DNA of 64,000 nucleotides, taken from NCBI GenBank assembly GCA_016786885.1, contig JAEUVO010000052.1, forward strand, positions 12,930 through 76,929. Reading direction: 5' to 3'. The position numbers and the translations under genes were made by a program. The notes under the pieces were generated by a model. That model saw only the letters and a list, made by a program, of their open reading frames with translations, searched no databases and was not told the DNA's origin. This stretch comes from Chitinophagaceae bacterium. GTDB lineage: Bacteria > Bacteroidota > Bacteroidia > Chitinophagales > Chitinophagaceae. Shown piece by piece: positions 1 to 64,000 of this stretch. The stretch's first letter is position 1, and the number at the start of each line of letters is the position of its first letter.

Positions 1-1581
1 TAATGCCGGCAGATCATAACTTGAAGGCATAGAGTAATTCAGTTTGTCGCCGTCAAAAAAAGCCTGTTTGGCAAATTTCAACCCCTCTGCAATACTCAAT
101 GGCCGGGCTATATCTGGAATTGAGGCCAGGTATAGCGACAACGAATCGATTCGTTCGAGATTATTCAGGTTACGGGTCACTCCTTGTTTCTTTTTTGTAT
201 CCACCACTATTTCCAATGGCATTACCCCTTTGAAATTTGCCTCAAAGAATTTCAGATCCGTGTAAATCTTGTCAGATTTAGGCAGGTCGTCTACAATGAA
301 ACCTTCGCTTTTTAATTGAAAAATGCCAGCTACAGAAACGGCAACGATAACACTTGTTACTATATAAATAAGTTTTCGATGGTTCAGCGACCATCTTTCT
401 AACCGGTCAAGCCACCTGTTGAGGCGGGGATTGTCAAGGTATTTTGTATGTCTCGATTTTGGAGCCGGTAAGTAACTTAGAATCGCCGGAATTAACACCA
501 GGGAAATAAAAAAGAGGGCCATTATATTGATGCCGGCTACTAATCCAAATTCTTTCAATATCTGGCTTTGAGTCAGTGCAAATACGGCAAAACCAATTGC
601 TGCAGCCACATTACAAAAAAGAGTGACAACTCCCATTTTGTCAACCATTGCTACCAACGACCCTTTTTTGTTTCCTGTTTCATTCCAGGCAACATGGAAT
701 TTGTTGAAGAAGTAAATGCAGTTCGGAATTCCGATTACCACTACCAAAGGAGGAATTAAAGCTGTTAACAGGCTGATCTTATATCCCAGCAGGTGAATGG
801 TCCCCATGCTCCATACAACACCAATCGCTACTACTACCAGGGAAAGCAACATGACACTAAAGGAACGGAAGAACAATAACAAGATCAGGGCTGAAAGAAT
901 GACCGAAGCCAGCAGAAAGAATTTCATTTCATCAGCAATCATAACAGCTACTTCAGTCCGTATAAGAGGAAGTCCGCTTTTATAAACAGTAAGATTATTT
1001 GCTTTGCCAAAATCATCTGCCTGTTTGCTAATGGCAGCAACTACACCAACCCTTGCTTTGGTCGCCATCAGGTCTTTGTTGATCCGTAAGCCCATCAACC
1101 ATGCTTTTGACCCGGGATTATACAGCAGGCCTTCATAAAAAGGAAGGTTAAGGAAAATTCCTGATGCACTGTCTATTTCTGCCTGTGTAAGCGTCTTATC
1201 AGGAAAAATGAGTTCCGCTTTCAGTTTTTCAGTTTCCGGAATCTTTACCAGGTTAACAGCAGTTGGTATAGAAATGATATCATCAACTCCTTTTATTTTT
1301 TTAAAATTTCTCTGTAATTCGTAATAGGCATTGAATGTTTTTTCTTCGAATAATTTATCTGTTTGTATGCCTATAACGAGGAGATTACCATCTTCGCCGA
1401 ATTTTTTCCGAAACTCCTGGTATGCCTTGTATTTCGGATTGTTCAATGGGATTGCCCTCGTAAAGTCGTAACTCAACTGCACTTTGCTTGCATAATAGCT
1501 CATAAAACCAGTGAGCACCGCAAGAATGATTAGTAACGGTAAACGATATTTGAGGATGAACTGTCCGAGCCGGTACCACAT
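1..1581 (-). CDS. MMPL/RND-family membrane transporter, 3' end runs off the window (absent from ORF track)
   Basis: Manual minus-strand translation from ATG at 1581 (MWYRLGQFILKYRLPLLIILAVLTGFMSYYASKVQLSYDF...KFGEDGNLLVIGIQ...). No stop in the frame where I checked codon by codon (1-600 and near the start). Alternating TM bundles and a soluble loop, with PPLVVVIGIPNCIYF and GVMPLEIVVDT segments typical of Bacteroidota MMPL proteins. Confidence 0.85.
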   Translation of the reverse strand, partial: MWYRLGQFILKYRLPLLIILAVLTGFMSYYASKVQLSYDFTRAIPLNNPKYKAYQEFRKKFGEDGNLLVIGIQTDKLFEEKTFNAYYELQRNFKKIKGVDDIISIPTAVNLVKIPETEKLKAELIFPDKTLTQAEIDSASGIFLNLPFYEGLLYNPGSKAWLMGLRINKDLMATKARVGVVAAISKQADDFGKANNLTVYKSGLPLIRTEVAVMIADEMKFFLLASVILSALILLLFFRSFSVMLLSLVVVAIGVVWSMGTIHLLGYKISLLTALIPPLVVVIGIPNCIYFFNKFHVAWNETGNKKGSLVAMVDKMGVVTLFCNVAAAIGFAVFALTQSQILKEFGLVAGINIMALFFISLVLIPAILSYLPAPKSRHTKYLDNPRLNRWLDRLERWSLNHRKLIYIVTSVIVAVSVAGIFQLKSEGFIVDDLPKSDKIYTDLKFFEANFKGVMPLEIVVDTKKKQGVTRNLNNLERIDSLSLYLASIPDIARPLSIAEGLKFAKQAFFDGDKLNYSMPSSYDLPAL

Positions 1582-1663
1582 AAGCGAAATGGGAAATAAT
1601 GAGGTTGCAAAGAAAGGCAAAAAAGCCCAATAGGAACATGACTCTTTGTGATACTTTTGATGA

Positions 1664-3964
1664 GTGAGATATTGTTTGATAATACTATGCTGCATGGGCT
1701 GGTTGCTTGCAAAGGCACAAGATCCATCCCCGCCAATCGGGCAATGGCGGGAGCATTTACCTTATAATAGTGCAATTGATGTAACAGCCGGGGAAGATAA
1801 AGTCTATTGTGCCACTCCTTACAGTTTATTTTCTGTAGAAATAAACGACAATCTCATAGAAAGATACAGTCGGGTAACAGGATTGAGCGAAACAGGACTC
1901 AGTGCTATCAAATTTGATGAAATAAGCAATCAGCTGTTTATTGCTTATAGCAATAGTAATATCGATATTATTTACCGGAACGATATTTATAATATCCCGG
2001 ATATTAAAAGGGATAATATTATTGGCGATAAAAACATCTACAATATTTATCCGCTGAATAAAAATTATTATTTGTCCACCGGCCTTGGGGTAATTGTGAT
2101 TGATGGTGAACGGTATGAAGTGAAGGACACCTGGTTTATTGGTAATGGTGGCAACCAGGTCAAAGTAAATGGATTTACTAGTGATGGAGCTTTCTTTTAT
2201 GCAGCTACAGAAGAGGGATTGAAAAAAGCAGCGATGAATGCAGTTAACCTGGCTGACTATACAAGCTGGCAGATCATTAGTGGGACAAACGGATTATCAG
2301 CCGGGCCTTATAAAAACATAATGACTGTTGACAACAAAATTATTCTGCAGAAAAATGATTCTTTATTTATACAGAACGGCACCAGTTGGTCGTTGTTTTA
2401 TACAGACGGGTGGCCTGTTGTAAGCACTAATACGACAGAGAATAAAATTCAATTGTGCGAAAGACAACCCAATGGAACCAGCCGGGTAGTAATACTGAAT
2501 GCCGATGGAACTATTTTCAGAACATTAGCTAATGTTGGCGCTGTTTCTTTCCCCCGGAAAGCAATTTTATATAAAAATGATCCATGGGTTGCGGACCAGT
2601 TTGCCTGTTTATCTCATTTTGGTTCTACTTTATCTTATGAACAGTACAGTTTGAATTCACCACAGGGTGTTGCAAGTGGCGAAATGCTGGTTTATAATAA
2701 CGTCTTCTATGCTACGGCTGGTTCTGTGAATGATGCATGGAATTATCAATACAATAGTGATGGGATTTACAGTTTCGGGGAAGGAACATGGACAAATATT
2801 AATCGTTACCGGTACAGCAATATTGACTCACTGCTGGATTATGTCACGATTGCTGTTGATAAAAGAGATGAAACAATATGGGCAGGATCTTACGGAGGTG
2901 GATTGCTGCATGTGAAGCTGGGTCCTTCATTTGAAATTTATAAGCAAAATTTTATCGGGAATACTGTTGGTGATCCGGGTAGTTATCGTGTTGCCGGGTT
3001 AGTTTTTGACAGGGAGAACAATTTGTGGATTTCCAATTTCGGATCTCCTCAACCACTCAGGGTCTTAAAAAATGATGGCAGCTGGAAAAACTTCTCTTTG
3101 CCTTTTTCATTATTTGAAAATGCGGTGTCACAAATAGTAATTGACGATAATAACTATAAATGGATCGTAGCCCCGTTGGGCAATGGGTTGATTTGTTTTG
3201 ATCATGGAACCTCCATTGATAACACTGGTGATGACAGATGGAGAAAATATTTCAGCGGCAGCGGCAATGGCAACCTGCCCAATAGTGAAGTGACTTGTAT
3301 AGCAAAAGATAAAAATGGGTTTATCTGGGTGGGTACAACCGACGGAGTTGGAGTGATACAATGTCCCGAACAGGCTTTCAGTGCGCCGGTCTGCGATGCG
3401 GTGTGGCCAATAGTACCCAATGGCAACTTTGCAGGTTATTTATTCAAAGGGCAGGAAGTAAAAAGTATGGCAGTGGATGGTGCAGACAGAAAATGGATAG
3501 CCACCAGGAATGGAGTGTTCCTGGTTAGTGCAACAGGTGAAAAAGTTATTTACCAGTTTACCGAAACAAACAGTCCGTTACTGAGTAATGATGTAAAGAA
3601 AATAGCCATTGATGGAAAAACCGGCGAAGTGTATTTCGCTACATTGAAAGGTATTTGCTCTTTTAGAAGTACCGCTACAGAAGGAGCTGAAACAAATGAG
3701 AATGTACTGGTATTCCCCAATCCCGTACCGCCGGGATTTACCGGCACCATTGCCATCAGGGGATTGGTAAATAATGCGATTGTAAAAATTACTGAGCTGG
3801 ATGGCAAGCTGGTATATCAAACCAGGGCATTGGGAGGACAAGCAGTGTGGGATGGCAGAAATTATAGGGGACAAAAGATATCAAGCGGGGTGTATTTAGT
3901 ATTGGTGAGTGATGATGGGCGAAAAGAAAGAACAGCAACAAAAATTTTCTTTATTCAAAAATAA
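1664..3964 (+). CDS. porZ: T9SS-associated PorZ-like beta-propeller protein with C-terminal T9SS sorting domain
   Basis: Signal peptide, IGQWREHLPY N-terminus, repeated propeller motifs (DKNGFIWVGT, DGADRKWIAT, GEVYFAT), C-terminal VFPNPV...GVYLV CTD; sits next to recO as in other Bacteroidota. Confidence 0.85.
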   Translation: MRYCLIILCCMGWLLAKAQDPSPPIGQWREHLPYNSAIDVTAGEDKVYCATPYSLFSVEINDNLIERYSRVTGLSETGLSAIKFDEISNQLFIAYSNSNIDIIYRNDIYNIPDIKRDNIIGDKNIYNIYPLNKNYYLSTGLGVIVIDGERYEVKDTWFIGNGGNQVKVNGFTSDGAFFYAATEEGLKKAAMNAVNLADYTSWQIISGTNGLSAGPYKNIMTVDNKIILQKNDSLFIQNGTSWSLFYTDGWPVVSTNTTENKIQLCERQPNGTSRVVILNADGTIFRTLANVGAVSFPRKAILYKNDPWVADQFACLSHFGSTLSYEQYSLNSPQGVASGEMLVYNNVFYATAGSVNDAWNYQYNSDGIYSFGEGTWTNINRYRYSNIDSLLDYVTIAVDKRDETIWAGSYGGGLLHVKLGPSFEIYKQNFIGNTVGDPGSYRVAGLVFDRENNLWISNFGSPQPLRVLKNDGSWKNFSLPFSLFENAVSQIVIDDNNYKWIVAPLGNGLICFDHGTSIDNTGDDRWRKYFSGSGNGNLPNSEVTCIAKDKNGFIWVGTTDGVGVIQCPEQAFSAPVCDAVWPIVPNGNFAGYLFKGQEVKSMAVDGADRKWIATRNGVFLVSATGEKVIYQFTETNSPLLSNDVKKIAIDGKTGEVYFATLKGICSFRSTATEGAETNENVLVFPNPVPPGFTGTIAIRGLVNNAIVKITELDGKLVYQTRALGGQAVWDGRNYRGQKISSGVYLVLVSDDGRKERTATKIFFIQK

Positions 3965-3965
3965 A

Positions 3966-4712
3966 TTGACGGATAAATTATATAAAACAAAAGGCATTGT
4001 TTTAAAAACAGTGAAGTATGGGGAGACGAGTATCATCGTTACCATATTTACTGAATTGTTCGGCGTACAGTCTTACCTCGTAAATGGGGTAAGGGCTTCT
4101 TCCAAGAAAGGAACAGGAAAGGCGAATCTTTTTCAACCAACAGCCATACTTGACCTGGTAGTGTATCACAATGAGCTGAAACAACTGAACCGAATCAAAG
4201 AATTTAAGTGGGCGGTTATTTATCAGCATATTTTATCCGATGTGCCCAAAAATTCAGTGGCATTGTTTATGGTGGAATTGCTGACCAAATGCCTGAAGCA
4301 GCCGGAAAACAATCCTGACCTTTTTCATTTTGCAGAGGATTGTTTTTTGCATTTGGATAAAAGTAAAGGAACAGTAATGGCCAATCTTCCTTTATTTTTT
4401 GCCTTACACCTGCCGGTGCATTTCGGGTTCAGGATTGCTGATAATTTCAACGAAGAAAACCGATATCTCGACTTACAGGAAGGAAGTTTTGTCCAGGAAC
4501 ATCCCCATCACCCTTATTTTTTAGAAGAAAAACAGGCAGCCATTACCTCGCAATTACTTAAAGTGATGCAGCCGGAAGAACTGGAGGACATAAAGCTGAA
4601 TCATGATTTTCGAAGGCAACTGCTGCACCAGTTTGAAACTTACTATACATTGCATGTTCAGGATTTTGGAACAATGAAGAGCTTGCCGGTGTTGAGGGAG
4701 GTATTAGGATAG
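3966..4712 (+). CDS. recO: DNA repair protein RecO (likely TTG start at 3966; ORF track extends upstream)
   Basis: KTKGIVLKTVKYGETSIIVTIFTELFG and LFQPTAILDLV motifs, C-terminal KSLPVLREVL. Confidence 0.93.
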   Translation: MTDKLYKTKGIVLKTVKYGETSIIVTIFTELFGVQSYLVNGVRASSKKGTGKANLFQPTAILDLVVYHNELKQLNRIKEFKWAVIYQHILSDVPKNSVALFMVELLTKCLKQPENNPDLFHFAEDCFLHLDKSKGTVMANLPLFFALHLPVHFGFRIADNFNEENRYLDLQEGSFVQEHPHHPYFLEEKQAAITSQLLKVMQPEELEDIKLNHDFRRQLLHQFETYYTLHVQDFGTMKSLPVLREVLG

Positions 4713-5915
4713 CTTCCTTGAAGATGAAAAATCGTTGCTAAATAAGGTAACTCCTGATTTTCTTTTTAAATCAAAACTACCTAATTCATCTTCCCATTCC
4801 AATGCCTTTGCGCCGCTGCTGGTAGCCCACTGCAGAATTGTTTCTTCCGGTATATGTGGAAAATGTTGGCGAATGGTTTCCATTTCTTTGGCAATACTCA
4901 GCTGCCAGTTGCTGCTGTAGCTGTCGGTGCCGAGAACAATATGGCAGTTGTGTTTCATCAGCAGGTCAACCGGCGGCACTTTATTTTCTATATACAGGTT
5001 AGCATTAATACAGAGACAATATACCAGCTTCAATCCATTGGCAGCTGCATACTCATTGGCCCATATACTATCTTCTTCGGGCATGAATGTGTTATGAATT
5101 AATAATATAGTTTGCCCGTTATTAAAATAAGGAAGTACTGACCTGATGCTGCTTTTGCCTGTTACGGGGAAAGGAGACTTACTCATTCCAAAAATTTTAA
5201 AGAACCGCAGGTATTCTCCTCCGCCTGTTTTGTACAACTCATCTTCAGCCGGATGTTCCTGGTTATGGATGGAGATTATTTGGCCGGCAGTTAACTGGTT
5301 AATTAGTTGAAAGGTCTTTGGCGAAATGCTGTAAGGTGCATGAGGCACAAGGGATGTTCGATGTTTGAGGTTCGATGTTTGAAGTTTTTCCTCAAGTGAG
5401 GCAGCAATCTTTTTGTAGTAACTGATATTCTCTTCCGCTTTTTCATCGGTAAAGCCGAGCACTTCCACAAAATTCTGCCAGCGGATATTGCTTTTCTTTT
5501 TTACTTCAACTGTATCTGCTGTATTTCCGATATCTCCTACAGCTACAATGCCACTATCATACATTTCTTTTTCAGCTTCGGTTATAGCCTGCATTTTGTT
5601 CTGCACGGGGTCTTCGTAAGCCCCTCCTTCGGAGGGGGTTGGGGAGGTCTCTCTTTTGGTAACAACGGAACAAAGAAATTCTATAAGCCCGGTATGTGGT
5701 GGAATCACATTTTTCAGGTGACTTAGTTCCAGGTGGCAGTGACAATTGATCAACCCAGGAGTAATGATTCCTTCAAATTGTTGTACATCTTCGCCTGCAT
5801 CTTCTACAGCTATTATAGCTTCTATCCTGCCGTTTTCATCCGTGACAAGCACTTTTTCTTCCCGGAATTTGTATCCGTCAAATAACTTGTCTGCCTTGAA
5901 TTTGCGATAGCCCAT
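4704..5915 (-). CDS. Metal-dependent amidohydrolase family protein
   Basis: PGLINCHCHLELSH (HxH), VPHAPYS, SIHNQE and LGTDS metal-binding motifs. Confidence 0.9.
   Translation of the reverse strand: MGYRKFKADKLFDGYKFREEKVLVTDENGRIEAIIAVEDAGEDVQQFEGIITPGLINCHCHLELSHLKNVIPPHTGLIEFLCSVVTKRETSPTPSEGGAYEDPVQNKMQAITEAEKEMYDSGIVAVGDIGNTADTVEVKKKSNIRWQNFVEVLGFTDEKAEENISYYKKIAASLEEKLQTSNLKHRTSLVPHAPYSISPKTFQLINQLTAGQIISIHNQEHPAEDELYKTGGGEYLRFFKIFGMSKSPFPVTGKSSIRSVLPYFNNGQTILLIHNTFMPEEDSIWANEYAAANGLKLVYCLCINANLYIENKVPPVDLLMKHNCHIVLGTDSYSSNWQLSIAKEMETIRQHFPHIPEETILQWATSSGAKALEWEDELGSFDLKRKSGVTLFSNDFSSSRKLS
5355..5382. repeat. Four tandem heptamers (TGTTCGA TGTTTGA GGTTCGA TGTTTGA) inside the amidohydrolase CDS
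   Basis: Read directly from the sequence. Confidence 0.75.
5619..5648. repeat. GC-rich palindromic element CCCCTCC-TTC-GGAGGGG(G)TTGGGGAGG inside the amidohydrolase CDS
   Basis: 7-bp perfect stem 5621-5627/5631-5637 with a GAA triloop on the minus strand; encodes TSPTPSEGGA; much more GC-rich than its flanks. Confidence 0.7.
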
Positions 5916-5953
5916 ACTCAAAATTCAAATTTCAGCACTCAAAAACCAAATCA

Positions 5954-5961
5954 CTAATTTT
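5954..5961 (+). promoter_or_regulatory. Bacteroidota housekeeping -7 promoter element for prfA
   Basis: TAATTTTG matches TAnnTTTG, 21 nt before the ATG. Confidence 0.7.
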
Positions 5962-5981
5962 GCCGCCCTGAGAATAATACT

Positions 5982-7046
5982 ATGTTAGACAGATTAGAGG
6001 CCATAAAAGCAAGATTTGATCAGCTGGGAGTAGCGCTTACCAACCCGGAGATTGTAGGGAATAATAAAAAATTTACCGAGACCAGCAAAGAATACCGCAG
6101 CCTGGAAAAGATTGTTGTGGCTTATAATGACTACAAAAAGATACTCGAGGATATTGATTTTTATAAGGAGGCGCTGGATGGCGGGGATGAGGAAATGAGG
6201 GAACTGGCTAAGATGGAGGCGCCAGCTCTCGAAGAAAAGAAAGTGGAGAAAGAAGCCTATATCCGCCAACTACTGATACCCAAAGATCCGCAGGATGAAA
6301 AGAATGCAATTTTGGAGATCCGGGCAGGCACAGGCGGTGATGAGGCCAGTTTGTTTGCAGGCGATCTCCTTAGAATGTATATGCGTTACTGCGAAAGACG
6401 TGGATGGAAAACGGCTGTGCTGAGTGAAAATGAAGGGACTGTTGGTGGGTATAAAGAGGTACAGTTAGAAGTAACCGGTGATGATGTTTACGGAACTTTG
6501 AAGTTTGAAAGTGGTGTGCACCGGGTACAAAGGGTACCTGATACAGAAGCTTCTGGGCGGGTACACACTTCAGCAGCAACAGTAGCAGTGATGCCGGAAG
6601 CAGAAGAAGTGGATTTTGAATTAAATCCTGCCGATGTGAAAATGGAAACAGCCAGAAGTGGCGGTGCTGGTGGTCAAAACGTAAACAAAGTAGAGACCAA
6701 AGTAATGCTTACACACATCCCCACAGGAACGGTAGTGGTCTGCCAAACTGAAAGATCACAATTGGGCAACCGGGAAAAGGCTATGCAAATGCTCAGAACA
6801 AAATTGTATGAAGAGCAGGTGAGAAAGCAGGAGGATGAAATTGCCCGTCACCGTAAGAGTTTGGTAAGTACAGGCGACCGCAGCGCCAAAATCAGAACAT
6901 ATAATTTTCCCCAGGGTCGGGTAACGGACCATCGTATCGGCCTTACTCTCTATAATCTCGATGCTGTATTGAACGGAGATGTACAGGAACTTATCGAAGC
7001 GCTCCAGTTTGCCGAAAATTCAGAAAAGCTGACAAAGCAGAATTAA
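5982..7046 (+). CDS. prfA: Peptide chain release factor 1
   Basis: [12 protein letters not shown] (PxT anticodon-mimic motif), [13 protein letters not shown] (GGQ), [15 protein letters not shown]. Confidence 0.98.
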
Positions 7047-7083
7047 GCAGTATTTCTTTTGTCACTGGTTTAATCGGGCTGAT

Positions 7084-7102
7084 AAGGCAGCTTGCCTTTT
7101 TT
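7084..7102 (+). terminator. Intrinsic terminator after prfA
   Basis: AAGGCA-gct-TGCCTT hairpin followed by a T run. Confidence 0.6.
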
Positions 7103-7205
7103 GAGGTGGGTTATATAAAAATAATTTCAGGATAAATACTTTAATACCTACTTTTCCTGTAACCATTAACCTAAATACATCCTTAATTTTCTAAAACGAG
7201 TAATT

Positions 7206-7841
7206 ATGTTAGATCAATTATTAGACATTGTAAAAAACTATGGAAAAGAAACAGTGGTGGAGAACCCTGAAATTCCCAATGAGCAAAACCAGGAAGTGCT
7301 GGCTGATGCAACCAAAACAATAACCAGTGGATTTCAAAATGTATTAGCTGGTGGCGGTCTTCAAAACATTCTTGATCTTTTTAAAGGAGGAGGTAATACT
7401 TCAGGCGGCAGCAGTGGTATTGGGGGCTTGTTGAAAAACCCGATGGTAACGATGATGGTGGGTTATTTTATAAGCAAGCTGGTGAGCAAATACAAAATGA
7501 ACCCATCTTCTGCCAGTAGTGTGGCTAATAATCTTATTCCTAATGTGTTGAATGGTATGATTACAGAAACTAACAATCCACAGAATACCAGTTTTACATT
7601 GGATAGCCTTATAGGCTCTCTTACTGGCGGCGGAAATGGTGGTGGATCACAGTTGCAGGATATTCTTGATCAGTTTGCCGGAAGAGGAAGTAATAATAGC
7701 GGAAACAGTAGCGGTGGATTTGACTTACAGGATCTTATCGGAAGTTTTACCCGAAAAGCTCAGGATAGCTTTCAAAATAATAACCAAAGCGGCGGCGGTG
7801 GTGGATTAATGGATATGATTAAAGGTTTTTTATCGAAGTAA
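7206..7841 (+). CDS. Gly/Ser/Asn-rich hypothetical protein (DUF937/YidB-like)
   Basis: 211-aa ORF with repeated amphipathic LxDLLxxFxG helices separated by Gly-rich linkers; own terminator. Confidence 0.7.
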   Translation: MLDQLLDIVKNYGKETVVENPEIPNEQNQEVLADATKTITSGFQNVLAGGGLQNILDLFKGGGNTSGGSSGIGGLLKNPMVTMMVGYFISKLVSKYKMNPSSASSVANNLIPNVLNGMITETNNPQNTSFTLDSLIGSLTGGGNGGGSQLQDILDQFAGRGSNNSGNSSGGFDLQDLIGSFTRKAQDSFQNNNQSGGGGGLMDMIKGFLSK

Positions 7842-7860
7842 ACTTAAAAGAATCAGGTAG

Positions 7861-7889
7861 GCCATCCTTTTTTGAGGGATGGCTTTTTT
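7861..7889 (+). terminator. Intrinsic terminator after the 7206 gene
   Basis: GCCATCCTT...AGGGATGGC stem followed by TTTTTT. Confidence 0.8.
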
Positions 7890-8262
7890 ATTTTCTGATT
7901 AGCGAAATTTTGGCATGAATTTTCGAAAGTAAGTATGAATCATTGCGTCTTATACCTATAGATCTTTGTCAGTTGATTGTCAGTTTTTTGATTACAAAGA
8001 GCCTGGATAAATACTAACACTTGTTGTTGGGTTTATGCAAAATGTTCAACCTCTGCATCGTATGGTTATCATGGTTGAAGGAGGTTTTACTAAGAGGAAG
8101 ATGAGTGGAATTACTGAAGAAGCTCTTTTAAAGTTTCATTAACAGCAAGGTTTATACTATCGGCAGTAAATTTGCGTTATACTATTACAAATCTTATTAT
8201 AAAAGCAGTCAATTTTCTCATAAGCAGTTAGTTTTGGTTGCGACCCCTGTTTCCACAGGGGT

Positions 8263-8637
8263 CTATTTTTTTATAAACCTTTTCCTGCTGAAAAGAAAGC
8301 CACCCAGGCATCCGACACAGTCAGCACTTATATCGCTGTAGGAGAAATTCCGGTTAACAATAAAATAAAGCTGGATAAATTCCATAGTAATACCGTATAC
8401 AAGACAGGCCAATGTTATCCATACAAAGTTTTTTAGCAGGGGTGCCTTATTTCGTTTTGTCTTAAACAAGGCCCAGCACCACAAAACAACCATACCCAGG
8501 AACATTCCTGCATGAATCCATAGATCAAGCGAAATATCGCTAAACCAGTCTTCAGAGGGCAATTCGTCGCCAGGCATGGTCAGGAGATAGGTACTGATAA
8601 GTAGCCAGCCAATAAGAGGTAAATAAGCCAGTTTCAC
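8263..8637 (-). CDS. VanZ-like membrane protein
   Basis: DLWIHAGMF, YGITMEFIQ, RNFSYSDISADCVG pattern; four hydrophobic segments. Confidence 0.85.
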   Translation of the reverse strand: MKLAYLPLIGWLLISTYLLTMPGDELPSEDWFSDISLDLWIHAGMFLGMVVLWCWALFKTKRNKAPLLKNFVWITLACLVYGITMEFIQLYFIVNRNFSYSDISADCVGCLGGFLFSRKRFIKK

Positions 8638-8682
8638 GGTGTAATTATTTCGGCAATATTAAGCGAAGAATTGCTGACAAAT

Positions 8683-8714
8683 AAATAAAAGGGAGCCTCG
8701 AAAGAAGCCCCCTT
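8683..8714 (-). terminator. Intrinsic terminator between anti-sigma gene and vanZ
   Basis: Minus strand GGGGGCTTC-tttc-GAGGCTCCC (9 bp with G-U pairs) followed by TTTTATTTATTT. Confidence 0.75.
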
Positions 8715-8765
8715 GTTTTAACCAACTATAGAACCAAAACGACTATAGCAAAGGTTTAATACTTT
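8683..8765 (-). ncRNA. Candidate ECF-driven small RNA (~80 nt)
   Basis: Lies between a CAATCT-N16-CGTAT promoter (8797-8771) and the terminator at 8714-8683; has a 5' hairpin built on two CTATAG hexamers; no ORF. Confidence 0.45.
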
Positions 8766-8770
8766 GTCAG

Positions 8771-8797
8771 ATACGAAAAACGAAGTCTGTCAGATTG
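8771..8797 (-). promoter_or_regulatory. ECF-type promoter CAATCT-N16-CGTAT
   Basis: Same motif and 16-nt spacer as the promoter upstream of the ECF gene at 10173-10199. Confidence 0.6.
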
Positions 8798-8817
8798 AAA
8801 TAAAAAAGTGATATTCT

Positions 8818-9579
8818 TTAAAGGCCCCCCATTACATACATATCGCCGCCTGGCACTGAAGGATTCGGACGGTCTTTCTTTTCAAGAGTGATGGCAAAAG
8901 CATGGGCATTCCGGGCATTTTTCATTCTTACCAGCAGTTTCTTTTGTTTTAGATTATAATCAAGCATTCCCAGGTCAATAGGCTGACCATCTAATAAGGC
9001 CCACAGCTGGTATTGTTTGTCAGAAGCGGGAACCGGGAGATTATTGGCCAGCAGATAAACATCATGAGATGCAGTATCCCAATAAACGGTAGCATATGAT
9101 GCAGGAGAAACTTCCATTCCCTTCATGGAAGCCATTTTCACATTCGGATTCTCCTGTAAAATCCTGATATCCTTTTTCACTTCATCCAGTTCAGCAAGTG
9201 TAAGATCATAATTTCCTTTTAACTTCCTGTTTTCATTAGACAAAGTAATATTCATATAGAGACTGCCGGCGAGCAATATCACACAGGCCGCCACAGCATA
9301 TTTTAACCAACTTATTTTTCTTACTGGCACAGTCTGCATTGGTATCACTCTTCCGGGTTCACTTATCTGGTCAAATATTTTTGCCTTCAGATCGGCTGGC
9401 GGGGCAATAGCATTCTCCATCGCTTGCTTTTCCAATACTGTTTCAAAAGCAATTCTTGCCTGCAGCACTTCGGAATATTGTTCGCATGCTTTTTCAAACT
9501 CCCTTCTTTCCTCATCTGAAGCAAGTCCGAGAACATAGCTCTCTACTATTCCGCTTGATATGTATTTCTGTATGTTCAC
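8818..9579 (-). CDS. Anti-sigma factor, RskA (anti-SigK) family
   Basis: N-terminal YISSGIVESYVLGLAS, one TM helix, LP...DKQYQLWA...LG...FAITLE...G C-terminal domain; directly downstream of an ECF sigma. Confidence 0.9.
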   Translation of the reverse strand: MNIQKYISSGIVESYVLGLASDEERREFEKACEQYSEVLQARIAFETVLEKQAMENAIAPPADLKAKIFDQISEPGRVIPMQTVPVRKISWLKYAVAACVILLAGSLYMNITLSNENRKLKGNYDLTLAELDEVKKDIRILQENPNVKMASMKGMEVSPASYATVYWDTASHDVYLLANNLPVPASDKQYQLWALLDGQPIDLGMLDYNLKQKKLLVRMKNARNAHAFAITLEKKDRPNPSVPGGDMYVMGGL

Positions 9580-9583
9580 TTTA

Positions 9584-10123
9584 TTACTGAATCATTGTTC
9601 TTAGCTGTATCAAAGCACTTCGAATCCTGGTTTTTACTGTTCCCAGTGGAATATCCAGTGCTTTGGAAATTTCTTCATGGGTAAATCCCTGGAAATACGA
9701 CATATCTACCAATATCCTTAATTCGCCTTTTAGTTTTCCTAATACTTTTCTCAGGCCAACATCATCCATCGCAGGCCCGGTTACAGCACCTGCAATTTCA
9801 TTATTTTCAGGCAGCGCCACATTCTTCAGGGAATTGTTATGCCCCTTTGATCTCACCTCGTCAATGGCCGCATTACGGGCAATATTCAGCATCCAGGTAA
9901 AGAGCCTTCCTTTTGATGGATCATATGACTCTATTTTGCGCCAGATATTCACAAAAACATTTTGCAATACATCATTAGCTGTCTCTCTATCTGTCACAAC
10001 TGCATTCACAATGCCATAAAGAGCACCGGAATAGTTATCGTACAAATAGCTGAAAGCTTTTTCATTGCGTTGTTGCAACAAAAACACCAGCTCCTGTTCG
10101 CTGTATGTAGTGTTTAGGTTCAA
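9584..10123 (-). CDS. ECF sigma-70 factor (SigK-like, RskA-linked)
   Basis: AFSYLYDNYSGALYG, DVLQNVFVNIW, FTWMLNIARNAAID, LDIPLGTVKTRIR. Confidence 0.93.
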   Translation of the reverse strand: MNLNTTYSEQELVFLLQQRNEKAFSYLYDNYSGALYGIVNAVVTDRETANDVLQNVFVNIWRKIESYDPSKGRLFTWMLNIARNAAIDEVRSKGHNNSLKNVALPENNEIAGAVTGPAMDDVGLRKVLGKLKGELRILVDMSYFQGFTHEEISKALDIPLGTVKTRIRSALIQLRTMIQ

Positions 10124-10172
10124 GTAATTGGTTAAGATACAATGATTACAAAAATTATTGCATCCTGTTTAC

Positions 10173-10199
10173 TTACGGGGCAAGATGATTTTCGGATTT
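10173..10199 (-). promoter_or_regulatory. Putative autoregulatory ECF promoter AAATCC-N16-CGTAA
   Basis: About 50 nt upstream of the ECF start; -35 overlaps the gcvH stop codon; resembles SigK-type promoters. Confidence 0.65.
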
Positions 10200-10575
10200 A
10201 GCCAACAACAGCTTCATAGGCTGCGGCATCCATAAGGGCTTCTACATCAGCAGGATTGCTAACCGTCATCTTTACCATCCAGCCTTCCCCATAAGGATCA
10301 TTGTTCACCAGTTCTGGGGCATTGCCAAGGGCAGAATTGAGTTCTGTTATTGTGCCGCTTACAGGAAGAAAAAGATCAGACACGGTCTTCACCGCCTCTA
10401 CGGTGCCGAAAACTTCACCTGCTTCGAGTTTTTTACCAATTGTATCTACTTCCACATAAACTATATCACCCAATTCCCGTTGGGCATAGTCAGTAATACC
10501 AATAGTAGCAACATCACCTTCAAGACTTATCCATTCATGATCTTTTGTGTAGCGGAGATTAGCTGGGAAATTCAT
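10198..10575 (-). CDS. gcvH: Glycine cleavage system H protein (alternative start 10581)
   Basis: [32 protein letters not shown] lipoyl-Lys motif, NNDPYGEGW. Confidence 0.97.
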
Positions 10576-10589
10576 ACTCATTGATTTAG

Positions 10590-10615
10590 AGCCTGCCTTT
10601 GCCGGCAGACAGGCT
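10590..10615. repeat. REP-like palindrome AGCCTGCCTTTGCCGGCAGACAGGCT in the gcvH 5' leader
   Basis: AGCCTG/CAGGCT outer arms with an inner TGCCGGCA palindrome; related to the element at 31420-31441. Confidence 0.6.
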
Positions 10616-10790
10616 GCAAACCTAAGGGAAAACTGTGAAAATCAAACTGAGGGATCAATTACCTGTTTTTTATTTCGCCGGAATTTTTACGCCGTTCATG
10701 GCAGGTTTTACACCACTGGTCGGGAAACACTTTTACAAACCTGTGACACAGGGCTACCTTTGTTTTCCTAATCAAAAAAGTGTATTGAAT

Positions 10791-13259
10791 ATGAGAAAGT
10801 TAGTATCGTTTTCTGTGTTTTTCTTAGTCTTAGCCAACCTGGCTATAGCCCAGCAAGTAACTGGTGTGGTGAAAGATCAGCAGGGCAAAGGACTTGCAAA
10901 AGCAACAATTTCCCTTTTAAAGGCTAAGGATTCATCAGTGGTTAAGCTTGTTGTTACTGGCGAGAATGGCCTGTTTTCAGTTAGTACTGGCCAGCCGGGA
11001 AATTATCTTGTAAGTGCATCATATGTTGGTTATGTTCCTGTTTATTCCCAGGTATTTGAATTATCTGGTTCAGGAGCAGTTAATCTTCCTGAGCTTACTA
11101 TCGCAAGGAGCAAAGGAGATTTGAAGGATGTAACCGTGACAGCTAAAAAACCCATAATTGAAGTAAGGGCGGATAAAACAATTTTGAATGTAGAAGGTAC
11201 TATTAATGCTGTAGGAAATGATGCGTTAGAATTATTGCGCAAGAGCCCCAGTGTAATGGTAGACAAAGATGATAACATAAGTCTTGCAGGTAAGAATGGT
11301 GTACAGATATATATTGATGGCAAACCTTCTCCTTTGTCAGGCTCTGATCTGTCAAACTATTTAAAAAGTCTTCAGTCAGCACAAATTGAAGCGATCGAGA
11401 TCATTACAAACCCATCAGCCAAGTATGAGGCTGCGGGTAATGCAGGTATTATTAATATTAAGTTGAAGAAGAATAAATCATTTGGTACTAACGGGTCAGT
11501 TAATCTAGGCTACGTTCAGGGTACTTATCCAAAGTATAATGGAGGGTTGAGTCTTAACCATCGTAATAAAAGTGTTAACGTATTTGGTAATTACAATTAC
11601 AATAACGGTAAATACCTGATGGAGATGAATTCTGACAGGGAACAATTTGATACTTTGTTTTCCCAGCAGAACCGCATGAGATTTCTTAACAATACACATG
11701 GGTTTAAAGCAGGGATTGACTATTTTATCAATAACAAAAGCACATTAGGAGCTGTGGTAAACGGAAACATTGCTGATAACGAGTTCAATACTGCAGGTCC
11801 GATGAAATTTATTTATATACCTACTGGTCAGACAGATCGTATTTTGAAAGCTACGAACAGCAATGATATGAAGAGGGACAACCTGAATACAAACTTAAAT
11901 TACAGGTATGCAGTTACCGGAGGTACAGAGTTGAATATTGATGCTGATTATGGTTTCTTTAAGATCAGGTCAAACCAGTTTCAGCCTAATTATTATTACC
12001 AGCCTGATGGTGTTACCGAGATCAGCAGGGCAATATATAATATGATAGCCCCGACAGATATAGATATTTTTTCCTTTAAAACGGATTATGAACAAAACTA
12101 TAAAGGGGGAAGATTGGGGATAGGAGGAAAAATTGGTATTGTAAATACGGATAACGATTTTCAACGGTATGATGTATTTACATCTGGTAAAGTGCTGGAT
12201 ACTTTAAAAAGTAACCGGTTTAAATACAAAGAGAATATCAATGCCTTGTATGTAAACTACAATAAGCAATTTAAAAAAGGAGTAATGATTCAGTTTGGTT
12301 TGAGGGCGGAGAATACTCATTCAAAAGGTACTTCAACAGGGTTCAGGCAAGTGAATTCCTCTATGATACCATATGACTCTACTTTTAAAAGAGATTATAC
12401 CGATGTGTTCCCCAGTGCAGCAATTACATTCAATAAAAATCCCATGAAGCAGTGGACGATCTCATACAGCCGTCGTATAGACCGCCCGGCTTACCAGGAT
12501 TTGAATCCGTTTGAGTTCAAACTGAATGAGTATACTTTTATGAAAGGAAATACTCTACTGAGACCACAATACACCAATAGCTTTGATATTACTCATATCT
12601 ATAAATACAGGCTGACAACAAAGTTTACCTATAGCCATGTAAAAGATATTTTTGCGCAGATACCTGATACGGTTGATAAAACAAAAGGATTTTTGACCAA
12701 AAGAAATCTTGCTACCCAGGATGTGTTTGCTCTGAATATCAGCTATCCTTTCCAGTATAAATGGTATAGCTTCTTTGCATCATTGAATACAAACTACTCA
12801 CATTATGTAGCAGACTTTGGCGGCGGTGACAGGAAAGTTGACCAGTCAGTTTTCTCACTTACCTACTTTATGCAGAACAGTTTTAACCTTGGTAAAGGAT
12901 GGACCGGTGAGGTAAGTGGCTTATATATTTCTCCCTCAGTATGGCAGGGGCTGATCAGGTCAGAAGCTATGGGTAGTGTGGATGTTGGAGTACAAAAAGT
13001 GATATTCAAAGGAAAGGGTAATGTTAAAATAGCGGTGAGTGATGTGTTGCAAACGATGAGATGGGGAGGGTATACAGATTTTGCCGGCGCTTACAGCAGC
13101 TTTAATGGTGGAGGCGAAATGCCGCAGTTCAAACTGAATTTTAGCTATCGTTTTGGTAACAGCCAGGTAAAAGCAGCCCGCCAGCGTAAATCTGCACTTG
13201 AGGATGAAAAGAAAAGAGCTGAAGGAGGTGGTCAGCAGGGTGGAATGGGTAATCAGTAA
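10791..13259 (+). CDS. TonB-dependent receptor / outer-membrane beta-barrel protein (real start probably ATG 10791)
   Basis: Signal peptide MRKLVSFSV...AIAQ, carboxypeptidase-like N-domain, plug EIITNPSAKYEAAG-AGIINI, YSRRIDRP...LNPF barrel motifs. Confidence 0.9.
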   Translation: MRKLVSFSVFFLVLANLAIAQQVTGVVKDQQGKGLAKATISLLKAKDSSVVKLVVTGENGLFSVSTGQPGNYLVSASYVGYVPVYSQVFELSGSGAVNLPELTIARSKGDLKDVTVTAKKPIIEVRADKTILNVEGTINAVGNDALELLRKSPSVMVDKDDNISLAGKNGVQIYIDGKPSPLSGSDLSNYLKSLQSAQIEAIEIITNPSAKYEAAGNAGIINIKLKKNKSFGTNGSVNLGYVQGTYPKYNGGLSLNHRNKSVNVFGNYNYNNGKYLMEMNSDREQFDTLFSQQNRMRFLNNTHGFKAGIDYFINNKSTLGAVVNGNIADNEFNTAGPMKFIYIPTGQTDRILKATNSNDMKRDNLNTNLNYRYAVTGGTELNIDADYGFFKIRSNQFQPNYYYQPDGVTEISRAIYNMIAPTDIDIFSFKTDYEQNYKGGRLGIGGKIGIVNTDNDFQRYDVFTSGKVLDTLKSNRFKYKENINALYVNYNKQFKKGVMIQFGLRAENTHSKGTSTGFRQVNSSMIPYDSTFKRDYTDVFPSAAITFNKNPMKQWTISYSRRIDRPAYQDLNPFEFKLNEYTFMKGNTLLRPQYTNSFDITHIYKYRLTTKFTYSHVKDIFAQIPDTVDKTKGFLTKRNLATQDVFALNISYPFQYKWYSFFASLNTNYSHYVADFGGGDRKVDQSVFSLTYFMQNSFNLGKGWTGEVSGLYISPSVWQGLIRSEAMGSVDVGVQKVIFKGKGNVKIAVSDVLQTMRWGGYTDFAGAYSSFNGGGEMPQFKLNFSYRFGNSQVKAARQRKSALEDEKKRAEGGGQQGGMGNQ

Positions 13260-13271
13260 TTTAAACTTATA

Positions 13272-13313
13272 GATAACTAAAAACTCCCTGCATGCAGGGA
13301 GTTTTTAGTTATC
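13272..13313. terminator. Perfect 42-bp palindrome, bidirectional terminator between convergent genes
   Basis: GATAACTAAAAACTCCCTGCA|TGCAGGGAGTTTTTAGTTATC is its own reverse complement. Confidence 0.85.
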
Positions 13314-14010
13314 AGTCTTTGTATCTTTTTCGCTTAATTAGTTTCGCTTTTATAATTACGACATTTTCAACCGGCCTGTCCCGGTCAGGTCCTTTACTGG
13401 TTTGTACCGATGCAATTTTATCAACTACTTCTATTCCTTTAACTACCTCTCCGAATACTGTATAATTCTGATCAAGGTGCGGAACACCACCAATTGTTTT
13501 ATACACTTCTCTTTGCGAGGCAGGTATTTTTCTTTTCAATCTGTCAGTTTCAATAGTATCCAAACTTCCATCGGTGTGCACTTTTCCTTGTGTAATGTAA
13601 AACTGGCTGGCACTGCTGGCTTTCTCAGGGTTATTATCCCTTGCGGCGGCAATTACTCCTTTCTTATGAAATAATGATTGTCTGAACTCGGCTGGTATTC
13701 TGTACCCGGGTCCCCCACTTCCAAGCAGCTTACCAGCAGGAGCCGTTTTACTGTCAGGGTCTCCGGCTTGTATCATAAAACTTTTTATAACCCGGTGAAA
13801 GAGCACACTGTCATAAAACCCAACCTTGGTCAGTTTTATAAAGTTGTCCCTGTGCAAAGGAGTGGAGTCAGATAATCTAACTATGATGTCACCATAACTG
13901 GTTTGCAGTAGTACATCTTTCTTTCTGTCTTTTCTTGTTATAGTGCTGTCTGTTTGTGAAAGAGCGGGCAGGCTCAGCAATATTGCTGTTATTATTACCA
14001 GTTTTTTCAT
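13312..14010 (-). CDS. Cyclophilin-type peptidyl-prolyl cis-trans isomerase with signal peptide
   Basis: TPLHRDNF, FHRVIKSFMIQAGDP, SQFYI, HLDQNYTVFGEV. Confidence 0.95.
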   Translation of the reverse strand: MKKLVIITAILLSLPALSQTDSTITRKDRKKDVLLQTSYGDIIVRLSDSTPLHRDNFIKLTKVGFYDSVLFHRVIKSFMIQAGDPDSKTAPAGKLLGSGGPGYRIPAEFRQSLFHKKGVIAAARDNNPEKASSASQFYITQGKVHTDGSLDTIETDRLKRKIPASQREVYKTIGGVPHLDQNYTVFGEVVKGIEVVDKIASVQTSKGPDRDRPVENVVIIKAKLIKRKRYKD

Positions 14011-14019
14011 ACGTATTGA

Positions 14020-14370
14020 TTATTCATCAAAATTGTTTTGCTCAAAATAAAGAAGGATATGGTCTTTCAGAAAACTTTCCTGCTCTGGCATGCTCATGTC
14101 CGGCATTGGCCTGAGTTGTTTAAAATGCGGCCAGCCATCTTCATCTACTCTTTCCAGTTCATAGTAACCACTTTGTGAAAGAAGGCTGCAAACGGCAATA
14201 TGCATCAGGTCTTGCTTTTGTTCTTTGGTAAATTTTTCTTTAATATCACCTAATTCCTGGACACCAATAAGAAACAAAATGGTTTCCATATCAGGTTTTT
14301 TACCAAATCGTTCCGCCAGTTTGGCTTCCAGGTTCCACCAGCGTTGCTGTAAGTCATCGTTCGCTAACAT
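14020..14370 (-). CDS. Conserved-looking hypothetical protein (start probably MLANDD at 14370)
   Basis: FGKKPDMETILFLIGVQELG...KQDLMHIAVC; compact ORF co-oriented with the PPIase. Confidence 0.75.
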   Translation of the reverse strand: MLANDDLQQRWWNLEAKLAERFGKKPDMETILFLIGVQELGDIKEKFTKEQKQDLMHIAVCSLLSQSGYYELERVDEDGWPHFKQLRPMPDMSMPEQESFLKDHILLYFEQNNFDE

Positions 14371-14483
14371 TCCGCAAATATAAATGGCAAATACTGGTAT
14401 TTCCATCCGGCGGAAACACGGATATAACAAATAGATGTAATCATTGCGATCTGCGGTTATCTTTGCGCCAAAATTGATTTACA

Positions 14484-15755
14484 ATGTTGCAGTTACAGGT
14501 GCTTCGTCAAAACCCGGAAGCCGTAAAAGAAAGACTCGCCATTAAATATTTCCCTGACTTGTCATTGGTGGATACGATTCTATCATTAGATGACCAGAGG
14601 AAGAAATTGCAAATGGAGTTTGATAATAACCAGGCCAGGGTGAATAGCACATCGAAAGAGATTGGTGCATTAATGGGCAAAGGGCAGAAAGAGGAGGCAG
14701 AAACAAAAAAACAGGAAGTGGCTGCATTGAAATCAATGTTACAACCTATCTCTGAAAAATTAGGCGAAATAGAAAAACAATTACAGGATGAACTGGTGAA
14801 ATTACCAAACCTTCCTTCTGATAAAGTACCTGCCGGTAAAACCCCGGCTGATAATGTAGTGCTAAGAGAAGGTGGAAGTAAACCAACCCTGGCAGCAGGC
14901 TCTTTACCTCATTGGGAGCTGATCAAAAAATATGATATTGTTGATTTTGAAACCGGGGCTAAAATAACAGGCAGTGGCTTTCCGCTATATAAAGGCAAAG
15001 GGGCAAAACTGCAACGGGCATTGATACAGTATTTTCTGGATTTTAATACAGCTGCTGGTTACACCGAATACCTGCCACCACTGATGGTAAATGAAGCAAC
15101 AGCATATGGAACAGGTCAACTGCCCGATAAAGAAGGGCAGATGTATCATATGCCGGCGGATGGGTTTTATATGATTCCTACTTCTGAGGTACCTGTGACC
15201 AATATTTACCGGAACGAAATTGTAAAGGAAGCTGATCTGCCTTTGAAAATGACAGCATATTCTCCTTGTTTCAGGAGAGAAGCGGGTAGTTTCGGGGCAG
15301 ATGTAAGGGGTTTGAACCGTGTACACCAGTTTGACAAAGTGGAAATTGTTCAGTTAGTACATCCGGCAACAAGTTATGAGGTGCACCAGGATATGGTGAA
15401 TCATGTAGAAAAATTATTACAAAGCCTTGAGTTACCATATCGTATCCTTGCTCTTTGCGGCGGTGACATGAGTTTTACTTCTGCACTTACTTATGATTTT
15501 GAAGTCTACAGTGCAGCACAAGAAAAATGGCTGGAAGTAAGTTCTGTTTCTAACTTCGAGGCTTATCAGACCAACCGCATGAAAATTCGTTTCAAAGATG
15601 AGAATGGAAAAATGCAATTGTTGCATTCACTCAATGGAAGTTCACTGGCTTTGCCAAGGATCGTTGCTTCTTTATTGGAGAATAATCAAACAGCAGAAGG
15701 AATAAAGTTGCCACCCGTATTGCATTCTTATTTTGGAACAGGAATATTAAATTAA
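14484..15755 (+). CDS. serS: Serine--tRNA ligase
   Basis: N-terminal coiled coil, YMIPTSEVP, CFRREAGS, RVHQFDKVE, EVSSVSNF, NGSSLALPR; TATCTTTG -7 element at 14458-14465. Confidence 0.98.
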   Translation: MLQLQVLRQNPEAVKERLAIKYFPDLSLVDTILSLDDQRKKLQMEFDNNQARVNSTSKEIGALMGKGQKEEAETKKQEVAALKSMLQPISEKLGEIEKQLQDELVKLPNLPSDKVPAGKTPADNVVLREGGSKPTLAAGSLPHWELIKKYDIVDFETGAKITGSGFPLYKGKGAKLQRALIQYFLDFNTAAGYTEYLPPLMVNEATAYGTGQLPDKEGQMYHMPADGFYMIPTSEVPVTNIYRNEIVKEADLPLKMTAYSPCFRREAGSFGADVRGLNRVHQFDKVEIVQLVHPATSYEVHQDMVNHVEKLLQSLELPYRILALCGGDMSFTSALTYDFEVYSAAQEKWLEVSSVSNFEAYQTNRMKIRFKDENGKMQLLHSLNGSSLALPRIVASLLENNQTAEGIKLPPVLHSYFGTGILN

Positions 15756-15774
15756 GTAGTTCATGTGTGAATAT

Positions 15775-15804
15775 AAAAAATGCCCCTATCATGGGACATT
15801 TTTT
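15775..15804. terminator. Bidirectional terminator between serS and the metalloprotease
   Basis: AAAAAATG(C)CCC...GGG(A)CATTTTTT. Confidence 0.65.
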
Positions 15805-15826
15805 ATATCATGAGAACGATTCACTA

Positions 15827-16795
15827 TTATGGTTGTGCAAAACTGTTGCGTGGCCCGCCGGTTGCAAATACGGCCAGCATTCTTGATTTTTGGCCAATGC
15901 TGAACATATACATACAGGCATCATCAGTGTAGTCCATATAATTCATGGTCATTTCAACAGGTGTTCCGGAGCAGGTACTTTTGTGACCGGCTGCAGGACA
16001 TCCGTAGTTAGCTGTATTGTGAGTTGGTGTATCACCCACCTGGTCATTGCCACAGGTAGCATCTCCCCAGATATGACGAAGATTCATCCAATGGCCCACT
16101 TCATGTGTGGCTGTTCTTCCTTTGTTGAAAGGTGCTGCGGCTGTTCCTGTTCTGCCGGTTGCATTATCATCTAATACAACACCGTCAGTGGCAGAGTTAC
16201 CACCTGGGAATTGAGCATATCCTAATATTCCACCGCCCATATTGCAAACCCAGATATTGAGTTTTGTGGTTGGGCTGGTAGGTACAATACCCTGAGCACT
16301 TTTCTTCATTGCATCGTTGGTGCTCCAGCTTGTTTTGGTTGTAGACCTTCTTTTTACCTGGTCCAGAACAAACCGTACGCCAATATTTCCGGCTTTAACA
16401 CTGTTGTAAGTAGAGGTAAGATTATAATCAGCATTAGTAGCTGCAAAATCCTCATTTAATACATCGATCTGTGATTGTAACTGTGTTAGTGCAACGTTTT
16501 GTGCAGTAGTTCTGTACAAAACATTAAATACGACAGGAATTTCAATTATTCCATTAACAAGGCGAAATTGCTCTGGGTTAGCAGCTACCCGCTTAGTAAA
16601 TTCTTCAATGGCATCCATCCGTTGACGCAGAGAGGGATCAGCTTTTATTTGTTCCTTTAAAACTTCATCTGCAGCACAATGGCGCTCTGTAGCCACTGCG
16701 TCCTGTTCAGGTAAACCTTCTTCATTAGAAACAGATTTGTTACAACCCATTACAAAAAGGATACCTCCTGCAAGCAATACAAGTGATTTCTTCAT
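15827..16795 (-). CDS. Zinc metalloprotease lipoprotein, peptidase M43 (ulilysin/pappalysin-like)
   Basis: Lipobox-like VMGC, LGYAQFP, GRTATHEVGHWMNLRH zinc motif, NYMDY Met-turn. Confidence 0.92.
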   Translation of the reverse strand: MKKSLVLLAGGILFVMGCNKSVSNEEGLPEQDAVATERHCAADEVLKEQIKADPSLRQRMDAIEEFTKRVAANPEQFRLVNGIIEIPVVFNVLYRTTAQNVALTQLQSQIDVLNEDFAATNADYNLTSTYNSVKAGNIGVRFVLDQVKRRSTTKTSWSTNDAMKKSAQGIVPTSPTTKLNIWVCNMGGGILGYAQFPGGNSATDGVVLDDNATGRTGTAAAPFNKGRTATHEVGHWMNLRHIWGDATCGNDQVGDTPTHNTANYGCPAAGHKSTCSGTPVEMTMNYMDYTDDACMYMFSIGQKSRMLAVFATGGPRNSFAQP

Positions 16796-16876
16796 AAATG
16801 ATTAATTGTTTTAGTGTATGAAAAAAAATGACTTAGTAATTTATCAGAAATTTTTATGATATCTGTAACGGGCAGT

Positions 16877-16903
16877 AAACTTTTATTGCAACATAGTGTC
16901 TGA
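16877..16903 (+). promoter_or_regulatory. sigmaE-type ECF promoter AAACTT-N16-TCTGA
   Basis: Boxes and spacer identical to those at 18402-18428 and 39617-39591. Confidence 0.7.
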
Positions 16904-16953
16904 TTTAGCCGAACCGGTAAAACTACGATGTGTTTATTCTTTACTTTATAATC

Positions 16954-17274
16954 ATGATGTATAAAATTGCTCTTATATTTTTTTTATCCGCATTATTTGC
17001 TTGTCAACGAAAGACTATACCTGTTATCACAGAAAGGAAGGATGCGCCATCCCAAAAACCTGTGCTTGTTATGGAGACAATTGTTGCAGATACAGCCGCA
17101 GGCAGGCAGATATTCATGGCCCGCTGCGGACGATGCCATGGGGTGCCGGATCCATTACAATACACCACTAAGCGATGGGAAACTATCCTGGCATCCATGA
17201 TACCCCGTAGCAGAATTAATACAGAACAGGCTGTACATCTTACCGCATTCATAAATGCTAATGCAGACAGATAG
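16954..17274 (+). CDS. Small monoheme cytochrome c lipoprotein
   Basis: Lipobox LFAC, CGRCH heme-binding motif, W...L..M axial-ligand candidate; start at 16954 or 16957. Confidence 0.8.
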   Translation: MMYKIALIFFLSALFACQRKTIPVITERKDAPSQKPVLVMETIVADTAAGRQIFMARCGRCHGVPDPLQYTTKRWETILASMIPRSRINTEQAVHLTAFINANADR

Positions 17275-17276
17275 AT

Positions 17277-18320
17277 CTAATGTGCAAGGGTCTTAATTTT
17301 CTTATTCATAATATAAAACCAAAGCGGGGGAAGCAATGATAACAGCATCATTCCCGGGTAACCGGTTGGCATTTGCGGAGAGTTATCATGATGTCTAAGT
17401 ACCTGGTATTTCCTGCTGGCCATATAGTGATGATCAGAATGGCGACTCAGTTCGAACAGCATTAATCTTCCAATAATATGATCGCTGTTCCAGCTATGTA
17501 CCGGCATTGCTCTTTCATACTTGCCATCTCCAATACTTTTGCGTTGCAAGCCATAATGTTCTATATAGTTTACTGTTTCTAATAATAAGATGCCGATTAA
17601 GGCAGCTGATAAAAAATATAAAGTAACCAGCCATCCGAAAATAAAAAAGATAATGGCAAGGAATCCTGCCTGGATAATATGAAACATTATCATTTCATTT
17701 TCTAAGGAAAAAACCGGTTTCCCAATTTTCCTCCTTTCATGATTGGCAATATGCCAGGCACTTAGATAACTGAAAATGATAGAGCGGAAATAAAAAGTAT
17801 AAACCATTTCACCATACCGGGCACTGCTGGGATCTTCCGGGGTAGCCACTCTTTTGTGATGCCCTTTATTATGTTCAGTAAAAAAATGCATGTAAAGCGA
17901 TGTAAGTAATAATGCCTTTGCCAATGTCTGTTCAAACTTATTGACCCGGTGTCCTAATTCGTGGCCAACATTAATCCCAAAAGTGCCACATAGTAAACCC
18001 ATTACCCAAATGCGACCCAGGATATCGAATGCGGTGAGATCATTTGATGACATTACTACCAGGAATTTTACCAGCAGACTGTATTGCAGAATGACAATAA
18101 GGTAAAGTAAGAGGTCATATGTTTTGTCCTTTTTGGCAAGTTCTTCTTCGGCAGTACTCATGTTTACCGGGCTTGGTTTTATAAACAATTCAGTAACCGG
18201 TATAATAATCCATGCCCAAACCAACGGCATCCATATCTGCCATCCTGTAACACTGAAAGAATGCCAGGCCCCTATATATATAACCAAGGGAGACAAGTAT
18301 TTAAAGGCCCTGATTTGCAT
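17277..18320 (-). CDS. alkB: Alkane 1-monooxygenase (AlkB family membrane di-iron hydroxylase); start probably MQIRAF at 18320
   Basis: All AlkB His boxes present: HELGH, EHNKGHH, NYIEHYGL, LSRHSDHH; PQMPTGYP. TACTTTTG -7 element at 18347-18340 argues against the 18338 start. Confidence 0.92.
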   Translation of the reverse strand: MQIRAFKYLSPLVIYIGAWHSFSVTGWQIWMPLVWAWIIIPVTELFIKPSPVNMSTAEEELAKKDKTYDLLLYLIVILQYSLLVKFLVVMSSNDLTAFDILGRIWVMGLLCGTFGINVGHELGHRVNKFEQTLAKALLLTSLYMHFFTEHNKGHHKRVATPEDPSSARYGEMVYTFYFRSIIFSYLSAWHIANHERRKIGKPVFSLENEMIMFHIIQAGFLAIIFFIFGWLVTLYFLSAALIGILLLETVNYIEHYGLQRKSIGDGKYERAMPVHSWNSDHIIGRLMLFELSRHSDHHYMASRKYQVLRHHDNSPQMPTGYPGMMLLSLLPPLWFYIMNKKIKTLAH

Positions 18321-18401
18321 ATATTTTTTGATGTTCATTCAAAAGTAAAAAATAAGCTCTCCTTTTTAGCGTTTCTTGTAAGATAAACTTGCATCCTTTT
18401 T

Positions 18402-18428
18402 AAACTTGCTACCTTCATAATAGTCTGA
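18402..18428 (+). promoter_or_regulatory. sigmaE-type ECF promoter AAACTT-N16-TCTGA for DUF1800-DUF1501
   Basis: Exact match, ending 18 nt before the ATG; a second TAAACTTGC copy lies 17 nt upstream. Confidence 0.7.
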
Positions 18429-18446
18429 AACTTAAATTATAGAAAC

Positions 18447-19940
18447 ATGTCGTTGACTAACCAGTTGAAGAACCAGCACCTGATGTGGAGGGCCGGGTTC
18501 GGCCCCGCCGTTGAGCAATTAGACGACCTCTCAAAATATACTCCCAAACAATTCTTTAAAGCCCTTGTAAAAGCTTCTGAAAAAAAACCGGATTATATCG
18601 ATGTGGCAGATGATTACCTGAAAGGGTTGATGATGGGTATTGAAGAAGTGGGTCGTCAGCAAAAAAAGGAACTGGATGCGGATGAAAGAAAAAAAGTACA
18701 GCAAAAGAACCGGGAAGGTGTACGTAACCTTAATATGTACTGGATGCATGAGATGGTGGGTACCGCATCTCAACTGAGGGAAAAAATGGCTTTTTTCTGG
18801 CATGGACATTTTGCCTGCCGCAACCTGAATGTGTTTTATCAGCAGGGATTATTGGATGTTATACGAAGAAATGCACTGGGAAATTTTGGAACGATGTTAA
18901 GAGAGGTTTCAAAATCTGCAGCCATGCTGAATTTCTTAAATAACCAGCAAAACCGGAAAGACCATCCCAATGAAAATTTTGCACGGGAAGTGATGGAGTT
19001 GTTTACACTGGGAAGAGGAAACTATACTGAAAATGATGTGAAGGAAGCGGCGAGGGCATTTACCGGCTGGGGAGCCAATCTAAAAGGCGAGTATCAGTTC
19101 CGCCGGTTTCAACATGATTTTGGCAGTAAAACAGTATTAGGAAGAACGGGAAATTTTGACGGAGGTGAAGTGCTTGATATTTTATTGGAAGAAAAGCAAA
19201 CTGCAAAATATATTACACAGAAGATATACAAGTTCTTTGTAAATGAAAAAGCGGATACTGATAAAATAAACTGGCTGGCAGACAGGTTCTACAAAAATGA
19301 GTATGATATCAGCAAACTGATGGAGGATATTTTTACCAGTGATTGGTTTTACGATGAAAAAAATATCGGGGCACAAATAAAATCACCGGTGGAGCTTTTA
19401 GTAGGAATTCAGCGCATGCTGCCTATGAAACTGGAAAATGAAGAAGCATTAATGCTCCTGCAAAGAGTACTCGGTCAATTATTATTTTACCCGCCAAATG
19501 TTGCCGGATGGCCCGGTGGAAAGAACTGGATAGACAGCTCTTCTTTAATGATGCGGATGCGGATACCTAAACTGATCAATGATGTGGATGAAATGAATGT
19601 GAAAGCCAAAGATGATGATGATACCATGATGGGTATGAAGGATGGCAATATGCAGGCCAAAGGAAATAAAAAGCCCGGTGGCCAGCAGTCAGGAGCAGCT
19701 TATGCCGGAATGCGCCGTCAGCAGATCAATGCCAATGTGGACTGGCAACATTATGTAAAACATTATGAAAGTGTGCCAAGAGAAAACCTGGCAGAAACGA
19801 TTTCAAAAATTCTACTGCAAACAAAAAGCCGGGTAAGCATGGATATCATCAAGCAATACGCTGACCAAACAGGAAGGGAGAACTTCGTTAAAACAGCTAC
19901 CCTGCAGATAATGAGTACGCCGGAATACCAGTTATGTTAA
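18447..19940 (+). CDS. DUF1800 family protein
   Basis: HLMWRAGFG, FFWHGHFA, PNENFAREVMELFTLG, EAARAFTGW, PPNVAGWP, STPEYQL. Confidence 0.93.
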   Translation: MSLTNQLKNQHLMWRAGFGPAVEQLDDLSKYTPKQFFKALVKASEKKPDYIDVADDYLKGLMMGIEEVGRQQKKELDADERKKVQQKNREGVRNLNMYWMHEMVGTASQLREKMAFFWHGHFACRNLNVFYQQGLLDVIRRNALGNFGTMLREVSKSAAMLNFLNNQQNRKDHPNENFAREVMELFTLGRGNYTENDVKEAARAFTGWGANLKGEYQFRRFQHDFGSKTVLGRTGNFDGGEVLDILLEEKQTAKYITQKIYKFFVNEKADTDKINWLADRFYKNEYDISKLMEDIFTSDWFYDEKNIGAQIKSPVELLVGIQRMLPMKLENEEALMLLQRVLGQLLFYPPNVAGWPGGKNWIDSSSLMMRMRIPKLINDVDEMNVKAKDDDDTMMGMKDGNMQAKGNKKPGGQQSGAAYAGMRRQQINANVDWQHYVKHYESVPRENLAETISKILLQTKSRVSMDIIKQYADQTGRENFVKTATLQIMSTPEYQLC

Positions 19941-19965
19941 ACGCAAAATGCTTAATGCCTAACGC
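19938..19965. repeat. Four tandem heptamers (TAAACGC AAAATGC TTAATGC CTAACGC)
   Basis: Read directly; between DUF1800 and DUF1501. Confidence 0.6.
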
Positions 19966-20009
19966 TATTCAAACGTTTTGCATTATGGGTTCTGCACAAA
20001 GGTTTAAAT

Positions 20010-21209
20010 ATGCATATCAAACGTAAAGAATTCATTCAGATCGGTTCATTGGCCACAGCGTCGCTGATGGTGCCAAAATTCCTGAAGGCATTTGAAGGGA
20101 AAAGTATGGTGTTGCCGGGAAATAAAGTGATAGTGATCCTTCAATTGAGTGGAGGAAATGATGGACTGAACACTGTAATTCCTTTCAGGAACGATCTTTA
20201 TTACAAAGCAAGACCAAAACTGGGCATTGCAAAAGATAAAGCATTGTCAGTGACAGATGAAGCAGGGCTTCATCCGGCTTTGACAGGGTTTAAAGAATTA
20301 TATGATGATGGCAGCCTCGCTATTTTAAATAATGTAGGCTATCCTAACCCGGACAGATCACACTTCCGCAGTATGGATATTTGGCATACCGCCAGCCAGA
20401 GTCATGAGTACTGGACAAATGGATGGGTGGGCCGTTATCTGGATGCACAATGTAATGGTTGTGATAAACCAACACAAGCGATAGAACTGGATGATGTACT
20501 CAGTTTAGCATTAAAAGGAGAAGATATTAAGGGAATCGCAGTAAAGGATCCCCGGAGATTGTACGGAACCGCCAATGAAAAATTCTTCCGGGATGTGATG
20601 AAAAATCATAAGGATGAAGCAGGAGAGCAGCCGGTGGATTATTTATATAAAACAATGGCGGAAACATTGTCGAGTGCTGATTATATTTTTCAGCAAAGCC
20701 GGATGCACCCGACCAATGCGGAATATCCTAAGACAGAACTGGGAAACAGCCTGAAGACAATTGCTTCATTAATCTACTCAGAGATCAATACGAAAGTATA
20801 TTATGTATCATTGGGAAGCTTTGATACACATATCAACCAGGATGCACAGCAGCAACGCTTGTTTACTGAAATGAATGATGCGGTGAAAGCTTTTGTAAAA
20901 GACCTGAAACAGCAGCACCGCTTTGAAGATGTCATGTTGTTCACTTTCTCTGAGTTTGGCAGAAGGGTGAACCAGAATGCCAGCAATGGTACAGATCATG
21001 GTACAGCTAACAATATGTTCCTTGTCAGTGGCGGACTAAAGCAAAAAGGTGTGCTGAATCCATTACCTGACCTCAGTGACCTGAATGAAGGTGATCTGAA
21101 ATACAACGTCGATTTTAAGAATGTGTATGCCACGATGTTGAAAAAATGGCTGAATGCTGATGACAAAGCGATTTTGTTAAAGCAGTATGAGTACATGAGT
21201 TTTATTTGA
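20010..21209 (+). CDS. DUF1501 family protein (Tat-like leader)
   Basis: KRKEFIQ leader, LQLSGGNDGLN, RSHFRSMDIW, GSFDTH, SEFGRR, GTDHG. Confidence 0.93.
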   Translation: MHIKRKEFIQIGSLATASLMVPKFLKAFEGKSMVLPGNKVIVILQLSGGNDGLNTVIPFRNDLYYKARPKLGIAKDKALSVTDEAGLHPALTGFKELYDDGSLAILNNVGYPNPDRSHFRSMDIWHTASQSHEYWTNGWVGRYLDAQCNGCDKPTQAIELDDVLSLALKGEDIKGIAVKDPRRLYGTANEKFFRDVMKNHKDEAGEQPVDYLYKTMAETLSSADYIFQQSRMHPTNAEYPKTELGNSLKTIASLIYSEINTKVYYVSLGSFDTHINQDAQQQRLFTEMNDAVKAFVKDLKQQHRFEDVMLFTFSEFGRRVNQNASNGTDHGTANNMFLVSGGLKQKGVLNPLPDLSDLNEGDLKYNVDFKNVYATMLKKWLNADDKAILLKQYEYMSFI

Positions 21210-21235
21210 TAAATACCAATCCGTGCCCGGAAATT

Positions 21236-21265
21236 AGAAAGCCCACTCATTTGAGTGGGCTTTCT
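21236..21265. terminator. Bidirectional terminator between DUF1501 and OPT
   Basis: AGAAAGCCCACTCA-tt-TGAGTGGGCTTTCT perfect 14-bp inverted repeat. Confidence 0.85.
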
Positions 21266-21281
21266 GTTGATATGATTAACC

Positions 21282-23360
21282 TTATAATGTTTTCTTTTTA
21301 CCGGTGGCTATGCGATATAAAACAAATCCCATCAATGCAAAGAAAGCAACCCCCAGCCATTTATATCCTTCTCCTCCTAAAAAGGATGGTTTGGATAATT
21401 CATGTTCAGCATTCACTTTTCCAAGTTTTGCGTTGACACTATCAATAGAAGAAAGAATTGCCACTAAAACACCAGCCAAAGCTCCACCAGCAACTAACCC
21501 GGTGGCAAAGAGATTTCCTTTGCCAAGGTCTTCCTCCTCCGGAGATACTTGTATATTTTTCTTTTTCTGTCTCCACTCTACTATACCTCTTATGGCACCA
21601 CCGATAAATATAGGTAGTGTGGTGGATAAAGGCAGATAGATACCAATAGCAAAACTTAACGCTTTGATACCGCAAAGTTCCATTACGATCGCAATAAAAA
21701 CACCTACCAGTACAAATTGCCAGTCCAGGTTAAAAGACAAAATACCTTTTATCAATGTGGCCATTAGCGTTCCCTGCGGTGCCGGATATTTATCGGTTCC
21801 AATAGCATGGTTGATACCTTGTGATACCATTTCAGCAGTAGGTTGGTCAAGAATTTTTATAGTAGCGCCAATTGCCAGAGAAGAAACAATGGCACCAACA
21901 AACAAAGCTATCTGCTGGTATTTTGGTGTGGCTCCTACGAGATAACCTGTTTTTAAATCCTGTGATGTGGCACCTGCATTAGCGGCGGCAATACAGATCA
22001 TACCGCCAACAACCAATGCCATTGGTTCATATACATGCCCTGTCCATCGTACAGCAATAAAAATAAGACAGGTACCCATTAGCGTTGCAATGGTCATACC
22101 TGATATTGGATTATTAGACGACCCGATCAATCCCACGATCCTGGATGATACTGTAACGAAAAAAGCTCCGAATATAATTACCAGGAACCCTAATAACAAC
22201 TTACTGCCTATATTACTGCCGGGTATAAGTGTATTGGGCAATAATGCAATCACTAATAGCAGAATAAGGCTGCCTATGCCGACCACTTTCATGGAAAGAT
22301 CTCTTTCTGTACGGGGTACTACAGTGTCTGCTTCTATACCGCTTCCTTTTTTCAGCGAACCAATACTTCCTTTGAAAGAGGAAATAATTGTTGGAATTGT
22401 TTTTATTAACGTAATGAAACCTCCTGCTGCTACAGCGCCGGCACCGATCTGGCGGATATAGGCTCTGTAGATAGCTGTTGACCAGTCATCAAAACCTTGT
22501 GTAGCCGGATTCCATCCTCCCGGTCCGCCTGCAGCGTTTACATCTTTCAGGTAGCCAAGTTTTGCCAGTTGTGCAGCAATGATAGCGCCGTTATCATTAA
22601 GCAAACTTGCCAATAGGGGAGTGAAAACAAACCAGCTTAATACACCACCTGCTACCAGCACACCTGCAATCTTTGGTCCTATGATATAACCAACCCCCAT
22701 GTATTCGGGAGTTATCTCTCCACTGACTTTTGCAGAAGGGAAGAATCTTTCTGTTTGTTTGGTCATGAACGCCGGTGCTTCAGCTATTACATGAAATATC
22801 TTTTGTAATATGGCATAAGCAAATGCAAAACCTAACCCCATAAAAGCTGTTTTGGCAAAATCACCGCCCTTTTCCCCGGCTTTTAATACAGAGGCACAGG
22901 CGGTTCCTTCAGGATAAGGAAGTGTTTTGTGCTCCTGTACGATCAATGAACGACGGAGAGGTATCATCATCAATGTTCCAAGAACTCCACCGAAGATGGC
23001 CAGTATCAATATGGTGAAATAATTAAAGAAGTTAGCACTGCCTGCTTCACTTAAAAATAAAAAGCCAGGTAGCGTAAATACAACACCTGCTGCAATGCTT
23101 TCACCGGCAGAACCGGTAGTTTGTATAATGTTATTCTCAAGAATGGTGGTCTTTAAAAATTTCCGGCCTAATGTGATGGCCAGTACAGCAATCGGGATAG
23201 AAGCTGAAACAGTAAGTCCTGCTTTTAATGCGAGGTAGACTGTTGAAGCGCCAAATATGATTCCGAATGCGGCCCCGGTGAGAATGGACTTAAGGGTAAA
23301 CTCAGCCATTTTTGTTTCAGGAGAAACAAAGGGCTTGAAACTGGTTTGTTGATCAGCCAT
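21282..23360 (-). CDS. OPT family oligopeptide transporter
   Basis: YLALKAGLTVSASIP, ENNIIQT, LPYPEGTAC, SSNNPISGM, SQDLKTG, PAPQG. Confidence 0.95.
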   Translation of the reverse strand: MADQQTSFKPFVSPETKMAEFTLKSILTGAAFGIIFGASTVYLALKAGLTVSASIPIAVLAITLGRKFLKTTILENNIIQTTGSAGESIAAGVVFTLPGFLFLSEAGSANFFNYFTILILAIFGGVLGTLMMIPLRRSLIVQEHKTLPYPEGTACASVLKAGEKGGDFAKTAFMGLGFAFAYAILQKIFHVIAEAPAFMTKQTERFFPSAKVSGEITPEYMGVGYIIGPKIAGVLVAGGVLSWFVFTPLLASLLNDNGAIIAAQLAKLGYLKDVNAAGGPGGWNPATQGFDDWSTAIYRAYIRQIGAGAVAAGGFITLIKTIPTIISSFKGSIGSLKKGSGIEADTVVPRTERDLSMKVVGIGSLILLLVIALLPNTLIPGSNIGSKLLLGFLVIIFGAFFVTVSSRIVGLIGSSNNPISGMTIATLMGTCLIFIAVRWTGHVYEPMALVVGGMICIAAANAGATSQDLKTGYLVGATPKYQQIALFVGAIVSSLAIGATIKILDQPTAEMVSQGINHAIGTDKYPAPQGTLMATLIKGILSFNLDWQFVLVGVFIAIVMELCGIKALSFAIGIYLPLSTTLPIFIGGAIRGIVEWRQKKKNIQVSPEEEDLGKGNLFATGLVAGGALAGVLVAILSSIDSVNAKLGKVNAEHELSKPSFLGGEGYKWLGVAFFALMGFVLYRIATGKKKTL

Positions 23361-23391
23361 GCAGTTGGGTTTTTATTACAGGGAAGATATG

Positions 23392-23425
23392 AAAAAAGGT
23401 GACGAATACTTTCATCACCTTTTTT
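23392..23425. terminator. Hairpin terminator between POT1 and OPT
   Basis: AAAAAAGGTGA...TCACCTTTTTT. Confidence 0.7.
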
Positions 23426-23442
23426 TGTGAGCAGAGTCAATA

Positions 23443-25092
23443 TTAATTGACTCCTTTTTCTTTCATTACTTTATTAAGCCACTTAAGTAATAAGAATAAA
23501 AATAATGCTGCAGCGCCCAGCAGTATAAAGTTGAGCCAGAAGTAACTTGTTTTATCATCATATTCATCCCATTTACTGGCCAATATACCGCTGAGTTTAT
23601 TGCCGATGGATGTGGATAAGAACCATCCGCCCATCATTAAAGAAGTGATGCGAACCGGGCTTAGTTTGGAAACCAATGATAAGCCCATCGGGCTTAAGAA
23701 TAATTCACCGATGGTGATGACTCCATAACTTCCGATGAGCCACCAAACACTTACTTTTTCTGTTCCGTTATTACCTGCTTTTACAGCAGCTACCATTACG
23801 AGTACAGATAAAGCCGATATTAATAATCCAAAAGCAATCTTTGTGGGAGTGGAAGGTTCTTTACCCTTTCTTCGTAACCAGGTGAAGAATGCAACAACTA
23901 AGGGTGTTAATACGATTACCCAGAACGGGTTGATAGATTGGCTGAGGCTCGGTAACCAGGCTTTGACTGTTTCACCTTCTTTGGGTAATTTTTCAGGAGC
24001 TACATTCTTAAAATAAGAAGGATATCCTAATTCTTTTACTTCCTTTCCGTTTTCTCTTATTTTTCTGAACTGATTATCCAGTTTGGTAACTGAATCCAGT
24101 TTATAAGTAGTGTTGGCTGGTTTGTCTGTCTGTTTCAACGCATGTAATCCATTGCCAACAACCCCGCTTACTTCTCTGTCTGTGTATCGGCTGGCCCATG
24201 TGTTCAGTGCTGAACCATTTTGTTTGAAAATAGCCCAGAATAAAATCACCACGGCGAAAATAGAGAGCATGGCACCCATCGCCGGTCTTTCATCTTTGCT
24301 GCTCCTGATCAATAAGACAGTATAAAAAACCAATACCGGGATACAGGCAAAAATAAATGCATCGGTAGAATTAGAATCAAAAATATAACCATCGTTACCC
24401 TTAATGAACCAGCCGATCACTCCAAATAGGATAGATGGAAGTATGACGAGAGCCAGTATCTGCCAGAGCGGCATATCACCGGGTTTTAAGGGTTTTCTTA
24501 CATCATATTCCTTATAATGTTTGGTACCGGCGATAAAAGTGATAACGCCTATAAACATGCCTACGCCGGCAGCTGCGAAAGCAGCACCCCAACCTATCAT
24601 GGTGTATAAAGCAGCGCCAAAAAAATTACAGATAAAAGCACCGACATTAATACCCATGTAAAAGATGTTATAACCTTCATCTTTTTGATGAATATGCTGC
24701 GGAGTGGAATATACATTGCCCAGTAAGGTAGAGATATTGGGTTTAAAGAAACCATTGCCGATTATCACCAGCGCCATAGACACATACAGCATCATTTCAT
24801 TGTGTATACCCATGGTACAGTAGCCGGCACCCATCAAAAGACCGCCGAGTATAATAGAACGACGGTAACCCAGATAACGATCAGCGATCAGCCCTCCCAG
24901 GAATGGGGTAAAAAAAACCAATGCAATGAAAGTGCCATACAAACTGGCAGAATCTTTTTCATCCATATTAAAGCCATCCACTGAATCTTTTAGGTACAAG
25001 GTAAAAATGCCGATCATCAGGTAATAACCGAACCGTTCCCACATTTCGGAAAAGAAAAGAAAGGGCAGGGCTTTCGGGTGTTTCTTCCACAT
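23443..25092 (-). CDS. POT/PTR family proton-coupled di/tripeptide transporter
   Basis: FFSEMWERFGYY (ExxERFxYY), GNGFFKPNIS, FYMGINVG, FQ/QSINP, ELFLSPMGLS. Confidence 0.95.
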   Translation of the reverse strand: MWKKHPKALPFLFFSEMWERFGYYLMIGIFTLYLKDSVDGFNMDEKDSASLYGTFIALVFFTPFLGGLIADRYLGYRRSIILGGLLMGAGYCTMGIHNEMMLYVSMALVIIGNGFFKPNISTLLGNVYSTPQHIHQKDEGYNIFYMGINVGAFICNFFGAALYTMIGWGAAFAAAGVGMFIGVITFIAGTKHYKEYDVRKPLKPGDMPLWQILALVILPSILFGVIGWFIKGNDGYIFDSNSTDAFIFACIPVLVFYTVLLIRSSKDERPAMGAMLSIFAVVILFWAIFKQNGSALNTWASRYTDREVSGVVGNGLHALKQTDKPANTTYKLDSVTKLDNQFRKIRENGKEVKELGYPSYFKNVAPEKLPKEGETVKAWLPSLSQSINPFWVIVLTPLVVAFFTWLRRKGKEPSTPTKIAFGLLISALSVLVMVAAVKAGNNGTEKVSVWWLIGSYGVITIGELFLSPMGLSLVSKLSPVRITSLMMGGWFLSTSIGNKLSGILASKWDEYDDKTSYFWLNFILLGAAALFLFLLLKWLNKVMKEKGVN

Positions 25093-25190
25093 AGCAAATT
25101 CTTTTAGTAAGGAAAGATAATGAATGAAAGGTTAGGGCAAACAAAAAAGGCGGCCTCGGAGCCACCTTTGTATGAGCAAGTTTAGTATTG

Positions 25191-26891
25191 TTAATCGGCA
25201 CCCGTCTTATCTCTAACAATCTGGTTGAGTGATTTAATTCTTGAATAGATTAATATACCGCCAATAAAAGCAGCTGCAACCAATATCAGGAAGAACATTT
25301 TCTTATCGGTAAAATCATCCCAGAAACTTGTCATTACACCAGCCACTTTTCCCCCGATCGAAGTTGACAGGAACCAACCGCCCATCATAAGAGCGGTAAG
25401 TCGTGCCGGAGCTAATTTAGAAACCAATGATAATCCCATTGGGCTGAGGAATATTTCACTAATAGTGAATATGAAATAAGTCAGCCATAGCCATATCGCA
25501 GAAGCTTTATGTGTGTAAATAGAGGGAACCGACATGATAGCAAAAACCATTACTAATGCTGATAATCCGGAAATAAATAATGCCATTCCAAACTTTGACA
25601 TAGTGGTAGGTTCTTTCCCTTTGCTTCTTAAAAAACTAAAGAAAGGAACAAAGAATAGTGTTAACAAGACAATGAATAACGGATTGATCGATTGAAATAA
25701 TTCAGTGTTGGTCAGTTTAACATCCTTACCTCCGGGCCATTGTTCTTTTGGAACGTTGACAAAATAAGGGTCTGGTCCCATCTCCTGTATTACTTTTCCA
25801 CTGTCGTCTTTTACTTCCACCATGTACTGATCTAATTTATTTACAAGACGGGGTGTATCAGTTACTTTTTGTAATGGGAATATTGCCCCTGTAATCTTTG
25901 CAGTTGATGCAGAAGCTACCCTGTCGGTGTGTTTTTCTGCCCATAAAGTAAGACCCGTGGCGTTTTGATTATAGATTGTCCAGAAAGCAATTGCAATGGC
26001 AAAAATGAATAACAAGGCGCCAATACCTTTTTTATCCTGCCCTTTGGCTCTAACCCATAATGAAATATAAAAAGCGATAATTGGTAAGCATGCAAAAATA
26101 AATGCATCATTAGCTTGCGTACCCATAATTGGTGAACCCAAAATTTCTTTTGGAACAAACCAACCAATTACAGCGGCAATTATTGCGGGAAGGAAAACAG
26201 TCGAAAATATTTTTGACAGTGGCATATCTTCAGCCTGTACCGGTTTTTTTACATCGGCTTGTTTTATATCCTTGTTTTTTACAGAAAGAGCAAGAATGAT
26301 CAGGCCAATAATTAAACCTACACCTGCAGCAGCAAAAGCATACCCCCATCCATAAGCATTTCTTAACCAGGCGGCCACGAAATTGCATATAAAGGCCCCA
26401 ATATTAATACCCATGTAAAAAATGTTGTAAGCATTATCTTTCAGAGGTTTCAAATCATCACGGTTATAAATATTTCCGAGAAGTGTAGAAATATTTGGTT
26501 TAAAAAATCCATTACCAACAATGATTAATGCCAGAGATATAAACATGGCTGTATCTCCGGGTATTGAAAGTCCCAGGTATCCGGCTGCCATTAATGAACC
26601 TCCCAGGAAAATAGATTTGATATATCCCAGGTACCTGTCGGCAATTAAGCCGCCGATAAATGGGGTCAGGTAGACCAGTGCAATAAAACTACCTACTATA
26701 TCAGCTCCTATTCTGCCGGAGAACCCTTTTCCTCCGGTCGTGGAATCTGTCATGTATATAAGAAGAATGCCTACCATCAAATAGTAAGCAAAGCGTTCCC
26801 ACATTTCAGTAAAAAACAGAACAAAGAGTGCTTTTGGATGTCGACCCGGATGAGCGGGTTGTGCAGGCAATACGTCTTGTGCTTGGCTCAT
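25191..26891 (-). CDS. POT/PTR family proton-coupled di/tripeptide transporter (paralog)
   Basis: FFTEMWERFAYY, GNGFFKPNIS, FYMGINIG, FQSINP, EIFLSPMGLS. Confidence 0.95.
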   Translation of the reverse strand: MSQAQDVLPAQPAHPGRHPKALFVLFFTEMWERFAYYLMVGILLIYMTDSTTGGKGFSGRIGADIVGSFIALVYLTPFIGGLIADRYLGYIKSIFLGGSLMAAGYLGLSIPGDTAMFISLALIIVGNGFFKPNISTLLGNIYNRDDLKPLKDNAYNIFYMGINIGAFICNFVAAWLRNAYGWGYAFAAAGVGLIIGLIILALSVKNKDIKQADVKKPVQAEDMPLSKIFSTVFLPAIIAAVIGWFVPKEILGSPIMGTQANDAFIFACLPIIAFYISLWVRAKGQDKKGIGALLFIFAIAIAFWTIYNQNATGLTLWAEKHTDRVASASTAKITGAIFPLQKVTDTPRLVNKLDQYMVEVKDDSGKVIQEMGPDPYFVNVPKEQWPGGKDVKLTNTELFQSINPLFIVLLTLFFVPFFSFLRSKGKEPTTMSKFGMALFISGLSALVMVFAIMSVPSIYTHKASAIWLWLTYFIFTISEIFLSPMGLSLVSKLAPARLTALMMGGWFLSTSIGGKVAGVMTSFWDDFTDKKMFFLILVAAAFIGGILIYSRIKSLNQIVRDKTGAD

Positions 26892-27040
26892 AAAGCTTTT
26901 TTTAGTTTACAAAATCAGAGTCCGTAGTTATTTAGAAGTGACCAAAATACAGAAATTTACCCACCCGGAAATTTTTTCGGGCTATCTTTAGCGAACGTAC
27001 CCGATATTCGCAAATCGCTAAAATCCAACCATAATAACCC

Positions 27041-28321
27041 ATGCGAATTTTATTGTTAGGCTCTGGCGGAAGGGAAAATGCCCTTGCGTGGAAATTATCC
27101 CAAAGCCCCCGTTGTGAGAGCTTATTTATTGCTCCCGGCAATGCCGGTACCTCAAAATTTGGTACTAATCTCAATATTGGTATCACTGATTTTGATTCTA
27201 TCAGAAAAGCCTGTATTGATGAAAAGATAGATATGGTTGTTGTTGGCCCGGAGGAACCATTGGTAAAAGGAGTAACTGATTTTTTGATCAGCAGTGCGGC
27301 ATTAAAAAATCTTGATGTGATCGGCCCTGGCAAAGCAGGTGCACAACTGGAAGGCAGCAAGGCCTTTGCCAAAGCCTTTATGATGAGGCATAATATCCCT
27401 ACTGCAACATACCGTGAGTTTACACTGGATAATTATGTAGAAGGAGTTGAGTACCTGAAAACACATCCATTACCGATCGTCTTAAAAGCAGATGGACTGG
27501 CAGCTGGCAAAGGAGTTGTTATATGCGAAAATCATATTGAAGCTATCGCTGAATTTGAATTGATGATTCAAAGGGCCAAGTTTGGAGAGGCAGGTAAAAA
27601 GGTAGTGGTAGAACAGTTCTTAACCGGTATTGAAATATCAGTATTTGTATTAACAGACGGGAAAAACTATGTAATGCTGCCTGAGGCGAAGGACTATAAA
27701 AGAGTAGGAGAAGGTGATACGGGCCCTAATACAGGTGGTATGGGCGCCGTCAGCCCGGTACCATTTGTTGATGCTTCATTACTTAAGAAGATTGAAGATA
27801 AAGTGATACGACCGACGGTAGATGGATTAAGGAAAGAAGGATTGGAATACAGAGGCTTCATTTTCTTTGGTTTTATGATCGTTGGTGATGAACCCTATAT
27901 GATCGAGTACAACTGCCGTATGGGTGATCCGGAGACTGAAGTGGTTATACCAAGACTAAAAAATGATTTAGTTGACTTACTGGATGCTGTAGCAAAACAG
28001 GAATTGGATAAAGTAAAAATTGATACAGATACAAGAACTGCGTGTACTATAGTTGCTGTAAGCGGCGGGTATCCCGGAGAATATCAAAAAGGATATGAAA
28101 TAACGGGGATTGATGATGTTAACCCGGAAGACAGTATGCTTTTTCACATGGGTACAACAGAGAAGAATGGAAAAATAATTACTTCGGGGGGTAGAGTTTT
28201 CTGTATTACCTCGTATGGTCGTTCTGTTTTTGATGCAGTGGAAATATCAAAGGAAGAAATGCAAAAGATTTCTTTTAAGGATATGACATACAGAAGCGAT
28301 ATCGGTTTTGAATTCGAGTAA
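27041..28321 (+). CDS. purD: Phosphoribosylamine--glycine ligase
   Basis: LLGSGGRENA, APGNAG, LEGSK, KADGLAAGKGV, GPNTGGMGA, EYNCRMGDPE. Confidence 0.98.
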   Translation: MRILLLGSGGRENALAWKLSQSPRCESLFIAPGNAGTSKFGTNLNIGITDFDSIRKACIDEKIDMVVVGPEEPLVKGVTDFLISSAALKNLDVIGPGKAGAQLEGSKAFAKAFMMRHNIPTATYREFTLDNYVEGVEYLKTHPLPIVLKADGLAAGKGVVICENHIEAIAEFELMIQRAKFGEAGKKVVVEQFLTGIEISVFVLTDGKNYVMLPEAKDYKRVGEGDTGPNTGGMGAVSPVPFVDASLLKKIEDKVIRPTVDGLRKEGLEYRGFIFFGFMIVGDEPYMIEYNCRMGDPETEVVIPRLKNDLVDLLDAVAKQELDKVKIDTDTRTACTIVAVSGGYPGEYQKGYEITGIDDVNPEDSMLFHMGTTEKNGKIITSGGRVFCITSYGRSVFDAVEISKEEMQKISFKDMTYRSDIGFEFE

Positions 28322-28384
28322 GACAGCACCTTGATCCTGTTGATTATTTAACGATTTTTCAGTTTTTCTTTCGAACATTGTCAT

Positions 28385-29380
28385 ATGGAAGTCCATTACC
28401 ACGATTATTTGCAGCTTGATAAGATTTTGAATGCGCAGGATCTCGAAAGCATCCGTCATAACCTGCCGGCACATGATGAGATGCTTTTTATCGTCATTCA
28501 CCAGGCATACGAACTCTGGTTTAAACAACTGCACCACGAAGTGGATTCTGTTGCTGCCATACTCAGCAAACCTGCTGTAAATGATAATTCTCCTGAACTG
28601 CAAACTATTGTTCACCGGCTCAATCGCTGTATAACTATTTTAAGAGTGCTGGTTCACCAGATTGATATAATGGAAACCATGACACCGATGGATTTTCTTG
28701 ATTTCCGTGATATGCTGAGACCGGCATCAGGGTTTCAAAGCTGGCAGTTTAAAGAACTGGAAGCAAAATTGGGATTGAAATTTGAACACCGGCATGGCAA
28801 GGAATATTATACATCTCAGTTGAGAAATGAGCATGTTGCGATTATAAAGAATGCTGAGGGAAGTAAATCATTACTTCAATTACTGAACAGCTGGCTGGAA
28901 AGAATGCCCTTTTTAAAAGAAGGAGCTGATGATTCATTCTGGAGTAATTATAAGAAAAGCTACCAGTCAAGCCTGGCAGAAGCAGAACAAAACAATATAG
29001 CTGCTTTTGAAGAGGTATTCAGCAATAATGATAAAGCGGCTGGACGTTCATTGTCATCTGCTGCCTGCAGAGCGGCATTATTTATTATGTTGTACCGGGG
29101 GTATCCTCTGCTGCAATTGCCGTTCCAGTTACTCAATTGCCTGTTAGAGATTGATGAACAATTAAGTTCATGGCGCTACCGCCATGTAAATATGGTACAC
29201 CGGATGATAGGTACAAGAATAGGTACCGGCGGAAGTACCGGAAAAGATTATCTGAAAGCTGCTGCTGATAAACATTACATTTTTCGTGAAATAGCGCAGT
29301 TAAATAGTTTTTTAATAGAGCGACGAAAATTACCATCATTAAATGCAACAGTAGAAGCAAAGCTTGGATTCGGTCACTAA
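28385..29380 (+). CDS. kynA: Tryptophan 2,3-dioxygenase
   Basis: YHDYLQLDKIL, HDEMLFIVIHQAYELWFKQ, PASGFQSWQF, WRYRH...RMIG...GTGGS. Confidence 0.93.
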   Translation: MEVHYHDYLQLDKILNAQDLESIRHNLPAHDEMLFIVIHQAYELWFKQLHHEVDSVAAILSKPAVNDNSPELQTIVHRLNRCITILRVLVHQIDIMETMTPMDFLDFRDMLRPASGFQSWQFKELEAKLGLKFEHRHGKEYYTSQLRNEHVAIIKNAEGSKSLLQLLNSWLERMPFLKEGADDSFWSNYKKSYQSSLAEAEQNNIAAFEEVFSNNDKAAGRSLSSAACRAALFIMLYRGYPLLQLPFQLLNCLLEIDEQLSSWRYRHVNMVHRMIGTRIGTGGSTGKDYLKAAADKHYIFREIAQLNSFLIERRKLPSLNATVEAKLGFGH

Positions 29381-29437
29381 ACTTAAAAGGCCGCAAAGAA
29401 TTGCGGCCCGTTTTCCCTGTATGTGTGGTAATAAAAG

Positions 29438-29905
29438 CTAAAAAGTATAGCGGATTCCTAATCCTCCCCAACTACCAACAAAGCCACGGTTGTCGCCAAA
29501 TTCAAAAGAAGGTTGCCAGTCAATCGACATGTTAATAGGAGCCCCGTTGAATTTATAATCCAATCCAAGTACACCATCAAGTCCTATAAAACTGCCATCG
29601 CCATTTCTTGTGTTGTAAAAGCCGATATGTGCACCCGGACCAATATACCATTGCAGACCTGATGCCCCACTGATAGGCCCATGTATTTCATACAAACCGG
29701 TAAGACGAAATCCCTGTCTCCAGAAATAACCAATTCCTTCAAGGGCATTATTGCCATTGACAAAATGCTTTAAAGAAATGCCTCCGCCGTCCCATACTTT
29801 TACTCCCAATGCAGTTGTATATGAAGAACTGTTAGTGCTTTTGCTTTGAGCTTGTAAAAATGAAAATGCTAAAATGGCCAGGCTGGTAATACAGATCTTT
29901 CTCAT
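29438..29905 (-). CDS. Small outer-membrane beta-barrel hypothetical protein (start MRKICI at 29905)
   Basis: Signal peptide ending QAQ; alternating beta-strand pattern; GLDGVLGLDYKF...SIDWQP...GIRYTF with C-terminal Phe. Confidence 0.85.
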   Translation of the reverse strand: MRKICITSLAILAFSFLQAQSKSTNSSSYTTALGVKVWDGGGISLKHFVNGNNALEGIGYFWRQGFRLTGLYEIHGPISGASGLQWYIGPGAHIGFYNTRNGDGSFIGLDGVLGLDYKFNGAPINMSIDWQPSFEFGDNRGFVGSWGGLGIRYTF

Positions 29906-29997
29906 CACACTAATTTTAGTGGAAAAATTTACTTCAGCATCCTGTGTGCCATTACTGTGCCAGAAAGCAAAGCTGTAACAAAAAAACTGAGGAAAAA

Positions 29998-31197
29998 CTA
30001 TTTGACTTTGATTATCAGTGAAAAATAGAGGACAACAATCAGGGAAATGATTGCCGGAAGAATGAATGTGAAAGAGCTTCCAATACCAGTCCATAAGGCG
30101 CCAGCTATAATACTTGCAAACAATGAGCATATGCTTTCTCCCGAAGTATAAAATCCGATTGCTGTAGCTGTATTCTGATGATGGGAAAGGTTAGTTATCC
30201 ATGCCTTGATAACTCCTTCTGTGGCTGCTGCATAAATACCATATACAGAAAACAGGATAAAAATAAAAAGTATGGAAGGTTTGAATGCAAAGCCACCATA
30301 TACAATAGTAAACAATATAAGCCCAAGGATGATTATTCTTTTGAATCCCAGCCGGTCTGCTAATATACCCATTGGGTAAGATGTGGCGGCGTAAACAAGA
30401 TTGTAAAAAATATAAGCAGCAATAGTAATTGTATCGGCATTGAAATCGGTTTGCCAAAGGGTGATGACTTTATCGCCAATAGTTTCCCTGGTAACGAGTA
30501 ATAAAAAAATATCTGAGCTGTTAAACAATGCAAATAACAATAAGCCGGGAACCACCTTTTTAAATTCAGGGGAAGCAATTTTCCAATAGCTGAAAAAGGA
30601 GAAAAAATTTCCTTTGCCTAAAGTAGAAACTGGATTTCTTTTTTCCTTGAGTAAAAAGATCAGCAAGACAGAAATCATTCCCGGAATAAATGCTATGTAA
30701 AAAAGAGTGGTGTATGAACCTGGATAAAAAAACAAGAATAATAAAGCAATAACAGGACCGATAGCAGCTCCTATGGTATCCATACCACGATGAAAGCCAA
30801 ATACTCTTGCCTTTGTTTCTTTTGTTGCTTCCTGTGACAACAATGCATCTCTTGCTGCGGTGCGAAGCCCTTTGCCTAAACGATCAACGGTTCTTACAAA
30901 AAATATCCATAAGGGATATGCAAATGTTGCCATCAATGGTTTTGAGATAGCCCCCAAAAAATATCCCAGCTTTACAAATGGCAAACGAAGGCCTTTTTCA
31001 TCACTTAATTTTCCAAAATAACCTTTACTGATGCCTGCAGTAAAATTTACTACTCCTTCTAATATTCCTATCAGTAGTACACTAAAACCAATTTCTTTTA
31101 AATAAACAGGGATCACAGGATATAACATTTCACTTGCTATATCTGCAAATAAGCTGACCAGTGATAAAACCAAAACTGTTCTGGTGATGACCTGCAT
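29998..31197 (-). CDS. MFS transporter (start probably MQVITR at 31197)
   Basis: SLFADIASEMLYP, DRLGKGLRTAARDA, FGFHRGMDTIGA; about 12 TM segments. Confidence 0.9.
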   Translation of the reverse strand: MQVITRTVLVLSLVSLFADIASEMLYPVIPVYLKEIGFSVLLIGILEGVVNFTAGISKGYFGKLSDEKGLRLPFVKLGYFLGAISKPLMATFAYPLWIFFVRTVDRLGKGLRTAARDALLSQEATKETKARVFGFHRGMDTIGAAIGPVIALLFLFFYPGSYTTLFYIAFIPGMISVLLIFLLKEKRNPVSTLGKGNFFSFFSYWKIASPEFKKVVPGLLLFALFNSSDIFLLLVTRETIGDKVITLWQTDFNADTITIAAYIFYNLVYAATSYPMGILADRLGFKRIIILGLILFTIVYGGFAFKPSILFIFILFSVYGIYAAATEGVIKAWITNLSHHQNTATAIGFYTSGESICSLFASIIAGALWTGIGSSFTFILPAIISLIVVLYFSLIIKVK

Positions 31198-31419
31198 GTA
31201 ATGAAGGTAAAAGAAAAAACTTTTTGTATTTAAAACTATGGACATGTCATACCGGGCAATATTTGTGGCGGGTAATTGGTTTACGCAAAAATTGCTGTAT
31301 CCACAACCCCGAATTTGTTTTTAACTGTGATTTCTCAAAATGGACAAATCAAAAAAAAACCTTGCCTGACAAGGGTTTCCCTTTGCAAATTCAAATTATT
31401 TCCTTCACCTTTGCCCACA

Positions 31420-31441
31420 ACCTGTCTGCCGTAAGACAGGT
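31420..31441. repeat. REP-like hairpin ACCTGTCT-GCCGTA-AGACAGGT in the mreB 5' leader
   Basis: 8-bp perfect stem between a CACCTTTG -7 element and the mreB ATG. Confidence 0.6.
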
Positions 31442-31459
31442 AAAATCCGATATAAATAC

Positions 31460-32485
31460 ATGGGACTTTTTAACTGGTTTACACAAGAAATAGCCATTGA
31501 TCTGGGTACCGCTAACACCCTCATAATACATAACGACGAAGTAGTAGTGAACGAGCCGAGTATTGTAGCCCTCAACCGTAATAATCCGAAAGAGGTGCTG
31601 GCAGTAGGTAAGAAGGCGTTAATGATGCATGAGAAAACCCACGAGAGCATCCGTACTGTCCGTCCGCTGAAAGATGGTGTGATAGCCGATTTCAATGCTG
31701 CTGAGCTTATGATCCGTGAGCTGATCAAACTGGTTTATCCCAAAAAACCGCTTTTTCCCCCAAGCTGGAGAATGATGATATGCATCCCTTCTTCCATTAC
31801 AGAAGTAGAGAAAAGGGCTGTTCGTGACAGTGCTGAACAGGCTGGCGCCAAGGAAGTGTACCTGATCCATGAGCCTATGGCGGCTGCGCTGGGTATCGGT
31901 ATTGACGTGGAAGAGCCTGTAGGCAATATGATCATTGACATAGGCGGCGGAACGACCGGTATCACCGTTATTGCACTGGCAGGAATTGTTTGCGACCAGT
32001 CTATTCGTATAGCAGGGGATGAATTTACTGCTGATATTATGGAAGCATTGCGCCGTTATCACAGCTTGTTAATAGGAGAACGTACGGCCGAGCAGATCAA
32101 AATACAGGTAGGAGCCGCTATGAAGGAGATTGATAATCCACCGGATGATTTTGCTGTAAATGGCCGTGACCTGGTGACCGGTATTCCCAAGCAGATCATG
32201 GTTAGCTACCAGGAAATAGCCGAAGCATTGGACAAGAGCATTTTCAAAATTGAAGAGGCTATCCTGAAAGCATTGGAACAGACCCCACCAGAACTGGCAG
32301 CCGATATTTACCGTCGCGGCTTGTACATAACTGGCGGTGGTGCTTTGCTCCGCGGATTGGATAAGCGTTTGAGCAACAAGATCAAGTTACCGGTACATGT
32401 AGCAGATGACCCCCTCAAGAGTGTAGTTAGAGGAACCGGTATAGCACTTAAGAACTACGACAGGTATCCATTTGTGATGAGATAA
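31460..32485 (+). CDS. mreB: Rod shape-determining protein MreB
   Basis: IDLGTANT, RPLKDGVIADF, EPMAAA, DIGGGTT, TGGGALL. Confidence 0.98.
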   Translation: MGLFNWFTQEIAIDLGTANTLIIHNDEVVVNEPSIVALNRNNPKEVLAVGKKALMMHEKTHESIRTVRPLKDGVIADFNAAELMIRELIKLVYPKKPLFPPSWRMMICIPSSITEVEKRAVRDSAEQAGAKEVYLIHEPMAAALGIGIDVEEPVGNMIIDIGGGTTGITVIALAGIVCDQSIRIAGDEFTADIMEALRRYHSLLIGERTAEQIKIQVGAAMKEIDNPPDDFAVNGRDLVTGIPKQIMVSYQEIAEALDKSIFKIEEAILKALEQTPPELAADIYRRGLYITGGGALLRGLDKRLSNKIKLPVHVADDPLKSVVRGTGIALKNYDRYPFVMR

Positions 32486-32543
32486 ACGGAAGCCTGGGAC
32501 CGGTTCGATTAACCCGGCTTCCGGCATCTGACTTCAGAATTCT

Positions 32544-33422
32544 ATGAGAAACGTATTTCTCTTCATTCTTCGCTACAAAACCTTTTTTAGCTTCCTCATC
32601 CTGCAGGTAGTATCATTATGGTTTCTGTATACTTACAACAAATTTCACCGGGCCAGGTTTCTTGGCATCGCCAACGAAGTGACCGGCAGGGTAAATACAC
32701 AGTATAATAAAGTAGAAGATTACTTTACGCTACGGGAAGAAAACCGAAGGGTTCACCAGATAAATGATTCCTTATTGAATTTGTTGCCCAAAAATTATAT
32801 GCGGGCAGACACAAGTGTTCAGTTGGTGCAGGATTCTATTCCGTTTGATACACTGGGACATTACCGCAGGTATTATTTCCGGCCGGCTACTGTTGTTTAC
32901 AATACTGTCAGCAGCCAGAAGAACTATATACAACTCAACAGGGGTTCCAATCATGGCATAAAAGATAATATGGCCGTGTTAAGCTCCGATGGTAGCGCAG
33001 TAGGAGTAGTTGTTGGGGTGAGCCCTAACTTTTGCCAGGTAATGAGCCTGCTGCATGTACAGCAAAAAGTAAATGCCTCTTTAAAGAAAAGCGGTGATTT
33101 TGGTACAATTGAATGGGAAGGGAAAGATCCCCGTTTGCTAACGCTTAAAGGAGTTCCGAAAAGTATAGAAATAAAGGCAGGCGATACTGTGCTTACAAGT
33201 ACTTACTCCTTTAATTTTCCACCCGGGTACATGGTGGGTACAATAGCTGAAGTGGTAACCGATAAGAGTACTAACTTTTATGTGCTAAAAGTAAAACCAG
33301 GAGCAAAGTTTTACAGCTTGCAACAGGTGTTTGTCGTGGAGAACCTTCAGTATGCAGAGCAGATTGCGCTGAACCAGGAGGCAAGAAAAAGAATTGAAGA
33401 CCCCAAAAAGAATCCGAAGTGA
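32544..33422 (+). CDS. mreC: Rod shape-determining protein MreC
   Basis: N-terminal TM, coiled coil LREENRR, QLNRGSNHGI, GDTVLTS...FPPG; operon position. Confidence 0.95.
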   Translation: MRNVFLFILRYKTFFSFLILQVVSLWFLYTYNKFHRARFLGIANEVTGRVNTQYNKVEDYFTLREENRRVHQINDSLLNLLPKNYMRADTSVQLVQDSIPFDTLGHYRRYYFRPATVVYNTVSSQKNYIQLNRGSNHGIKDNMAVLSSDGSAVGVVVGVSPNFCQVMSLLHVQQKVNASLKKSGDFGTIEWEGKDPRLLTLKGVPKSIEIKAGDTVLTSTYSFNFPPGYMVGTIAEVVTDKSTNFYVLKVKPGAKFYSLQQVFVVENLQYAEQIALNQEARKRIEDPKKNPK

Positions 33423-33952
33423 GTGATCTTTTAAGAAATATATTGCGGTTTGCAGTGATGATATTAGTTCAGGTTTATGTGCTGAACAAGGTTCCGCATC
33501 TGCATCGTTTTATCATTCCCTATTTGTATTTTCTTTTTATTCTATGGCTCCCATTCTCTGTTTCCCGCCAATGGTTACTTGTTATCGGGTTTTTTACCGG
33601 CCTGGTGCTGGATTATTTCACAATGACCCCGGGACTACATGCTGCTGCCTGCTTGCTGATCGCCTATGTACGTCCTTTTTTGATCAGTATCCTTACTCCA
33701 AAAGATACAACCGAGTTCAACTACAGGGAACCGTCGCCCAAGGCTATGCAGTGGACGCCTTACCTTGTATATGTATTTGTGCTTACCCTGCTTCATCATG
33801 GCTATATGGTCTTTCTGCAATGGCTAAGCTTTGGCAGTTTCTTCGATTTTATCATTAAAGTAATTGCTACCACAGGTATCAGTATGTTGCTCATCATTAC
33901 CGTGGAATTGCTTTTTCCCCGTAAGCTGAAATTCAGGACAAATACGGCCTGA
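33419..33952 (+). CDS. mreD: Rod shape-determining protein MreD
   Basis: Hydrophobic, PYLYFLFILWLP, GLVLDYF...GLHAAA; ATGA-type overlap with mreC. Confidence 0.92.
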   Translation: MSDLLRNILRFAVMILVQVYVLNKVPHLHRFIIPYLYFLFILWLPFSVSRQWLLVIGFFTGLVLDYFTMTPGLHAAACLLIAYVRPFLISILTPKDTTEFNYREPSPKAMQWTPYLVYVFVLTLLHHGYMVFLQWLSFGSFFDFIIKVIATTGISMLLIITVELLFPRKLKFRTNTA

Positions 33953-34104
33953 CAGTAGTTTATCCTTTTTCGCAGGTAGAAAATTTTCTTAAAACAAATT
34001 TTATTTTCAAATAGATTTGGAAACAGGCTTTTGTAATTCGTACTTTGTACATCGATTAACAAACTCTTTTTCCTCACCTCATATTTCATTGTTTGTAGCG
34101 TTCC

Positions 34105-36210
34105 ATGTCTGTGTTTAACCAATCAAGAAGCCGTATCATTCGCATTATTTTCCTTATTGCTTTTGTGGTAATTATTGCTCAGTTATTTTACCTGCAGGTA
34201 ATAGAAGGTAAATACAGGCAATTGGCTATGGACAATGCTGTTTTTGCCAAAGTAGTTTATCCCGAACGGGGGATCATTTTTGACAGAAAAGGCAAGGCTA
34301 TCCTGAACAATACAATTATATATGACCTGATGGTCACCCCGGCAGAAGTAAAGGGAATTGATACGCTGGAGTTTTGCCGGTTGATTGGTATAGATACTGC
34401 TGAATTCAAAAAAAGGATACTGGAAGCCAGGTTTAAAAATACTGCGGTAAGACCCTCTGTTTTTAAAGGATTACTTACAAAAGAACTGCAGGCCCGATTT
34501 GAAGAGAACAGCTGGAAATACCCTGGCTTCAACCTGGTAGAGCGGCCTTTGCGAACGTATCCCTTTAATGCGGCAGCACATATCTTAGGATATATCCGGG
34601 AAGCTGATACAAAGGATATAGAGAAATCAGGTGATTTTTACCGGCAAGGTGATTATATCGGTAAAACAGGCCTTGAAGCATATTATGAAAAAGTGCTGAT
34701 GGGACAGCGGGGGGTGCAGTACATGATCAAGGACAACAAAAACAGGCTGGTTGGTCATTACGAAAACGGGGCTTTTGATACAGCATCAGTAGCTGGTCGT
34801 GGATTACGAACTTATATAGATGTAGAATTGCAACAGCTGGCAGAAAGACTGATGTCGAATAAAGTGGGAGGATTGGTTGCGATTGACCCAAAGACAGGTG
34901 GTATTCTGGCAATGGTGTCCGGTCCCAATTTTAACCCTAATGACCTCACAGGTTCAGAGGGTAGCAAGAATTACAGCCGCATGGTGCTAGATGTTACTGG
35001 TCCTATGCTTAACAGGGCAATTGGCGGAAGATATGAACCTGGTTCTACTTTCAAACCACTTGGTGCATTGGTGGCATTGAATGAAGGAGTGATCACACCT
35101 TCCTATGGTTATCCTTGCGGAGGCAGGTACACATTATGCGGACACGGAAAACCTGCCTGTACCCATGCAGGCGGCGGGCATGCTGCCAATGTTCGTTTGT
35201 CTATTGCCAATTCCTGCAATGCTTATTATGCCCATATTTACCGCTTAACAGTTGATAATCCAAAGTATGGTAATGTGAAAAGTGGCTACCTTAAATGGAG
35301 AGAGTATATGAATACGTTTGGATTAGGTGTAAGATTGGGACTTGATCTACCAAATGAGAACCCTGGATTCATAGCTGATACATCTGTTTACAATAAAGAA
35401 AATGCAAATTACTGGACCTCCTGCACTAATCTTACCCTGGGTATTGGTCAGGATAAAATGCTGACAACTCCATTGCAAATGGCGAATGCAATGTGTATCG
35501 TTGCCAACAGGGGCTATTATTATACTCCCCATTTTGTAGAAAAAATAGATGGAGAGACAGAAGAAGATACCGTACTGATGAATAAGTTTCGGGTAAAGCA
35601 TGATGTACTGACTCATATTCCTGATACTGCTTTCACGGCTGTAATAGAAGGTATGAATGATGTGGTAAAATTTGGTACCGCAAGAGTTGCGCAAATTCCA
35701 AACATCGATGTATGTGCCAAAACCGGGACGGCAGAAAACTATACAATCCTTGATGGCAAAAGAATCAAACTGCCAAACAATTCCATGTTTGTTTGTTTTG
35801 CGCCAAAGTATAACCCTAAAATTGCAATTGCTGTGTTTGTACAGAATGCAGGTTTTGGTGCTACCTGGGCTGGCCCTATCTCCCGTATCATGATTGAAAA
35901 GTACCTGAACGATACATTGATGACAAAAAGTAAAGCCGACCTGGAACGCATCGCTAATACCAATCTGATGCCGGCTTATTTTAAGAGACTTCAGTACAAG
36001 GAGGATTCTATAAGGGCTTACAACTGGTATAGGGATTATAAGGATAGTTCACTTATCAAAAGATTCCTCAAACTATCGGCTTCCGTTAATGAGCAAAAAT
36101 CTGCTCCTCCGGCGAGAAAGATGCCGGAGCGGTCTAAAAAAGAAACTATGGCAGCGATAATGCCGAAAGAAAAAATATATCATAAACAGGCAAACCCTGC
36201 TGCTGCATGA
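34105..36210 (+). CDS. mrdA: Penicillin-binding protein 2
   Basis: YPERGIIFDR, YEPGSTFK (SxxK), SCN (SxN), KTGTAE. Confidence 0.96.
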   Translation: MSVFNQSRSRIIRIIFLIAFVVIIAQLFYLQVIEGKYRQLAMDNAVFAKVVYPERGIIFDRKGKAILNNTIIYDLMVTPAEVKGIDTLEFCRLIGIDTAEFKKRILEARFKNTAVRPSVFKGLLTKELQARFEENSWKYPGFNLVERPLRTYPFNAAAHILGYIREADTKDIEKSGDFYRQGDYIGKTGLEAYYEKVLMGQRGVQYMIKDNKNRLVGHYENGAFDTASVAGRGLRTYIDVELQQLAERLMSNKVGGLVAIDPKTGGILAMVSGPNFNPNDLTGSEGSKNYSRMVLDVTGPMLNRAIGGRYEPGSTFKPLGALVALNEGVITPSYGYPCGGRYTLCGHGKPACTHAGGGHAANVRLSIANSCNAYYAHIYRLTVDNPKYGNVKSGYLKWREYMNTFGLGVRLGLDLPNENPGFIADTSVYNKENANYWTSCTNLTLGIGQDKMLTTPLQMANAMCIVANRGYYYTPHFVEKIDGETEEDTVLMNKFRVKHDVLTHIPDTAFTAVIEGMNDVVKFGTARVAQIPNIDVCAKTGTAENYTILDGKRIKLPNNSMFVCFAPKYNPKIAIAVFVQNAGFGATWAGPISRIMIEKYLNDTLMTKSKADLERIANTNLMPAYFKRLQYKEDSIRAYNWYRDYKDSSLIKRFLKLSASVNEQKSAPPARKMPERSKKETMAAIMPKEKIYHKQANPAAA

Positions 36211-37547
36211 GGCAATCAAATCCTGCCATATCAAAAGGAATTGACTGGAGCCTGGTATGGATATACCTGTTGCTGGTATCTATTGGTCTTACGGCCATTT
36301 TTGCTGCAACGTACAAAGAAGGTGATGCGGTGATTCAGAGTTTTATCAATTTTAAAACCGACTACAGTAAACAGTTTTATTTCTTTTGCTTCTCTGCCTT
36401 ACTTGGCTTTTTTATCCTGTTGACAGATAGTAAGTTTTTTGCTGCCACGGCCAACCTGTTGTATGCGGTTGGCATTGTAATGTTATTGCTCGTTTTTCCT
36501 TTTCATTCTCCCATTAAAGGAACAGAGTCTATCATTAAATTAGGCGCATTCAACTTTCAACCTGCAGAGTTGTGTAAAATATTTGTAGCGCTGGCACTGG
36601 CCAAGTATTTGTCGAGGCCTGAAACAGATTTCACAAAAACAAGATCTCAGTTGATCGCAGCCGGAATCGCTTTGTTTCCTGCTGCACTTACTATTATGCA
36701 GAGTGAGACAGGCCTGGCCCTTGTTTATTTTTCTTTCTTTATAGTGATGTACAGGGAAGGGCTGCCTTCTATTGTTTTGATAATTGGGTTTTCAATAGCT
36801 GCACTTATAGTAGCGACAATAGTAATAGAACCCAATACGCTGGCCATCATACTTACTGCTATCGCTGCATTTATTATTTATTTATTCAGAAGACAGATCA
36901 AACGACGCCGTGATTTACTTGTTACAATACTGTTTCTATGGGCCTTATGTGTGGGTATTCAGCGGTTCGCAGTACCAATGATCTTTAAGAATGTGCTGCA
37001 GAAACACCAGGTAGAACGTATTTATGATCTTTTCGGGAAGGATAACCCTTACCTGGAAAAGGGAGAAGAGATAAGTGCAGAGGATGCAAAAAAGAAAAAG
37101 GAAAGCGGAAGCAGTTATAATGTAAGACAATCTAAGATTGCTATTGGAAGCGGACGTTTCTTTGGAAAAGGATTGCTGAATGCTACGCAGACCCGTTATG
37201 ATTTTGTACCGGAACAAAGAACTGATTTTATTTTTTGTACTGTTGGTGAGGGATTTGGTTTTTTGGGGAGCATTATTTTGCTTGGCCTGTATCTTATTTT
37301 GTTATTACGAATTGTTACGATTGCGGAACGGCAGCGAAGTGTATTCAGCCGTTGCTATGCATATGGAGTAGCATCTGTATTCTTCTTTCATATGGCAATA
37401 AATATTGCCATGACAATCGGCCTTGCACCGGTGATCGGTATTCCCCTTCCTTTTATCAGCTATGGCGGAACCTCCCTTCTTACTTTTACTATCATGCTTT
37501 TTATTTTAATACGGCTGGATGCTGACCGGCAGATGGTATTGCGATGA
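36207..37547 (+). CDS. rodA: Rod shape-determining protein RodA (SEDS family)
   Basis: FQPAELCK, IAIGSG, PEQRTDFIF...GEGFG, PLPFISYGGTS. Confidence 0.96.
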   Translation: MRQSNPAISKGIDWSLVWIYLLLVSIGLTAIFAATYKEGDAVIQSFINFKTDYSKQFYFFCFSALLGFFILLTDSKFFAATANLLYAVGIVMLLLVFPFHSPIKGTESIIKLGAFNFQPAELCKIFVALALAKYLSRPETDFTKTRSQLIAAGIALFPAALTIMQSETGLALVYFSFFIVMYREGLPSIVLIIGFSIAALIVATIVIEPNTLAIILTAIAAFIIYLFRRQIKRRRDLLVTILFLWALCVGIQRFAVPMIFKNVLQKHQVERIYDLFGKDNPYLEKGEEISAEDAKKKKESGSSYNVRQSKIAIGSGRFFGKGLLNATQTRYDFVPEQRTDFIFCTVGEGFGFLGSIILLGLYLILLLRIVTIAERQRSVFSRCYAYGVASVFFFHMAINIAMTIGLAPVIGIPLPFISYGGTSLLTFTIMLFILIRLDADRQMVLR

Positions 37548-37583
37548 CAGAACCATTTGAATCAATTATCGTTATTTCGTAGT

Positions 37584-38324
37584 ATGAAGATCATTCCCCT
37601 TTCTGAAGGCACATTTACTATTGATAAATCAAAGCTTTTTGTTCCTTTCGATGAGTCTGAACATAGTTTAAAGGAAAGACCTGCCGGCAGCTTGCTGGTG
37701 GAAATACAGCCCTTTGTCGTTATTACTTCAAAGGATATTTTATTGCTGGATACAGGACTGGGATTTGAAAAGAACGGAATTTTACAATTGCATCAAAACC
37801 TGATGGATGCAGGTATTAACCCGTCTGATATAACAAAAGTATTGATGACACACCTGCATAAGGATCATGCCGGTGCTGTAGGTATAGAAAGAGATGGCTT
37901 GGGTGCAAGGCTATCATTTCCGAATGCTGCTTATTATGTACAGCGGGATGAGCTGGCTTTTGCTTTTGAAAAAGGGTTCCCTTCTTTTATTACAGAGGAG
38001 TTAGAATGTTTAAAAAATTCAGAGCAGGTGGTTTTACTTAATGGTAATGGAATGATAGATGATTACATTAAATATGCAGTGACAGGAGCCCACTCGCCGT
38101 ATCACCAGGTTTTCTGGATATCCGAGGATGATGAATCAATTTTTTTTGGCGGTGATGAGGCGCCGCAGCTGCAACAAATGAAGCACCGCTTTGTAGCCAA
38201 GTATGACTTTGATGGGAAAAAAGCAATGGAATTAAGGCAGCAATGGTGGGAGAAAGGAGAAAAAGAAAAATGGACTTTTCTCTTTTATCATGATGTTAAG
38301 CATCCTGTGTGGGAGTTCAAATAA
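37584..38324 (+). CDS. MBL-fold metallo-hydrolase (start MKIIPL at 37584)
   Basis: LLDTG, THLHKDHAG (HxHxDH), GAHSPYH. Confidence 0.9.
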   Translation: MKIIPLSEGTFTIDKSKLFVPFDESEHSLKERPAGSLLVEIQPFVVITSKDILLLDTGLGFEKNGILQLHQNLMDAGINPSDITKVLMTHLHKDHAGAVGIERDGLGARLSFPNAAYYVQRDELAFAFEKGFPSFITEELECLKNSEQVVLLNGNGMIDDYIKYAVTGAHSPYHQVFWISEDDESIFFGGDEAPQLQQMKHRFVAKYDFDGKKAMELRQQWWEKGEKEKWTFLFYHDVKHPVWEFK

Positions 38325-38349
38325 AAAAGCCGGTTCTTAAGACCGGCTT
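38323..38349. terminator. Terminator between convergent genes
   Basis: AAGCCGGT-tcttaag-ACCGGCTT with a flanking A run. Confidence 0.75.
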
Positions 38350-38377
38350 CGTATACAGATAACAACCCATTTTAAAA

Positions 38378-38791
38378 TTATAATGGCAACGACCTTATTC
38401 TGCCACGGATACCCTGACGTTTTTGCATCCTTTCTCTTTGAACATCCTGCAGTATTCTGATGAATTTTTCCTGGTGCTCATAAACCTCATTACTCCTCCT
38501 TTCACCAACTATCTCTTTAAATTCAATTCGGTACCGAAGGCGAAGATCAATGATCTTTTGCTGTAAGTCAAGTTTGGGAAGGGTTCTGTTTTCTCTTAGG
38601 GTAGTCCTCCATTCTTTAAAATACCGGAGGAAAACAGGAGTAAACCGCTCAGCTTCGTCTTTGTTAAGGTGCATTCTTTGCTGGATATACTCTCTCATTT
38701 TATCCCGAATCTTTTCGTCACCCTCGTCCTGAGCCAGAATGGAGGTAGTGGCAAATACACACAAACTCAGTATAAATAATATCTTTTTCAT
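38378..38791 (-). CDS. Periplasmic helical protein (Spy/CpxP-like accessory of the ECF module)
   Basis: Signal peptide ending ILAQ; charged helical body (LNKDEAERFTPVF); third gene of the ECF/anti-sigma unit. Family assignment is inference. Confidence 0.7.
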   Translation of the reverse strand: MKKILFILSLCVFATTSILAQDEGDEKIRDKMREYIQQRMHLNKDEAERFTPVFLRYFKEWRTTLRENRTLPKLDLQQKIIDLRLRYRIEFKEIVGERRSNEVYEHQEKFIRILQDVQRERMQKRQGIRGRIRSLPL

Positions 38792-38801
38792 TTTTTTCTG
38801 A

Positions 38802-39578
38802 TTAATTCATCAAGGTTTCATCAGAAGCAATATTGGTATCAGTATCATCTAATAATTCTGTATCATTTAGCAGGCTCTGTATTTCATTTTCCGGAATATC
38901 TTTTACCAGCTCTTTAATATCCTGGTTTTTTTCTACAGAAGCTATAGTGCCTTGTCCGGATTTCTCTTCCTGTGTTAATTGAATAAACTCATCAATTTTT
39001 TCAGTACTTACTTTTTTGGTATTAACCTTTACCCATTTGTATGAATCCGAATCTACAGATACCTTATCTCCGTACAAGAAAAAATATCCGGTAGTAACAA
39101 TTATACCAGTCACTATGGCTGCAGCTGCAAAACGAATCCATTTACGACTGCCGAGTGATACAACTTTTGTTTTATTGGAAGCTCTTTTTTCACCCAGGTT
39201 TTCAAAATACCCGGCGGGTACTGAATAAGGCATTTCCTTTTTCAGGCCACTGAGTAAAGGTGAAAGAGTTTCTAACTCTTCTTTTGCTGACTGGCTACCG
39301 GTTGAAACAGAAGAGATCAATGATGTTTCTATTTCTTCAAAATACCCGGCAGGTACAGTATAAGGCATGTCTTTAGACAACTTGCTGAGCAAAGGAGATA
39401 AATAGGCTAATTCATCCACTGCATTTTCTGCCTCTAAAGCTCTGATTCTGCGAAGCACCTCCTCAACCAGTCCGTCAAAATATCCTGTCGGAGCAGAATA
39501 AATATTCCCCGGGGTATGTTCAGCCAGTTTGCTTTGCAATTCCCTTAGCTCTTGTAATATGTTGTCTCTCTGTGTCAT
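38802..39578 (-). CDS. Putative membrane-anchored anti-sigma factor
   Basis: Three repeats of (Y)xVPxGYFE/D-LSPLLS-type motif, single TM WIRFAAAAIVTGIIV; follows the ECF gene. Confidence 0.8.
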   Translation of the reverse strand: MTQRDNILQELRELQSKLAEHTPGNIYSAPTGYFDGLVEEVLRRIRALEAENAVDELAYLSPLLSKLSKDMPYTVPAGYFEEIETSLISSVSTGSQSAKEELETLSPLLSGLKKEMPYSVPAGYFENLGEKRASNKTKVVSLGSRKWIRFAAAAIVTGIIVTTGYFFLYGDKVSVDSDSYKWVKVNTKKVSTEKIDEFIQLTQEEKSGQGTIASVEKNQDIKELVKDIPENEIQSLLNDTELLDDTDTNIASDETLMN

Positions 39579-39590
39579 TTTTACGTTAAT

Positions 39591-39617
39591 TCAGACGTTT
39601 TCCGGTCCTCAAAGTTT
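39591..39617 (-). promoter_or_regulatory. sigmaE-type promoter AAACTT-N16-TCTGA for the anti-sigma gene
   Basis: -35 overlaps the ECF stop codon; -10 ends 13 nt before the ATG. Confidence 0.7.
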
Positions 39618-40170
39618 AATGATTCAGCATGTAATCCTCAATTTTTTTAACCGCATGATGATAGCTGGCTTTAAGAGCTCCTTCGCTGGTTTCCAGTACC
39701 CGGCTCATTTCTTCGTAGGGCATTTCCTCATAATACCGTAAGGCGAACACAACTCTTTGTTTTTCAGGAAGTTGTTGAATGGCTAATTGTAATTTCCATT
39801 CTAATTTATTAGCATCGAAATGCTTGTCAGCTTTTATCCGGTTGCTCAGCCCGGTTTCTACGTCACTAAGGCTAACGGAAGCCTTTTTCTTCTGTTGCTC
39901 CAGGTAGGTCAGGCATTCATTAGTGGCTATCCGGTACAGCCAGGTGTACAACTGGCTGTCTTCCCTGAAATTTTCCAACCCATTCCAGACCCGGATCAGA
40001 ACGTTCTGCAGCACATCATTCGCATCTTCATGCTCAACCACCATCCGTCGGATATGCCAGTAAAGTTTTTCCTGGTATTTTTTAATAAGGCTTGTATAGG
40101 CTTTTTCTTTCGTAACAGGGTTGCGAAACTGGACCAGTAATTCGCTATCAGAAGCAGTGGTTAATGACAT
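39616..40170 (-). CDS. ECF sigma-70 factor (RpoE-like)
   Basis: YQEKLYWHIRRMV, DVLQN, LYTWLYRIATNE, LPEKQRVVF, GALKASYHHA. Confidence 0.94.
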   Translation of the reverse strand: MSLTTASDSELLVQFRNPVTKEKAYTSLIKKYQEKLYWHIRRMVVEHEDANDVLQNVLIRVWNGLENFREDSQLYTWLYRIATNECLTYLEQQKKKASVSLSDVETGLSNRIKADKHFDANKLEWKLQLAIQQLPEKQRVVFALRYYEEMPYEEMSRVLETSEGALKASYHHAVKKIEDYMLNH

Positions 40171-40192
40171 TAGTTATCGGGCTTTGGGTGGC

Positions 40193-40219
40193 TTAGAATA
40201 TTGGAGAAGCGGTTTGTTT
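40193..40219 (-). promoter_or_regulatory. Putative autoregulatory ECF promoter AAACAA-N16-TCTAA
   Basis: Same spacer and near-identical boxes to the internal promoter; 23 nt before the ECF ATG. Confidence 0.55.
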
Positions 40220-40242
40220 AAACCACTTCAGTTATTAAAAAT

Positions 40243-40274
40243 AAAAAAGCAGGTTCAATTTTAAAAGAACCTGC
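40243..40274 (-). terminator. Terminator after the transketolase subunit
   Basis: GCAGGTTC...GAACCTGC stem with T run on the minus strand. Confidence 0.7.
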
Positions 40275-40296
40275 CCGAATACTTTAAAACAATCTG

Positions 40297-41262
40297 TTAA
40301 CCATTATTTTTCCTGCTCATCACTTTCACGGCAGCAGCCACTATATCCGGAACATCCAGACCGTATTTTTTCAACAATTGAACCGGGGTACCACTTTCTC
40401 CAAATGTATCTTTTGTACCAATATATTCAATTGGAACCGGGAAGTTTTTTGCTGCTACTTGTGCTATAGCATCACCAAGACCGCCGATGATATTATGTTC
40501 TTCCGCGGTTACTACACATTTTGTTTTACGAATGGATTTTATCACGGCTTCTTCATCCAGAGGTTTAATCGTATGAATATTGATAACCTCTACACTTACC
40601 CCCTTCTCTTCTAACAATGCGCCGGCCTGGATAGCATTCCATACCAGGTGGCCACAGGCAAAAATGGTAACATCTGTTCCTTCGGAGAAATATTGAGCTT
40701 TGCCAATTTCAAAAGGCCTTTCTGAAGTAAAAATTGGCCATGCAGGCCGGCCAAAACGGAGGTAAACCGGACCTTCATATTCTGCAATAGCTTCGGTCGC
40801 AGCCTTTGTTTGTGCATAATCGCAAGGAACAATTACTGTCATGCCGGGCAGCATTTTCATCAACCCTATATCTTCGAGTATCTGGTGAGTGGCACCGTCT
40901 TCGCCCAATGTAAGACCAGCATGCGAAGCACATATTTTTACATTTTTATCACTGTATGCCACAGACTGGCGAATCTGGTCGTATACACGGCCGGTAGAAA
41001 AATTAGCAAAAGTGGTAGTATAGGGGATCTTGCCACCAATCGTCAAACCCGCAGCGATACCTATCATATTTGCTTCAGCAATGCCGCATTGGATAAAACG
41101 TTCCGGGAATTCTTTCATAAACTGGTTCAGCTTAAGGGATCCTGCCAGGTCTGCTGTTAATGCAACAATATTTGAATTTTTTCTTGCTGCTGCTACAATT
41201 CCGTCGCCAAAACCACTACGGGTATCCTTAGTTCCTGTTGATTGAATATCCTTTAATGACAT
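40297..41262 (-). CDS. Transketolase C-terminal (pyrimidine-binding) subunit
   Basis: GIAEANMIG, GEDGATHQ, YLRFGR, TIKPLD, EEHNIIGGLG. Confidence 0.93.
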   Translation of the reverse strand: MSLKDIQSTGTKDTRSGFGDGIVAAARKNSNIVALTADLAGSLKLNQFMKEFPERFIQCGIAEANMIGIAAGLTIGGKIPYTTTFANFSTGRVYDQIRQSVAYSDKNVKICASHAGLTLGEDGATHQILEDIGLMKMLPGMTVIVPCDYAQTKAATEAIAEYEGPVYLRFGRPAWPIFTSERPFEIGKAQYFSEGTDVTIFACGHLVWNAIQAGALLEEKGVSVEVINIHTIKPLDEEAVIKSIRKTKCVVTAEEHNIIGGLGDAIAQVAAKNFPVPIEYIGTKDTFGESGTPVQLLKKYGLDVPDIVAAAVKVMSRKNNG

Positions 41263-41318
41263 TATTAAAATTTAAGTGTCGCAAAAGTAAGGGTTAGGGG
41301 TGAATGCTGTATCTCAAA

Positions 41319-42374
41319 TCAATTCAATTCACCTGCCTGGCTGGAGAATACAGTTTCATCAGCTTTCAGTCGTTGTTCCCATTTCCAGGCAGTTGACATC
41401 ATATCTTCCAGCGAGAACTTAGGCTCCCATCCAAGCACTTTCCTGGCCAGATCATTATTGGCATAAATTGCAATAACATCACCCGGCCTTCTTGCTCCAA
41501 TTTCATAATTTAAACTGAGGCCACTTACTTTTTCGAATGCATGTATTGCTTCCAGTACTGTTACGCCATTTCCGGTACCCAGGTTGAACACTTCACATAA
41601 ACCTTTATTCCTTCCTTCTTCCAGGTATTTCAGCGATAAAGTATGGGCATTGGCAAGATCACAAACATGGATAAAATCCCTTACACAGGAACCATCTCTT
41701 GTAGAATAGTCATTACCATAAACATACATTTTCTCTATTCTTCCAACAGCAGTTTGTGTTATTGCCGGGACAAGATTCTGTGGCTTACCAACCGGCATTT
41801 CACCGATAATAGCAGAAGGGTGGGCTCCTGCAGGATTAAAATAACGAAGCAGAATATGATGTGTACCAGAGCTTTTGGCAAATTCATTAATAATCTGCTC
41901 ACTCATCTGTTTGGTATAACCGTAGGGCGATTCTGCCGGTTTTGGCGGAGTACTTTCTGTTACCGGTATCTGATCAGGATTACCATATACTGTACAGGAA
42001 GAAGAAAATACAAAATGAGGTATGTGAAACTCCTGTACACATTTCAGCAGGTTGATGAGAGAGGTAAGATTATTTTCAAAATACAGCAGTGGGTTTTCTA
42101 CGGATTCACCAACTGCCTTGTAAGCAGCAAAGTGAATAATACCGGTGATATCATCATTTTCCTGGAAAATGGCAAACGTATCATCAAAGTTGCAAAGGTC
42201 AACTTTGTAGTTTTTTACTTTTTTGCCTGTTATCTGCTCAATCCCTTTCAGGATATTGGGGTTTGAACGGGAATTGTTATCGACGGAAATAACATCATAT
42301 CCGTTTTCTATCAGGTCAACAAGTGTATGTGAGCCGATATAACCGCAGCCGCCTGTTACAAGTATTTTAGCCAT
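41319..42374 (-). CDS. galE: UDP-glucose 4-epimerase
   Basis: GGCGYIGSHT, HFAAYKAVGES, FSSSCTVYG, YGYTK, LRYFNP, RDFIHVCDLA. Confidence 0.96.
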   Translation of the reverse strand: MAKILVTGGCGYIGSHTLVDLIENGYDVISVDNNSRSNPNILKGIEQITGKKVKNYKVDLCNFDDTFAIFQENDDITGIIHFAAYKAVGESVENPLLYFENNLTSLINLLKCVQEFHIPHFVFSSSCTVYGNPDQIPVTESTPPKPAESPYGYTKQMSEQIINEFAKSSGTHHILLRYFNPAGAHPSAIIGEMPVGKPQNLVPAITQTAVGRIEKMYVYGNDYSTRDGSCVRDFIHVCDLANAHTLSLKYLEEGRNKGLCEVFNLGTGNGVTVLEAIHAFEKVSGLSLNYEIGARRPGDVIAIYANNDLARKVLGWEPKFSLEDMMSTAWKWEQRLKADETVFSSQAGELN

Positions 42375-42425
42375 AAAAAATCCCGACAAAAGTCAGGATT
42401 TATTTTAGAAAAATCAGGTATTAAA

Positions 42426-43637
42426 TTAAAATAGCCTGGCAATCTGATACACTCCTGCTGCCAGCAAAGCACTGATAGGAATAGTAAGTACCCATGCCCA
42501 GATTAGGTTGATCGTTACTCCCCATCTGACGGCAGATAATCTCTTTGTAGCACCTACTCCCATAATGGCACCTGTGATGGTGTGGGTGGTACTTACAGGA
42601 ATCTTCAAGGCTTCAGTAATGAAAAGGGTCAATGCGCCGGCAGTTTCTGCAGCTACTCCCTCAAAAGGAGTGACTTTGGTGATCTTGGTGCCCATAGTCT
42701 TTACAATCTTCCAGCCACCACTCATGGTGCCGAGCCCGATTGCAGCATAACATGCAATAGGTACCCAGTCAGGCATTTGTTTGAAATCAGTAATTGTACC
42801 GCCAGCTATTAACGCAGCTGTAATGATTCCCATTACTTTTTGCGCATCATTACCACCGTGCCCAATACTGAATGCGGCTGATGAGATCAATTGTAACCTT
42901 TTAAACCACTGATTTGCTTTATGTGCATTCAGATTGCTCAGGTAAAGAGAAAAAGAAGCCATTACGAGCAAAATGAAGGATAACAGGATCCATTTGAAAT
43001 TTTTCGAATAAAAAATGACCTGGCTGATATAATTTTCATAATGTGTTTTTTTCGCCAGCACCTCTTTATTAAACTCAAGACTAATAGCGAGAAAAATGAT
43101 AACGAAAATTATCACACAAACGGAAAATATTTTTGATGTCCAGCCTTTTTTAAAGGAGCTTAAGAACCATAAAGACATAATGAAGGCCATCACCATACCA
43201 ATGAGGGGCGCCAGGAAAATAAAACTGGCGGTTCTGATAATGATAGATGAATTAACTGCCTCAAATCCTCCTGCTGCAATAGCTGCGCCGGCAAAACCGC
43301 CGATCAGTGTGTGTGAAGATGAAGAAGGAATGCCCAGCCACCATGTCAACAGGTTCCAGGCTATGGCTGCTATTAGGCCGGAAAAAATAACGACCATCAT
43401 ATTACCTTCCAGTATATGATCAGGCTTTACTGTTTTAGCAACAGTATCAGCAACGCCATGGTCTTTGAAGATAAAGAAGGCTATAGAATTAAATACTGCA
43501 GCCCACAAAACTGCCTGGAAAGGAGTAAGTACTTTGGTAGACACTACAGTGGCAATAGAATTGGCCGCATCGTGAAAGCCGTTGATATAATCAAATATCA
43601 GTGCTAGAGCTATGATGGTTATGAGAAAAGGTGTCAT
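42426..43637 (-). CDS. Inorganic phosphate transporter, PiT family
   Basis: NGFHDAANS, PSSSSHTLIG, HGGNDAQK, PVSTTH. Confidence 0.96.
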   Translation of the reverse strand: MTPFLITIIALALIFDYINGFHDAANSIATVVSTKVLTPFQAVLWAAVFNSIAFFIFKDHGVADTVAKTVKPDHILEGNMMVVIFSGLIAAIAWNLLTWWLGIPSSSSHTLIGGFAGAAIAAGGFEAVNSSIIIRTASFIFLAPLIGMVMAFIMSLWFLSSFKKGWTSKIFSVCVIIFVIIFLAISLEFNKEVLAKKTHYENYISQVIFYSKNFKWILLSFILLVMASFSLYLSNLNAHKANQWFKRLQLISSAAFSIGHGGNDAQKVMGIITAALIAGGTITDFKQMPDWVPIACYAAIGLGTMSGGWKIVKTMGTKITKVTPFEGVAAETAGALTLFITEALKIPVSTTHTITGAIMGVGATKRLSAVRWGVTINLIWAWVLTIPISALLAAGVYQIARLF

Positions 43638-43672
43638 AAATATTAGTCAGATGATGGAGTAATAGCTGGTGC

Positions 43673-44323
43673 TTATGCGTATTTGATGATTATTGACTCT
43701 ATCACATTACTGGCGTCTTCACATTTATCAGTAACAATCTCCATTACCTGGTATATTTCTCTTTTTTTGATTACTTCTTTGGCATCTGGCTCCGTAGCGA
43801 ACAGTCTTTCAATACTCATATCAAAAATATCGTCTGCCTGGTTTTCAATGCTGTTTATTTTCACCAAAGCCTCGGTGATATTGCGCATATTTTTCATATC
43901 CCGCAGTTCAGTTACCGCAATTTTTACCTGCTGGCAGCTTTGTTCAATTAACTCAGAAAATTTCTGCATTCCCATATCATTAGGATTTACCCGGTAGAAA
44001 TTGATCTTTTTGGCAGAAGCATAGATATAGTCAGCAATATCATCCAGCGAAGTGGCCAGGTAGTGAATGTCTTCCCTGTCAAACGGGGTAATGAAATTAC
44101 GGCCGAGTTCAGTGAACAGGTTGTGGGTCAGTTCATCATTGGCATGTTCCAGATCTTCGATCTGTATGATCAGGGCAGCTCTTTTATCAAAATCAGGTTC
44201 CGCTACCACATCTTTGAGCTGGGAGCCCATTTTGGATACGTTGTCAGCTACTTTTTCGAATAATTCATAAAATACCTTGTTCTTCGGCATGAAGATCTTC
44301 AGAAAAGAATTGAGTCCGGCCAT
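43673..44323 (-). CDS. DUF47 (PhoU-like) phosphate-transport regulator
   Basis: LEHANDE, FITPFDREDI, ENQADDIF, DKCEDA; directly upstream of PiT. Confidence 0.94.
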   Translation of the reverse strand: MAGLNSFLKIFMPKNKVFYELFEKVADNVSKMGSQLKDVVAEPDFDKRAALIIQIEDLEHANDELTHNLFTELGRNFITPFDREDIHYLATSLDDIADYIYASAKKINFYRVNPNDMGMQKFSELIEQSCQQVKIAVTELRDMKNMRNITEALVKINSIENQADDIFDMSIERLFATEPDAKEVIKKREIYQVMEIVTDKCEDASNVIESIIIKYA

Positions 44324-44420
44324 AGTGTTTATTTTAGTTTCGGTTCCGGTTATATGCCGGATGACGATGGTTTGCGAAAATACCGGGTAGTTAAGAGGGG
44401 GTAGCGGGGGTCGGAAGAAT

Positions 44421-44470
44421 TAATAATAACTTAATATATAAATAAAATTAGGGTAACAATTCAATAACAA
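44421..44470 (+). promoter_or_regulatory. 11-bp-periodic TAA(C)A array (Pho-box-like) upstream of the porin
   Basis: TAATAA 44421, TAATAT 44432, TAAAAT 44443, TAACAA 44454, TAACAA 44465. Confidence 0.6.
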
Positions 44471-44504
44471 AGACTTTATATTGCAGCAATTTTAAGCATA
44501 TATC

Positions 44505-45836
44505 ATGTTTTCGGCAAAACAACTGCTGTTAAAGTACCTGTTATCTTCGCTTTTCGCCTTTTTCTTTTTTCTGAGCAGTTATTCTCAGCGATACCTTTCT
44601 GATATTGATTCTTCTTTCTTTATCAAGGATACTGTCAGGCCGGTCATAAAGCGATTCGAAAATCTGCGTATTACCGGGTATATCCAGCCGCAGTTTCAAA
44701 GGGCCCAATCAGACGGCGCTCCCTCATATACAGGGGGTAATTTTTCAGCATTCTCCAGCAGCCGGTTTATGCTTCGCCGGGCAAGGGTGAAGATCGACTA
44801 TGTGATGCCTTCAAAATTAAAATATCCCCGGGCACTTTTCTCCTTTCAGATAGATGCTACTGAAAGAGGGGTAATTGTGCGGGATATGTTTTTAAAGCTA
44901 TTTGAAACTAAGCGAAATCTTTTTTCTTTAACAGCCGGGTTGTTTGCCCGCCCGTTTGGATATGAAGTCAACCTTTCATCTGCATTCAGGGAAACACCGG
45001 AAAGAGGCAGAATGTCTCAGATATTAATGCCCTCTGAAAGAGATATCGGGGTAATGGTATCACATGAACCACAGGAAACGAAGCGACAGCGATCTCGATT
45101 TAAATTTGATCTTGGATTTTTTAACGGGCAAGGATTATCCGGTACGACAGATTTTGATAGTCATAAAGATCTTATTTCAAGAATGTTTGTACGGCCCTTT
45201 ACCAATCAAAAGATCGAGTTGTCAGGAGGGTTGTCTTACCTGAGGGGTGGATGGAAGAATGGAACCAGGTACGTATACGAAAGCGGAATTGCCGCTAATG
45301 GAGATCATATATTTATTATAGACTCCTCTGCGTCAAATCTTGGAAGATCTTCACCCCGGCATTACTATGGCGCCGATTTTCAATGCAAGTTTCGGCATAA
45401 ATGGGGGGAAAGTGAATGGAGAGCCGAGTATTGGTTTGGAACTCAACCAGGCACGACTGTTTCCACCAGTAATCCGGGAACTCTGCCAACATCAAATGGT
45501 AACCCTGTTCCCACTTATGTCCGGCATTTTGATGGGATATTCTTACTCTTTTTGCAGAATATTATTACTGCCGATCACCAACTGATGATAAAGTATGACT
45601 GGTATGATCCAAACATAAAAGTATCCAAGCTGGAAATTGGCAAACCAGGTACTAACCTTACCATAGCAGATATAAAATTTTCAACTTTAGGTATCGGTTA
45701 TTCTTATCACCTAAACCCCCAGACCAAACTCATCCTGTATTATGATATTGTGAAGAATGAAACCACCCAAATGACTGGCTATTCTGCTGATCTGAAGGAT
45801 AATATTCTGACCTGCCGCCTTCAATTCCGGTTCTAA
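44505..45836 (+). CDS. Porin, phosphate-selective O/P-like
   Basis: FMLRRARVKIDY, FQIDATERG, GLFARPFGYE, RDIG, FNGQG, C-terminal RLQFRF. Confidence 0.8.
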   Translation: MFSAKQLLLKYLLSSLFAFFFFLSSYSQRYLSDIDSSFFIKDTVRPVIKRFENLRITGYIQPQFQRAQSDGAPSYTGGNFSAFSSSRFMLRRARVKIDYVMPSKLKYPRALFSFQIDATERGVIVRDMFLKLFETKRNLFSLTAGLFARPFGYEVNLSSAFRETPERGRMSQILMPSERDIGVMVSHEPQETKRQRSRFKFDLGFFNGQGLSGTTDFDSHKDLISRMFVRPFTNQKIELSGGLSYLRGGWKNGTRYVYESGIAANGDHIFIIDSSASNLGRSSPRHYYGADFQCKFRHKWGESEWRAEYWFGTQPGTTVSTSNPGTLPTSNGNPVPTYVRHFDGIFLLFLQNIITADHQLMIKYDWYDPNIKVSKLEIGKPGTNLTIADIKFSTLGIGYSYHLNPQTKLILYYDIVKNETTQMTGYSADLKDNILTCRLQFRF

Positions 45837-45845
45837 AGCCGCACT

Positions 45846-45922
45846 TAACATTCCGGTAACATTCCCATCATAATTGGTTAACATGGGGGTAACATACCAG
45901 TAATGTAGCGGACACAACTTTG
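45846..45922 (+). promoter_or_regulatory. Six-unit 11-bp-periodic TAACAT array (Pho-box-like) plus -7 element CAACTTTG
   Basis: TAACAT at 45846, 45857, 45879, 45890; TCATAA 45868; TAATGT 45901; CAACTTTG 45915-45922. Confidence 0.8.
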
Positions 45923-45938
45923 CCGCAAATAACCATGT

Positions 45939-48755
45939 ATGTATTTCAGGCTGCGATTATTGTTAAGTGTATTGTTGCTCACTGCTTTTGTATCTCTGCA
46001 TGCCCAATCAATAAAACTTTCGGGTAAGGTTGTTAACAAAAAAAATGAACCACTGCAGGGAGCTACAATTGTTATCAGCGGTGCCGGAAAGCAAGTACAG
46101 GCTGATGTGGAAGGAAAGTTTTATGTAACACTTGAGGCAGGTAAAAAATATACCATCACTGTTTCTAATACCGGCTATCAGACCAAAGAAATAACTGATG
46201 TAGATGTAACGGCTAACCAGGATAATTACCTGGAGATTGTTTTGGAAGATAAGTCAAGCCTTGAGGGGGTGACGATCAGAACATCATCCAGAAGACAAGA
46301 GAATACGACTGCCCTTCTGACTTTTCAAAGAAGTAACACAGCCCTTTCCAGTGGTCTGGCTGCAGACTTTATCCGCCGTACGCCTGATAAAAATACAGGG
46401 GAGGTCTTGAAAAGAGTAAGTGGTACCAGTATACAGGATAACAAATTTGTTATTGTCCGTGGCTTAAGCGACAGGTATAATTCTGCTTTGATCAACAATG
46501 CACAGCTGCCAAGTACAGAGCCTGATAAAAAAGCATTTTCATTTGATGTGATTCCTTCTACACTTATTGATAATATTATCATTAATAAAACAGCCACACC
46601 AGAATTGCCGGGAGAGTTCGCAGGCGGATTGATACAAATAAATACTAAGGATGTACCCACCAGGGATCTGCTTAGTGTTGGTGTAAGCTGGGGCTTCAAT
46701 ACTCAATCAGTGTTCCAGGATTTTATCAGCAATGAGAGGAATGCGAATGACTGGCTCGGTTTTGATGACAGAACAAGGGGATTGCCTAAAGGCTTTCCTA
46801 CTTCTGCACAGGCTTACAGGGCATTAGGGGGTACTACTACCGGTATTCAGCAGCAGATTGAATACAGCAAGTTGTTTAATAATGATGTATACAACGAAAA
46901 AACCACTACAGCTCTACCTTCACAAACTTACAGTCTCACCTGGGGAACAAGCAAGAAATTTAAAAATGGCGGCACATTGGGCAATATACTATCTGTTCAA
47001 TATCGCAACAGTATGCTGAAATATGATGTGGAAAGAAGATTACATGAAGATGATGGAGATGTACTGGTGCAGTTATTTGATGAACAGAACAGATATAGTG
47101 TAAATGTTGGTGCTCTTGCCAATATTTCTTATGTGAAGGGAAGACATAAAATTTCTTTCAAGAATTTATTTAACCAGCTGTTTGAAGATAATTATTATAC
47201 CCGTGGTGGTGTTAGTAATGACCGTATCCAGGATATCAATTTCCGTTCTTCAGTACTAAACCAGCGTTCATTATACAGCGGACAAATTGAAGGCAACCAC
47301 CAACTGACCAATAGTGGTATCAAACTGATGTGGAATGGCAACTTTGCCTATAACTGGAAGTCACAGCCAGATCTACGCACTTCGGCTTATTTCCGTGGAA
47401 AAGGAACCAATGATCCTTTTGAATTTAACGATGACGACACCCGTCGCTTTTTCAGTGACCTGAAGGATTATAGCTACGGCGCTACAGGAAGCCTGACCAT
47501 TCCATTTGTTTTCAAGAAACAAAAGCAAACATTCAAGGCCGGAGGGTCAACTTTAATCCGTATCCGTGATTTCCGCAGCCGCATTTTCCGCTATGAACCG
47601 GCGAATGTATCTCAGTTTGACGCAACTAAGAACCAACTTCCTTACAACCAAATATTCGCCCAGGAAAATATAGCACTGGATGGATTTAAGATCCTCGATT
47701 TTACCAATAACCAGGATAAATATTTTGGTGTGTCTGTACTGAACGGTATGTATGGCATGTTCGATAATAAGTTTGGAGAGCAAGTACGGCTGGTATGGGG
47801 TGTAAGAGTGGAAAACTTCCAGCAGTTTCTTACTACAAGAGATGTGACGGCTAAAAGAGTAGTAGTAAATACAGAAAAATGGGATGTGCTTCCTTCTTTC
47901 AACTTTACACTTTCTCCCAATAATAAACACAGTATACGGGTAGCGGGCAGCCGCACAGTAGCCAGACCGGAATTCAGAGAGATCGCACCTTTCTCTTTCT
48001 TTGATTACGAAGTGAACTATGCAGTAAATGGAAATCCGGATCTGAAAAGAACTTCCATTCTCAATGGGGATGTTCGTTATGAATTTTATCCCAAAGGTGG
48101 TGAAGCAATCACTATCGGCGCCTTTTACAAAAACTTTGATGACCCGATTGAACTACGACTGAATCCTTCGAGTGTATTGGACAGACGTAACTATGAGTAT
48201 ACCAATGCTGACAAGGCTTACTCAATCGGTGCTGAATTTGAAGTAAGAAAAAATCTTGATTTCCTAAGTAAATCACTGGAGAATTTCAGCGCCTTTATCA
48301 ATCTTACTTATATCTATTCAAAGGTTACTCTTGCTTCTACTTCCGGAACCGGCAGTGCTACTACTTCTAACCGTCCTTTACAAGGGCAATCTCCTTACCT
48401 GGCCAATTTGGGGTTACAGTATAACAGCAAGAAGGGCGGATGGAATGGTTCGTTGCTGTACAACAGGATCGGTCAGCGGCTGGCACTGGTTGGAATAAAT
48501 GACCTGGGTTTCCCGGATATATATGAAAGACCCCGTGACCAGGTAGATCTGCAGATCGCCAAAAAAATATTCAAAGACAGGGGTGAATTGAAACTTACTT
48601 GGGCAGATATCCTGAACCCCGCTTATTATTTCTATGAGAATGTGGACAGCAAGAAAGCATACAGCGGTGGTAATGACAGGTTGTTCTACTCCTATACACC
48701 GGGTTCAACCATTTCAATTGGTTTCACCTACGATTTCAATGTTGGAAAAAAATAA
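45939..48755 (+). CDS. TonB-dependent receptor
   Basis: Signal peptide, carboxypeptidase-like N-domain, plug (RGLSDRYNS, FDVIPS, LPGEFAGG), TVARPEFRE, GNPDL, C-terminal barrel strands. Confidence 0.94.
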   Translation: MYFRLRLLLSVLLLTAFVSLHAQSIKLSGKVVNKKNEPLQGATIVISGAGKQVQADVEGKFYVTLEAGKKYTITVSNTGYQTKEITDVDVTANQDNYLEIVLEDKSSLEGVTIRTSSRRQENTTALLTFQRSNTALSSGLAADFIRRTPDKNTGEVLKRVSGTSIQDNKFVIVRGLSDRYNSALINNAQLPSTEPDKKAFSFDVIPSTLIDNIIINKTATPELPGEFAGGLIQINTKDVPTRDLLSVGVSWGFNTQSVFQDFISNERNANDWLGFDDRTRGLPKGFPTSAQAYRALGGTTTGIQQQIEYSKLFNNDVYNEKTTTALPSQTYSLTWGTSKKFKNGGTLGNILSVQYRNSMLKYDVERRLHEDDGDVLVQLFDEQNRYSVNVGALANISYVKGRHKISFKNLFNQLFEDNYYTRGGVSNDRIQDINFRSSVLNQRSLYSGQIEGNHQLTNSGIKLMWNGNFAYNWKSQPDLRTSAYFRGKGTNDPFEFNDDDTRRFFSDLKDYSYGATGSLTIPFVFKKQKQTFKAGGSTLIRIRDFRSRIFRYEPANVSQFDATKNQLPYNQIFAQENIALDGFKILDFTNNQDKYFGVSVLNGMYGMFDNKFGEQVRLVWGVRVENFQQFLTTRDVTAKRVVVNTEKWDVLPSFNFTLSPNNKHSIRVAGSRTVARPEFREIAPFSFFDYEVNYAVNGNPDLKRTSILNGDVRYEFYPKGGEAITIGAFYKNFDDPIELRLNPSSVLDRRNYEYTNADKAYSIGAEFEVRKNLDFLSKSLENFSAFINLTYIYSKVTLASTSGTGSATTSNRPLQGQSPYLANLGLQYNSKKGGWNGSLLYNRIGQRLALVGINDLGFPDIYERPRDQVDLQIAKKIFKDRGELKLTWADILNPAYYFYENVDSKKAYSGGNDRLFYSYTPGSTISIGFTYDFNVGKK

Positions 48756-48799
48756 CTCTACAATAAATAACTAAAACAAAAACACAAAACAAAAATTAT

Positions 48800-50152
48800 A
48801 TGAAGAAGATTCTTTTCGGTGCACTGGCTTTTATAGCGCTTTTCAGTACACCCTCTTGTGTGAAGGTGAATTTTGATGAAGGAGAGGTAATTACTCCTGC
48901 ACCCGACCCTACCAGTAATGTTATCACAGGGGTTATTTCCTCCAGTAAGTTTTATGCAAAGGGAAAGTGGGTGTTGAAAGGATATGTGTATGTAACAGAA
49001 GGTGCCACTATTACTTTTGAAGCTGGTTGTGTTGTTCAGAGTGATATTACAGAGAAGGGTGCGCTGATCATTGAAAGGGGCGCCAAGCTGATTGCTTCCG
49101 GAACAAAAGATAACCCGATTGTATTCACCAGCGGAAAAGCTGTTGGATCAAGAGCACCCGGTGATTGGGGTGGTATTATTTTATTAGGTAAAGCGCCAAC
49201 CAATCGTCCGCTTGACCCGGCTCCAACTATCGAAGGTGGTGTAGGCCGCCAGTACGGCGGAATTGATCCGCTGGACGAAAGTGGTATCCTGCGTTTCGTT
49301 CGTATTGAGTATGCAGGTATTGCAGCAGAACCCGGATCTGAAATAAATGGGTTAACCTGTGGTGGTGTTGGTTCAGGCACTATTATCGAGAACGTACAGG
49401 TTTCTTTTGGAAATGATGATGCATTTGAATTCTTTGGGGGTACCGTAAATGCCAAGAACCTTATCGCTTTTGCAACAGCGGATGATGATTTTGATTTCGA
49501 CTTTGGGTATAGTGGAAAAATTCAGTTCGGTATTTCTATGCGTAAACCGGATTTTGTTGATGCAGGTGATGCCGGAAACGGTATTGAGTGCGACAATGAT
49601 GGTAGCGGAACCAACGCAACTCCTGTTACAAAACCACAATTAAGCAATTTTACTTTTGTGGGACCAAATGATGCGACCGGTACAGCAGCCAATCATAATT
49701 ATTCAAACCGCTGGAGAAGAAGAACACAGTTTATTCTTCGCAACTCAATCCTGATCGGGCATCCTGATGCAGGCTTCTCCATGGAATCTGATGGCACACT
49801 TAATGATTATTACGTAAATAATATTTCAGAATTCAAGAATAACCTGGTTCATGCCACTGCTAATGTGTACCGCTCAGGTAATACTGCTATTGCTACCGCA
49901 GCACAGATCCAGGCAAAGGCTGAAAGTGAAGGTTGTGTTACTCTGGCTACATCAGCAGCAGCTCAGTTAACCAGTCCTTTTTACTCTACCACACCTAATT
50001 TTTTACCTGCGACCGGCTCACCTGCATTAAGCGGTTCAAGTTTTACCGGTATGAATGCTTTCTTTACTGCTACTACTTACCGTGGCGCTATGGGAACTAC
50101 AGACTGGACAGCTACCTGGACCAACTGGGATCCGCAGAACAAGGCCTATTAA
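48800..50152 (+). CDS. Lipoprotein of unknown function, probable beta-helix fold
   Basis: Cys after hydrophobic leader (TPSC), GDWGGIILLGKAP, SGILRFVRIEYAG, DDAFEFFGG, DDDFDFDFG, NGIECDN. Confidence 0.8.
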   Translation: MKKILFGALAFIALFSTPSCVKVNFDEGEVITPAPDPTSNVITGVISSSKFYAKGKWVLKGYVYVTEGATITFEAGCVVQSDITEKGALIIERGAKLIASGTKDNPIVFTSGKAVGSRAPGDWGGIILLGKAPTNRPLDPAPTIEGGVGRQYGGIDPLDESGILRFVRIEYAGIAAEPGSEINGLTCGGVGSGTIIENVQVSFGNDDAFEFFGGTVNAKNLIAFATADDDFDFDFGYSGKIQFGISMRKPDFVDAGDAGNGIECDNDGSGTNATPVTKPQLSNFTFVGPNDATGTAANHNYSNRWRRRTQFILRNSILIGHPDAGFSMESDGTLNDYYVNNISEFKNNLVHATANVYRSGNTAIATAAQIQAKAESEGCVTLATSAAAQLTSPFYSTTPNFLPATGSPALSGSSFTGMNAFFTATTYRGAMGTTDWTATWTNWDPQNKAY

Positions 50153-50176
50153 TCTTTAGATACAGAATAACTGAAT

Positions 50177-50205
50177 ACGTCCTGAATTTTCAGGACGTTT
50201 TTTTT
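50177..50205 (+). terminator. Intrinsic terminator of the TBDR-lipoprotein operon
   Basis: ACGTCCTGAA-tt-TTCAGGACGT followed by a T run. Confidence 0.85.
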
Positions 50206-50236
50206 ACTGAAATTTGAGATGCTAAACAAGTTACTT

Positions 50237-50671
50237 ATGAACAGGTTATTTCTTTTTACCATAACTATTTTACTGCTTACAGTGGCATGTAAGAATAATG
50301 CAAAAAAGAACATGATGTCAGAAATGAACAGCTGCGACAGTGCTGTGATCATGTATTACCATACACCGGGTAATCCCCGCTTTTTTAATATGGTGAAATT
50401 AAAAGACAAAAAATCACTTTCCGTAATTGCTGCTGATGCGAACGGCAAAGTAATAAAGAGCAAGGATACCTGTACCTCACAGGGAAAGATATATTTCTAT
50501 GGAAAAGGCGATGCGGTGTATGTTACTTATTTTTCCCGTACTGATGAGTGCAGAACATTTTCCTTTATTAAAACCGGGGAAAAGTATTTTACCCGTATGA
50601 ACTCCGAAGCAAAAGAATTGCTTGATACATTACAGTGGCTGGCAAAAGAACCTGTTGTTGTAAGTCAGTAA
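50237..50671 (+). CDS. Hypothetical lipoprotein (start MNRLFL at 50237)
   Basis: Lipobox TVAC followed by KNN; two Cys in the body (CTSQGKIYFY, CRTFSF). Confidence 0.7.
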   Translation: MNRLFLFTITILLLTVACKNNAKKNMMSEMNSCDSAVIMYYHTPGNPRFFNMVKLKDKKSLSVIAADANGKVIKSKDTCTSQGKIYFYGKGDAVYVTYFSRTDECRTFSFIKTGEKYFTRMNSEAKELLDTLQWLAKEPVVVSQ

Positions 50672-50680
50672 TGAGAGAGA

Positions 50681-51886
50681 TCAGTTGCGTGGGGTGTAAG
50701 CATAAGCCACTTCATACACCTTTTTGTTCAAGCCAGGTATTAATTGTCCCAGTTTTAAATCCTGTTTCTGCGGAGTGGGTTCGCAAACAGAATATTTTTC
50801 ACCATTATAGATGATAGGTGTGCCAACCGGTTTATCAAACCTTACCGCAATGGTAACATGTTCCGGGAAGGCCAGTACTATCATCGGCAGATTATAGATC
50901 TCCTTTACCAAGCAAAAGAACAGGGCTGCCCTGTCGTCACAATCACTTTGTTCATACAGGAGTGTTTGTTCAGGGCTCAGTCTTTTTTCATTTCCAAACT
51001 GCCTGCTGTCAGGCTCAAACAAAAATGCATAACGGGTGAAGCGCATCAGGAAATCGATGCCGTTTTTTTGGTTCATTCCTTTGACATGTTTTTTCAGGTC
51101 GGGAATCAGTGAGCTGTAGGTTTCTTTGCTGAGGGGAATATTAAAGTAAGATTCATAATCAACCACCGGGTAGTTGGCAAAAATTGTTTTTATCTGCGGG
51201 TTCAGCCTGAGTTTGAAATGATAATCCAGCTCGTTATAGTTGAAGCTGATCTCTTTTTCCTGGTAATCTGTTTTATTAAAATCGGGCAGATGTGTCACTT
51301 TGTACGAAAACCCTTTCACAGCGCCGGGCACAGGTATGATTACTTCTGTAAATATCTCTTTTTCAAAATTGATGATTCCGTAGTCATGATAGTTCAGGCA
51401 TATATACTGCTTGCCATTACGCAGGCGGCCCGGTATATTATAGATGTTCTCATCTGTTTGTACGTAAAATAATATCCTGTCTGCTTTTATACTCAGTATT
51501 GCATCATATCCTGAACCAGTGAGCAGAAACCATTTATACAATGTGTAGCGGTGATAATTGGCGGCTTTAGGACTTATATGCTGAGCCGTTTTCCGGATCA
51601 GCTGGTAGTAGAGCCAGTCATCCAGCCGGTATTGTTCTTTGTATTGCTGCAATGCTTTTATAAGCGATGAATAATCTCTGGTTACCATGGTTTGGTAGAA
51701 ACCCTGAACTGTTTTTTCTGACAATGAGGCAGTAAAATCGACAAATAAGGATTGTTCAAAAGGGAGGTTTACCGGTTCGCCATAAAAGTCAAAATTGATA
51801 GAGGCTTCCGTCTGCCGGGCTTCGGATGAGGCGGGGGCCAGGCAGGCAGCCAGCAGGAGTGATAATATGTAAAGCTTTGTTTTCAT
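50681..51886 (-). CDS. Secreted protein with transglutaminase-like Cys-His motif
   Basis: Signal peptide; SDCDDRAALF, AFPEHVTIAV, VCEPT motifs. Family assignment is inference. Confidence 0.7.
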   Translation of the reverse strand: MKTKLYILSLLLAACLAPASSEARQTEASINFDFYGEPVNLPFEQSLFVDFTASLSEKTVQGFYQTMVTRDYSSLIKALQQYKEQYRLDDWLYYQLIRKTAQHISPKAANYHRYTLYKWFLLTGSGYDAILSIKADRILFYVQTDENIYNIPGRLRNGKQYICLNYHDYGIINFEKEIFTEVIIPVPGAVKGFSYKVTHLPDFNKTDYQEKEISFNYNELDYHFKLRLNPQIKTIFANYPVVDYESYFNIPLSKETYSSLIPDLKKHVKGMNQKNGIDFLMRFTRYAFLFEPDSRQFGNEKRLSPEQTLLYEQSDCDDRAALFFCLVKEIYNLPMIVLAFPEHVTIAVRFDKPVGTPIIYNGEKYSVCEPTPQKQDLKLGQLIPGLNKKVYEVAYAYTPRN

Positions 51887-51980
51887 ACAGGCTCTGTATA
51901 AAGCTACAAAAACTTAACAATAAGGTAATATTAAATTTTTCATTTCTCAATAATTACCCCTAATCCGTTGTTTTAATCAG

Positions 51981-52035
51981 TAATTATTAATTAATGCGCT
52001 CGTAACAACCCGGTAATAATGATGAATGAATTTTA
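51981..52035 (+). promoter_or_regulatory. Four-unit 11-bp TAA array plus -7-like GAATTTTA, with no credible gene downstream
   Basis: TAATTA 51981, TAATGC 51992, TAACAA 52003, TAATAA 52014; GAATTTTA at 52028, 14 nt after the last unit as at 45901-45915. Confidence 0.55.
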
Positions 52036-52039
52036 CAGC

Positions 52040-52137
52040 AGTTCTTAGTCCGGTTACAAATGGCGTTAGTAAGGATCGCCGGTGGAAAATTCTCATGCAG
52101 TTGCCACCCTGGTACGTTCTGTACAGGGTGGTTTTTT
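52040..52137 (+). ncRNA. Candidate Pho-regulated small RNA (~100 nt)
   Basis: Bounded by the promoter above and by a plus-strand terminator, although both flanking genes are on the minus strand. Confidence 0.45.
52103..52137 (+). terminator. Plus-strand intrinsic terminator
   Basis: CCACCCT(G)GTAC-gttct-GTACAGGGTGG followed by TTTTTT; no U tract on the minus strand. Confidence 0.75.
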
Positions 52138-52154
52138 ATGCGGCTGACTTATGC

Positions 52155-53183
52155 TTAATAAATTTCTCTCAGAAGTATTTCTTCATCTTTCTGCTCTGCT
52201 ACAGGGAGCGAAAAGACATATTCAAGTGATTTGGCAATACTATCTGAATAGTCTTTTCGAATAACTGGCGAACTTTCCATCCAGCTATCGAAATGTGAAG
52301 TAAAATTTTTATCGATTGCAGGCAGGCATGTAATACCCAGTTTTGTAAGGGCAGCGGCATTAGATTCCTGTTCATACTGGCCGCTGATGGGGATAGCGAG
52401 GATTTTTTTTCCAAGATGAAGCGCTTCCGCAGGAGTTTCAAAACCGGCGCCGCAGATTATTCCGGAACAGGTGATAAGGCTTTTATTGAACATGCCTTTG
52501 TTGACGGGTATAAAACGGATATTTTCTTCTTGTCTTATTCTATCTGTTTCTCTTGAGAAAATTTCAAACTGAATGCCGGGGAAAGCCTGAAAAATTGATT
52601 TAAGTTGTGGTTCGCAGTAAGATGGCAGGTAAACAGTAATATGATTACCGTCTGATGGCTCTGCCTGCAGTATTTCATTTTTTATAACAGGTCCAAAAAT
52701 AAAATCGTCGTAGGATTCAAAATGAAGCCCTGCATGATATGTTGCTTTTATGTATTGTTTCAGCAGGTATTCTCCGGTTATACTTTTTTTATCGGGCCTG
52801 GGAGTATGTGGCGACTGAAAGCTGGCCTGGTGGCCAAAATGAACAGAGGGTATTTTTTTGCGGACACAGGCTGCTGATGTGATGTAATCGAAATCATTCA
52901 GGATAAGATCATATTTTTCTACCGGCAGATCCCGGATCTCCTGTTTTACCCTCAATGGTTGAATTTTTTTGATCATCTGCCAGTAATCCAACCCACCCTT
53001 GCAATTATAGTAAAGGCTGATGCCTTTGCTGCGGTATTTAATCGGGGCATCAAGTTGAAGATTACTGTTATCTCCGCTCAGAAAGATATCAACCGTTCCA
53101 TATTCCTGCAAATACGGGAGTAAGGTCATCGCCCTGCTGATATGCCCGTTACCGGTAGCCTGAACTGCGTAGAGTATTTTCAT
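52155..53183 (-). CDS. GT-B glycosyltransferase (MJ1255/Glyco_trans_1_3-like); start MKILYA at 53183
   Basis: YAVQATGNGHISRA, LNDFD, ICGAGFETPAEALHLGK, GQYEQESNA. Confidence 0.85.
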   Translation of the reverse strand: MKILYAVQATGNGHISRAMTLLPYLQEYGTVDIFLSGDNSNLQLDAPIKYRSKGISLYYNCKGGLDYWQMIKKIQPLRVKQEIRDLPVEKYDLILNDFDYITSAACVRKKIPSVHFGHQASFQSPHTPRPDKKSITGEYLLKQYIKATYHAGLHFESYDDFIFGPVIKNEILQAEPSDGNHITVYLPSYCEPQLKSIFQAFPGIQFEIFSRETDRIRQEENIRFIPVNKGMFNKSLITCSGIICGAGFETPAEALHLGKKILAIPISGQYEQESNAAALTKLGITCLPAIDKNFTSHFDSWMESSPVIRKDYSDSIAKSLEYVFSLPVAEQKDEEILLREIY

Positions 53184-53193
53184 TTTGCATTTA

Positions 53194-54036
53194 TTAATGA
53201 AGGGAATTAATAAATAGGCCGATCTCATCCGTTATCACACTCAACGTAGGTATCTTTTTATTCATTTGTATAATATTCGCTCCTGTAAACTCTTTTTCAT
53301 CATATTGATAGATAGTCCATTCATTATTTGTGAACTCAAGAGAAGTGAGGTTCTCGATCCAGTCACCGCTATTTAAGTAGATTACCGTCCCGTTCTTTGT
53401 TTCTATTAATTTCTTTTGCGGCTGGTGTATATGACCGCAGATCACATAATCGTATCCTTTTTCGATGGCCAGTTCTGCTGCAGTTTGTTCAAAATCTGCA
53501 ATCCAGCTCACGGCTTTCTTTACACTGTTTTTTATTTTCTTGCTGAAACTCATTTTTGGCCGACCCAATTTTTTCAGCCACCAGTTGATGAAACGATTGC
53601 AGAGTATCAGCCAGTCGTAACCAAAGCCTCCCAGTTTGGCAATGATCTTTGCACTGCCTTTGGTGGTATTGTCAAATACATCACCGTGGAATACCCATGT
53701 CATTTTTCCATTGATCTCTACCACCAGTTTGTCCACCAGCTGAAAGTTGCTTAGCTGAATGCCGCTGTAGCGGCGAAGCATCTCATCATGATTGCCTGTG
53801 ATGTATACTACTCTTGTGCCATTATCAAGAAGATTCATGATCTCTTTTATTACCTGGAGGTGAGATGGAGGGAAATAACGTTTGCTGAACTGCCAGCCAT
53901 CAATTATATCTCCATTCAGAACGAGAAGGCGTGGCGAAATACTTTGCAGGTAATTGACAATTTCTTTTGCATGGCAACCATAGGTGCCAAGGTGCAGGTC
54001 TGAAATGACGGCAACGTCAAGATTTCTTTTTTTCAA
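53194..54036 (-). CDS. Calcineurin-like metallophosphoesterase (LpxH/PlcP-like); TTG start
   Basis: SDLHLG, NGDIID, GNHD, HGD, CGHIH, NSGDW. Confidence 0.9.
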   Translation of the reverse strand: MKKRNLDVAVISDLHLGTYGCHAKEIVNYLQSISPRLLVLNGDIIDGWQFSKRYFPPSHLQVIKEIMNLLDNGTRVVYITGNHDEMLRRYSGIQLSNFQLVDKLVVEINGKMTWVFHGDVFDNTTKGSAKIIAKLGGFGYDWLILCNRFINWWLKKLGRPKMSFSKKIKNSVKKAVSWIADFEQTAAELAIEKGYDYVICGHIHQPQKKLIETKNGTVIYLNSGDWIENLTSLEFTNNEWTIYQYDEKEFTGANIIQMNKKIPTLSVITDEIGLFINSLH

Positions 54037-54053
54037 TGTGTACAGAGGTTTTA

Positions 54054-54130
54054 CAAAATACGTAAAGAGTTATTACCTGAATGCGAAGAATGATTTAAGA
54101 AATTGTAATCAATATGTGATGTAATCATTA
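54054..54130 (-). promoter_or_regulatory. 11-bp-periodic array plus -7-like GTATTTTG for the phosphoesterase-GT operon
   Basis: Minus-strand units at 54130 TAATGA, 54119 TCACAT, 54108 TTACAA, 54097 TAAATC, 54075 TAATAA (54086 poor); -7-like element starts 14 nt after the last unit. Confidence 0.5.
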
Positions 54131-54191
54131 ATACATACTTGCTGGTGTATATATTATTCAAATGTTACCAGGCAAAAAATTATTGAACTAT

Positions 54192-54257
54192 TCATTTTTC
54201 GATAACTATTCGTTTATCTCTTCTTAAGATCAACTTCATATACCTGTGTCAACTTCG
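54192..54257 (+). promoter_or_regulatory. Degenerate 11-bp-periodic array plus CAACTTCG for susC
   Basis: TCATTT 54192, TAACTA 54203, TTATCT 54214, TAAGAT 54225, TCATAT 54236; CAACTTCG at 54250. Confidence 0.5.
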
Positions 54258-54298
54258 CTTCTCCAATGGATAGGTTAATAAACTAAAACAACTTTCTT

Positions 54299-57200
54299 AT
54301 GTCAGTAAATCAATTTTTAAAATCCGGAAGGCCTGCTTTATTTTTCATTATCAGTATACTTTTCTCCTGTCTCTTATTTGCTCAAAAAGTAACGAACGGG
54401 AAAGTAATATCTGCGGATAATCAACAACCAATGGCAGGGGTTACTATCACTGTCAAGGGAACTGGTGTAATGGCTACTACAGATCAGTCAGGGTTATTTA
54501 GCATCATTGCTTCTGATAATGATGTATTAATTATCAGTAATGTCGGTTTTATCAGCAGGGATGTAAAAGCTTCAGAAGCACATTCAATTATTCTTGAATC
54601 TGAAACTAAGAGTATGAGTGAAGTGGTAGTAACGGCTTTAGGTATAAGGAAGGAAACCAAAAGGTTGGGCTATTCTGTGCAGGAAGTAAAAGGCTCAGAT
54701 CTGCTGAAAGCAAGGGAACCCAATGCAATTAATGCATTGGTGGGTAAAGTTGCGGGACTTTCCGTAGGTGCTTCAACTGAAATACTCGGCAGGCCCCAAA
54801 TTTTGTTGCGTGGAAACAGCGTCAATTTCTTTGTAATAGATGGAGTGCCTATTAATTCAGACACCTGGAACATCAGCCCAGATGACATCGAAAGTTATTC
54901 AGTATTAAAAGGCCCTACAGCTGCGGCATTGTATGGTAACAGGGCAATCAATGGTGCAATAATTATTAATACAAAAAAAGGGTCAAAGGATAAAAGAGGA
55001 TTTAGTATAGAGTTTAACTCCAGTACCATGTTTGAAAAGGGATATAACGCATTACCAAAAGTGCAGGATGAGTATGGACCCGGTGATCATGGTAAGTATT
55101 CATTTGTAGATGGAAGAGGAGGTGGGTTGAACGATGGAGACTATGATATCTGGGGGCCAAAATTTGAAGGCCAGCTGATAGCACAGTATGACAGCCCGAT
55201 TGATCCTGCAACAGGATTACGTACAAAAACTCCCTGGATTGCCAGAGGGAAAGATAACCTGAGCCGGTTTATACAGACAGGGTTGTTAACTACAAACAGT
55301 ATTTCTGTTTCTTCGAGTTCAGAGAAATCCGATCTCCGTTTCTCTTTGTCTAACACCTATCAGAAGGGGATAGTGCCCAACACAAAACTCAACGGGTTTA
55401 ACTTTAATACATTTATCGGGCATAATTTCTCACCTCGCCTTCGTTTTGAGGCCAATGTAAATTATAACAGGCAGTCTACTCCCAATGTCCCTGACGTTAA
55501 TTATGGGCCCAACAGTATGATATATAACATTACTATCTGGGGTGGTGCAGATTGGGATATTGATGATATGAAAAATTACTGGCAACCGGGTAAGGAAGGT
55601 GTTCAGCAGATATATGCAGAATACCAGCGATACAATAATCCCTGGTTCCTTGTGAAAGAATGGTTAAGAGGCCACCATATGAACTACCTCAACGGGTATG
55701 CGAGCCTTAACTTTAAAATCAATAAAAACCTTGAATTACTTGGCCGGACATCTGTATCAACGTATGATCTTTTGCGTACTGAGAAATTTCCTTATTCTGC
55801 TACAAGCTATGGTCGTGAAGAGGCAAAAGGAGATTACAGGGAAGATATCAGAAAGCTTTTTGAAAATAATACTGAACTGTTGCTGAAGGTTAACAAGAAG
55901 TTTTTCAATAACGATTTTAGTGTGTCTGGCCTTGTGGGCGGCAATGCCCGTAATATGCGTTTCAATTCAAGTTATGTTACAACCGATTACCTGAATGTGC
56001 CTGGTATTTACACATTTGCAAATTCCCGCAATCCTGTCAAAGCCTCAAATTTTACATCAGAAATGCTGGTGCTGAGTGCTTACTCTTCTGTTGATATTTC
56101 TTACAAGAACTACATAAATGTCGGCGCTACTATCCGTTGGGATAAATCATCAGCAATTCCTAATAGCAAGCCAGGTACTTATCCATCAGTTTCTGTAAGT
56201 ACTGTATTGTCAGATTACATGAAAATGCCTGCTGCTTTATCGTTTCTTAAACTGAAAGGCTCTTTTGCCAGTGTAAGGGATGGCGGTACCCAGGCTTATA
56301 TCGGCCCATCATCATATCCAATTGGGTATGGTGCTGCATATACCACTGCTTATGACGGACCAAGCTACAGCCTGGTAAGCAAAGTGTATAGTACAAGATT
56401 AGATTATAATAATACCAGTGCGGCCTATTACACAGATAATTTATATGATGATATTGCAACTGCCAACAGGACCAACTACGAGGCAGGGTTGGATATCCGG
56501 TTCTTGAAAAACAGGATAGGTTTGGATGCTGTTTACTTCACTTATATTGATGGCCCGCAAATTTTCCGTAACCCTATTTCACAGTCTACAGGTTATACCT
56601 CTTTATATATTAATGCAGCGAAGTATGCTACCAAAGGGTTTGAGTTTACTATTAATGGCAGCCCGGTGAAAACAAAAAGTGGTTTTTCATGGGATGTGTT
56701 ATTGAACTGGTCTACTTACAAACAAACTTATCTTGAATTACCTGCGGATTCAATATTGGTAGGACAGATATATGTAAAAGAAGGAGACAGGCTTGATATG
56801 TACCAGGGTACTGCTTATGCCCGCACCCAGGATGGTCAAATTATTAATGACGGAGGAGGCCGTCCTATAGTTCTACCAAAGAACCAGATATTGGGTTATT
56901 CAAATCCTGATTGGGTTTGGGGACTTACAAATAAGTTTAACTACAAGAATATTTTCCTGACCGTTCAGATAGACGGAAGAGTAGGTGGAGAAATGGAAAA
57001 TTATATCCGTCGTCAAACATTCCGCGGTGGTCGTCATATTGAAACTGTTCAGGGAGCTATGGGCGATGCCCGTTACCAGGATTTCCTTGGTGTGAAGTCA
57101 TGGGTAGGTGAAGGTGTTGTTATAACTGCCGGCACACCTATTTATGATCCGGTAACCGGTCAGATAACCAATTACAAGGATCTCACTTTTGCGCCCAACG

Positions 57201-57505
57201 GTACAAAAACATATTTGCAGGATTATATCAGCCGTTACAATTCTACAGCGGAAGGTAACCTGATGAGTAAAACATTTGCGAAACTAAGAGAGATAACACT
57301 GGGTTATAATATTCCTTCAAAAGTTCTTGGCAAGTCTTTTATCAAAAATGCATCAGTATCGTTTGTAGCCCGTAATCTCTTCTATTTTGCGGATAAGAAA
57401 AATAAGGATGTGGATATTGATCAATATGCTGGAAGTCAATCATCCAGCAGTCTTCAATCACCTACTGTAAAAAGATTTGGATTCAACCTTAACCTTGTTT
57501 TCTAA
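54299..57505 (+). CDS. SusC/RagA family TonB-dependent outer-membrane transporter
   Basis: EVVVTALG, LVGKVAGL, VIDGVP, VLKGPTAAALYG.RAINGAIIINTK, C-terminal GFNLNLVF. Confidence 0.96.
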   Translation: MSVNQFLKSGRPALFFIISILFSCLLFAQKVTNGKVISADNQQPMAGVTITVKGTGVMATTDQSGLFSIIASDNDVLIISNVGFISRDVKASEAHSIILESETKSMSEVVVTALGIRKETKRLGYSVQEVKGSDLLKAREPNAINALVGKVAGLSVGASTEILGRPQILLRGNSVNFFVIDGVPINSDTWNISPDDIESYSVLKGPTAAALYGNRAINGAIIINTKKGSKDKRGFSIEFNSSTMFEKGYNALPKVQDEYGPGDHGKYSFVDGRGGGLNDGDYDIWGPKFEGQLIAQYDSPIDPATGLRTKTPWIARGKDNLSRFIQTGLLTTNSISVSSSSEKSDLRFSLSNTYQKGIVPNTKLNGFNFNTFIGHNFSPRLRFEANVNYNRQSTPNVPDVNYGPNSMIYNITIWGGADWDIDDMKNYWQPGKEGVQQIYAEYQRYNNPWFLVKEWLRGHHMNYLNGYASLNFKINKNLELLGRTSVSTYDLLRTEKFPYSATSYGREEAKGDYREDIRKLFENNTELLLKVNKKFFNNDFSVSGLVGGNARNMRFNSSYVTTDYLNVPGIYTFANSRNPVKASNFTSEMLVLSAYSSVDISYKNYINVGATIRWDKSSAIPNSKPGTYPSVSVSTVLSDYMKMPAALSFLKLKGSFASVRDGGTQAYIGPSSYPIGYGAAYTTAYDGPSYSLVSKVYSTRLDYNNTSAAYYTDNLYDDIATANRTNYEAGLDIRFLKNRIGLDAVYFTYIDGPQIFRNPISQSTGYTSLYINAAKYATKGFEFTINGSPVKTKSGFSWDVLLNWSTYKQTYLELPADSILVGQIYVKEGDRLDMYQGTAYARTQDGQIINDGGGRPIVLPKNQILGYSNPDWVWGLTNKFNYKNIFLTVQIDGRVGGEMENYIRRQTFRGGRHIETVQGAMGDARYQDFLGVKSWVGEGVVITAGTPIYDPVTGQITNYKDLTFAPNGTKTYLQDYISRYNSTAEGNLMSKTFAKLREITLGYNIPSKVLGKSFIKNASVSFVARNLFYFADKKNKDVDIDQYAGSQSSSSLQSPTVKRFGFNLNLVF

Positions 57506-57537
57506 GAAACATTCAACAACAACTCAAAACTGATTAT

Positions 57538-59133
57538 ATGAAAAAGTACATACTAACTTTCACAGCAGCAGTGATCTTATTCACTTCCTGTAAAAAAAAG
57601 TTTGAAGATCTTGAAAGTAACCCCAATCTTCCCGAGAGTGTACCAGCAGCACTGGCATTGAATGGCATTGAAACCAGCATGGCCGGTTTTCAACGCCCCT
57701 GGAACCTGGAACAACGCTGGAACCAGTTTGCCTGCTGCAATTATAATTACTACGGCAACCAGGAGTATAACTGGAGCGGGGCGTCTTTATTTTATACAAC
57801 ATTGAAAAATGTTATAAAGATGGAAGAGGAAGCAAAGGCAGGCGGTGGAGGAGATGTAAATCCCTACTCTGCTTTGGGTAAATTTTTCAGGGCTTATTTC
57901 TTTTATGAAATGACGATGAGGGTAGGTGATCTGCCGATGAAAGAGGCATTAAACGGAATAAATAATCTTACCCCAAAGTATGATACGCAAAAAGAAATAT
58001 TCATACAGGTAATTAAATGGCTGGAAGAAGCCAATACAGATATAACAGCACTTATTGCTTCTGCGAATAATACCTTGTTAGGTGATTATTTCTTTAATAA
58101 TGATTTGCGGAAATGGCAAAATGTCGTAAACACATTCCGCCTCCGGGTACTCATCAGCCTGAGTAAAAAAAGCGGTGATGCCGATCTGGCATTAGGGTCA
58201 TCTTTTTCTGCTATCATGAGTAATAAACCAAAGTACCCGGTAATAGAGAGTATGAATGATAACCTGCAGTTTGTTTGGGTTAATCCATTCAATAAATACC
58301 CGATTAACCCTGATAACTTTGGATTTGATGCAACCCGTTACAATATGTCTTCTACTCATATTGGCCTGCTGACCTCTCTTAAAGATCCCCGAGTCTTCGC
58401 AGTAGCTGACCCCGCAGGTTCACAGCTTAAAGCTGGCCTCTTGCCATCTGATCATGATGCGTACGTTGGTGCAAGCCCGGCTGAAGATCTTGCTGACATG
58501 TCAACTAAAGCGGGATTTGATAATGGCCCGGGTTTTACACCGGGTAAATATTCATTTTATGGCCGCTACCGTTATTACCGTACTTACACAGCAGAGAATA
58601 CTATCTTGATCGGATATCCTGAATTGTGTTTCAATATTGCTGAAGCGATCAATCTTGGTTGGATAAGTGGAAATGCAGAGGAGTGGTATATAAAAGGAAT
58701 AAAGGCTTCAATAGGGTTTTATGGGATTAAAGATGGAATCAATGATTTTTATTATCTAAAACCTGGTGGTAAGGTAACTGAAAGTGCTGATTATATAAAC
58801 TATAAAGTAACCTTTGTATTCAATGACTATTACAGCCAGCCTGCTGTAGCGTATGCCGGTAATAATGCCACTGGTAGGAACCAAATACTCAATCAGAAGT
58901 ATCTTGCTTTTTTTCAAAACTCAGGATTTGAAGCATATTATAACCAGCGTCGTACAGGAGTTCCTGTTTTTGCGCAGGGTGGCCCGGGAACAGGTAACAG
59001 CGGTCAGATACCGAAGAGATTTCAGTACCCCGGTACAGAAAGAACTACCAATCCAGCTAACCTGGCAGAAGCATTGCAAAGACAGTTTGCCGGACAGGAT
59101 AATATAAATGCAGCAATGTGGCTGATCCAATAA
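57538..59133 (+). CDS. SusD/RagB family lipoprotein
   Basis: Lipobox TSC-KKKFED, SNPNLP, GDLPMKEAL, PKYDTQKEI, QKYLAFF...EAYYNQRRTG, PKRFQYP. Confidence 0.95.
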   Translation: MKKYILTFTAAVILFTSCKKKFEDLESNPNLPESVPAALALNGIETSMAGFQRPWNLEQRWNQFACCNYNYYGNQEYNWSGASLFYTTLKNVIKMEEEAKAGGGGDVNPYSALGKFFRAYFFYEMTMRVGDLPMKEALNGINNLTPKYDTQKEIFIQVIKWLEEANTDITALIASANNTLLGDYFFNNDLRKWQNVVNTFRLRVLISLSKKSGDADLALGSSFSAIMSNKPKYPVIESMNDNLQFVWVNPFNKYPINPDNFGFDATRYNMSSTHIGLLTSLKDPRVFAVADPAGSQLKAGLLPSDHDAYVGASPAEDLADMSTKAGFDNGPGFTPGKYSFYGRYRYYRTYTAENTILIGYPELCFNIAEAINLGWISGNAEEWYIKGIKASIGFYGIKDGINDFYYLKPGGKVTESADYINYKVTFVFNDYYSQPAVAYAGNNATGRNQILNQKYLAFFQNSGFEAYYNQRRTGVPVFAQGGPGTGNSGQIPKRFQYPGTERTTNPANLAEALQRQFAGQDNINAAMWLIQ

Positions 59134-59242
59134 ATATTTCGAAATAGCATAGCAGCAGTTTTCTCATGCAAGCAGAGCAATCAGTAAGCGTAAACAAAGG
59201 CGGAACTTTTCTAAGTTTCGCTCCTTTTTAAAATTTTTGGAT

Positions 59243-61963
59243 ATGATCATTAGATATGTTCAGCCAATTTTATACCTATTAATTCATTTCGTTGCAAGTA
59301 CGCAAAATCATAAGCAGATAATAACCTTGCAGGTTCCGGGCAAAGACCAGTATGCTGTGATAAAGGAGAAAGGGGTTTCTGTTTTGCCAAGTGGTAGGTT
59401 TGTAACACCTGCAGGACAGATGATTCGTATCACCCATGATCCGTTTGGAATGGCGCTTTCACCTGATGGTAAGAAGGCTGTAACGCTGCACAACGGAGTT
59501 TTTACCATTATAGACCTTGTTACTCTCGGTCATACCCGTGTTCCATCATATGATAAAAAAATTACTTCGCCATTATCAAACGGATCTTTTTTGGGTGTTG
59601 CATTTTCACCTGATTCCAAAACAGTTTTTCTGAGTGGCGGAGATAACGGAGCGGTTATTATGTATGATATAGAAGAATTTCAGCGTATTGATTCAATTTC
59701 ATTAAACGGGCGGATTGATGGCATTGACTATACAGAGAGTTTTACTTCAGACCTGTTATTAAATGAAAATAACAACGAATTGCTAGTATTGGACAGGGGA
59801 AATTTTCGCCTGGTCAGAATTAACCTGGATTCTAAAAAGTTAACTGCTTCAATAAAGACTGGTCGCCAGCCTTTCGGGTTATCAACCAGCCCAGATAAGA
59901 AACTAGCTTTTGTTGCCAATGTGGGCATGTACTCCTATCCACTGGTGAAAGGAATGGACTCCACAAACTATAATTCTATGATGATCAACTGGCATCCATA
60001 TGGAGATAATACAGTTGAATCAATAAACGGCATTGTAATTGACGGAAAGAAAATCCCTGGTGTAGGGAGTCCTTTATCTCCAGAGGCTATGAGTGTGTTC
60101 ACTATTGACCTTGCAACAAACAAGGTGATCGATAAGTTTAAAACCGGCCATCAGATAGGGCAGATGATTGAGGATGCAGAAGTTGTGGGTGGAGCCAGCC
60201 CCAATTCTATCGCTGTTGGCAGCAGATACGCTTATGTAACCAATGCCACTAATGATAACATTTCTGTTATTGACTATACAACAAGGAAAATCATTTCTCA
60301 TATTCCGATCTCTGTTGATAAACGGATTGATAAATACCGTGGATTATTGCCATTTGGTATCACGTTGAGCAGAGATGAGAAAACATTGTATGTGGCCTTG
60401 CTTGGTTTCAATGCGGTGGCGGTTATTGATATAAATACGAAACTGACAAAGGGGCTGATACCAACCGGCTGGGGACCTGCCAGGGTACAGTTGTCCAAAG
60501 ATGAAAAAGAAATTTATGTTATCAGCTGTCGTGGCTTGGGGGCCGGTCCAAATGGAGGAGAGGGCTTTATTAAGCCAGTGCAGGGAACTTATGTTGGCGA
60601 TATTCAGCTGGCTACTTTTCAAAAAATCATTATGCCAGATGAAAAACAACTGGCTGATTATACAAGACAGACTATTGATAATACTATGCAGGCAGTGAGT
60701 GTAAATGATGATGAGAACAATCCACTGCCTGCATTGCCAAAACTCAGGCAAAGCCCTATCAGGCATATTGTTTATATCACTAAAGAAAACAGAACTTATG
60801 ATGAGGTGATGGGGCAGTTAAAAACCGGCAAAGGTGACCAGACACTGGCCAGGTATGGTGTAAATGTGAATGTGTACGGGAAAAACGATACTCTGAAAGT
60901 TTCTAATGCCGATGTGATGCCCAATCATAACAAAGCAGCAACTGAATTTTCTTATAGCGATAATTTTTATTGCGACAGCGATGCCTCTATTCATGGGCAT
61001 CACTGGATGGTTGGAGTGATACCTAATGAATGGGTTGAAGCCAACTCCAGTGTGAGTAAGACAGCTGACTACTTTTCTACTGCACCTGGTCGCCGGTTCC
61101 CGGGAAGTACCGGTAGTATGGACCCCGAAGATTACGCAGAAACCGGGGGTCTGTGGGAAGCACTAGAGAGAAACAAAATTTCATTTTACAATTTTGGTGA
61201 GGCAAATGAAACAGCACATGTAAGAGAAGAATGGTATGATACATTAACCGGGGCTGCACATGCAGTAATGGTACCCATGCAAAAAGCTTTGTGGAGCCGT
61301 ACTTCTCATAATTATGCTGGCTATAATACTAATATACCTGACCAGTTCAGGATGGAACAATTTGAAACAGAATTTACCAGAATGTGGATCGAAGGAAAAG
61401 AAGAGTTGCCGCAACTGATAACTATGCAGGTTCCCAATGATCATGGAGCCGGGCCGAGACCTGAGGATGGTTACCCATATGCACATTCATATATGGCGGA
61501 TAATGACCTGGCTGTTGGCAGAATCCTGCATTTTCTTTCCCGTACAAAATACTGGAAGAATATGCTGGTAATAATTACAGAAGATGATCCACAAGGCGGA
61601 GTGGATCATGTAGATGCTCACAGGAGTATTTTGCTGATGGCCGGCCCATATATAAAACGTAATTATGTTTCTCATACCCATGCAAACTTTGGTTCCATTC
61701 TGAAAATGATATATAATATCCTTAATATTGATTATGTGAATCAATATGATGTAACAGCATCGTTGTTGCAGGATTTCTTTACAGATAAGCCTGATTATAC
61801 ACCCTATAATTTTGTATTTCCTGATAAGAGAATATTTGATACACAAAAAGCCATGCAGCGATATAATAGAAGTATCGACTGGAAAAAAATTCAGCAAGGG
61901 CCAAAGATGGACGATGAAGATCAGCAGCGTACCGACCATTATAAGCAAAAGACTAACGAATAA
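59243..61963 (+). CDS. YncE-like beta-propeller fused to phosphoesterase (AcpA/PlcH, alkaline-phosphatase superfamily) domain, paralog A
   Basis: LPSGRFVTPAG, propeller repeats (KLAFVAN, YAYVTNA, TLYVAL), KENRTYDEV, FYCDSDASIHGHHW, PNDH, DNDLAVG, EDDPQGGVDHVDAHRS. Confidence 0.9.
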   Translation: MIIRYVQPILYLLIHFVASTQNHKQIITLQVPGKDQYAVIKEKGVSVLPSGRFVTPAGQMIRITHDPFGMALSPDGKKAVTLHNGVFTIIDLVTLGHTRVPSYDKKITSPLSNGSFLGVAFSPDSKTVFLSGGDNGAVIMYDIEEFQRIDSISLNGRIDGIDYTESFTSDLLLNENNNELLVLDRGNFRLVRINLDSKKLTASIKTGRQPFGLSTSPDKKLAFVANVGMYSYPLVKGMDSTNYNSMMINWHPYGDNTVESINGIVIDGKKIPGVGSPLSPEAMSVFTIDLATNKVIDKFKTGHQIGQMIEDAEVVGGASPNSIAVGSRYAYVTNATNDNISVIDYTTRKIISHIPISVDKRIDKYRGLLPFGITLSRDEKTLYVALLGFNAVAVIDINTKLTKGLIPTGWGPARVQLSKDEKEIYVISCRGLGAGPNGGEGFIKPVQGTYVGDIQLATFQKIIMPDEKQLADYTRQTIDNTMQAVSVNDDENNPLPALPKLRQSPIRHIVYITKENRTYDEVMGQLKTGKGDQTLARYGVNVNVYGKNDTLKVSNADVMPNHNKAATEFSYSDNFYCDSDASIHGHHWMVGVIPNEWVEANSSVSKTADYFSTAPGRRFPGSTGSMDPEDYAETGGLWEALERNKISFYNFGEANETAHVREEWYDTLTGAAHAVMVPMQKALWSRTSHNYAGYNTNIPDQFRMEQFETEFTRMWIEGKEELPQLITMQVPNDHGAGPRPEDGYPYAHSYMADNDLAVGRILHFLSRTKYWKNMLVIITEDDPQGGVDHVDAHRSILLMAGPYIKRNYVSHTHANFGSILKMIYNILNIDYVNQYDVTASLLQDFFTDKPDYTPYNFVFPDKRIFDTQKAMQRYNRSIDWKKIQQGPKMDDEDQQRTDHYKQKTNE

Positions 61964-61973
61964 ATAAAAAGCA

Positions 61974-64000
61974 ATGAGAAAAACGTTACTGTTATCCTTA
62001 TGCTCCTTTCTTATACTGCCCTCATTCGGGCAGGATAAAACTACCTCTGCTATAAAAGCCCGGTTAGAAAAAAAGAAGGTTTCTTTACCCAATGGCTGGA
62101 TATTGTCACCTGCGGGCCGTTCTTTACCGCTTGGAGACCTTCCATTGAATATAGCCGTGTCTAAATCAAAAAAATTGATTGCGGTTACCAACAACGGACA
62201 AAGTGTGCAGAGCATACAGTTAATTGATGTGAAAACGGAAAAGGAACTGGACCGGATAATTGTGCCAAAAGCATGGTATGGTTTGAAGTTCAGCGCTGAT
62301 GAAAGATTTTTATATGCCAGCGGCGGAAACGATAACTGGATTTTGAAGTTCGTACTTCAAAATAAAAAACTGGTATTGACCGACAGTATTCAGCTTGGTC
62401 AAAAATGGCCGGAAAAAATTTCTCCTGCAGGTATTGACATTGATGATGATACGAAAAAGATGTATGTAGTTACAAAGGAAAACAACTCACTGTATGTAGT
62501 GAATCTTGTTTCAAAAAATATCATTTATAAAGACACATTACTGGAACCTGCATATTCCTGCCTTTTGTCAAACAATAAAAAAGAACTCTATATTTCTTCC
62601 TGGGGTGGGAAAAAAATACTGGTATTTGATGTGAGTTCAAGAAAAATAACTGCACAAATACATGTTGGTGAAAACCCTAATGAATTGCTGCTTTCCAAAA
62701 ACGGCAAATTATTATTTGTTGCCAATGCCGGCGATAATGCAGTTTCTGTAATTGATATAGCCAGCCGTAAAGTCCTGGAAGTACTTAATGCAGCTTTATA
62801 TCCGGATGCACCCACAGGGTCAGCCAGTAACGGGCTTGCATTAAGTGAGGATCAGCAAACACTCTATGTGGCCAATGCAGATAACAATTGCCTGGCGGTT
62901 TTTGATGTAAGCAAACCGGGTTTCAGTAAATCAAAAGGATTTATTCCTGTTGGCTGGTATCCTACTAATGTCAAAGTAATTGGTAAAAAAATATTTGTAA
63001 GTAATGGCAAAGGCCTTTCATCATTACCTAATGCCAAAGGTCCTGATCCATCCAAGCATGACCAGGAAGTAAATTACCAGCACGGTGATTACAAAAATAA
63101 ACAGAGCCAGATACAATACATTGCCGGATTGTTTAAAGGTACTATGAGTATCATAGACGAACCGGGTGCTGGGCAATTGAGTATTTATTCAGAAGCTGTT
63201 TATCAAAATACACCTTACACTAAAGAAAAGGAACTGAATGCAAAAGGAGAGGCTGGTAACCCCATTCCCATGAAAGTGGGTGATGCATCTCCCATAAAAT
63301 ATGTGTTTTACATTATTAAAGAAAACAGAACTTATGACCAGGTGCTCAGTGACATGCCCGGTGGTAATGGCGATACAAGTTTATTATTGTTTGGGAAAAA
63401 AATAACGCCTAACCAGCACAAGCTTGCGGCCGAGTTTGTACTGCTTGATAATTTTTATGTAGATGGGGAAGTAAGCGCTGATGGACATAACTGGAGTACT
63501 GCTGCCAATGCCAATGACTACCTGGAGAAAACATGGCCTACTGATTATGGTGGTCGTGGTGGTAATTATGATGCAGAGGGTAACCGGGAAGTTTCAAATC
63601 CAGATCGGGGATTTATCTGGGATTATTGCAAAAGGGCCGGCGTGAGTTACAGAACCTACGGTGAATTTGCAGATGATTACAAAGCCAATATTAAAGTGCT
63701 GGAAAATCATTTTTGCCCTTATTACACCAGTTGGGATGAAAGTATAAAAGATACCACAAGGTTTTATCAATGGAAAAGAGAATTCGACTCTCTGTTAGCA
63801 GTCAATGCTGTTCCCCGGTTTAATTCACTCAGGTTTATCAATGACCATACAGAGGGACAAAGATTGGGGAAGCCCACACCATTTGCCCATGTGGCTGATA
63901 ACGATCTGGCCGTTGGAATGTTTGTGGAGTATCTGTCTAAAAGCCCGATTTGGAAAGAATCGGCAATTTTTATTATAGAAGATGATGCACAAAATGGCCC
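61974..64000 (+). CDS. YncE-like beta-propeller fused to phosphoesterase domain, paralog B, truncated by window end (absent from ORF track)
   Basis: Manual translation from ATG 61974: MRKTLLLSLCSFLILPSFGQ, LPNGWILSPAG, propeller repeats, KENRTYDQV, FYVDGEVSADGHNW, NDHTEG, DNDLAVG, EDDAQNG. Confidence 0.92.
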   Translation, partial: MRKTLLLSLCSFLILPSFGQDKTTSAIKARLEKKKVSLPNGWILSPAGRSLPLGDLPLNIAVSKSKKLIAVTNNGQSVQSIQLIDVKTEKELDRIIVPKAWYGLKFSADERFLYASGGNDNWILKFVLQNKKLVLTDSIQLGQKWPEKISPAGIDIDDDTKKMYVVTKENNSLYVVNLVSKNIIYKDTLLEPAYSCLLSNNKKELYISSWGGKKILVFDVSSRKITAQIHVGENPNELLLSKNGKLLFVANAGDNAVSVIDIASRKVLEVLNAALYPDAPTGSASNGLALSEDQQTLYVANADNNCLAVFDVSKPGFSKSKGFIPVGWYPTNVKVIGKKIFVSNGKGLSSLPNAKGPDPSKHDQEVNYQHGDYKNKQSQIQYIAGLFKGTMSIIDEPGAGQLSIYSEAVYQNTPYTKEKELNAKGEAGNPIPMKVGDASPIKYVFYIIKENRTYDQVLSDMPGGNGDTSLLLFGKKITPNQHKLAAEFVLLDNFYVDGEVSADGHNWSTAANANDYLEKTWPTDYGGRGGNYDAEGNREVSNPDRGFIWDYCKRAGVSYRTYGEFADDYKANIKVLENHFCPYYTSWDESIKDTTRFYQWKREFDSLLAVNAVPRFNSLRFINDHTEGQRLGKPTPFAHVADNDLAVGMFVEYLSKSPIWKESAIFIIEDDAQNG

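Follow-up and report, generated by a model that had tools for sequence, protein, structure and literature searches.

Organization of the Locus

The stretch of Chitinophagaceae DNA analysed here (64,000 nucleotides, referred to as the window) carries on its − strand, in this order, gcvH, an ECF sigma factor gene, a gene for an RskA_C-type anti-sigma factor (rskA) and a gene for a VanZ-family membrane protein (vanZ), with a gap of 180 nt separating the last two. The protein genes and associated signals are as follows.

10581–10198, − strand: gcvH
9584–10123, − strand: ECF sigma factor gene, 179 aa, UUG start codon (Pfam Sigma70_r2 and Sigma70_r4_2)
8818–9579, − strand: RskA_C-type anti-sigma factor gene, 253 aa (Pfam PF10099, E 4e-14)
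8820–8818, − strand: stop codon of the rskA-like gene
8661–8654, − strand: TAATATTG, Bacteroidota-type −7 box for vanZ, past the terminator of the element (TAnnnTTG in orthologous loci)
8263–8637, − strand: VanZ-family membrane protein gene, 3′ neighbour of the sRNA element

The best NCBIfam match of the ECF protein is the SigK subfamily (NF007228) with 129.7 bits against a cutoff of 226. As this score lies far below the cutoff, identity as the SigK (ECF19) equivalog was rejected and the gene is termed SigK-like, not SigK; the presence of an RskA_C partner beside it was established with Pfam. The ECF start codon is TTG in every case compared, comprising 92/92 species and 62/62 metagenome contigs. 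The order gcvH, ECF, rskA, element, vanZ, where the element is the non-coding unit described below, is almost universal among the element-bearing loci listed. Among these matches, rskA is present upstream of the element at 106 of 119 genome loci and on 87 of 89 contigs; downstream, vanZ is present at 111 of 119 loci and on 82 of 86 contigs, and is thus a conserved 3′ neighbour.

A Conserved Non-coding Element between rskA and vanZ

The gap between rskA and vanZ contains a predicted sRNA with its own promoter motif and intrinsic terminator, the parts of which are given below.

8771–8797, − strand: sRNA promoter motif, CAATCT (8797–8792), N16, CGTAT (8775–8771)
8680–8765, − strand: predicted sRNA, ~85 nt, with the start placed ~7 nt past the −10 element and the 3′ end set at the U tract
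8718–8737, − strand: invariant core UUGGUUCUAUAGUUGGUUAA, conserved across orthologous loci
8689–8714, − strand: intrinsic terminator stem-loop, with the U tract at 8688–8680 (terminator scan and covariation)

The preliminary description of this DNA, made from the letters of the window, had proposed an sRNA at this position on the grounds of an ECF promoter AAATCC-N16-CGTAA at 10199–10173, a second copy (CAATCT-N16-CGTAT) at 8797–8771, a stretch devoid of ORFs ending at a terminator, and a −7-like element of vanZ's own past that terminator. Both promoter motifs are present on the − strand, the second of them 21 nt past the stop codon of the rskA-like gene and outside the rskA coding sequence; the terminator stem (8714–8689) is followed by a U tract; and the box at 8661–8654 is a separate, conserved TAnnnTTG element located 3′ of the terminator and kept across orthologous loci. 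No ORF of at least 40 aa is found in 8638–8817. The sole ORF of at least 20 aa on the strand of the element, a 26-aa frame with a TTG start, crosses the terminator and is broken by terminator insertions and deletions among orthologues; as judged from this comparison, the element is without conserved coding potential. Comparative genomics also upheld the broader proposal of a conserved non-coding unit with the promoter motif of the ECF gene and a terminator of its own.

Exact matches to the 19-nt core TTGGTTCTATAGTTGGTTA come from at least 119 species genomes, of which nearly all bear the label Chitinophagaceae, and from at least 120 metagenome contigs; among the matches listed, the element is almost always positioned between an rskA-like gene and vanZ. 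Of the records listed, Chitinophagaceae bacterium IBVUCB2 (NFUV01000003.1) was the sole carrier with the surrounding locus intact that does not bear a MAG label. Of the 24 genomes compared within the genus, the 14 with an orthologous rskA all have conserved gap DNA containing the element, and the 10 without this orthologue all lack the element. Within the genus the element DNA is 75–87% identical, as compared with 60–67% for the anti-sigma proteins. Alignment revealed three conserved blocks: AATCT-N16-CGTA, the nearly invariant TTTTGGTTCTATAGTTGGTTAAA, and the terminator with compensatory changes in its stem. When 201 sampled genomes of the family were searched with a covariance model, the element, with an invariant core, was located in about 19 belonging to other genera; among 301 genomes sampled from the order, no further family had it. 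Weaker matches of the model (L065, L068, and L069) were plain terminators and were thus discarded as false positives. In the genus, family and metagenome comparisons the conservation is far above chance. Lengths derived from the promoter and terminator positions in 82 species give a predicted sRNA with a median of 78 nt (range 72–86).

Three genomes depart from the common arrangement. In G023, the element and vanZ are found on a different contig from ECF-rskA, where the element retains its promoter and the unlinked ECF gene retains its complementary start region (see below). In G015, an opposite-strand receptor gene of ~3 kb sits between the element and rskA and there is no vanZ downstream, and G143 also carries a copy of the element without vanZ downstream. 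The survival of the element unlinked from rskA (G023) or from vanZ (G015 and G143) argues that it is a separate transcription unit. On this comparative evidence, the element is a real and widely conserved non-coding gene of the Chitinophagaceae.

The fold put forward in the preliminary description, with AACC/GGUU and GCUAUAG/CUAUAGU helices (hairpin 1) followed by the terminator, is the minimum-free-energy structure of the RNA (−27.4 kcal/mol, z −4.9), and none of 200 shuffled sequences was as stable. Comparison of the orthologues sustained the terminator part of this fold but not hairpin 1. In the orthologue alignment, 96% of the cells of the terminator stem are paired and four pairs have changed on both sides, and RNAalifold predicted the terminator alone, with no conserved hairpin 1. 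The latter was rejected as a conserved structure: its CUAUAG/CUAUAG helix is without real covariation, AACC/GGUU is paired in 62% of cells, and its 5′ arm is swapped for unrelated small hairpins in other genera. The two UUGGUU stretches are predicted to be the most accessible parts of the sRNA, and the CUAUAG of the core is frequently predicted to be paired inside it.

A search of the window against Rfam 15 gave L20_leader as the best match, at 24.4 bits compared with a gathering score of 58.7 (E 0.07), and searches of 12 orthologous loci produced no recurrent match, with a sub-threshold Atu_C8 in one orthologue. The element belongs to no described Rfam family. No other terminator was found between the rskA stop codon and 8689, and that of the sRNA is the only one before vanZ; it probably also ends the ECF-rskA operon transcript.

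A Promoter Motif Shared by the ECF Gene and the Predicted sRNA

The motif upstream of the ECF gene is located ~45 nt ahead of the start codon, overlapping the gcvH stop codon, and would place the start of the ECF transcript near 10167.

10173–10199, − strand: ECF promoter motif, AAATCC (10199–10194), N16, CGTAA (10177–10173), overlapping the gcvH stop codon

Together with the sRNA motif it conforms to AATCY-N16-CGTA, a pattern that occurs three times in the window as compared with 0.68 expected, where 1 of 100 shuffles reaches three. The bare pattern has 36 occurrences in the genome and, consequently, the motif alone in one genome is weak evidence. Its presence ahead of the core was scored in three sets of loci.

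Family loci (n = 34): 33 exact, 1 with one mismatch
Species genomes (n = 116, matches listed): 99 exact, 8 with one mismatch
Metagenome contigs (n = 118, matches listed): 87 exact, 20 with one mismatch

The motif lies upstream of the core at a distance that is usually 27–38 nt. Ahead of the ECF gene it is exact in 78 of 92 species, with one mismatch in a further seven, and is found in 46 of 62 metagenome contigs; it is absent before the paralogous ECF genes of the same genomes. The entire 4-Mb genome was scored with a position weight matrix built from the orthologous promoter sites. The site of the ECF gene ranked first (30.1 bits) and that of the sRNA second (26.7 bits), followed by a third site at 19.4 bits, and all sites but these two fall under the 5th percentile of the training sites. 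At the level of the motif, the predicted sRNA carries the promoter of its cognate sigma factor directly upstream. From these features we infer the 5′ end and size of the RNA and its dependence on the ECF factor.

Complementarity to the ECF Start Region

The UUGGUU stretches of the sRNA, single-stranded in the predicted fold, find their complement around the translation start of the ECF gene itself, a relationship overlooked in the preliminary description. The corresponding features of the ECF mRNA are listed below.

10136–10164, − strand: ECF 5′UTR hairpin GAUGCAAU / AUUGUAUC, ending just 5′ of the target box (read from orthologous UTRs)
10125–10135, − strand: box A UUAACCAAUUA, ECF mRNA −12 to −2, complementary to UAUAGUUGGUUAA of the sRNA
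10121–10112, − strand: box B GAACCUAAAC, first codons of the ECF gene, complementary to GUUUUGGUUC of the sRNA

The core runs antisense to approximately −13 to +12 of the ECF mRNA, the target being UUAACCAACUAU (invariant UUG start, GAACC..AAAC). The conserved end of the ECF 5′UTR, CUUAACCAACUAU, is located directly before the UUG and is the reverse complement of AUAGUUGGUUAA(G) of the core. In 68 of 92 species, AACCAA is found no more than 25 nt from the start codon. Conservation is much lower for box B, with GAACC present in 40 of the 92. The 5′UTR has a median length of 44 nt and its predicted hairpin ends near −14, where positions −20 to −14 are mostly paired across 78 ECF UTRs and the mRNA from −12 to +7 is predicted to be unpaired with a probability of 0.7–0.9.

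For 27 of 29 family loci, the predicted duplex of the sRNA with the ECF start region has an energy between −20 and −29 kcal/mol (z about −3 to −5), as compared with −10 to −15 kcal/mol for shuffled mRNA segments. These duplexes lie on both sides of the start codon, reaching from about −13 to +14. The control start regions of rskA, vanZ, and the gene at 7206 gave −6 to −18 kcal/mol (z −1.7 to +1.9). That of vanZ is not complementary to the sRNA (z −0.3 to +1.9) and, with z values near 0, the rskA and vanZ start regions were both rejected as targets. The target that had been proposed earlier, CTAAAACGA at 7191–7199 upstream of the gene at 7206, did not withstand comparison, with a duplex z of −1.2 in the window and no conservation in 11 orthologues.

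More distant orthologous loci, in which the anti-sigma factors are 38–47% identical, contain gcvH, the ECF promoter, a UUG-start ECF gene, rskA, and vanZ, but lack the sRNA as well as box A; z values of +0.8 to +1.3 (G085, G221, and G203) and −0.8 (G177) were obtained for their start regions against the sRNA of the window. There are exceptions to the joint presence of the two partners. The loci L052 and L054 have the sRNA with poor complementarity, and their ECF genes are without both the promoter motif and box A. In G103 the loss concerns the sRNA and the ECF promoter, and box A is retained.

When the 18,777 candidate start regions of this genome alone are ordered by duplex energy, that of the ECF gene comes ~36th; specificity for this target rests on conservation. 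In a genome-wide seed scan of all sequence it falls outside the 40 best duplexes. The target scans of this genome were seed-filtered, and a shallow, non-exhaustive search for further targets yielded no second one that is conserved. The start region of ftsZ (AGCCAACUAAAUCCAAAACGU) was rejected as a second target, being seen in the closest relative only. Another strong duplex, a 9 + 14 nt match inside a membrane-protein gene (G000:C11:13403–13470), was likewise dismissed, since the distribution of the gene is patchy and G013 does not retain the site. A type I restriction subunit gene (G000:C5), which is likely mobile, has a look-alike start region.

Co-variation of the Predicted sRNA and the ECF mRNA

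Changes in one partner were found alongside matching changes in the other. In G080, the sRNA sequence GUAGUUGGUAA faces UUACCAACUAC in the mRNA, forming a predicted duplex of −30.1 kcal/mol (z −6.4) that differs from the common pair by one base-pair switch and one compensated single-base deletion. In G143, CAAUAGUUGGUUA of the sRNA and UAACCAACUAUUG of the mRNA can form 13 Watson-Crick pairs spanning the start codon. At the outermost pair (−2/+2), 73 species have U-A, and two of the three species with a U at +2 of the sRNA have A-U (Fisher p 0.003). At the A/C positions of box A, a per-column tally that ignores kinship gave 42 wobble-keeping and 19 disruptive substitutions, a count that is only suggestive because the substitutions are not phylogenetically independent. 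The co-variation events suggest pairing of the sRNA with the ECF mRNA, although they are few and are likewise not phylogenetically independent. By these comparisons, the predicted interaction involves a conserved, accessible seed in the sRNA and a conserved site in the mRNA, with co-variation between the two.

A Model for Feedback on Sigma Factor Synthesis

The element, its promoter motif and terminator, its distribution, and the conserved, co-varying complementarity were all computed; transcription from this promoter, pairing of the two RNAs in the cell and the repressive effect are what we infer from them. Taken together, these features indicate that the element probably encodes an ECF-dependent sRNA of ~80 nt that blocks translation of its own sigma factor. 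Upon release of the sigma factor by the anti-sigma factor, polymerase carrying it would start transcription at the two AATCY-N16-CGTA sites. The first is the promoter of the ECF operon, which would give positive autoregulation, and the second is the sRNA promoter, 21 nt past the rskA stop codon. The sRNA would end at the terminator probably shared with the operon transcript. Its AUAGUUGGUUAA segment would then pair with box A (−13 to −2) and GUUUUGGUUC with the G of the UUG start codon and codons 2–4. Such pairing, on an unstructured start region that lacks a Shine-Dalgarno sequence and has a weak UUG, would be expected to block 30S binding. Blocked initiation would in turn act as direct negative feedback that caps the positive autoregulatory loop on sigma synthesis. 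That the effect is repressive is assumed from where the pairing falls.

A serious alternative is fold-back in cis, in which the element would be the 3′UTR of the ECF-rskA mRNA and would pair with the start region of that mRNA, limiting the rounds of sigma translation. Since no other terminator was found from the rskA stop codon to 8689, the anti-start-region sequence very probably forms part of the 3′ end of the operon mRNA; just 21 nt lie between the stop codon and the −35 element, and all of the complementarity evidence suits pairing in cis as well as in trans. Fold-back of this kind is also compatible with a trans-acting sRNA. As the only mode of action, however, it appears unlikely, and it is just as unlikely that the promoter-like motif contributes little, as a cis-only element would have it. 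The motif is conserved as well at the element as it is at the ECF gene and is the second-best site in the genome. The G015 copy is split from rskA by the ~3-kb opposite-strand gene, and the G023 element, which retains its promoter together with the complementary box of the ECF gene, can act solely in trans because ECF-rskA sits on another contig.

The frequent proximity of vanZ, which follows the element in 111/119 loci and 82/86 contigs among the matches listed, could also be taken to mean that vanZ is controlled by the element as an ECF-dependent leader or attenuator, with a conditional terminator and a core that senses a ligand or protein. VanZ-family membrane proteins would be plausible in an envelope-stress regulon and some read-through of the terminator is possible. 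This role is nevertheless quite improbable, given the conserved −7-type box (TAnnnTTG) between the terminator and vanZ, the lack of an apparent alternative antiterminator pairing in the folds, the G015 and G143 copies with no vanZ downstream, and a vanZ start region without complementarity to the sRNA. It would also leave the co-varying complementarity to the ECF start region unexplained. We give no greater credence to the proposal that the element encodes a real ECF-dependent sRNA with other mRNAs as its main targets and that the ECF match is a relic of an inverted duplication. The reverse complement of the sRNA body aligns to the ECF 5′ region with 24 of 29 nt matched and a score of 34, as compared with a shuffled mean of 17.8 (sd 3.7), which is compatible with such an origin, and other strong duplexes exist in the genome, such as that at G000:C11:13403–13470. 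A relic would be expected to decay, yet the two partners have been kept in different genera and have changed in concert, and the other candidates examined (the ftsZ start region, the C11 site in G013, and the gene at 7206) are unconserved.

The least probable explanation is a feature of the DNA itself, in which the core and box A would be inverted protein sites flanking the operon, or the core a housekeeping promoter of the form TTG-N18-TATAGTTG. TTAACCAAC and GTTGGTTAA do form an inverted repeat ~1.4 kb apart, and a generic sigma-70 scan flags CTGACA-17-TATAGT at the core. A promoter there would, however, fire into the terminator ~10 nt downstream, and the two sites are on different contigs in G023. 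Moreover, the substitutions at the box A A/C positions mostly keep wobble pairing (42 vs 19 disruptive), and the compensated deletion of G080 and the register shift of G143 suit base pairing over a fixed protein site.

An ECF-dependent sRNA directed at the start region of its own sigma factor remains the preferred reading. A more specific version of it, which we regard as possible although rather doubtful, is that a single-target anti-start RNA arose from inverted duplication of the sigma factor 5′ end and acts both in cis, with the 3′ end of the operon mRNA folding back on the start codon, and in trans, as a separate transcript from the second copy of the ECF promoter that silences sigma mRNAs. 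If true, this dual action would constitute a self-contained, two-node feedback comprised of one sigma factor and one RNA.

Relation to Known Systems

The σE-dependent sRNAs MicA, RybB, and MicL of Enterobacteria, and VrrA and MicV of Vibrio, provide feedback on the envelope-stress response (review PMC13501541). The predicted sRNA would resemble these in being made by an ECF-type sigma factor, in its intrinsic terminator, and in its negative feedback, and may further resemble type I sRNAs such as MicL and DapZ, which have a promoter of their own at the 3′ end of an upstream gene and share its terminator. The σE sRNAs repress mRNAs for outer-membrane proteins or Lpp, lower σE activity indirectly, and need Hfq. 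Here, in contrast, the site is the sigma factor's own start region, and the phylum is Bacteroidota. The predicted loop has consequently a single step, as the conserved site is the start region of the sigma factor itself. No sequence relationship to the σE sRNAs was found, nor any relationship through Rfam in the search described above.

Pairing of an sRNA with the mRNA of its own activator is known from the Qrr sRNAs and luxO in Vibrio. Pairing of OmrA and OmrB with ompR mRNA in Escherichia coli likewise gives direct feedback on their own activator (PMC2588501, PMC13501541). The loop predicted here is alike in that the sRNA targets the regulator activating its own transcription; it differs in that the activator of OmrA/B and Qrr is a response regulator and these sRNAs have many other targets, whereas the activator here is a sigma factor. 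The nearest case found that involves a sigma factor is StsR of Rhodobacter sphaeroides, which targets the mRNA of rpoE (an ECF sigma factor) and acts on mRNA stability (PMC8307010). StsR is dependent on an alternative sigma factor, as the sRNA of the present locus is predicted to be. It is made by RpoHI and RpoHII and not by RpoE (RpoE to rpoHII to stsR), so that its loop runs through a sigma cascade (PMC8307010), whereas in the present system the same sigma factor is predicted to be both maker and target, with pairing at the ribosome-binding region.

In its arrangement of an ECF gene followed by an RskA_C anti-sigma gene, the locus resembles SigK-RskA (ECF19) of Mycobacterium and groups ECF18, ECF214, and ECF290. 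Autoregulation of sigK has been reported (PMC7509140) and a clade grouping of RskA-type ECFs has been described (PMC7826278). The difference from these modules is the sRNA, none having been described for them in the literature found. Our literature search found no paper on sRNAs in Chitinophagaceae and no described ECF sigma factor with a start codon covered by an sRNA dependent on that same factor, in Bacteroidota or elsewhere.

Members of the Chitinophagaceae are common in soil, rhizosphere, and wastewater. To our knowledge, few regulatory RNAs have been characterised in Bacteroidota, and we know of no classical sRNA chaperone in this phylum. ECF sigma factors are among its commonest signalling devices. 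About 22 are present per Bacteroidota genome (PMC7826278). If confirmed, the element would represent a very widespread sRNA family in which the promoter, terminator, and target can all be read from sequence, and a clean natural case of sigma factor autoregulation capped by an sRNA that blocks the start codon. The circuit is small enough to be rebuilt in a laboratory strain, with the natural variants suggesting compensatory mutants, and it would be a good model for RNA pairing on the Shine-Dalgarno-less start regions of Bacteroidota.

Promoter and Leader of the ECF Gene

The −35 element of the promoter preceding the ECF sigma factor gene (TAAATCC, window 10194-10200, minus strand) overlaps the stop codon of the upstream gene gcvH, an arrangement found in most genera. 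The promoter is deleted in one of the genomes compared (G103), where gcvH directly abuts the ECF gene. Translation of the ECF gene starts at a UUG codon (window 10121-10123, minus strand) in all of the orthologues examined, comprising 92/92 species and 62/62 metagenome contigs, and the TTG start is also kept by the distant ECF orthologues examined that are without the sRNA, the predicted ~80-nt RNA encoded between the anti-sigma gene and vanZ. The 5′UTR includes a hairpin with apparent compensatory variants among orthologues, such as GAUACAA/UUGUAUC, and the box complementary to the sRNA begins just past its end.

10136-10164, minus strand: ECF 5′UTR hairpin, with arms GAUGCAAU/AUUGUAUC

Distribution of the sRNA Region and a Further Complementary Site

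The neighboring gene is found in synteny between vanZ and prfA, conserved across many genera, and a search of its product against Pfam and NCBIfam gave no match.

7206-7841, plus strand: gene for a 211-aa protein with a high content of Gly, Ser, and Asn

Outside the window, 9+14 nt complementary to the sRNA lie inside a gene for a 230-aa membrane protein (G000:C11:13403-13470, minus strand; G000 being the genome of the window), with the match taking in the genus-variable UCG. This gene has a patchy distribution, and the complementary site is not retained in G013, another genome compared.

The exact 19-mer core of the sRNA, otherwise seen in Chitinophagaceae, also occurs in four MAGs (L081, L094, L095, and L108) labeled Bacteroides fragilis, Citrobacter freundii, Bordetella parapertussis, and Citrobacter sp., respectively. 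These are likely mislabeled or mis-binned; L094 additionally carries the promoter motif and vanZ. The prfA-vanZ region is near-identical on two contigs of another genome (G023:C5 and G023:C85), and the 5′ end of ftsZ is duplicated at 97% identity in G000 (C36:598-777 and C70:552-730); both duplications appear to stem from strain heterogeneity or from redundancy among the contigs of the assemblies.

Other Matches to the ECF Promoter

A third exact copy of AATCY-N16-CGTA within the window (39050-39074, plus strand) is probably a chance match, because it scores <14 bits on the orthologue-derived matrix. In the weight-matrix scan of the genome, the third-best match (19.4 bits, AAATCA-N16-CGTAA) was located outside the window at G000:C70:40449-40486 (plus strand), directly upstream of a gene whose 150-aa product is a lipoprotein carrying a DsbD_N thiol:disulfide domain. 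This lipoprotein may be a further member of the ECF regulon, which would hint that the signal is periplasmic redox stress.

Follow-up and report, generated by a model that had tools for sequence, protein, structure and literature searches.

One promoter signature, TTAAAC-N17-GTC(T)nA, links the operon of a conserved ECF sigma factor to the gene pair DUF1800-DUF1501 across several orders. On the sequence evidence, RNA polymerase very probably recognises this promoter when it carries that sigma factor, the product of 39616-40170 of the window, by which we mean the whole 64,000-nucleotide stretch of DNA analysed here. The DUF1800-DUF1501 pair is very widespread and has no known function, and the six papers that name DUF1800, out of 8.4 million searched, give neither a regulator nor an activity. 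Because the one signature joins the pair to the ECF operon in several orders, the regulator becomes testable, so that this unstudied pair now has a candidate regulator open to experiment. The kind of regulator is already known; what is new is the regulon.

The initial annotation had described three exact copies of AAACTT-N16-TCTGA in the window, and all of them were recovered, at 16877-16903 and 18402-18428 on the forward strand and at 39591-39617 on the reverse strand, as was the near copy AAACAA-N16-TCTAA at 40193-40219 on the reverse strand, 22 nt 5' of the ECF start codon (ATG 40170). The promoters predicted from these sites are as follows.

16877..16903, forward strand: predicted ECF-type promoter of the cytochrome c lipoprotein gene, exact motif with -35 (G)TAAACTT and -10 GTCTGA
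18400..18428, forward strand: predicted ECF-type promoter of DUF1800-DUF1501, TTAAACTT-N15-GTCTGA, exact motif
39591..39619, reverse strand: predicted internal ECF-type promoter at the sigma/anti-sigma junction, TTAAACTT-N15-GTCTGA, overlapping the ECF stop codon
40193..40222, reverse strand: predicted autoregulatory ECF promoter, TTTAAACAA-N14-ATTCTAA

Each exact copy lies just 5' of a gene and in the orientation of that gene, as had been claimed, with distances from motif to ATG of 50 nt for the cytochrome c gene (ATG 16954), 18 nt for DUF1800 (ATG 18447) and 12 nt for the candidate anti-sigma gene (ATG 39578). The accompanying claim that the copies are intergenic fails in the strict sense for the one at 39591-39617, because it shares 2 nt with the TAA that ends the ECF gene. 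An additional G is common to all three exact sites and extends the second box to GTCTGA.

The annotation had also judged such copies unlikely to arise by chance, and the counts agree: three exact copies in the window stand against 0.05 expected, and none of 100 dinucleotide shuffles reached three. In the genome (3.98 Mb) the exact motif has 11 matches with a 16-nt spacer against 1-6 at other spacings and, when only promoter-positioned matches are counted, 4 against 0-1. Three identical 11-mers might still be a product of chance in AT-rich intergenic DNA, a reading favoured by the genome's 40% G+C and by the 7 of the 11 exact matches that are not promoter-positioned, 6 of them in coding DNA; yet no shuffle gave three matches, the enrichment occurs at one spacing only, and the conservation of orthologous sites among 78 species has a counterpart of just 0-1 in controls. 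Shuffles, controls and spacing specificity thus already refute it, and we give it next to no probability.

The underlying signal is TTAAAC-N17-GTC(T)nA, of which AAACTT-N16-TCTGA is the form seen in the first reading; the consensus itself is more degenerate, the three identical 11-mers being good copies of it. A motif scan of the kind that the annotation had proposed, run genome-wide, gave 28 matches to TTAAAC-N17-GTC, with 12 intergenic and 10 promoter-positioned, whereas the same boxes at ten other spacings were promoter-positioned only 0-4 times (mean about 1.5). A weight matrix, whose training set consisted in part of four sites of this same genome, yielded 14 matches with a score of at least 16, 12 of them intergenic (by crude longest-ORF gene calls) and 11 promoter-positioned in a genome that is only about 9% intergenic, and points to about 11-15 candidate promoters in all. 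Enrichment at a single spacing, intergenic position, correct orientation and the retention of both boxes in footprints support the view that the motif is a real promoter-like signal. One exact match, inside a DUF1800 paralogue on contig C11, was treated as a chance occurrence, being within coding sequence and followed by no gene start. There is one possible small-RNA target, a point in common with the sigmaE and AlgU systems; an orphan site on contig C76, considered as a small RNA, was set aside, being kept only in the nearest relative. A scan for sigma-70-type promoters is uninformative for promoters of Bacteroidota, and the terminator scan paired with it confirmed the terminator of the ECF operon only.

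That operon, on the reverse strand, comprises the following features in addition to the two promoters already given.

40237..40274, reverse strand: terminator hairpin GCAGGTTC...GAACCTGC followed by a T-run, read from the sequence and kept in most congeners
39616..40170, reverse strand: ECF sigma factor, 184 aa, with sigma-2 and sigma-4 domains only (Pfam)
38802..39578, reverse strand: candidate anti-sigma factor, 258 aa, from position and topology
38378..38791, reverse strand: secreted helical protein, 137 aa, third gene of the ECF operon, from signal peptide and sequence
38326..38350, reverse strand: intrinsic terminator ending the ECF operon, from the terminator scan

The sigma factor is an ECF (group 4) member of the sigma-70 family, with matches to Sigma70_r2 (E 6.5e-16) and Sigma70_r4_2 (E 2.4e-15) and, in NCBIfam, a match at superfamily level only (TIGR02937, 103 bits against a cut-off of 42.9). 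It had been called RpoE-like, and its best solved relatives are indeed AlgU and E. coli sigmaE (PDB sequence matches 8z6g, 6in7 and 1or7, E 4e-20 to 5e-17), the similarity to the 1or7 and 6in7 chains being real but distant; it falls below the threshold of the RpoE equivalog model (TIGR02939 RpoE_Sigma70, 92.4 bits against a cut-off of 236). Single-copy orthologues are found in 36 of 41 relatives and in 15 of 16 distant Bacteroidota, and a paralogue search found none at E 1e-30 or better. Upstream of the gene, where the predicted promoter has a weight-matrix score of 16.9, TTAAAC and TCTAA are kept in 19 of 21 congeners with fixed spacing, and the reduced genomes have GGTCTAA; the terminator hairpin at 40237..40274 is predicted to end the upstream transketolase gene and so to isolate the ECF promoter.

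At the junction with the next gene the exact motif (weight-matrix score 20.6) recurs as TTAAAC with (G/A)TC in 26 of 28 genomes, including five other families, and is found also in Puia, Chitinophaga, Spirosoma, Larkinella and Sphingobacterium. The motif thus stands both 5' of the ECF gene and at its junction with the following gene, throughout the genus and in other families and orders, a sequence arrangement that suggests autoregulation. In the protein encoded beyond the junction, residues 1-145 form a cytoplasmic part with three PYxVPxGYF repeats (seen in the alignment); a single transmembrane helix follows, and the periplasmic tail is acidic. Pfam, NCBIfam and PDB sequence searches returned no match and no recognisable anti-sigma domain, which counts against the reading adopted here, and none of its 1257 homologues bears a functional name, so that the operon points to a candidate anti-sigma family lacking a recognisable anti-sigma domain. 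It is co-conserved with the ECF gene from Chitinophagaceae to Chryseobacterium, and its position and single transmembrane helix fit a partner role. The AlphaFold2 monomer is of low confidence (pLDDT 58.8, pTM 0.21) and for that reason unfit for a fold search. The third gene product may be described as Spy/CpxP-like in composition only, with no match to LTXXQ (PF07813) and no Pfam or NCBIfam family above threshold; the three-gene order of ECF, membrane protein and helical protein is the same in Chryseobacterium.

The assignment of the regulon to this ECF, made in the initial annotation, is supported by the presence of the motif at two places in the factor's own operon that are conserved order-wide. 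It is joined by co-variation: in five Chryseobacterium genomes the ECF promoter reads TTTAAC-N17-ATCC and the DUF1800 promoters TTTAAC-N17-ATCAAAA, whereas in the other lineages TTAAAC-N17-GTC stands at both, so that the two promoters have changed alike, to TTTAAC-N17-ATC. The annotation had foreseen that a different ECF might be the cognate factor, in which case the motif would be a true ECF-type promoter read by another of the roughly 15 ECFs of the genome, and the regulon would stand while the assignment fell. ECF specificities can overlap, the genome has 19 matches to sigma-70 region 2, and a mere 7 kb separates a second ECF (window 9584-10123) from the cytochrome c gene; three small sigma-like matches (C29, C54 and C78), outside the set of sigma genes whose upstream regions were read, also count in favour of another reader. 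Within that set, no other sigma gene has the full motif upstream at the same spacing. Against it, too, are the lack of a paralogue at that E-value, the occurrence of the motif in the operon of this ECF in almost all lineages examined and its shift together with the DUF1800 promoter in Chryseobacterium, and we regard a different reader as quite unlikely.

Conservation alone is silent on which protein binds, and the bipartite element could in principle be the operator of a DNA-binding regulator, or some other conserved non-coding signal, rather than a promoter. It consists, however, of two short boxes with a rigid 17-nt spacing and a free spacer, its cores, AAC and GTC, are those usual in ECF promoters, and reading the motif sequences by eye shows neither dyad symmetry nor a direct repeat. 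All sites have one orientation, 12-140 nt 5' of start codons, and the element precedes a sigma factor gene and the gene of its partner. We therefore consider a non-promoter role very improbable and keep to recognition by the ECF holoenzyme.

The closest comparisons are with the sigmaE-RseA and AlgU-MucA systems, which likewise consist of a two-domain ECF sigma factor and a single-pass membrane protein encoded adjacent to it, and whose regulons are likewise made up of exported and envelope proteins. The motif had been equated with an E. coli sigmaE consensus GAACTT-N16-TCTGA, for which a text search of the literature returned primer sequences only. The published sigmaE promoter is GGAACTT-N16-TCAAA with a -10 of (T/C)GGTCAAAA (Rhodius et al. 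2006, PMC1312014). The likeness extends to the spacing and the -10 box, with AAC(TT) in the -35, 16 nt to TCnnA and a -10 of GTC followed by A-rich sequence (PMC1312014), but not to the -35 box as a whole, which is TTAAAC and not GGAAC; the region 4.2 residues of the present ECF that align with the sigmaE recognition helix also differ. Unlike RseA and MucA, the partner here has no RseA/MucA domain and carries the PYxVPxGYF repeats instead, and the operon lacks the rseB/rseC (RseB/MucB) genes found downstream in RpoE and AlgU operons, the Spy-like gene taking their place. A conserved internal promoter between sigma and partner genes also sets the present operon apart from sigmaE and AlgU, as does a regulon of cytochromes, peroxidase and DUF1800-DUF1501 in place of Bam or Lpt assembly factors. 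The E. coli promoter rpoE P2 carries a weaker TCTAA variant, and the ECF gene's own promoter resembles it in this respect.

Within Bacteroidota, the ECF03 group is, according to Casas-Pastor et al. 2021 (PMC7826278), RpoE-like, found mainly in Bacteroidetes and lacking a characterised member. Taxonomy and similarity profile of the present ECF fit this group, a lead from the literature and not a group-model match; the few papers that use the term ECF03 give no promoter motif. By the same logic as is followed here, an autoregulatory motif combined with phylogenetic footprinting, Todor et al. 2020 (PMC7776599) predicted regulons across about 10,500 genomes for the majority of their ECFs. Cultured Chitinophaga and Chryseobacterium are probably covered by that genome set, and the main text mentions neither the present ECF nor DUF1800 or DUF1501. 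The motif SM6, an experimentally mapped ECF-type promoter class of Flavobacterium psychrophilum (PMC9723704), resembles ours in being a Bacteroidota class with an autoregulated sigma/anti-sigma pair; as an equivalent of the present regulon it was rejected, its CGT -10 box and type IX secretion genes marking a different motif and a different regulon.

By analogy with other ECF systems, the single-pass membrane protein whose gene follows directly downstream would sequester the sigma factor at rest, and an envelope signal would free the latter for transcription of three kinds of target. It would transcribe its own gene from the weaker TTCTAA promoter variant, while the candidate anti-sigma and Spy-like genes would be expressed from the stronger internal promoter overlapping the ECF stop codon, providing negative feedback. 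The third kind of target would be a scattered regulon of exported proteins, represented in the window by the cytochrome c lipoprotein gene and the DUF1800-DUF1501 operon, which encode the following proteins.

16954..17274, forward strand: small mono-haem cytochrome c lipoprotein, 106 aa, recognised in the translation by the lipobox ...LFAC, the haem site CGRCH and a downstream Met
18447..19940, forward strand: DUF1800 protein, 497 aa, no signal peptide (Pfam PF08811)
20010..21209, forward strand: DUF1501 protein, 399 aa, with a Tat-like leader (Pfam PF07394)

The cytochrome c protein has a CxxCH motif (CGRCH) and a lipoprotein signal, and its Pfam scores for Cytochrome_CBB3 and Cytochrom_C (18.4 and 18.1 bits) are below the cut-offs of 27 and 21.3. 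Its promoter has a weight-matrix score of 16.1 and a predicted transcription start near 16909. About 10 congeners have a syntenic orthologue, the motif standing upstream in at least 8 of 10, and the apparent link of this gene to the motif holds only within the genus.

The DUF1800 promoter has the highest weight-matrix score in the genome (22.3), with a predicted transcription start near 18434, and is kept in 16 congeners and one other family of the order. Among 78 species with DUF1800 orthologues, drawn from Chitinophagales, Cytophagales and Chryseobacterium, the upstream conservation that the annotation had suggested as a check was found in 57 by the strict pattern and in 75 by a relaxed one, as against 0-1 in the same search of reverse-complement and shuffled controls. 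DUF1501 is probably co-transcribed, the 69-nt gap between the genes containing neither the motif nor a terminator-like site on the forward strand. A second DUF1800-DUF1501 pair (C61:58782) has the strict motif in the source genome and is not counted as a conserved target because among relatives only one of seven loci (best DUF1800 matches in genomes without the main orthologue) has it.

DUF1800 matches PF08811 over its full length (profile positions 1-419, E 1.5e-111, 374 bits against a cut-off of 26.1), with the invariant motifs FWHGHF, PNENFxRE and PPNVxGWP in the alignment; its AlphaFold2 model (pLDDT 84.7, pTM 0.86) gave no match below E 2 against the PDB in Foldseek, and structure thus offers no functional hint. 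DUF1501 (PF07394, E 9e-26, 91.3 bits against a cut-off of 27, with a weak Sulfatase match) has the alkaline-phosphatase/sulfatase superfamily fold and a Tat-type leader, MHIKRKEFIQIGSLATASLMVP, in which KRKEF replaces the usual RRxF. We suggest, tentatively and with more doubt than confidence, that the pair serves ECF-controlled responses to envelope stress as a dedicated effector arm, in which DUF1501, as a Tat-exported metallo-hydrolase of the alkaline-phosphatase superfamily, would carry DUF1800, which has no signal peptide and whose fold has no solved relative, into the periplasm, and there the two might repair or remodel an envelope component under redox or folding stress, by a link that would be ancient in Bacteroidota. 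As the pair appears to be a conserved target of a single-copy ECF, perturbing the ECF or its membrane partner in a cultivable relative is feasible, and following the pair together with the co-regulated cytochrome c proteins, peroxidase and Spy-like protein should reveal the stress that is answered. Cultivable carriers of the arrangement include Chitinophaga filiformis DSM 527, C. niastensis DSM 24859, C. japonensis DSM 13484 and a Chryseobacterium species.

The candidate regulon consists of the ECF operon, the cytochrome c lipoprotein, DUF1800-DUF1501 and, elsewhere in the genome, genes that encode, among other products, several lipoproteins, a hydrolase with a beta-lactamase fold, a di-haem cytochrome c peroxidase and a Spy/CpxP-type LTXXQ protein at C55:47090-47821, which matches PF07813 with 33.6 bits (cut-off 24.3). 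From this content only we infer the label of envelope stress. The motif is kept in 8 of 8 footprints of the peroxidase gene and, by the strict pattern, in 12 of 12 of the LTXXQ gene; in these, as in those of DUF1800, the junction and the ECF upstream region, the boxes are kept and the spacers vary with no indels. The loci of relatives, about 4.4 kb each, usually contain exactly one strict match, in the expected place and on the expected strand. In the regulon, redox proteins stand next to chaperone-like ones. Together these data yield the promoter code of a conserved (core) ECF, and its probable regulon, in a phylum where few ECF regulons are known.

The initial annotation had linked a cytochrome c lipoprotein gene, a DUF1800-DUF1501 gene pair and the operon of an ECF sigma factor gene (39616-40170, - strand) through identical sigmaE-type promoters, and its coordinates and gene identities proved correct. 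The pattern AAACTT-N16-TCTGA is indeed present in exactly three copies in the 64-kb window against 0.05 expected from dinucleotide shuffles (0 of 100 shuffles reached three), and chance occurrence is excluded. A near copy precedes the ECF gene itself.

Motif copies in the 64-kb window
16877-16903, + strand: exact motif, 50 nt before the start codon of the gene for a 106-aa lipoprotein with a CGRCH haem site (the cytochrome c gene)
18402-18428, + strand: exact motif, 18 nt before the start codon of the DUF1800 gene
39591-39617, - strand: exact motif, 12 nt before the start codon of the gene immediately 3' of the ECF sigma gene
40193-40219, - strand: near copy AAACAA-N16-TCTAA, 22 nt before the ECF start codon

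The DUF1501 gene lies 69 nt 3' of the DUF1800 gene. Every exact copy has a further G before TCTGA (GTCTGA), and T(T) precedes the motif at two of the three and at the near copy, while the cytochrome c site has G (GTAAAC). With the discriminator taken as 5-6 nt, transcription is predicted to start near 16909, 18434, 39585 and 40187.

A genome-wide scan, which the initial annotation had proposed along with a comparison of the regions before DUF1800 orthologues, found the N16 spacing enriched in the 3.98-Mb assembly (40% G+C; the window is C51:12930-76929), with 11 matches to the exact 11-mer against 1-6 at neighbouring spacings, and four against 0-1 in promoter position, counted, like all intergenic and promoter figures here, on our own crude longest-ORF gene map (3500 genes, 91% of the genome). 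The additional exact matches suggest a broader consensus, TTAAAC-N17-GTC, which has 28 genomic matches, 12 intergenic and 10 promoter-positioned, versus 0-4 promoter-positioned matches (mean ~1.5) at the other ten spacings. A weight matrix of 68 aligned orthologous sites gave 14 genomic matches at a score of at least 16, 12 of them intergenic and 11 promoter-positioned in a genome only ~9% intergenic; four of these matches are circular, since they are own-genome sites that trained the matrix, and the remaining ones are not.

Before the DUF1800 gene, TTTAAAC and AGTCTGAAAC are kept without indels, around 15 freely varying bases, in 16 congeners (71-97% protein identity) and in a genome from another family. 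A profile search with one genome per species returned 595 DUF1800 relatives. The 80 best, which represent Chitinophagaceae, Saprospiraceae, Lewinellaceae, cultured Chitinophaga species, Chryseobacterium, Spirosoma, Larkinella, Hymenobacter and Sphingobacterium, were taken further. For 78 of these 80, MAFFT aligned the motif in the upstream regions, where conservation reaches at least 90% in the TTAAAC and TC columns; 57 of the 78 have the strict pattern and 75 the relaxed one, which bears out the expected conservation. The weight matrix at a score of at least 14 had 49 forward matches in DUF1800 upstream regions versus none in reverse complements or shuffled sequences, and the fetched ~4.4-kb loci usually contain a single copy of the strict pattern, positioned and oriented as expected, with ~0.05 chance matches per locus estimated from base composition. 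Footprints are also kept at the sigma/anti-sigma junction (26 of 28 genomes, five other families included), upstream of a di-haem peroxidase gene elsewhere in the genome (8 of 8), of an LTXXQ (Spy/CpxP-type) gene (12 of 12, strict pattern) and of the cytochrome c gene (at least 8 of 10 orthologues), a gene that adjoins DUF1800 only within the genus. Upstream of the ECF gene, 19 of 21 congeners have the footprint, just 3' of a conserved terminator hairpin, with a -10 box of TTCTAA, or GGTCTAA in small genomes. Set beside this indel-free spacing and single orientation, the reading of the motif as a non-promoter element seems very improbable. The hairpin (40237-40274) separates the ECF operon from a split transketolase C-terminal subunit gene (40297-41262) directly 5' of it.

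The genome has 19 matches to sigma-70 region 2, so that a different ECF might in principle read the motif; the full motif at this spacing is absent upstream of the other sigma genes read (a few show isolated -35-like TTAAAC boxes; three small matches were not resolved to genes), and we regard such a different cognate factor as quite unlikely. No paralogue of the 39616-40170 ECF reaches E 1e-30 in the genome, and 36 of 41 relatives carry it in single copy, as do 15 of 16 distant Bacteroidota with a DUF1800 orthologue. Among distant genomes, Puia has the motif both upstream of the ECF gene and at the sigma/anti-sigma junction; two Chitinophaga species, both Saprospiraceae and Hymenobacter have it upstream of the gene, and three Chitinophaga species, Spirosoma, Larkinella and Sphingobacterium at the junction. 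Five Chryseobacterium genomes have TTTAAC-N17-ATCC as the ECF promoter, and DUF1800 promoters in Chryseobacterium read TTTAAC-N17-ATCAAAA; TTAAAC-N17-GTC is kept at both sites in every other lineage examined, and this co-variation is the strongest argument for the assignment. Chryseobacterium has the same three-gene order (ECF, single-pass protein with an NIYxVPxxF motif, secreted helical protein). Because of the motif in its operon, the lack of a paralogue, the single copy and the Chryseobacterium co-variation, the motif very probably belongs to the ECF at 39616-40170, as the initial annotation had proposed.

A second ECF sigma gene lies at 9584-10123 (- strand), 7 kb from the cytochrome c gene; it was rejected as the cognate factor because TTAAAC-N17-GTC was not found in its upstream region. 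In many congeners the ECF and DUF1800 operons (16877-40222) share a contig at a distance of ~17-23 kb, and apparently do so in three Chitinophaga species too (loci L152/L189, L155/L190 and L157/L188), a synteny that is loose but conserved, without adjacency.

The likeness to the E. coli sigmaE consensus holds in part. The E. coli promoter is GGAACTTTT and (T/C)GGTCAAAA, with 16 nt separating GGAACTT from TCAAA and a 5-6-nt discriminator (Rhodius et al., PMC1312014); the motif here shares the spacing and GTC core and has an A-rich tail, whereas its -35 box is TTAAAC in place of GGAAC. The ECF protein aligns full-length with AlgU (8z6g, 6in7) and E. coli sigmaE (1or7) at E 4e-20 to 5e-17, and scores 92 bits against the RpoE equivalog model, far under its threshold of 236. 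The aligned region 4.2 helix reads GTVRSRIFRAR here versus GALKASYHHAVKK in sigmaE, differences that would fit a different -35 box. We take the system to be sigmaE-like in working and not an RpoE orthologue.

The partner gene (38802-39578, - strand) encodes 258 aa with three ELxxLSPLLxxLxKxMPYxVPxGYF repeats, one transmembrane helix and an acidic C-terminal tail, and its family has 1-4 such repeats followed by a single transmembrane helix. Sequence searches gave it no match in Pfam, NCBIfam or PDB and detected no anti-sigma domain; its homologues, at least 1257, carry no functional name and almost never a Pfam domain. On position, topology and co-conservation it is a candidate anti-sigma factor. 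AlphaFold2, run on the alignment, modelled it with low confidence (pLDDT 58.8), which might reflect a protein that folds only on its binding partner.

A literature search gave no function or regulator for the DUF1800-DUF1501 pair (18447-21209). The leader of DUF1501 is Tat-like, with KRKEF where a twin arginine is usual, and its sequence shows motifs read as those of the alkaline-phosphatase superfamily (GGNDG, DTH, DHG), backed by only a weak Sulfatase match. DUF1800 (18447-19940) has no signal peptide, which suggests co-export with DUF1501, perhaps through Tat. Its AlphaFold2 model is of high confidence (pLDDT 84.7, pTM 0.86) and mostly helical and has no structural neighbour in the PDB by Foldseek (best E 2, TM-score <=0.15); the invariant motifs FWHGHF, PNENFxRE and PPNVxGWP could belong to an active or metal-binding site.

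ECF regulons with autoregulated promoters are of a well-known kind, the approach is that of Todor et al. 2020 (PMC7776599), and the DUF1800 link may already lie within their data sets. What is added here is its reach across several Bacteroidota orders, the Chryseobacterium co-variation tying the motif to the ECF, the structural results for the predicted DUF1800 model, and a genome-wide list of predicted regulon members.

Predicted regulon genes with motif sites
Di-haem cytochrome c peroxidase lipoprotein (CCP_MauG)
LTXXQ (Spy/CpxP-type) secreted protein
119-aa lipoprotein with a C-x5-CH motif (CASNIGCH)
Beta-lactamase-fold lipoprotein
ABC-transporter membrane protein
1452-aa repeat-rich protein
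Outer-membrane-like protein
CarboxypepD_reg lipoprotein
Two paralogous lipoproteins
Second DUF1800-DUF1501 pair (not a conserved target in the fetched loci of relatives)

"Envelope stress" is a label taken from this predicted content (exported proteins, a Spy-like protein, a peroxidase). Three members are haem-type or haem-like lipoproteins, namely the small C-x5-CH protein (C57:105212-105571), the di-haem peroxidase (C15:122779-123951) and the mono-haem cytochrome c (window 16954-17274), and they hint at a periplasmic redox or peroxide theme and not classical outer-membrane protein folding stress.

Outside the window, the LTXXQ gene (C55:47090-47821) has two tandem ECF-type promoter motifs upstream (C55:47036-47090), a distal TTAAACC-N16-GGTCT and a different proximal one, CGAA(A/G)GTTT-N14-CGTC(N)AAA, kept in ~11 of 12 congeners; the pair suggests control by two different ECF sigma factors. 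At C76:24411-24550 (+ strand) an orphan motif scores 17.8; no ORF follows it, and a strong terminator hairpin lies ~100 nt further on. The site was found in only one other genome, the nearest relative, where motif and hairpin are kept and the sole ATG is CTG; it is a small-RNA candidate under ECF control and recalls the small RNAs that depend on sigmaE in E. coli.

Follow-up and report, generated by a model that had tools for sequence, protein, structure and literature searches.

What unites the genes in the last third of this 64,000-nt stretch of DNA (the window) from an uncultured Chitinophagaceae bacterium, and what would control them? A preliminary description proposed that nearly every gene from 42426 to the window end serves phosphorus economy and that they form a 21-kb island. 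The gene content bears out the first proposal for PiT-DUF47, the porin, TBDR1 with its lipoprotein, PlcP with its glycosyltransferase (GT), and SusCD with two phosphoesterases (Table 1). The island stands as well, but its size does not, as it runs ~12 kb past the window through a second TonB receptor (TBDR2), phosphonate-catabolism genes (PhnZ-like, PhnX-like, TIGR03364 oxidoreductase, and DUF5690), and a phoB/phoR pair. The reading favored here, with a probability of about 85%, is that 42426-64000 forms part of a Pho-regulon island, ~34 kb long and conserved in Chitinophagaceae (C51:55355-87800; C51 and C7 denote contig coordinates, and positions without a prefix refer to the window). A PhoB/PhoR-controlled phosphorus-economy island is supported in that all in silico tests run agree with it. 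Gene content, motif enrichment and conservation, phoBR synteny, and conservation of a small RNA with covariation in its terminator are directly observed.

Table 1. Features of the island segment in the window, with the basis for each assignment.
Feature	Position	Strand	Basis
PiT-family inorganic phosphate transporter, 403 aa	42426..43637	-	PF01384 PHO4, E 1.7e-94
DUF47 / PhoU_div protein, PiT operon partner	43673..44323	-	PF01865, E 7e-21
Porin-gene promoter: five phased 11-bp units, then -7 box TATATTG (44477-44483)	44420..44483	+	sequence
Exported beta-barrel, probably OprP/OprO-like porin, 443 aa	44505..45836	+	AF2 fold match and relatives' annotation
TBDR1 promoter: six phased 11-bp units, then -7-like CAACTTTG (45915-45922)	45845..45922	+	sequence
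TonB-dependent receptor TBDR1, 938 aa	45939..48755	+	CarboxypepD_reg + Plug + TonB_dep_Rec_b-barrel; TIGR01782-like
Surface lipoprotein, TBDR1 partner, 450 aa	48800..50152	+	lipobox FSTPSC
Intrinsic terminator after 450-aa lipoprotein	50177-50205		
Small lipoprotein, 150 aa	50219..50671	+	lipobox LTVAC
unk401, exported protein, 401 aa, conserved island member	50681..51886	-	synteny
TTAACAataagGTAATAttaaa, 28 bp upstream of unk401 start, pointing away from unk401	51914..51935	+	near-invariant in each genus examined
sRNA promoter: TTAATG-N5-GTAACA-N5-GTAATA, then -7-like GAATTTTA (52028-52035)	51991..52035	+	motif scan
Candidate Pho-regulated sRNA, ~103 nt	52035..52137	+	fold, covariance model, conservation
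Glycosyltransferase (GT), MJ1255/VC2487 family, 357 aa	52155..53228	-	PF13528, E 2e-28; TIGR00661, 140 bits, below cut-off
PlcP-like metallophosphoesterase, 280 aa	53194..54036	-	PF00149 + PF12850; weak LpxH match, 50 bits
GTAACAtttgaATAATAtatac, PlcP/SusC divergent region	54152..54173	-	motif scan
SusC-like TonB-dependent transporter, 1068 aa	54299..57505	+	CarbopepD_reg_2 + Plug
SusD-like lipoprotein, 531 aa	57538..59133	+	PF12771, E 1.4e-58
PE1, exported beta-propeller + PF04185 phosphoesterase (PLC / acid-phosphatase family)	59237..61963	+	PF04185, YVTN/lactonase repeats
PE2, paralogous propeller + PF04185 phosphoesterase, 826 aa	61974..64000, ends 454 nt past window	+	signal peptide MRKTLLLSLCSFLILPSFG

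PiT is the only recognized inner-membrane phosphate importer, since a profile search of the genome yields no match to PstS (TIGR00975) or PstC (TIGR02138). The 443-aa barrel is likely an OprP/OprO-like porin, judging from its predicted structure. The top PDB match of its AF2 model (pLDDT 68.6) is OprP (2o4v_A, E 1.4e-10, TM 0.49/0.52), and it resembles Pseudomonas OprP/OprO (PDB 2o4v, 4rjw) in its comparable size and in the numerous invariant arginines of its family, which also shares a C-terminal ...RF; the C terminus gives a weak profile match to OprO. However, other general porins score almost equally in the fold search, and the protein has no significant Pfam match, PF07396 included; its relatives are named "porin" by NCBI, and a few carry PF07396.

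Synteny of TBDR1 with its surface lipoprotein is held across the family, the lipoprotein lying directly 3' of the receptor in all loci compared. This 450-aa protein has a precomputed domain annotation (PF28492) and no sequence relative in the PDB. The 150-aa lipoprotein that follows is found in some relatives only. The conserved unk401 has no Pfam, NCBIfam, or PDB sequence match, and its AF2 model (pLDDT 77.6) finds no PDB fold match under E 0.3; weak matches include menin and PNGase (transglutaminase-like folds), and the invariant residues include D315-C316, H343, and C368-E369.

A synteny survey across Chitinophagaceae finds the core genes and their repeat arrays again in many genera. The 11-bp repeat is genuine and well removed from chance. 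Genome-wide (3.98 Mb) there are 18 instances of the strict two-unit motif, [GT]TAACA-N5-[GTA]TAA[CT][AG], compared with 32-36 in shuffles, and 7 of the 18 dimers fall within 9.7 kb (44453-54173). A scan for four phased units places five of the six top arrays of the genome in the island, and the receptor-promoter sites are the top three genomic matches to a matrix trained solely on 13 loci of other genera. Arrays are kept ahead of TBDR1 and porin orthologues in ~20 congeners and >13 other loci, and the last unit starts at a fixed 13-15 nt before the -7 box. The porin units read TTAATA, TTAATA, ATAAAA, GTAACA, and ATAACA; this block is kept in ~20 species of the genus as the flanking DNA diverges, and other genera retain GTAATAatttcTTAACA ahead of TACCTTTGC. 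The TBDR1 units (TTAACA, GTAACA, ATCATA, TTAACA, GTAACA, GTAATG) are kept in the genus, and the 13 loci of other genera have TTAATAattccTTAACA-N5-GTAACAtagcgATAACA, whose final unit begins 15 nt ahead of TACTTTTG. The TTAACAataagGTAATAttaaa element overlaps the -33 region of the unk401 promoter (TAAGTTTTTG, minus strand). The repeats of shared geometry that the preliminary description had assigned to several promoters are thus found at the porin, TBDR1, and sRNA genes, but they are weak at PlcP/SusC, and no correctly oriented array was found at the DUF47-PiT promoter, whose -7 box (TATTTTCG, minus strand, ~44373-44380) is kept across the genus.

This uneven distribution bears on how much of the island is under one control. 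The GT and PlcP-like genes are co-operonic, and the pair is kept in 40 of 44 related loci; the PlcP-like protein is taken to be an LpxH paralogue because another gene of the genome (C7:14474-15199) matches LpxH better, at 93 bits. In the source genome the boxes of the PlcP-GT, SusCD-phosphoesterase, and TBDR2-phosphonate modules are weaker: the proximal phased units of the PlcP and SusC promoters are weak, and GTAACAtttgaATAATAtatac sits ~110 nt upstream of the PlcP -7 box (TATTTTGT). A TAACA-binding regulator might therefore govern a core alone (porin, TBDR1-lipoprotein, unk401, sRNA, and an alkaline-phosphatase-superfamily gene), with PiT-DUF47, PlcP-GT, SusCD-phosphoesterase, and the phosphonate genes as functionally clustered neighbors that are constitutive, substrate-induced, or otherwise regulated. 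Strong arrays are indeed confined to core promoters, the conserved DUF47-PiT promoter is without a box, and the synteny comparison shows the SusCD/phosphoesterase and phosphonate modules as insertions that vary among genomes and separate the core from phoBR; moreover, Lidbury et al. discuss PitA separately from the PHO genes (PMC8115612). Nevertheless, such a restricted regulon appears rather unlikely, as weak phased units do stand before SusC and PlcP, PlcP in other genera has clear boxes 8-25 nt before the -7 box, and PusCD, PlcP, and GT of Flavobacterium johnsoniae are all strongly induced by low phosphate (PMC8115612).

The predicted sRNA is a conserved and syntenic candidate, and the plus-strand terminator suspected between two minus-strand genes is present (~52100-52140). 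From 5' to 3' the RNA comprises a conserved ACAGCAGUUCUU, a variable stem-loop with GUUAGUAAG, the 11-mer UUCUCAUGCAG, and the intrinsic terminator. Across 22 sequences UUCUCAUGCAG is invariant, and compensatory changes occur in eight of the nine terminator pairs. The predicted fold (z = -2.76) leaves this seed single-stranded. A covariance model run on 151 family genomes detects the RNA in 14, as a single copy each time and with PlcP-GT, unk401, or the lipoprotein as its neighbor in every case, and no Rfam 15 family matches at E<=1. In most other genera the RNA is preceded by a comparable array, two to four units long, and then CTTTAC/TTTTGC, so that the regulator sites of the island probably also switch on this candidate.

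The RNA would most likely act in trans through UUCUCAUGCAG, whose complement contains AUG, and unlinked mRNAs with CAUGAGAA-type sites would be its putative targets. Alternatively, the transcript may be a cis element convergent with plcP-GT, with a hairpin that pairs antisense to the read-through 3' end of the operon and so ends or destabilizes it, or it may arise incidentally from a PhoB site whose real function is at unk401. A distance of 15 nt separates the terminator from the stop codon of GT, and on the GT strand the terminator lacks a U-tract, so GT transcripts probably read through antisense to the RNA; furthermore, the RNA invariably adjoins PlcP-GT or unk401, and a target search gave nothing convincing or conserved. 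A cis role or by-product is nonetheless the less probable account, given that the RNA is kept where GT is missing from that position (L087, L089, and L090), possesses a -7 box of its own, canonically spaced from the array, and combines an invariant single-stranded block with a covarying terminator, as is typical of seed-bearing sRNAs.

No response regulator is encoded in the window, as was noted at the outset; the PhoB/PhoP-type regulator that was sought lies ~10 kb beyond its end on the same contig. The best PhoB match in the genome (227 bits, the next being 168) is encoded with a PhoR-like kinase at C51:85927-87750, and phoBR directly abuts core genes in Niastella, Longitalea, Puia, and many congeners. 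Both proteins score below the NCBIfam equivalog cut-offs (227.7 versus 296.2; 216 versus 270 for Bacteroides-type PhoB), and the repeat at the phoB promoter is of another kind, TTAAGT-N5-TTAAGT. Bacillus subtilis PhoP recognizes TT(A/T/C)ACA repeats. The TTAACA core of the island repeat is identical to the core of TTTAACA, the most conserved nucleotides of the PhoP motif determined by DAP-seq in another member of the Bacteroidota, Riemerella anatipestifer (PMC9603813). The authors of that study link PhoP to virulence and aerotolerance rather than phosphate, which leaves the case for phosphate as the signal unproven at the level of the phylum. That the repeats are instead operators of a different OmpR-family regulator (iron, envelope/redox stress, or carbon), with the phosphorus theme partly coincidental, is very unlikely: among the ~40 receiver-domain matches of the genome are three further full OmpR-type regulators, iron is the classical signal controlling TonB receptors, and the Riemerella motif is noted as ArcA-like (PMC9603813), but PiT, the OprP-like porin, PhnZ/PhnX-like proteins, PF04185 esterases, and the PlcP-like esterase are phosphorus-specific, many genera have the PhoB-like pair in physical linkage with genes that bear the box, and homologous F. 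johnsoniae modules are repressed under N and Fe limitation (PMC8115612).

PhoB/PhoR control of the island suggests the following mechanism, in which PhoB binding, low-phosphate induction, substrates, and RNA targets are predicted from sequence. Upon phosphate limitation, PhoR, encoded with PhoB at the far end of the island, would phosphorylate PhoB, whose dimers would bind head-to-tail on tandem 11-bp [G/T]TAA[C/T]A repeats. Because the Bacteroidota -7 element (TAnnTTTG) follows the start of the last unit by 13-15 nt, the array would stand in for the -33 element and recruit RNA polymerase. The best-supported candidate direct targets are the OprP-like porin, TBDR1 and the surface lipoprotein, unk401, the alkaline-phosphatase-superfamily enzyme, and the ~103-nt sRNA. 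The PlcP-like esterase and GT would swap phospholipid for glycolipid, the PusCD-like SusCD and two propeller-phosphoesterases would capture and hydrolyze organic phosphate, and TBDR2 with the PhnZ-like, PhnX-like, TIGR03364, and DUF5690 proteins would catabolize phosphonates. Freed phosphate would enter via PiT, as the genome is without a Pst transporter.

Several known systems resemble parts of this arrangement. Like Pho boxes of OmpR/PhoB-family regulators, defined for Escherichia coli PhoB as two 11-nt direct repeats (PMC4415409), the island arrays consist of directly repeated units, phased at 11 bp and abutting the promoter, and with four to six units they would have room for several dimers; they differ in being set relative to a Bacteroidota -7 element, with the last unit 13-15 nt upstream of it. 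The available part of the Riemerella report does not describe a repeat architecture (PMC9603813). PlcP-Agt operons of marine and soil bacteria, whose PlcP carriers include Flavobacteria, likewise place an LpxH-like metallophosphoesterase beside a glycosyltransferase with predicted Pho boxes upstream (Sebastian et al. 2016, PMC4796936), whereas the island GT is of the MJ1255/VC2487 (PF13528) family and not the Agt type.

The clustering, proposed earlier as an undescribed system, has a counterpart in F. johnsoniae, in which phosphate depletion induces a phoBR/TBDT/lipoprotein/GT cluster (PUSIV, the "PhoBR operon", Fjoh_0541-0549), PusCD loci (PUSI-III), and PlcP, and Pst is absent (Lidbury et al. 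2021, PMC8115612). By gene content, both organisms link phoBR to a TBDT followed by a hypothetical lipoprotein, an OprP-type porin, and a lipid-remodeling glycosyltransferase, flank SusCD-like pairs with phosphoesterases rather than glycoside hydrolases, and have PlcP and PitA. The OprP gene of the F. johnsoniae cluster is not induced, and no promoter motif is reported for it (PMC8115612). Together with the Riemerella motif, this cluster indicates that the island belongs to an already known kind. In contrast to F. johnsoniae, the Chitinophagaceae modules are fused in one ~34-kb island with phosphonate genes, and unk401 and the sRNA are extra conserved members absent from that account. The candidate RNA is the least precedented component. 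Its closest parallel is PhoS of Bacillus, an sRNA from the phoPR 3' UTR that is stimulated by the Pho response regulator (PMC11522486); the candidate has its own promoter, has no sequence in common with PhoS, and belongs to Bacteroidota, yet both would be Pho-stimulated sRNAs encoded inside a Pho locus.

The preliminary description read nearly every gene from PiT to the window end as part of a phosphorus economy. Its gene list is borne out by an ORF map and domain scans of the window (table), and the phosphate-island reading is supported, with a probability of about 0.85. The SusC/SusD pair followed by two PF04185 phosphoesterases is an arrangement of the PusCD type (a phosphate-linked SusC/SusD-like pair), also found at three other loci (L035, L036 and L051). 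The island extends beyond the window, which spans C51:12930-76929, and includes its probable regulator: a candidate for the PhoB/PhoP-type gene that was to be sought lies past the window on the same contig (C51), as a PhoB-like gene with an adjacent kinase. Between the alkaline-phosphatase-superfamily (AP-superfamily) gene and phoR this genome has a pyruvate-kinase-like gene that was seen in no other version of the island.

Features of the phosphate island, in window positions unless a contig (C51) or locus (L005, C51 past the window) is named
Feature	Position	Strand	Basis
PiT	42426-43637	-	domain scan
DUF47/PhoU_div	43673-44323	-	domain scan
Exported 443-aa protein (porin-like)	44505-45836	+	ORF map and domain scans
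TonB-dependent receptor TBDR1	45939-48755	+	domain scan
450-aa lipoprotein (lipo450)	48800-50152	+	ORF map and domain scans
150-aa lipoprotein	50219-50671	+	ORF map and domain scans
Exported unknown, 401 aa (unk401)	50681-51886	-	ORF map and domain scans
Candidate small RNA (sRNA)	52035-52137	+	
Glycosyltransferase (GT), overlapping the metallophosphoesterase gene	52155-53228	-	PF13528/TIGR00661
PlcP-like metallophosphoesterase	53194-54036	-	PF00149/PF12850
SusC	54299-57505	+	domain scan
SusD	57538-59133	+	PF12771
PE1, beta-propeller and PF04185 phosphoesterase	59237-61963	+	domain scans
PE2, beta-propeller and PF04185 phosphoesterase	from 61974, past window end	+	domain scans
Past window: remainder of PE2	between window end and C51:87064		
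Past window: second TonB receptor	same C51 interval, before phoB		
Past window: PhnZ-like HD oxygenase			TIGR03276, 210 bits
Past window: PhnX-like hydrolase			TIGR03351, 216 bits
Past window: DUF5690 gene			
Past window: FAD oxidoreductase			TIGR03364, 435 bits, above cut-off
Past window: AP-superfamily protein			
Past window: pyruvate-kinase-like protein	L005:10436-11875 = C51:84435-85874		NF011314, 539 bits, below cut-off
Past window: PhoR-like kinase			
Past window, after the kinase: PhoB-like regulator	C51:87064-87723		

The 11-bp TAACA-like repeat proposed for several promoters is visible in the intergenic sequences. Its clearest array, at 45845-45910, reads TTAACAttccg GTAACAttccc ATCATAattgg TTAACAtgggg GTAACAtacca GTAATGtagcg. 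At least two 11-nt direct repeats overlap the upstream promoter element, as in a Pho box (general definition in PMC4415409), at 44420-44474, 45845-45910 and 51991-52023. With both strands counted, the 3.98-Mb assembly has 18 copies of a strict dimer, [GT]TAACA-N5-[GTA]TAA[CT][AG], and shuffled genomes have 32-36; seven of the 18 lie between window positions 44453 and 54173. Because this pattern was derived from these same sites, two less circular tests were added. When runs of four phased units are scored generically, five of the genome's six best arrays fall in the island, one of the five past the window before the AP-superfamily gene. A motif matrix was also built from the orthologous receptor promoter alone, taken from 13 loci of other genera; its top three matches in the genome are in the window's receptor array, and the sRNA promoter ranks within the top 22. 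Motif matches on contigs C30, C61 and C62 (a DUF2306 protein and a symporter, among others) look like chance or unrelated sites and were dismissed. The best four-unit arrays outside the island, which possibly mark further regulon members, are at C74:52608(-), with a clean -7 box before a DUF2490 outer-membrane protein and then a PcrB-family gene, and at C32:77777(-), before a 507-aa choice-of-anchor-I lipoprotein.

At the porin, receptor and sRNA promoters the last unit starts 13-15 nt before the -7 box, the Bacteroidota promoter element. The proximal unit therefore sits where a -33 element would be, much as the Pho box of E. coli stands in for the -35 element (PMC4415409). No oriented box was found for DUF47-PiT, and the PlcP-GT and SusC boxes are weak in this genome. 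Among about 20 congeners the proteins are 66-94% identical, yet TTAATAATnAnTTAATAtanAaataaaattaggGTAACAattcaATAACAaagacTTTATATTGcag at the porin promoter and the six-unit array at the receptor promoter are preserved between diverging flanks. Other genera carry TTAATAattcc TTAACAnnnnn GTAACAtagcg ATAACAnnnnn at the receptor promoter, with a further array more upstream, and the last unit begins exactly 15 nt before TACTTTTG, a perfect -7 element.

Physical linkage to phoBR is the strongest genomic argument for assigning these boxes to PhoB. The PhoB-like gene is the best PhoB match of the genome, at 227 bits against 168 for the next best. Both partners score below equivalog cut-offs, the regulator with 227.7 versus 296.2 bits for TIGR02154 and 216 versus 270 for NF053854, and the kinase with 209 versus 334 for TIGR02966. 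The phoB promoter itself has a different repeat, TTAAGT-N5-TTAAGT, ∼40 nt upstream of a perfect TAGGTTTG box, which may be an autoregulatory site of other affinity or the site of another regulator. This repeat (TTAAGTnnnnnTTAAG/CTctgtGTAAAC, L005:13790-13830, C51 ∼87790-87830, before the -7 box TAGGTTTGCG) is kept through the genus and has a related form, TTAAGAaattgTGAACT, in Niastella-like genera. Divergent to phoB in nearly every relative is a gene for an exported protein of at least 540 aa (L005:13970-15589, C51:87969-89588), an unrecognised conserved neighbor of the regulator that has no Pfam hit and shows 34-81% identity among relatives.

A tblastn synteny table of 44 loci displays a family-wide core. 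The organism's own genus, in the Chitinophagaceae, is uncultured. The gene order of Niastella, Longitalea and others is phoB-phoR-(variable)-PlcP-GT-unk401-lipoprotein-TBDR1-porin-DUF47-PiT, where DUF5690, HD, AP-superfamily or SusCD genes may occupy the variable part. The stretch that begins with PlcP-GT and ends with DUF47-PiT is retained in Paraflavitalea, Pseudoflavitalea and Flavitalea. Species of the organism's genus differ in whether they have the PlcP-GT, SusCD and phosphonate modules, and in several of them phoBR comes directly after the lipoprotein or unk401.

Neither PstS (TIGR00975) nor PstC (TIGR02138) has a match in this assembly, which is 99.3% complete, with just an orphan PBP_like_2 protein (C55:38292-39287) in their place. 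PiT is consequently the only recognized phosphate importer, and phosphate import seems, from gene content, to depend on it entirely. The canonical PstSCAB-PhoU set of a Pho regulon is thus not found in this genome; absence of Pst is likewise reported in plant-associated Bacteroidetes in a study of F. johnsoniae (Lidbury et al., PMC8115612).

The 443-aa protein is probably a porin. Its AlphaFold model (pLDDT 68.6) has OprP as top fold match (2o4v_A, E 1.4e-10, TM ∼0.5), with general porins scoring nearly as well. Its relatives are named porin, and a few close ones carry PF07396 (Porin_O_P) in precomputed data; the protein has no match to PF07396 even at E ≤ 5, and a profile search against the PDB reaches OprO at E 0.24 over the C terminus only. 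About 20 arginines are invariant and are candidates for an arginine ladder. The unk401 model is confident (pLDDT 77.6) with no significant PDB sequence or fold match; its invariant Asp-Cys, His and Cys-Glu residues, together with weak menin/PNGase matches, allow a mere guess at a transglutaminase-like protease. Lipo450 carries PF28492 in precomputed domain data and has no PDB relative. The PlcP-like protein scores 49.6 bits against the LpxH model and a locus on C7 scores 93 bits; because of this better paralogue, a role as housekeeping LpxH is dismissed and the gene is read as an LpxH paralogue. It overlaps the GT gene by 35 nt, and the pair is conserved. The GT family is not the Agt family of PMC4796936, and the F. 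johnsoniae partner GT is listed with pf04101 (PMC8115612).

Evidence for a small RNA between unk401 and the GT gene includes its own promoter and an intrinsic terminator, which bracket a short non-coding transcript. The promoter (51991-52035, +) has three phased units and a -7-like GAATTTTA, followed by a stretch with no plus-strand gene; this stretch closes with a hairpin of 11 bp, and only on the plus strand does a U-tract follow it. The 113-nt region folds with z = -2.76; the proposed seed, UUCUCAUGCAG, is predicted to be unpaired, with a 5' stem-loop on one side and the terminator on the other. At many loci this spacer has the same arrangement: a Pho box of two to four units, a -7 box (CTTTAC/TTTTGC), CAGUUCUU, GUUAGUAAG/GGUUAGCAG, UUUCUCAUGCAG and a terminator. 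Because a BLAST-level search of congeners found only four relatives, synteny and a covariance model were used. Of 151 genomes sampled from the family, 14 (13 of 150 genera) each have exactly one full-length match to the model, which was built from 10 sequences; every copy adjoins PlcP-GT, unk401 or the lipoprotein, and most have upstream Pho-box units. In a 22-sequence alignment UUCUCAUGCAG is invariant and eight of nine terminator pairs show compensatory changes, and no reading frame persists through all 22. Downstream of the window's RNA the plus strand has no gene. No peptide is conserved, since indels after an internal AUG shift the frame between species; a 5' structure is not claimed, since RNAalifold gives no consensus beyond the terminator. 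Rfam 15 has no covariance-model match at E ≤ 1 within 40000-64000, and the Pho-dependent sRNAs found in the literature are from other phyla, such as PhoS of Bacillus.

Related short units accompany this locus. A variant of the RNA (…UUCUCUCAUGUGAC and terminator) occurs in Niastella-type genera, in some cases twice, along with a second short transcript under a Pho box. Among cultured organisms, Niastella yeongjuensis DSM 17621 and Paraflavitalea have both the arrays and this variant. In Niastella-/Paraflavitalea-type genomes the GT-unk401 spacer holds up to three small terminator-ended units (L039 ∼11100-11800; L038, L040-L042, L049, L050, L064 and L068), one driven by TTAACG-N5-GTAACA-N5-CTAATA and one or two ending in ...UUCUCUCAUGUGACUGAC and GCCGUUCGAUUUCUAUCGUGACGGC; Paraflavitalea also has a small ORF there. 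Within the window, AGCAGCAGTTTTCTCATGCA...TCAGTAAGCG occurs again in the SusD-PE1 spacer (59150-59232, +), with a hairpin and T-run after it. This element has three short motifs in common with the sRNA, in another order. It could be a 3'-end-derived RNA, an attenuator or chance, the 10-mer TTCTCATGCA being present four times in the genome; no counterpart was seen in the corresponding spacer of other genera. An intergenic unit at C84:23802 (+), with a -7-like TAACTTTAC, then ...UUUUCUCAUGUUAACGG, a strong terminator and no Pho box, may be an unrelated sRNA with the common UUCUCAUG block.

What the RNA does is a more tentative matter. Start-codon occlusion is attractive because the seed complement, CUGCAUGAGAA, contains AUG-AGA-A, as in a Met-Arg-Lys start. 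The proposal, which we put at somewhat under even odds, is that the RNA would be the first Pho-regulon riboregulator in Bacteroidota: a PhoB-activated, trans-acting family in many Chitinophagaceae genera, whose UUCUCAUGCAG would pair across start codons to shut down translation of dispensable envelope proteins in phosphate starvation, and which, with unk401 and the TBDR1 lipoprotein, would mark a conserved, uncharacterized phosphate-response core in organisms that lack Pst. No gene start in the genome has the exact 11-mer complement of the seed. Starts with CAUGAGAA and 10/11 matches mostly belong to Met-Arg-Lys signal peptides and are not enriched; a Met-Arg-Lys start is common to exported proteins. 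The best genome-wide duplex (-20.6 kcal/mol), with the mRNA of an exported double amidohydrolase at C15:4323, is not beyond chance among 3169 candidates. Pairing with porin mRNA is alike for cognate and non-cognate pairs (-21.0 versus -20.0 kcal/mol). It is neat only in one congener, where 12 nt of the porin start region (CGUAUGAGAAAAC), over the start codon, are complementary to that genome's seed (GUUUUCUCAUGC; L022 ∼1540-1560 with L086 2609-2744), and the window's genome lacks this 12-bp pairing. The RNA may instead act in cis with respect to the convergent plcP-GT operon. If Pho-dependent, the sRNA would give Bacteroidota a post-transcriptional layer so far undescribed there.

Bacteroidota play a major part in recycling the organic phosphorus of soil and water, and to our knowledge experimental maps of their phosphate response come from just a few Flavobacterium strains. 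Judging from this locus, Chitinophagaceae have a compact and conserved version of that response with a clear putative operator code, on which predictions of Pho regulons in uncultured members could be based without data other than sequence. Several conserved unknowns are also placed at the center of the response, namely unk401, the receptor-associated lipoprotein and the sRNA; all are open to direct tests in cultured relatives, Niastella or Paraflavitalea for example.

Comparison with known systems places most of the island. In a study of Riemerella anatipestifer, also of the Bacteroidota, DAP-seq yields a PhoP motif whose most conserved part is TTTAACA, and EMSA confirms binding (PMC9603813). 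The island repeat has the same core, which supports binding of PhoB/PhoP to it; a Pho-type operator in Bacteroidota can therefore no longer be claimed as unknown. In F. johnsoniae, the phoBR-linked TonB transporter Fjoh_0545, with the hypothetical lipoprotein Fjoh_0546 downstream, is induced by phosphate depletion only, as are the glycosyltransferase Fjoh_0541, PlcP and PusCD pairs flanked by phosphoesterases; an OprP gene lies in the same cluster (PMC8115612). This matching architecture argues against the earlier suggestion that the clustering is an undescribed system. The island is instead a new version of the described Bacteroidota Pho/PUS clusters, within which the sRNA and, to a lesser degree, unk401 look like the truly undescribed parts.

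Follow-up and report, generated by a model that had tools for sequence, protein, structure and literature searches.

What kind of element are the six phased TAACAT-like hexamers that precede a TonB-dependent receptor gene in the genome of a Chitinophagaceae bacterium? The first-pass annotation of the window (the whole stretch of 64,000 nucleotides that was analysed) regarded them as a Pho-box-like operator with fixed geometry. This reading is supported by the conservation of the promoter, its phosphorus-gene context, the transfer of the motif to pstS promoters, and the geometry. Because of the anatomy of the array, its conservation, its link to phosphorus genes, and its geometry, it is interpreted here as a Pho box operator, the predicted binding site of a phosphorylated PhoB-type response regulator, with a probability of about 80%. 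The features discussed are collected in Table 1.

Table 1. Coordinates of the receptor promoter, its neighbouring genes, and other promoters with phased units. Positions refer to the window unless a contig is named.
Feature	Position	Strand	Description
Six-unit array, predicted operator	45846-45906	+	TAACAT, TAACAT, TCATAA, TAACAT, TAACAT, TAATGT; 11-bp register
-7 box of the receptor promoter	45915-45922	+	CAACTTTG; 14 nt from the start of the last unit (45901)
Conserved stretch, followed by ATG	45923-45938	+	CCGCAAATAACC (consensus TTTGC-N3-AAAT); from the ortholog alignment
TonB-dependent receptor gene, 938 aa	45939-48755	+	ATG at 45939; Plug, TonB_dep_Rec_b-barrel, CarboxypepD_reg; first gene after the array
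Lipoprotein gene, 450 aa	48800-50152	+	No Pfam match; predicted co-transcribed partner of the receptor
Porin-like outer-membrane protein gene, 443 aa	44505-45836	+	C-terminal F; no Pfam match
Pit-family phosphate transporter (PHO4) and PhoU_div/DUF47 protein (PitR-like) genes	42426-44323	-	Divergent from the porin-like gene
Array of the porin-like gene	44421-44481	+	TAATAA, TAATAT, TAAAAT, TAACAA, TAACAA, then TTATAT
Array of the small-RNA promoter	51981-52035	+	TAATTA (51981), TAATGC (51992), TAACAA (52003), TAATAA (52014); GAATTTTA at +14
PlcP-like/glycosyltransferase promoter	54054-54167	-	TAATAA (54075-54070); GTATTTTG (54061-54054) at +14
Array of the SusC-like gene	54203-54257	+	TAACTA, TTATCT, TAAGAT, TCATAT (degenerate); CAACTTCG at +14
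Choice-of-anchor-I beta-propeller lipoprotein gene	C32:76158-77810 (other contig)		Second-best array of the genome

Anatomy of the receptor promoter

Direct reading and a hexamer scan agreed on four perfect TAACAT units, starting at 45846, 45857, 45879, and 45890 on the forward strand. Two degenerate units, TCATAA at 45868 and TAATGT at 45901, share the register of these four, so that the earlier description of four perfect and two degenerate units at exact 11-bp intervals holds. A Pho box is recognized by at least two direct repeats with an 11-bp period; six are present here, and the array may be read as three head-to-tail dimer sites. The 3.98 Mb genome contains 1708 copies of the TAACAT hexamer, both strands counted. 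Nowhere but in the receptor array do two or more exact copies stand 11 bp from each other, and no other locus has four phased units that reach at least 20/24 at any period from 8 to 14. About 1e-8 loci with four exact in-phase copies would be expected genome-wide, and a chance origin of the array is excluded. The array starts 10 nt past the stop codon of the porin-like gene, and no terminator was found between the porin-like and the receptor genes. The spacers are G+C-rich and mutually different, which argues against a recent duplication.

The -7 element was confirmed at 14 nt after the last unit, as had been annotated, with the distance measured from the start of that unit; the gap between the unit and CAACTTTG is 8 nt. 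The box agrees with the Bacteroidota -7 consensus TAnnTTTG at A2 and at the TTTG, and has C instead of T at position 1. In Bacteroidota promoters the -33 element is TTTG or TTG, about 19-21 bp upstream of the -7 box. Neither TTG nor TTTG was found at this position of the receptor promoter, which is occupied by unit 5 and its spacer; the -33 half of a Bacteroidota -33/-7 promoter is therefore missing. A missing -33 element together with a weakened -7 box would be the look expected of an activator-dependent promoter. With the box placed at about -12 to -5, units 6 and 5 fall at roughly -26 to -21 and -37 to -32, the latter in the -33 region. A sigma-70-like pair inside the array (TTAACA-18-CATAAT) was rejected as a chance-level match.

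The stretch between the box and the ATG is strongly conserved among 54 orthologs (C 98%, AAA 100%, T 91%), and would contain the transcription start and a short leader. A conserved sequence of the type TTTGC-N0-3-(G)CAAA(T/C) follows the -7 box at several promoters. It reads TTTGCCGCAAAT at the receptor gene (45919-45930), TTTGCAAAACCGTTACACATG at the alkaline-phosphatase-family gene (C51:83240-83260; near letter-perfect in most of nine orthologs), and TTTGCGCAAAC at phoB (C51:87740-87760). This stretch may indicate where transcription starts, or it may be another signal with partial palindromic symmetry.

Conservation of the receptor promoter

Fifty-four distinct orthologous receptor promoters of Chitinophagaceae were aligned, with the -7 box as the anchor. 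The six units and the box at +14 aligned without gaps in 54/54 promoters. Mean pairwise identity was 0.80 in the units, 0.51 in the spacers, and 0.31 in the 5-nt upstream flank. Across the six units, position 1 is T in 98-100% and position 3 is A in 96-100% of the orthologs. The TTTG of the -7 box is 100% conserved; the C at position 1, already flagged as non-consensus by the first-pass annotation, is kept in 87%. Several of the conserved arrays precede receptors of only about 40% protein identity, a distance at which neutral DNA would be saturated. The alignment thus points to purifying selection that acts on the units as well as on the +14 box. Further away in the order, the homologous receptor gene is still preceded by two or three TTAACA units with 11-bp spacing.

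One ortholog locus (L129), from a nanopore assembly, has a single 12-bp unit spacing and its box at +16. These deviations are probably indel errors and no natural variant.

Gene neighbourhood and the candidate regulator

The receptor gene is followed by its predicted lipoprotein partner, and a hairpin with a T-run lies downstream of the lipoprotein gene. On the other side, the synteny of the Pit, PitR-like, and porin-like genes is conserved across the genus. The same contig (C51) encodes a PlcP-like metallophosphoesterase with a glycosyltransferase, a SusC-like protein, two beta-propeller phosphoesterases, and a second receptor. It also encodes PhnZ-like and PhnX-like enzymes, a transporter, a TIGR03364 oxidoreductase, an alkaline-phosphatase-superfamily enzyme, and a kinase/regulator pair. 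By its predicted gene content, the locus is a phosphorus-acquisition island. A phosphonate-type cluster at C51:74903-84348, partly past the end of the window, contains the PhnZ-like HD oxygenase, the PhnX-like hydrolase, the transporter, and the TIGR03364 oxidoreductase. This cluster is located between a TonB receptor gene and the array-bearing alkaline-phosphatase-family gene, and adjoins the PhoB/PhoR-like pair.

The PhoB-like regulator and its kinase are encoded at C51:85927-87735, about 28 kb downstream on the same contig and outside the window. Four full-length OmpR-family regulators were found in the genome, and PhoB models were the top match only for the C51 regulator. It scored 228 bits with TIGR02154 (cut-off 296) and 216 bits with the Bacteroides PhoB model (cut-off 270). 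The best matches of the partner kinase are the PhoR and PnpS models, likewise under the equivalog cut-offs. The other three regulators were two RprY-like proteins and one YycF/RpaB-like protein. The promoter of the PhoB-like regulator has a consensus TAGGTTTG box and no in-phase units; there is thus no sign of autoregulation, and this possibility was dropped.

Neither PstB nor PstS was found in the genome (99% complete), which has no Pst/PhoU system. PstS was absent from all sampled genomes of the same family, and scored over the family cut-off in 13 of 61 genomes in the order. The Pit transporter with the PitR-like DUF47 protein seems to be the sole phosphate importer. As Pst is lacking, the kinase cannot sense phosphate through Pst/PhoU.

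Phased units at other promoters of the island

The first-pass annotation reported the same 14-nt offset at three further positions of the window. At the small-RNA promoter (52014-52028) this was borne out, with four phased units and GAATTTTA at +14. No ORF was found behind this promoter, and a forward-strand terminator lies at 52105-52137. The interval 52028-52137 would suit a similarly controlled transcript with a length of roughly 100 nt. BLAST matches to the locus were obtained in five close relatives only. A further pair of units 11 bp apart, TAACAA/TAATAT at 51915-51931, precedes the first unit of this array by 55 nt (5 x 11) and is in phase with it; the four intervening positions are not units.

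At the PlcP-like/glycosyltransferase promoter (54075-54061, minus strand), the +14 offset was present and is kept in most relatives examined, but GTATTTTG has T at position 2 and falls outside the proposed box pattern nAnnTTYR. This promoter has a single proximal unit, TAATAA, and is weak on this genome alone; a distal dimer, TAACAT-N5-TAATAT, lies at 54167-54151 on the minus strand. In most of the relatives examined, the PlcP-like promoters have an array and a box at +14; the boxes of these relatives read GTACTTTG, TTACTTTG, TTCTTTTG, TTTCTTTG, GAATTTTG, and TACTTTTG. The third position, 54236-54250 before the SusC-like gene, showed CAACTTCG at +14. The box pattern of this promoter is CAnCTT.G. 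The array is low-scoring and weak when taken alone; of the orthologous promoters shown, the four more distant ones retain it and two closer ones do not. Comparison with relatives adds support to all three positions.

Two more genes of the island have phased units. The alkaline-phosphatase-superfamily gene has four units and TTnnTTTG at +14 in 9/9 orthologs; the array is absent from its paralogs (roughly 47% identical). The porin-like gene is preceded by an array of five to six units, kept in 11/12 relatives. No -7 box was found at +14 of the porin-like promoter; TATATTG at +12 and CAATTTTA at +22 are candidate boxes. The geometry of this promoter departs from that of all other sites. A conserved stretch, AAAGAnTTTATATTGCAG, follows the array in the 44421-44504 region.

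Genome-wide scan for further arrays

A unit matrix was built from the units of the receptor promoters, and intergenic DNA was scanned for three units in a row. At period 11, 21, 10, and 6 three-unit windows were found at thresholds of 12, 15, and 18, respectively; the other periods from 8 to 14 gave 1-9, 0-2, and 0 windows. Seven distinct loci score at least 15, and five of them are linked to the proposed regulon. Period-11 arrays are enriched in intergenic DNA. Four of the seven loci are clustered, no more than 26 kb from the phosphorus island or from one another. They are the receptor gene, the porin-like gene beside Pit, the alkaline-phosphatase-superfamily gene, and the small-RNA promoter (51981-52035). 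The choice-of-anchor-I lipoprotein gene on another contig is without phosphorus annotation; its sole link to the regulon is that about 5/9 orthologs also have arrays. This suggests that the lipoprotein might be an unannotated member of the phosphate regulon.

Neither conservation nor function backs the top loci near a deaminase gene (C15) and in an intergenic region of C13, which are probably chance matches. A match before an acyl-CoA thioesterase gene (C27) has no phosphorus link and was treated as chance.

The 11-bp signal emerges only in intergenic DNA with three units. When the spacing of exact hexamers was counted over the whole genome, coding DNA included, no general 11-bp signal was found beyond the receptor locus. 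In a composite scan of this genome alone (a dimer followed by TTTG or TTTA, counted per offset), +14 was not above the other offsets. A genome scan with a unit matrix and the 14-nt offset had been proposed with the earlier annotation: its first part held, as the unit arrays were enriched at period 11, but the composite with the +14 box was not. The spacing rule was therefore tested on orthologous promoters and on the pstS promoters of other genomes.

The pstS promoters and the +14 register

Since this genome has no pst operon, the matrix was tested on the 300 nt upstream of pstS in 13 other genomes, all of them from different families of the order. In 8/13 genomes it found period-11 dimers, which scored 11.7-20.5 bits. 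Other periods reached at most 8.1, and the 95th percentile of the control windows was 6.7. In four of the five misses, pstS directly follows another coding region, so that the true promoter would lie outside the tested stretch; the fifth has a three-unit array that is visible by eye and scores under the threshold. Arrays were also found in 6/30 and about 20/40 further pstS regions from genomes sampled across the phylum, and the families with such arrays are many. The pstS regions of one family with a G+C content near 50% were without arrays. The matrix was derived from receptor promoters only, and the pstS result is therefore an independent test. By this test, pstS, the most universal PhoB target, is preceded by what reads as the same operator.

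Matches had been expected at phosphatase and phosphate-transport genes. They were found before the alkaline-phosphatase-superfamily gene in this genome and before pstS in other genomes. Canonical Pho genes with the operator thus include pstS elsewhere, and the alkaline-phosphatase-superfamily and PlcP-like genes.

The position of the downstream box was counted as TA..TT at offsets 4 to 39 from the last unit called, in 33 pstS arrays from other families. The box occurred 8 times at +14, 4 times at +25, and 5 times at +36, and 0-2 times at every other offset. The background is about 0.008 per offset, and 8/33 at +14 corresponds to p near 1e-9. The secondary peaks at +25 and +36 keep the 11-bp phase. 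An in-phase box was present in only about half of the 33 arrays; some of these arrays are probably from classes whose promoters are of another type. A fixed distance to the downstream promoter element was found in 54/54 receptor orthologs and in 9/9 alkaline-phosphatase-family orthologs, both at +14, and appears again in the pstS peaks. As a general statement, the 14-nt spacing rule stands at the receptor, alkaline-phosphatase-family, and many PlcP-like promoters and shows as a peak at the pstS promoters, but fails at the porin-like promoter.

Proposed mechanism and alternative readings

Under phosphate scarcity, the PhoR-like kinase would phosphorylate the PhoB-like regulator. As the genome lacks Pst/PhoU, Pit and the PitR-like DUF47 protein may report the flux of phosphate to the kinase. 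In S. aureus, PitR-type proteins control PhoPR (PMC13170248). Each 11-bp unit would be occupied by one winged-helix domain of the regulator, with neighbouring domains head to tail, and six units would hold three dimers. The proximal dimer, on units 5 and 6, would cover the site of the -33 TTTG, 14 and 25 nt upstream of the weakened CAACTTTG. From this position over the -33 site and upstream of a weakened -7 box, it would replace the -33 contact and recruit RNA polymerase, much as PhoB of E. coli acts at -35 as a class II activator. The output would be the TonB-dependent receptor and its lipoprotein partner. Inferred in this model are the identity of the binding protein, its action as an activator and not as a repressor, the position of the transcription start, and the stoichiometry.

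A broader proposal is about evenly balanced between right and wrong. The +14 (+11n) register might be a phylum-wide class II docking rule on the unusual primary-sigma promoter of Bacteroidota, where PhoB replaces -33 recognition and contacts sigma region 4, always from the same helical face. This operator might also, in Pst-less Chitinophagaceae, wire the phosphate status sensed by Pit/PitR to a regulon of TonB receptors, unannotated surface lipoproteins, lipid-remodelling genes, and a small RNA.

The array might instead be the operator of another OmpR-family regulator, RprY-like or YycF/RpaB-like, that controls outer-membrane proteins and responds not to phosphate but to an envelope signal or another nutrient. 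The genome encodes four regulators of this family, for which direct-repeat binding is a common trait, and the PhoB-like one scores under the equivalog cut-off. The targets do include outer-membrane proteins (the receptor, the porin-like, and the SusC-like proteins). However, the same motif and geometry are found before pstS in other families, and both also occur before phosphatase-type and PlcP-like genes. The top matches cluster in the phosphorus island, which holds the PhoB/PhoR-like pair. Control by another OmpR-family regulator is unlikely, mainly in view of the pstS result.

Somewhat less probable still is a phosphate-responsive factor of another protein family, or a repressor operator or roadblock against read-through from the porin-like gene. 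The direction of regulation is not readable from the sequence, and a roadblock would suit a place that begins 10 nt after the stop codon of the porin-like gene, with no terminator before the receptor gene. However, the phase of the array is fixed to the -7 box, and the lack of a -33 element with a weakened -7 box is a classical activator-dependent layout, which recurs at unrelated genes. As for a factor of another family, head-to-tail units with an 11-bp period are a typical mark of winged-helix response regulators (PMC9306846).

Non-functional repeat DNA (the remnant of a tandem duplication, or bending A/T tracts) would account for a periodic array with A/T-rich unit cores, and an RNA element of a porin-receptor transcript is conceivable, but both are very improbable: the units are conserved and the spacers diverged in 54 genomes, the spacers are G+C-rich and unlike each other, and the RNA reading was rejected, as the fold at the receptor promoter was not significant (z = -0.37 against shuffles) and no Rfam family matched there.

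Comparison with known Pho boxes

The Pho box is a known kind of element. The PhoP box of B. subtilis consists of TT(A/T/C)ACA repeats about 11 bp apart, at which several dimers bind cooperatively. It shares with the array a TTAACA-type hexamer in tandem direct repeats; the promoter is different, a Gram-positive sigma-A promoter with -10 and -35 elements.

Direct repeats of 11 bp are the established binding mode of PhoB, as the first-pass annotation stated in agreement with PMC9306846. The E. coli Pho box likewise has 11-bp direct repeats, and every repeat takes a single winged-helix domain in a head-to-tail arrangement (PMC9306846). It also stands in for the upstream promoter element, close to the downstream one and at a fixed distance from it, and several boxes may occur in one promoter. 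The unit is TAACAT here and CTGTCAT in E. coli, and six units are present here. The partner element is the Bacteroidota -7 box TAnnTTTG, whereas in E. coli it is the sigma-70 -10 hexamer. The present genome also differs in that PstSCAB/PhoU is lacking.

The cyanobacterial SphR box consists of at least three CTTAACCT repeats with 3-bp linkers (PMC1906773). Its TTAAC core is nearly identical to that of the present units, the period is 11 bp, and three or more tandem units are needed (PMC1906773). It belongs to another phylum and another promoter type, and no fixed -7 offset was described there.

In Flavobacterium johnsoniae, phosphate depletion strongly induces a TonB-dependent receptor and an unannotated lipoprotein encoded beside phoBR (PMC8115612, Lidbury et al. 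2021). A glycosyltransferase, PlcP, the SusCD-like PusCD, and phosphatases were also induced, and the OprP gene of the same cluster was not (PMC8115612, which reports expression only and mentions neither a promoter nor a motif). Except for OprP, the induced kinds of genes match the array-bearing kinds in the present genome, a likeness by gene kind.

The paper on PhoB of B. fragilis names the Pho box concept without giving a sequence. No published sequence of a Bacteroidota Pho box was found in the literature searched. The search also found no paper with a cis-element definition or on activator placement at the -33/-7 promoter. The Bacteroidota Pho box sequence, its -7 register, and its regulon in Pst-less Chitinophagaceae appear to be undescribed in this literature.

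Biological significance

The Pho regulons of Bacteroidota have so far been described by expression, for example in Flavobacterium johnsoniae. With a motif and a spacing rule, such regulons would be predictable from sequence in uncultured Chitinophagaceae of soil and water. Unannotated surface proteins and a small RNA might be assigned to phosphorus scavenging. A defined promoter architecture would be available for phosphate-responsive expression tools in Bacteroidota. The receptor promoter might also be a concrete test case of how a response regulator recruits the divergent RNA polymerase of Bacteroidota.
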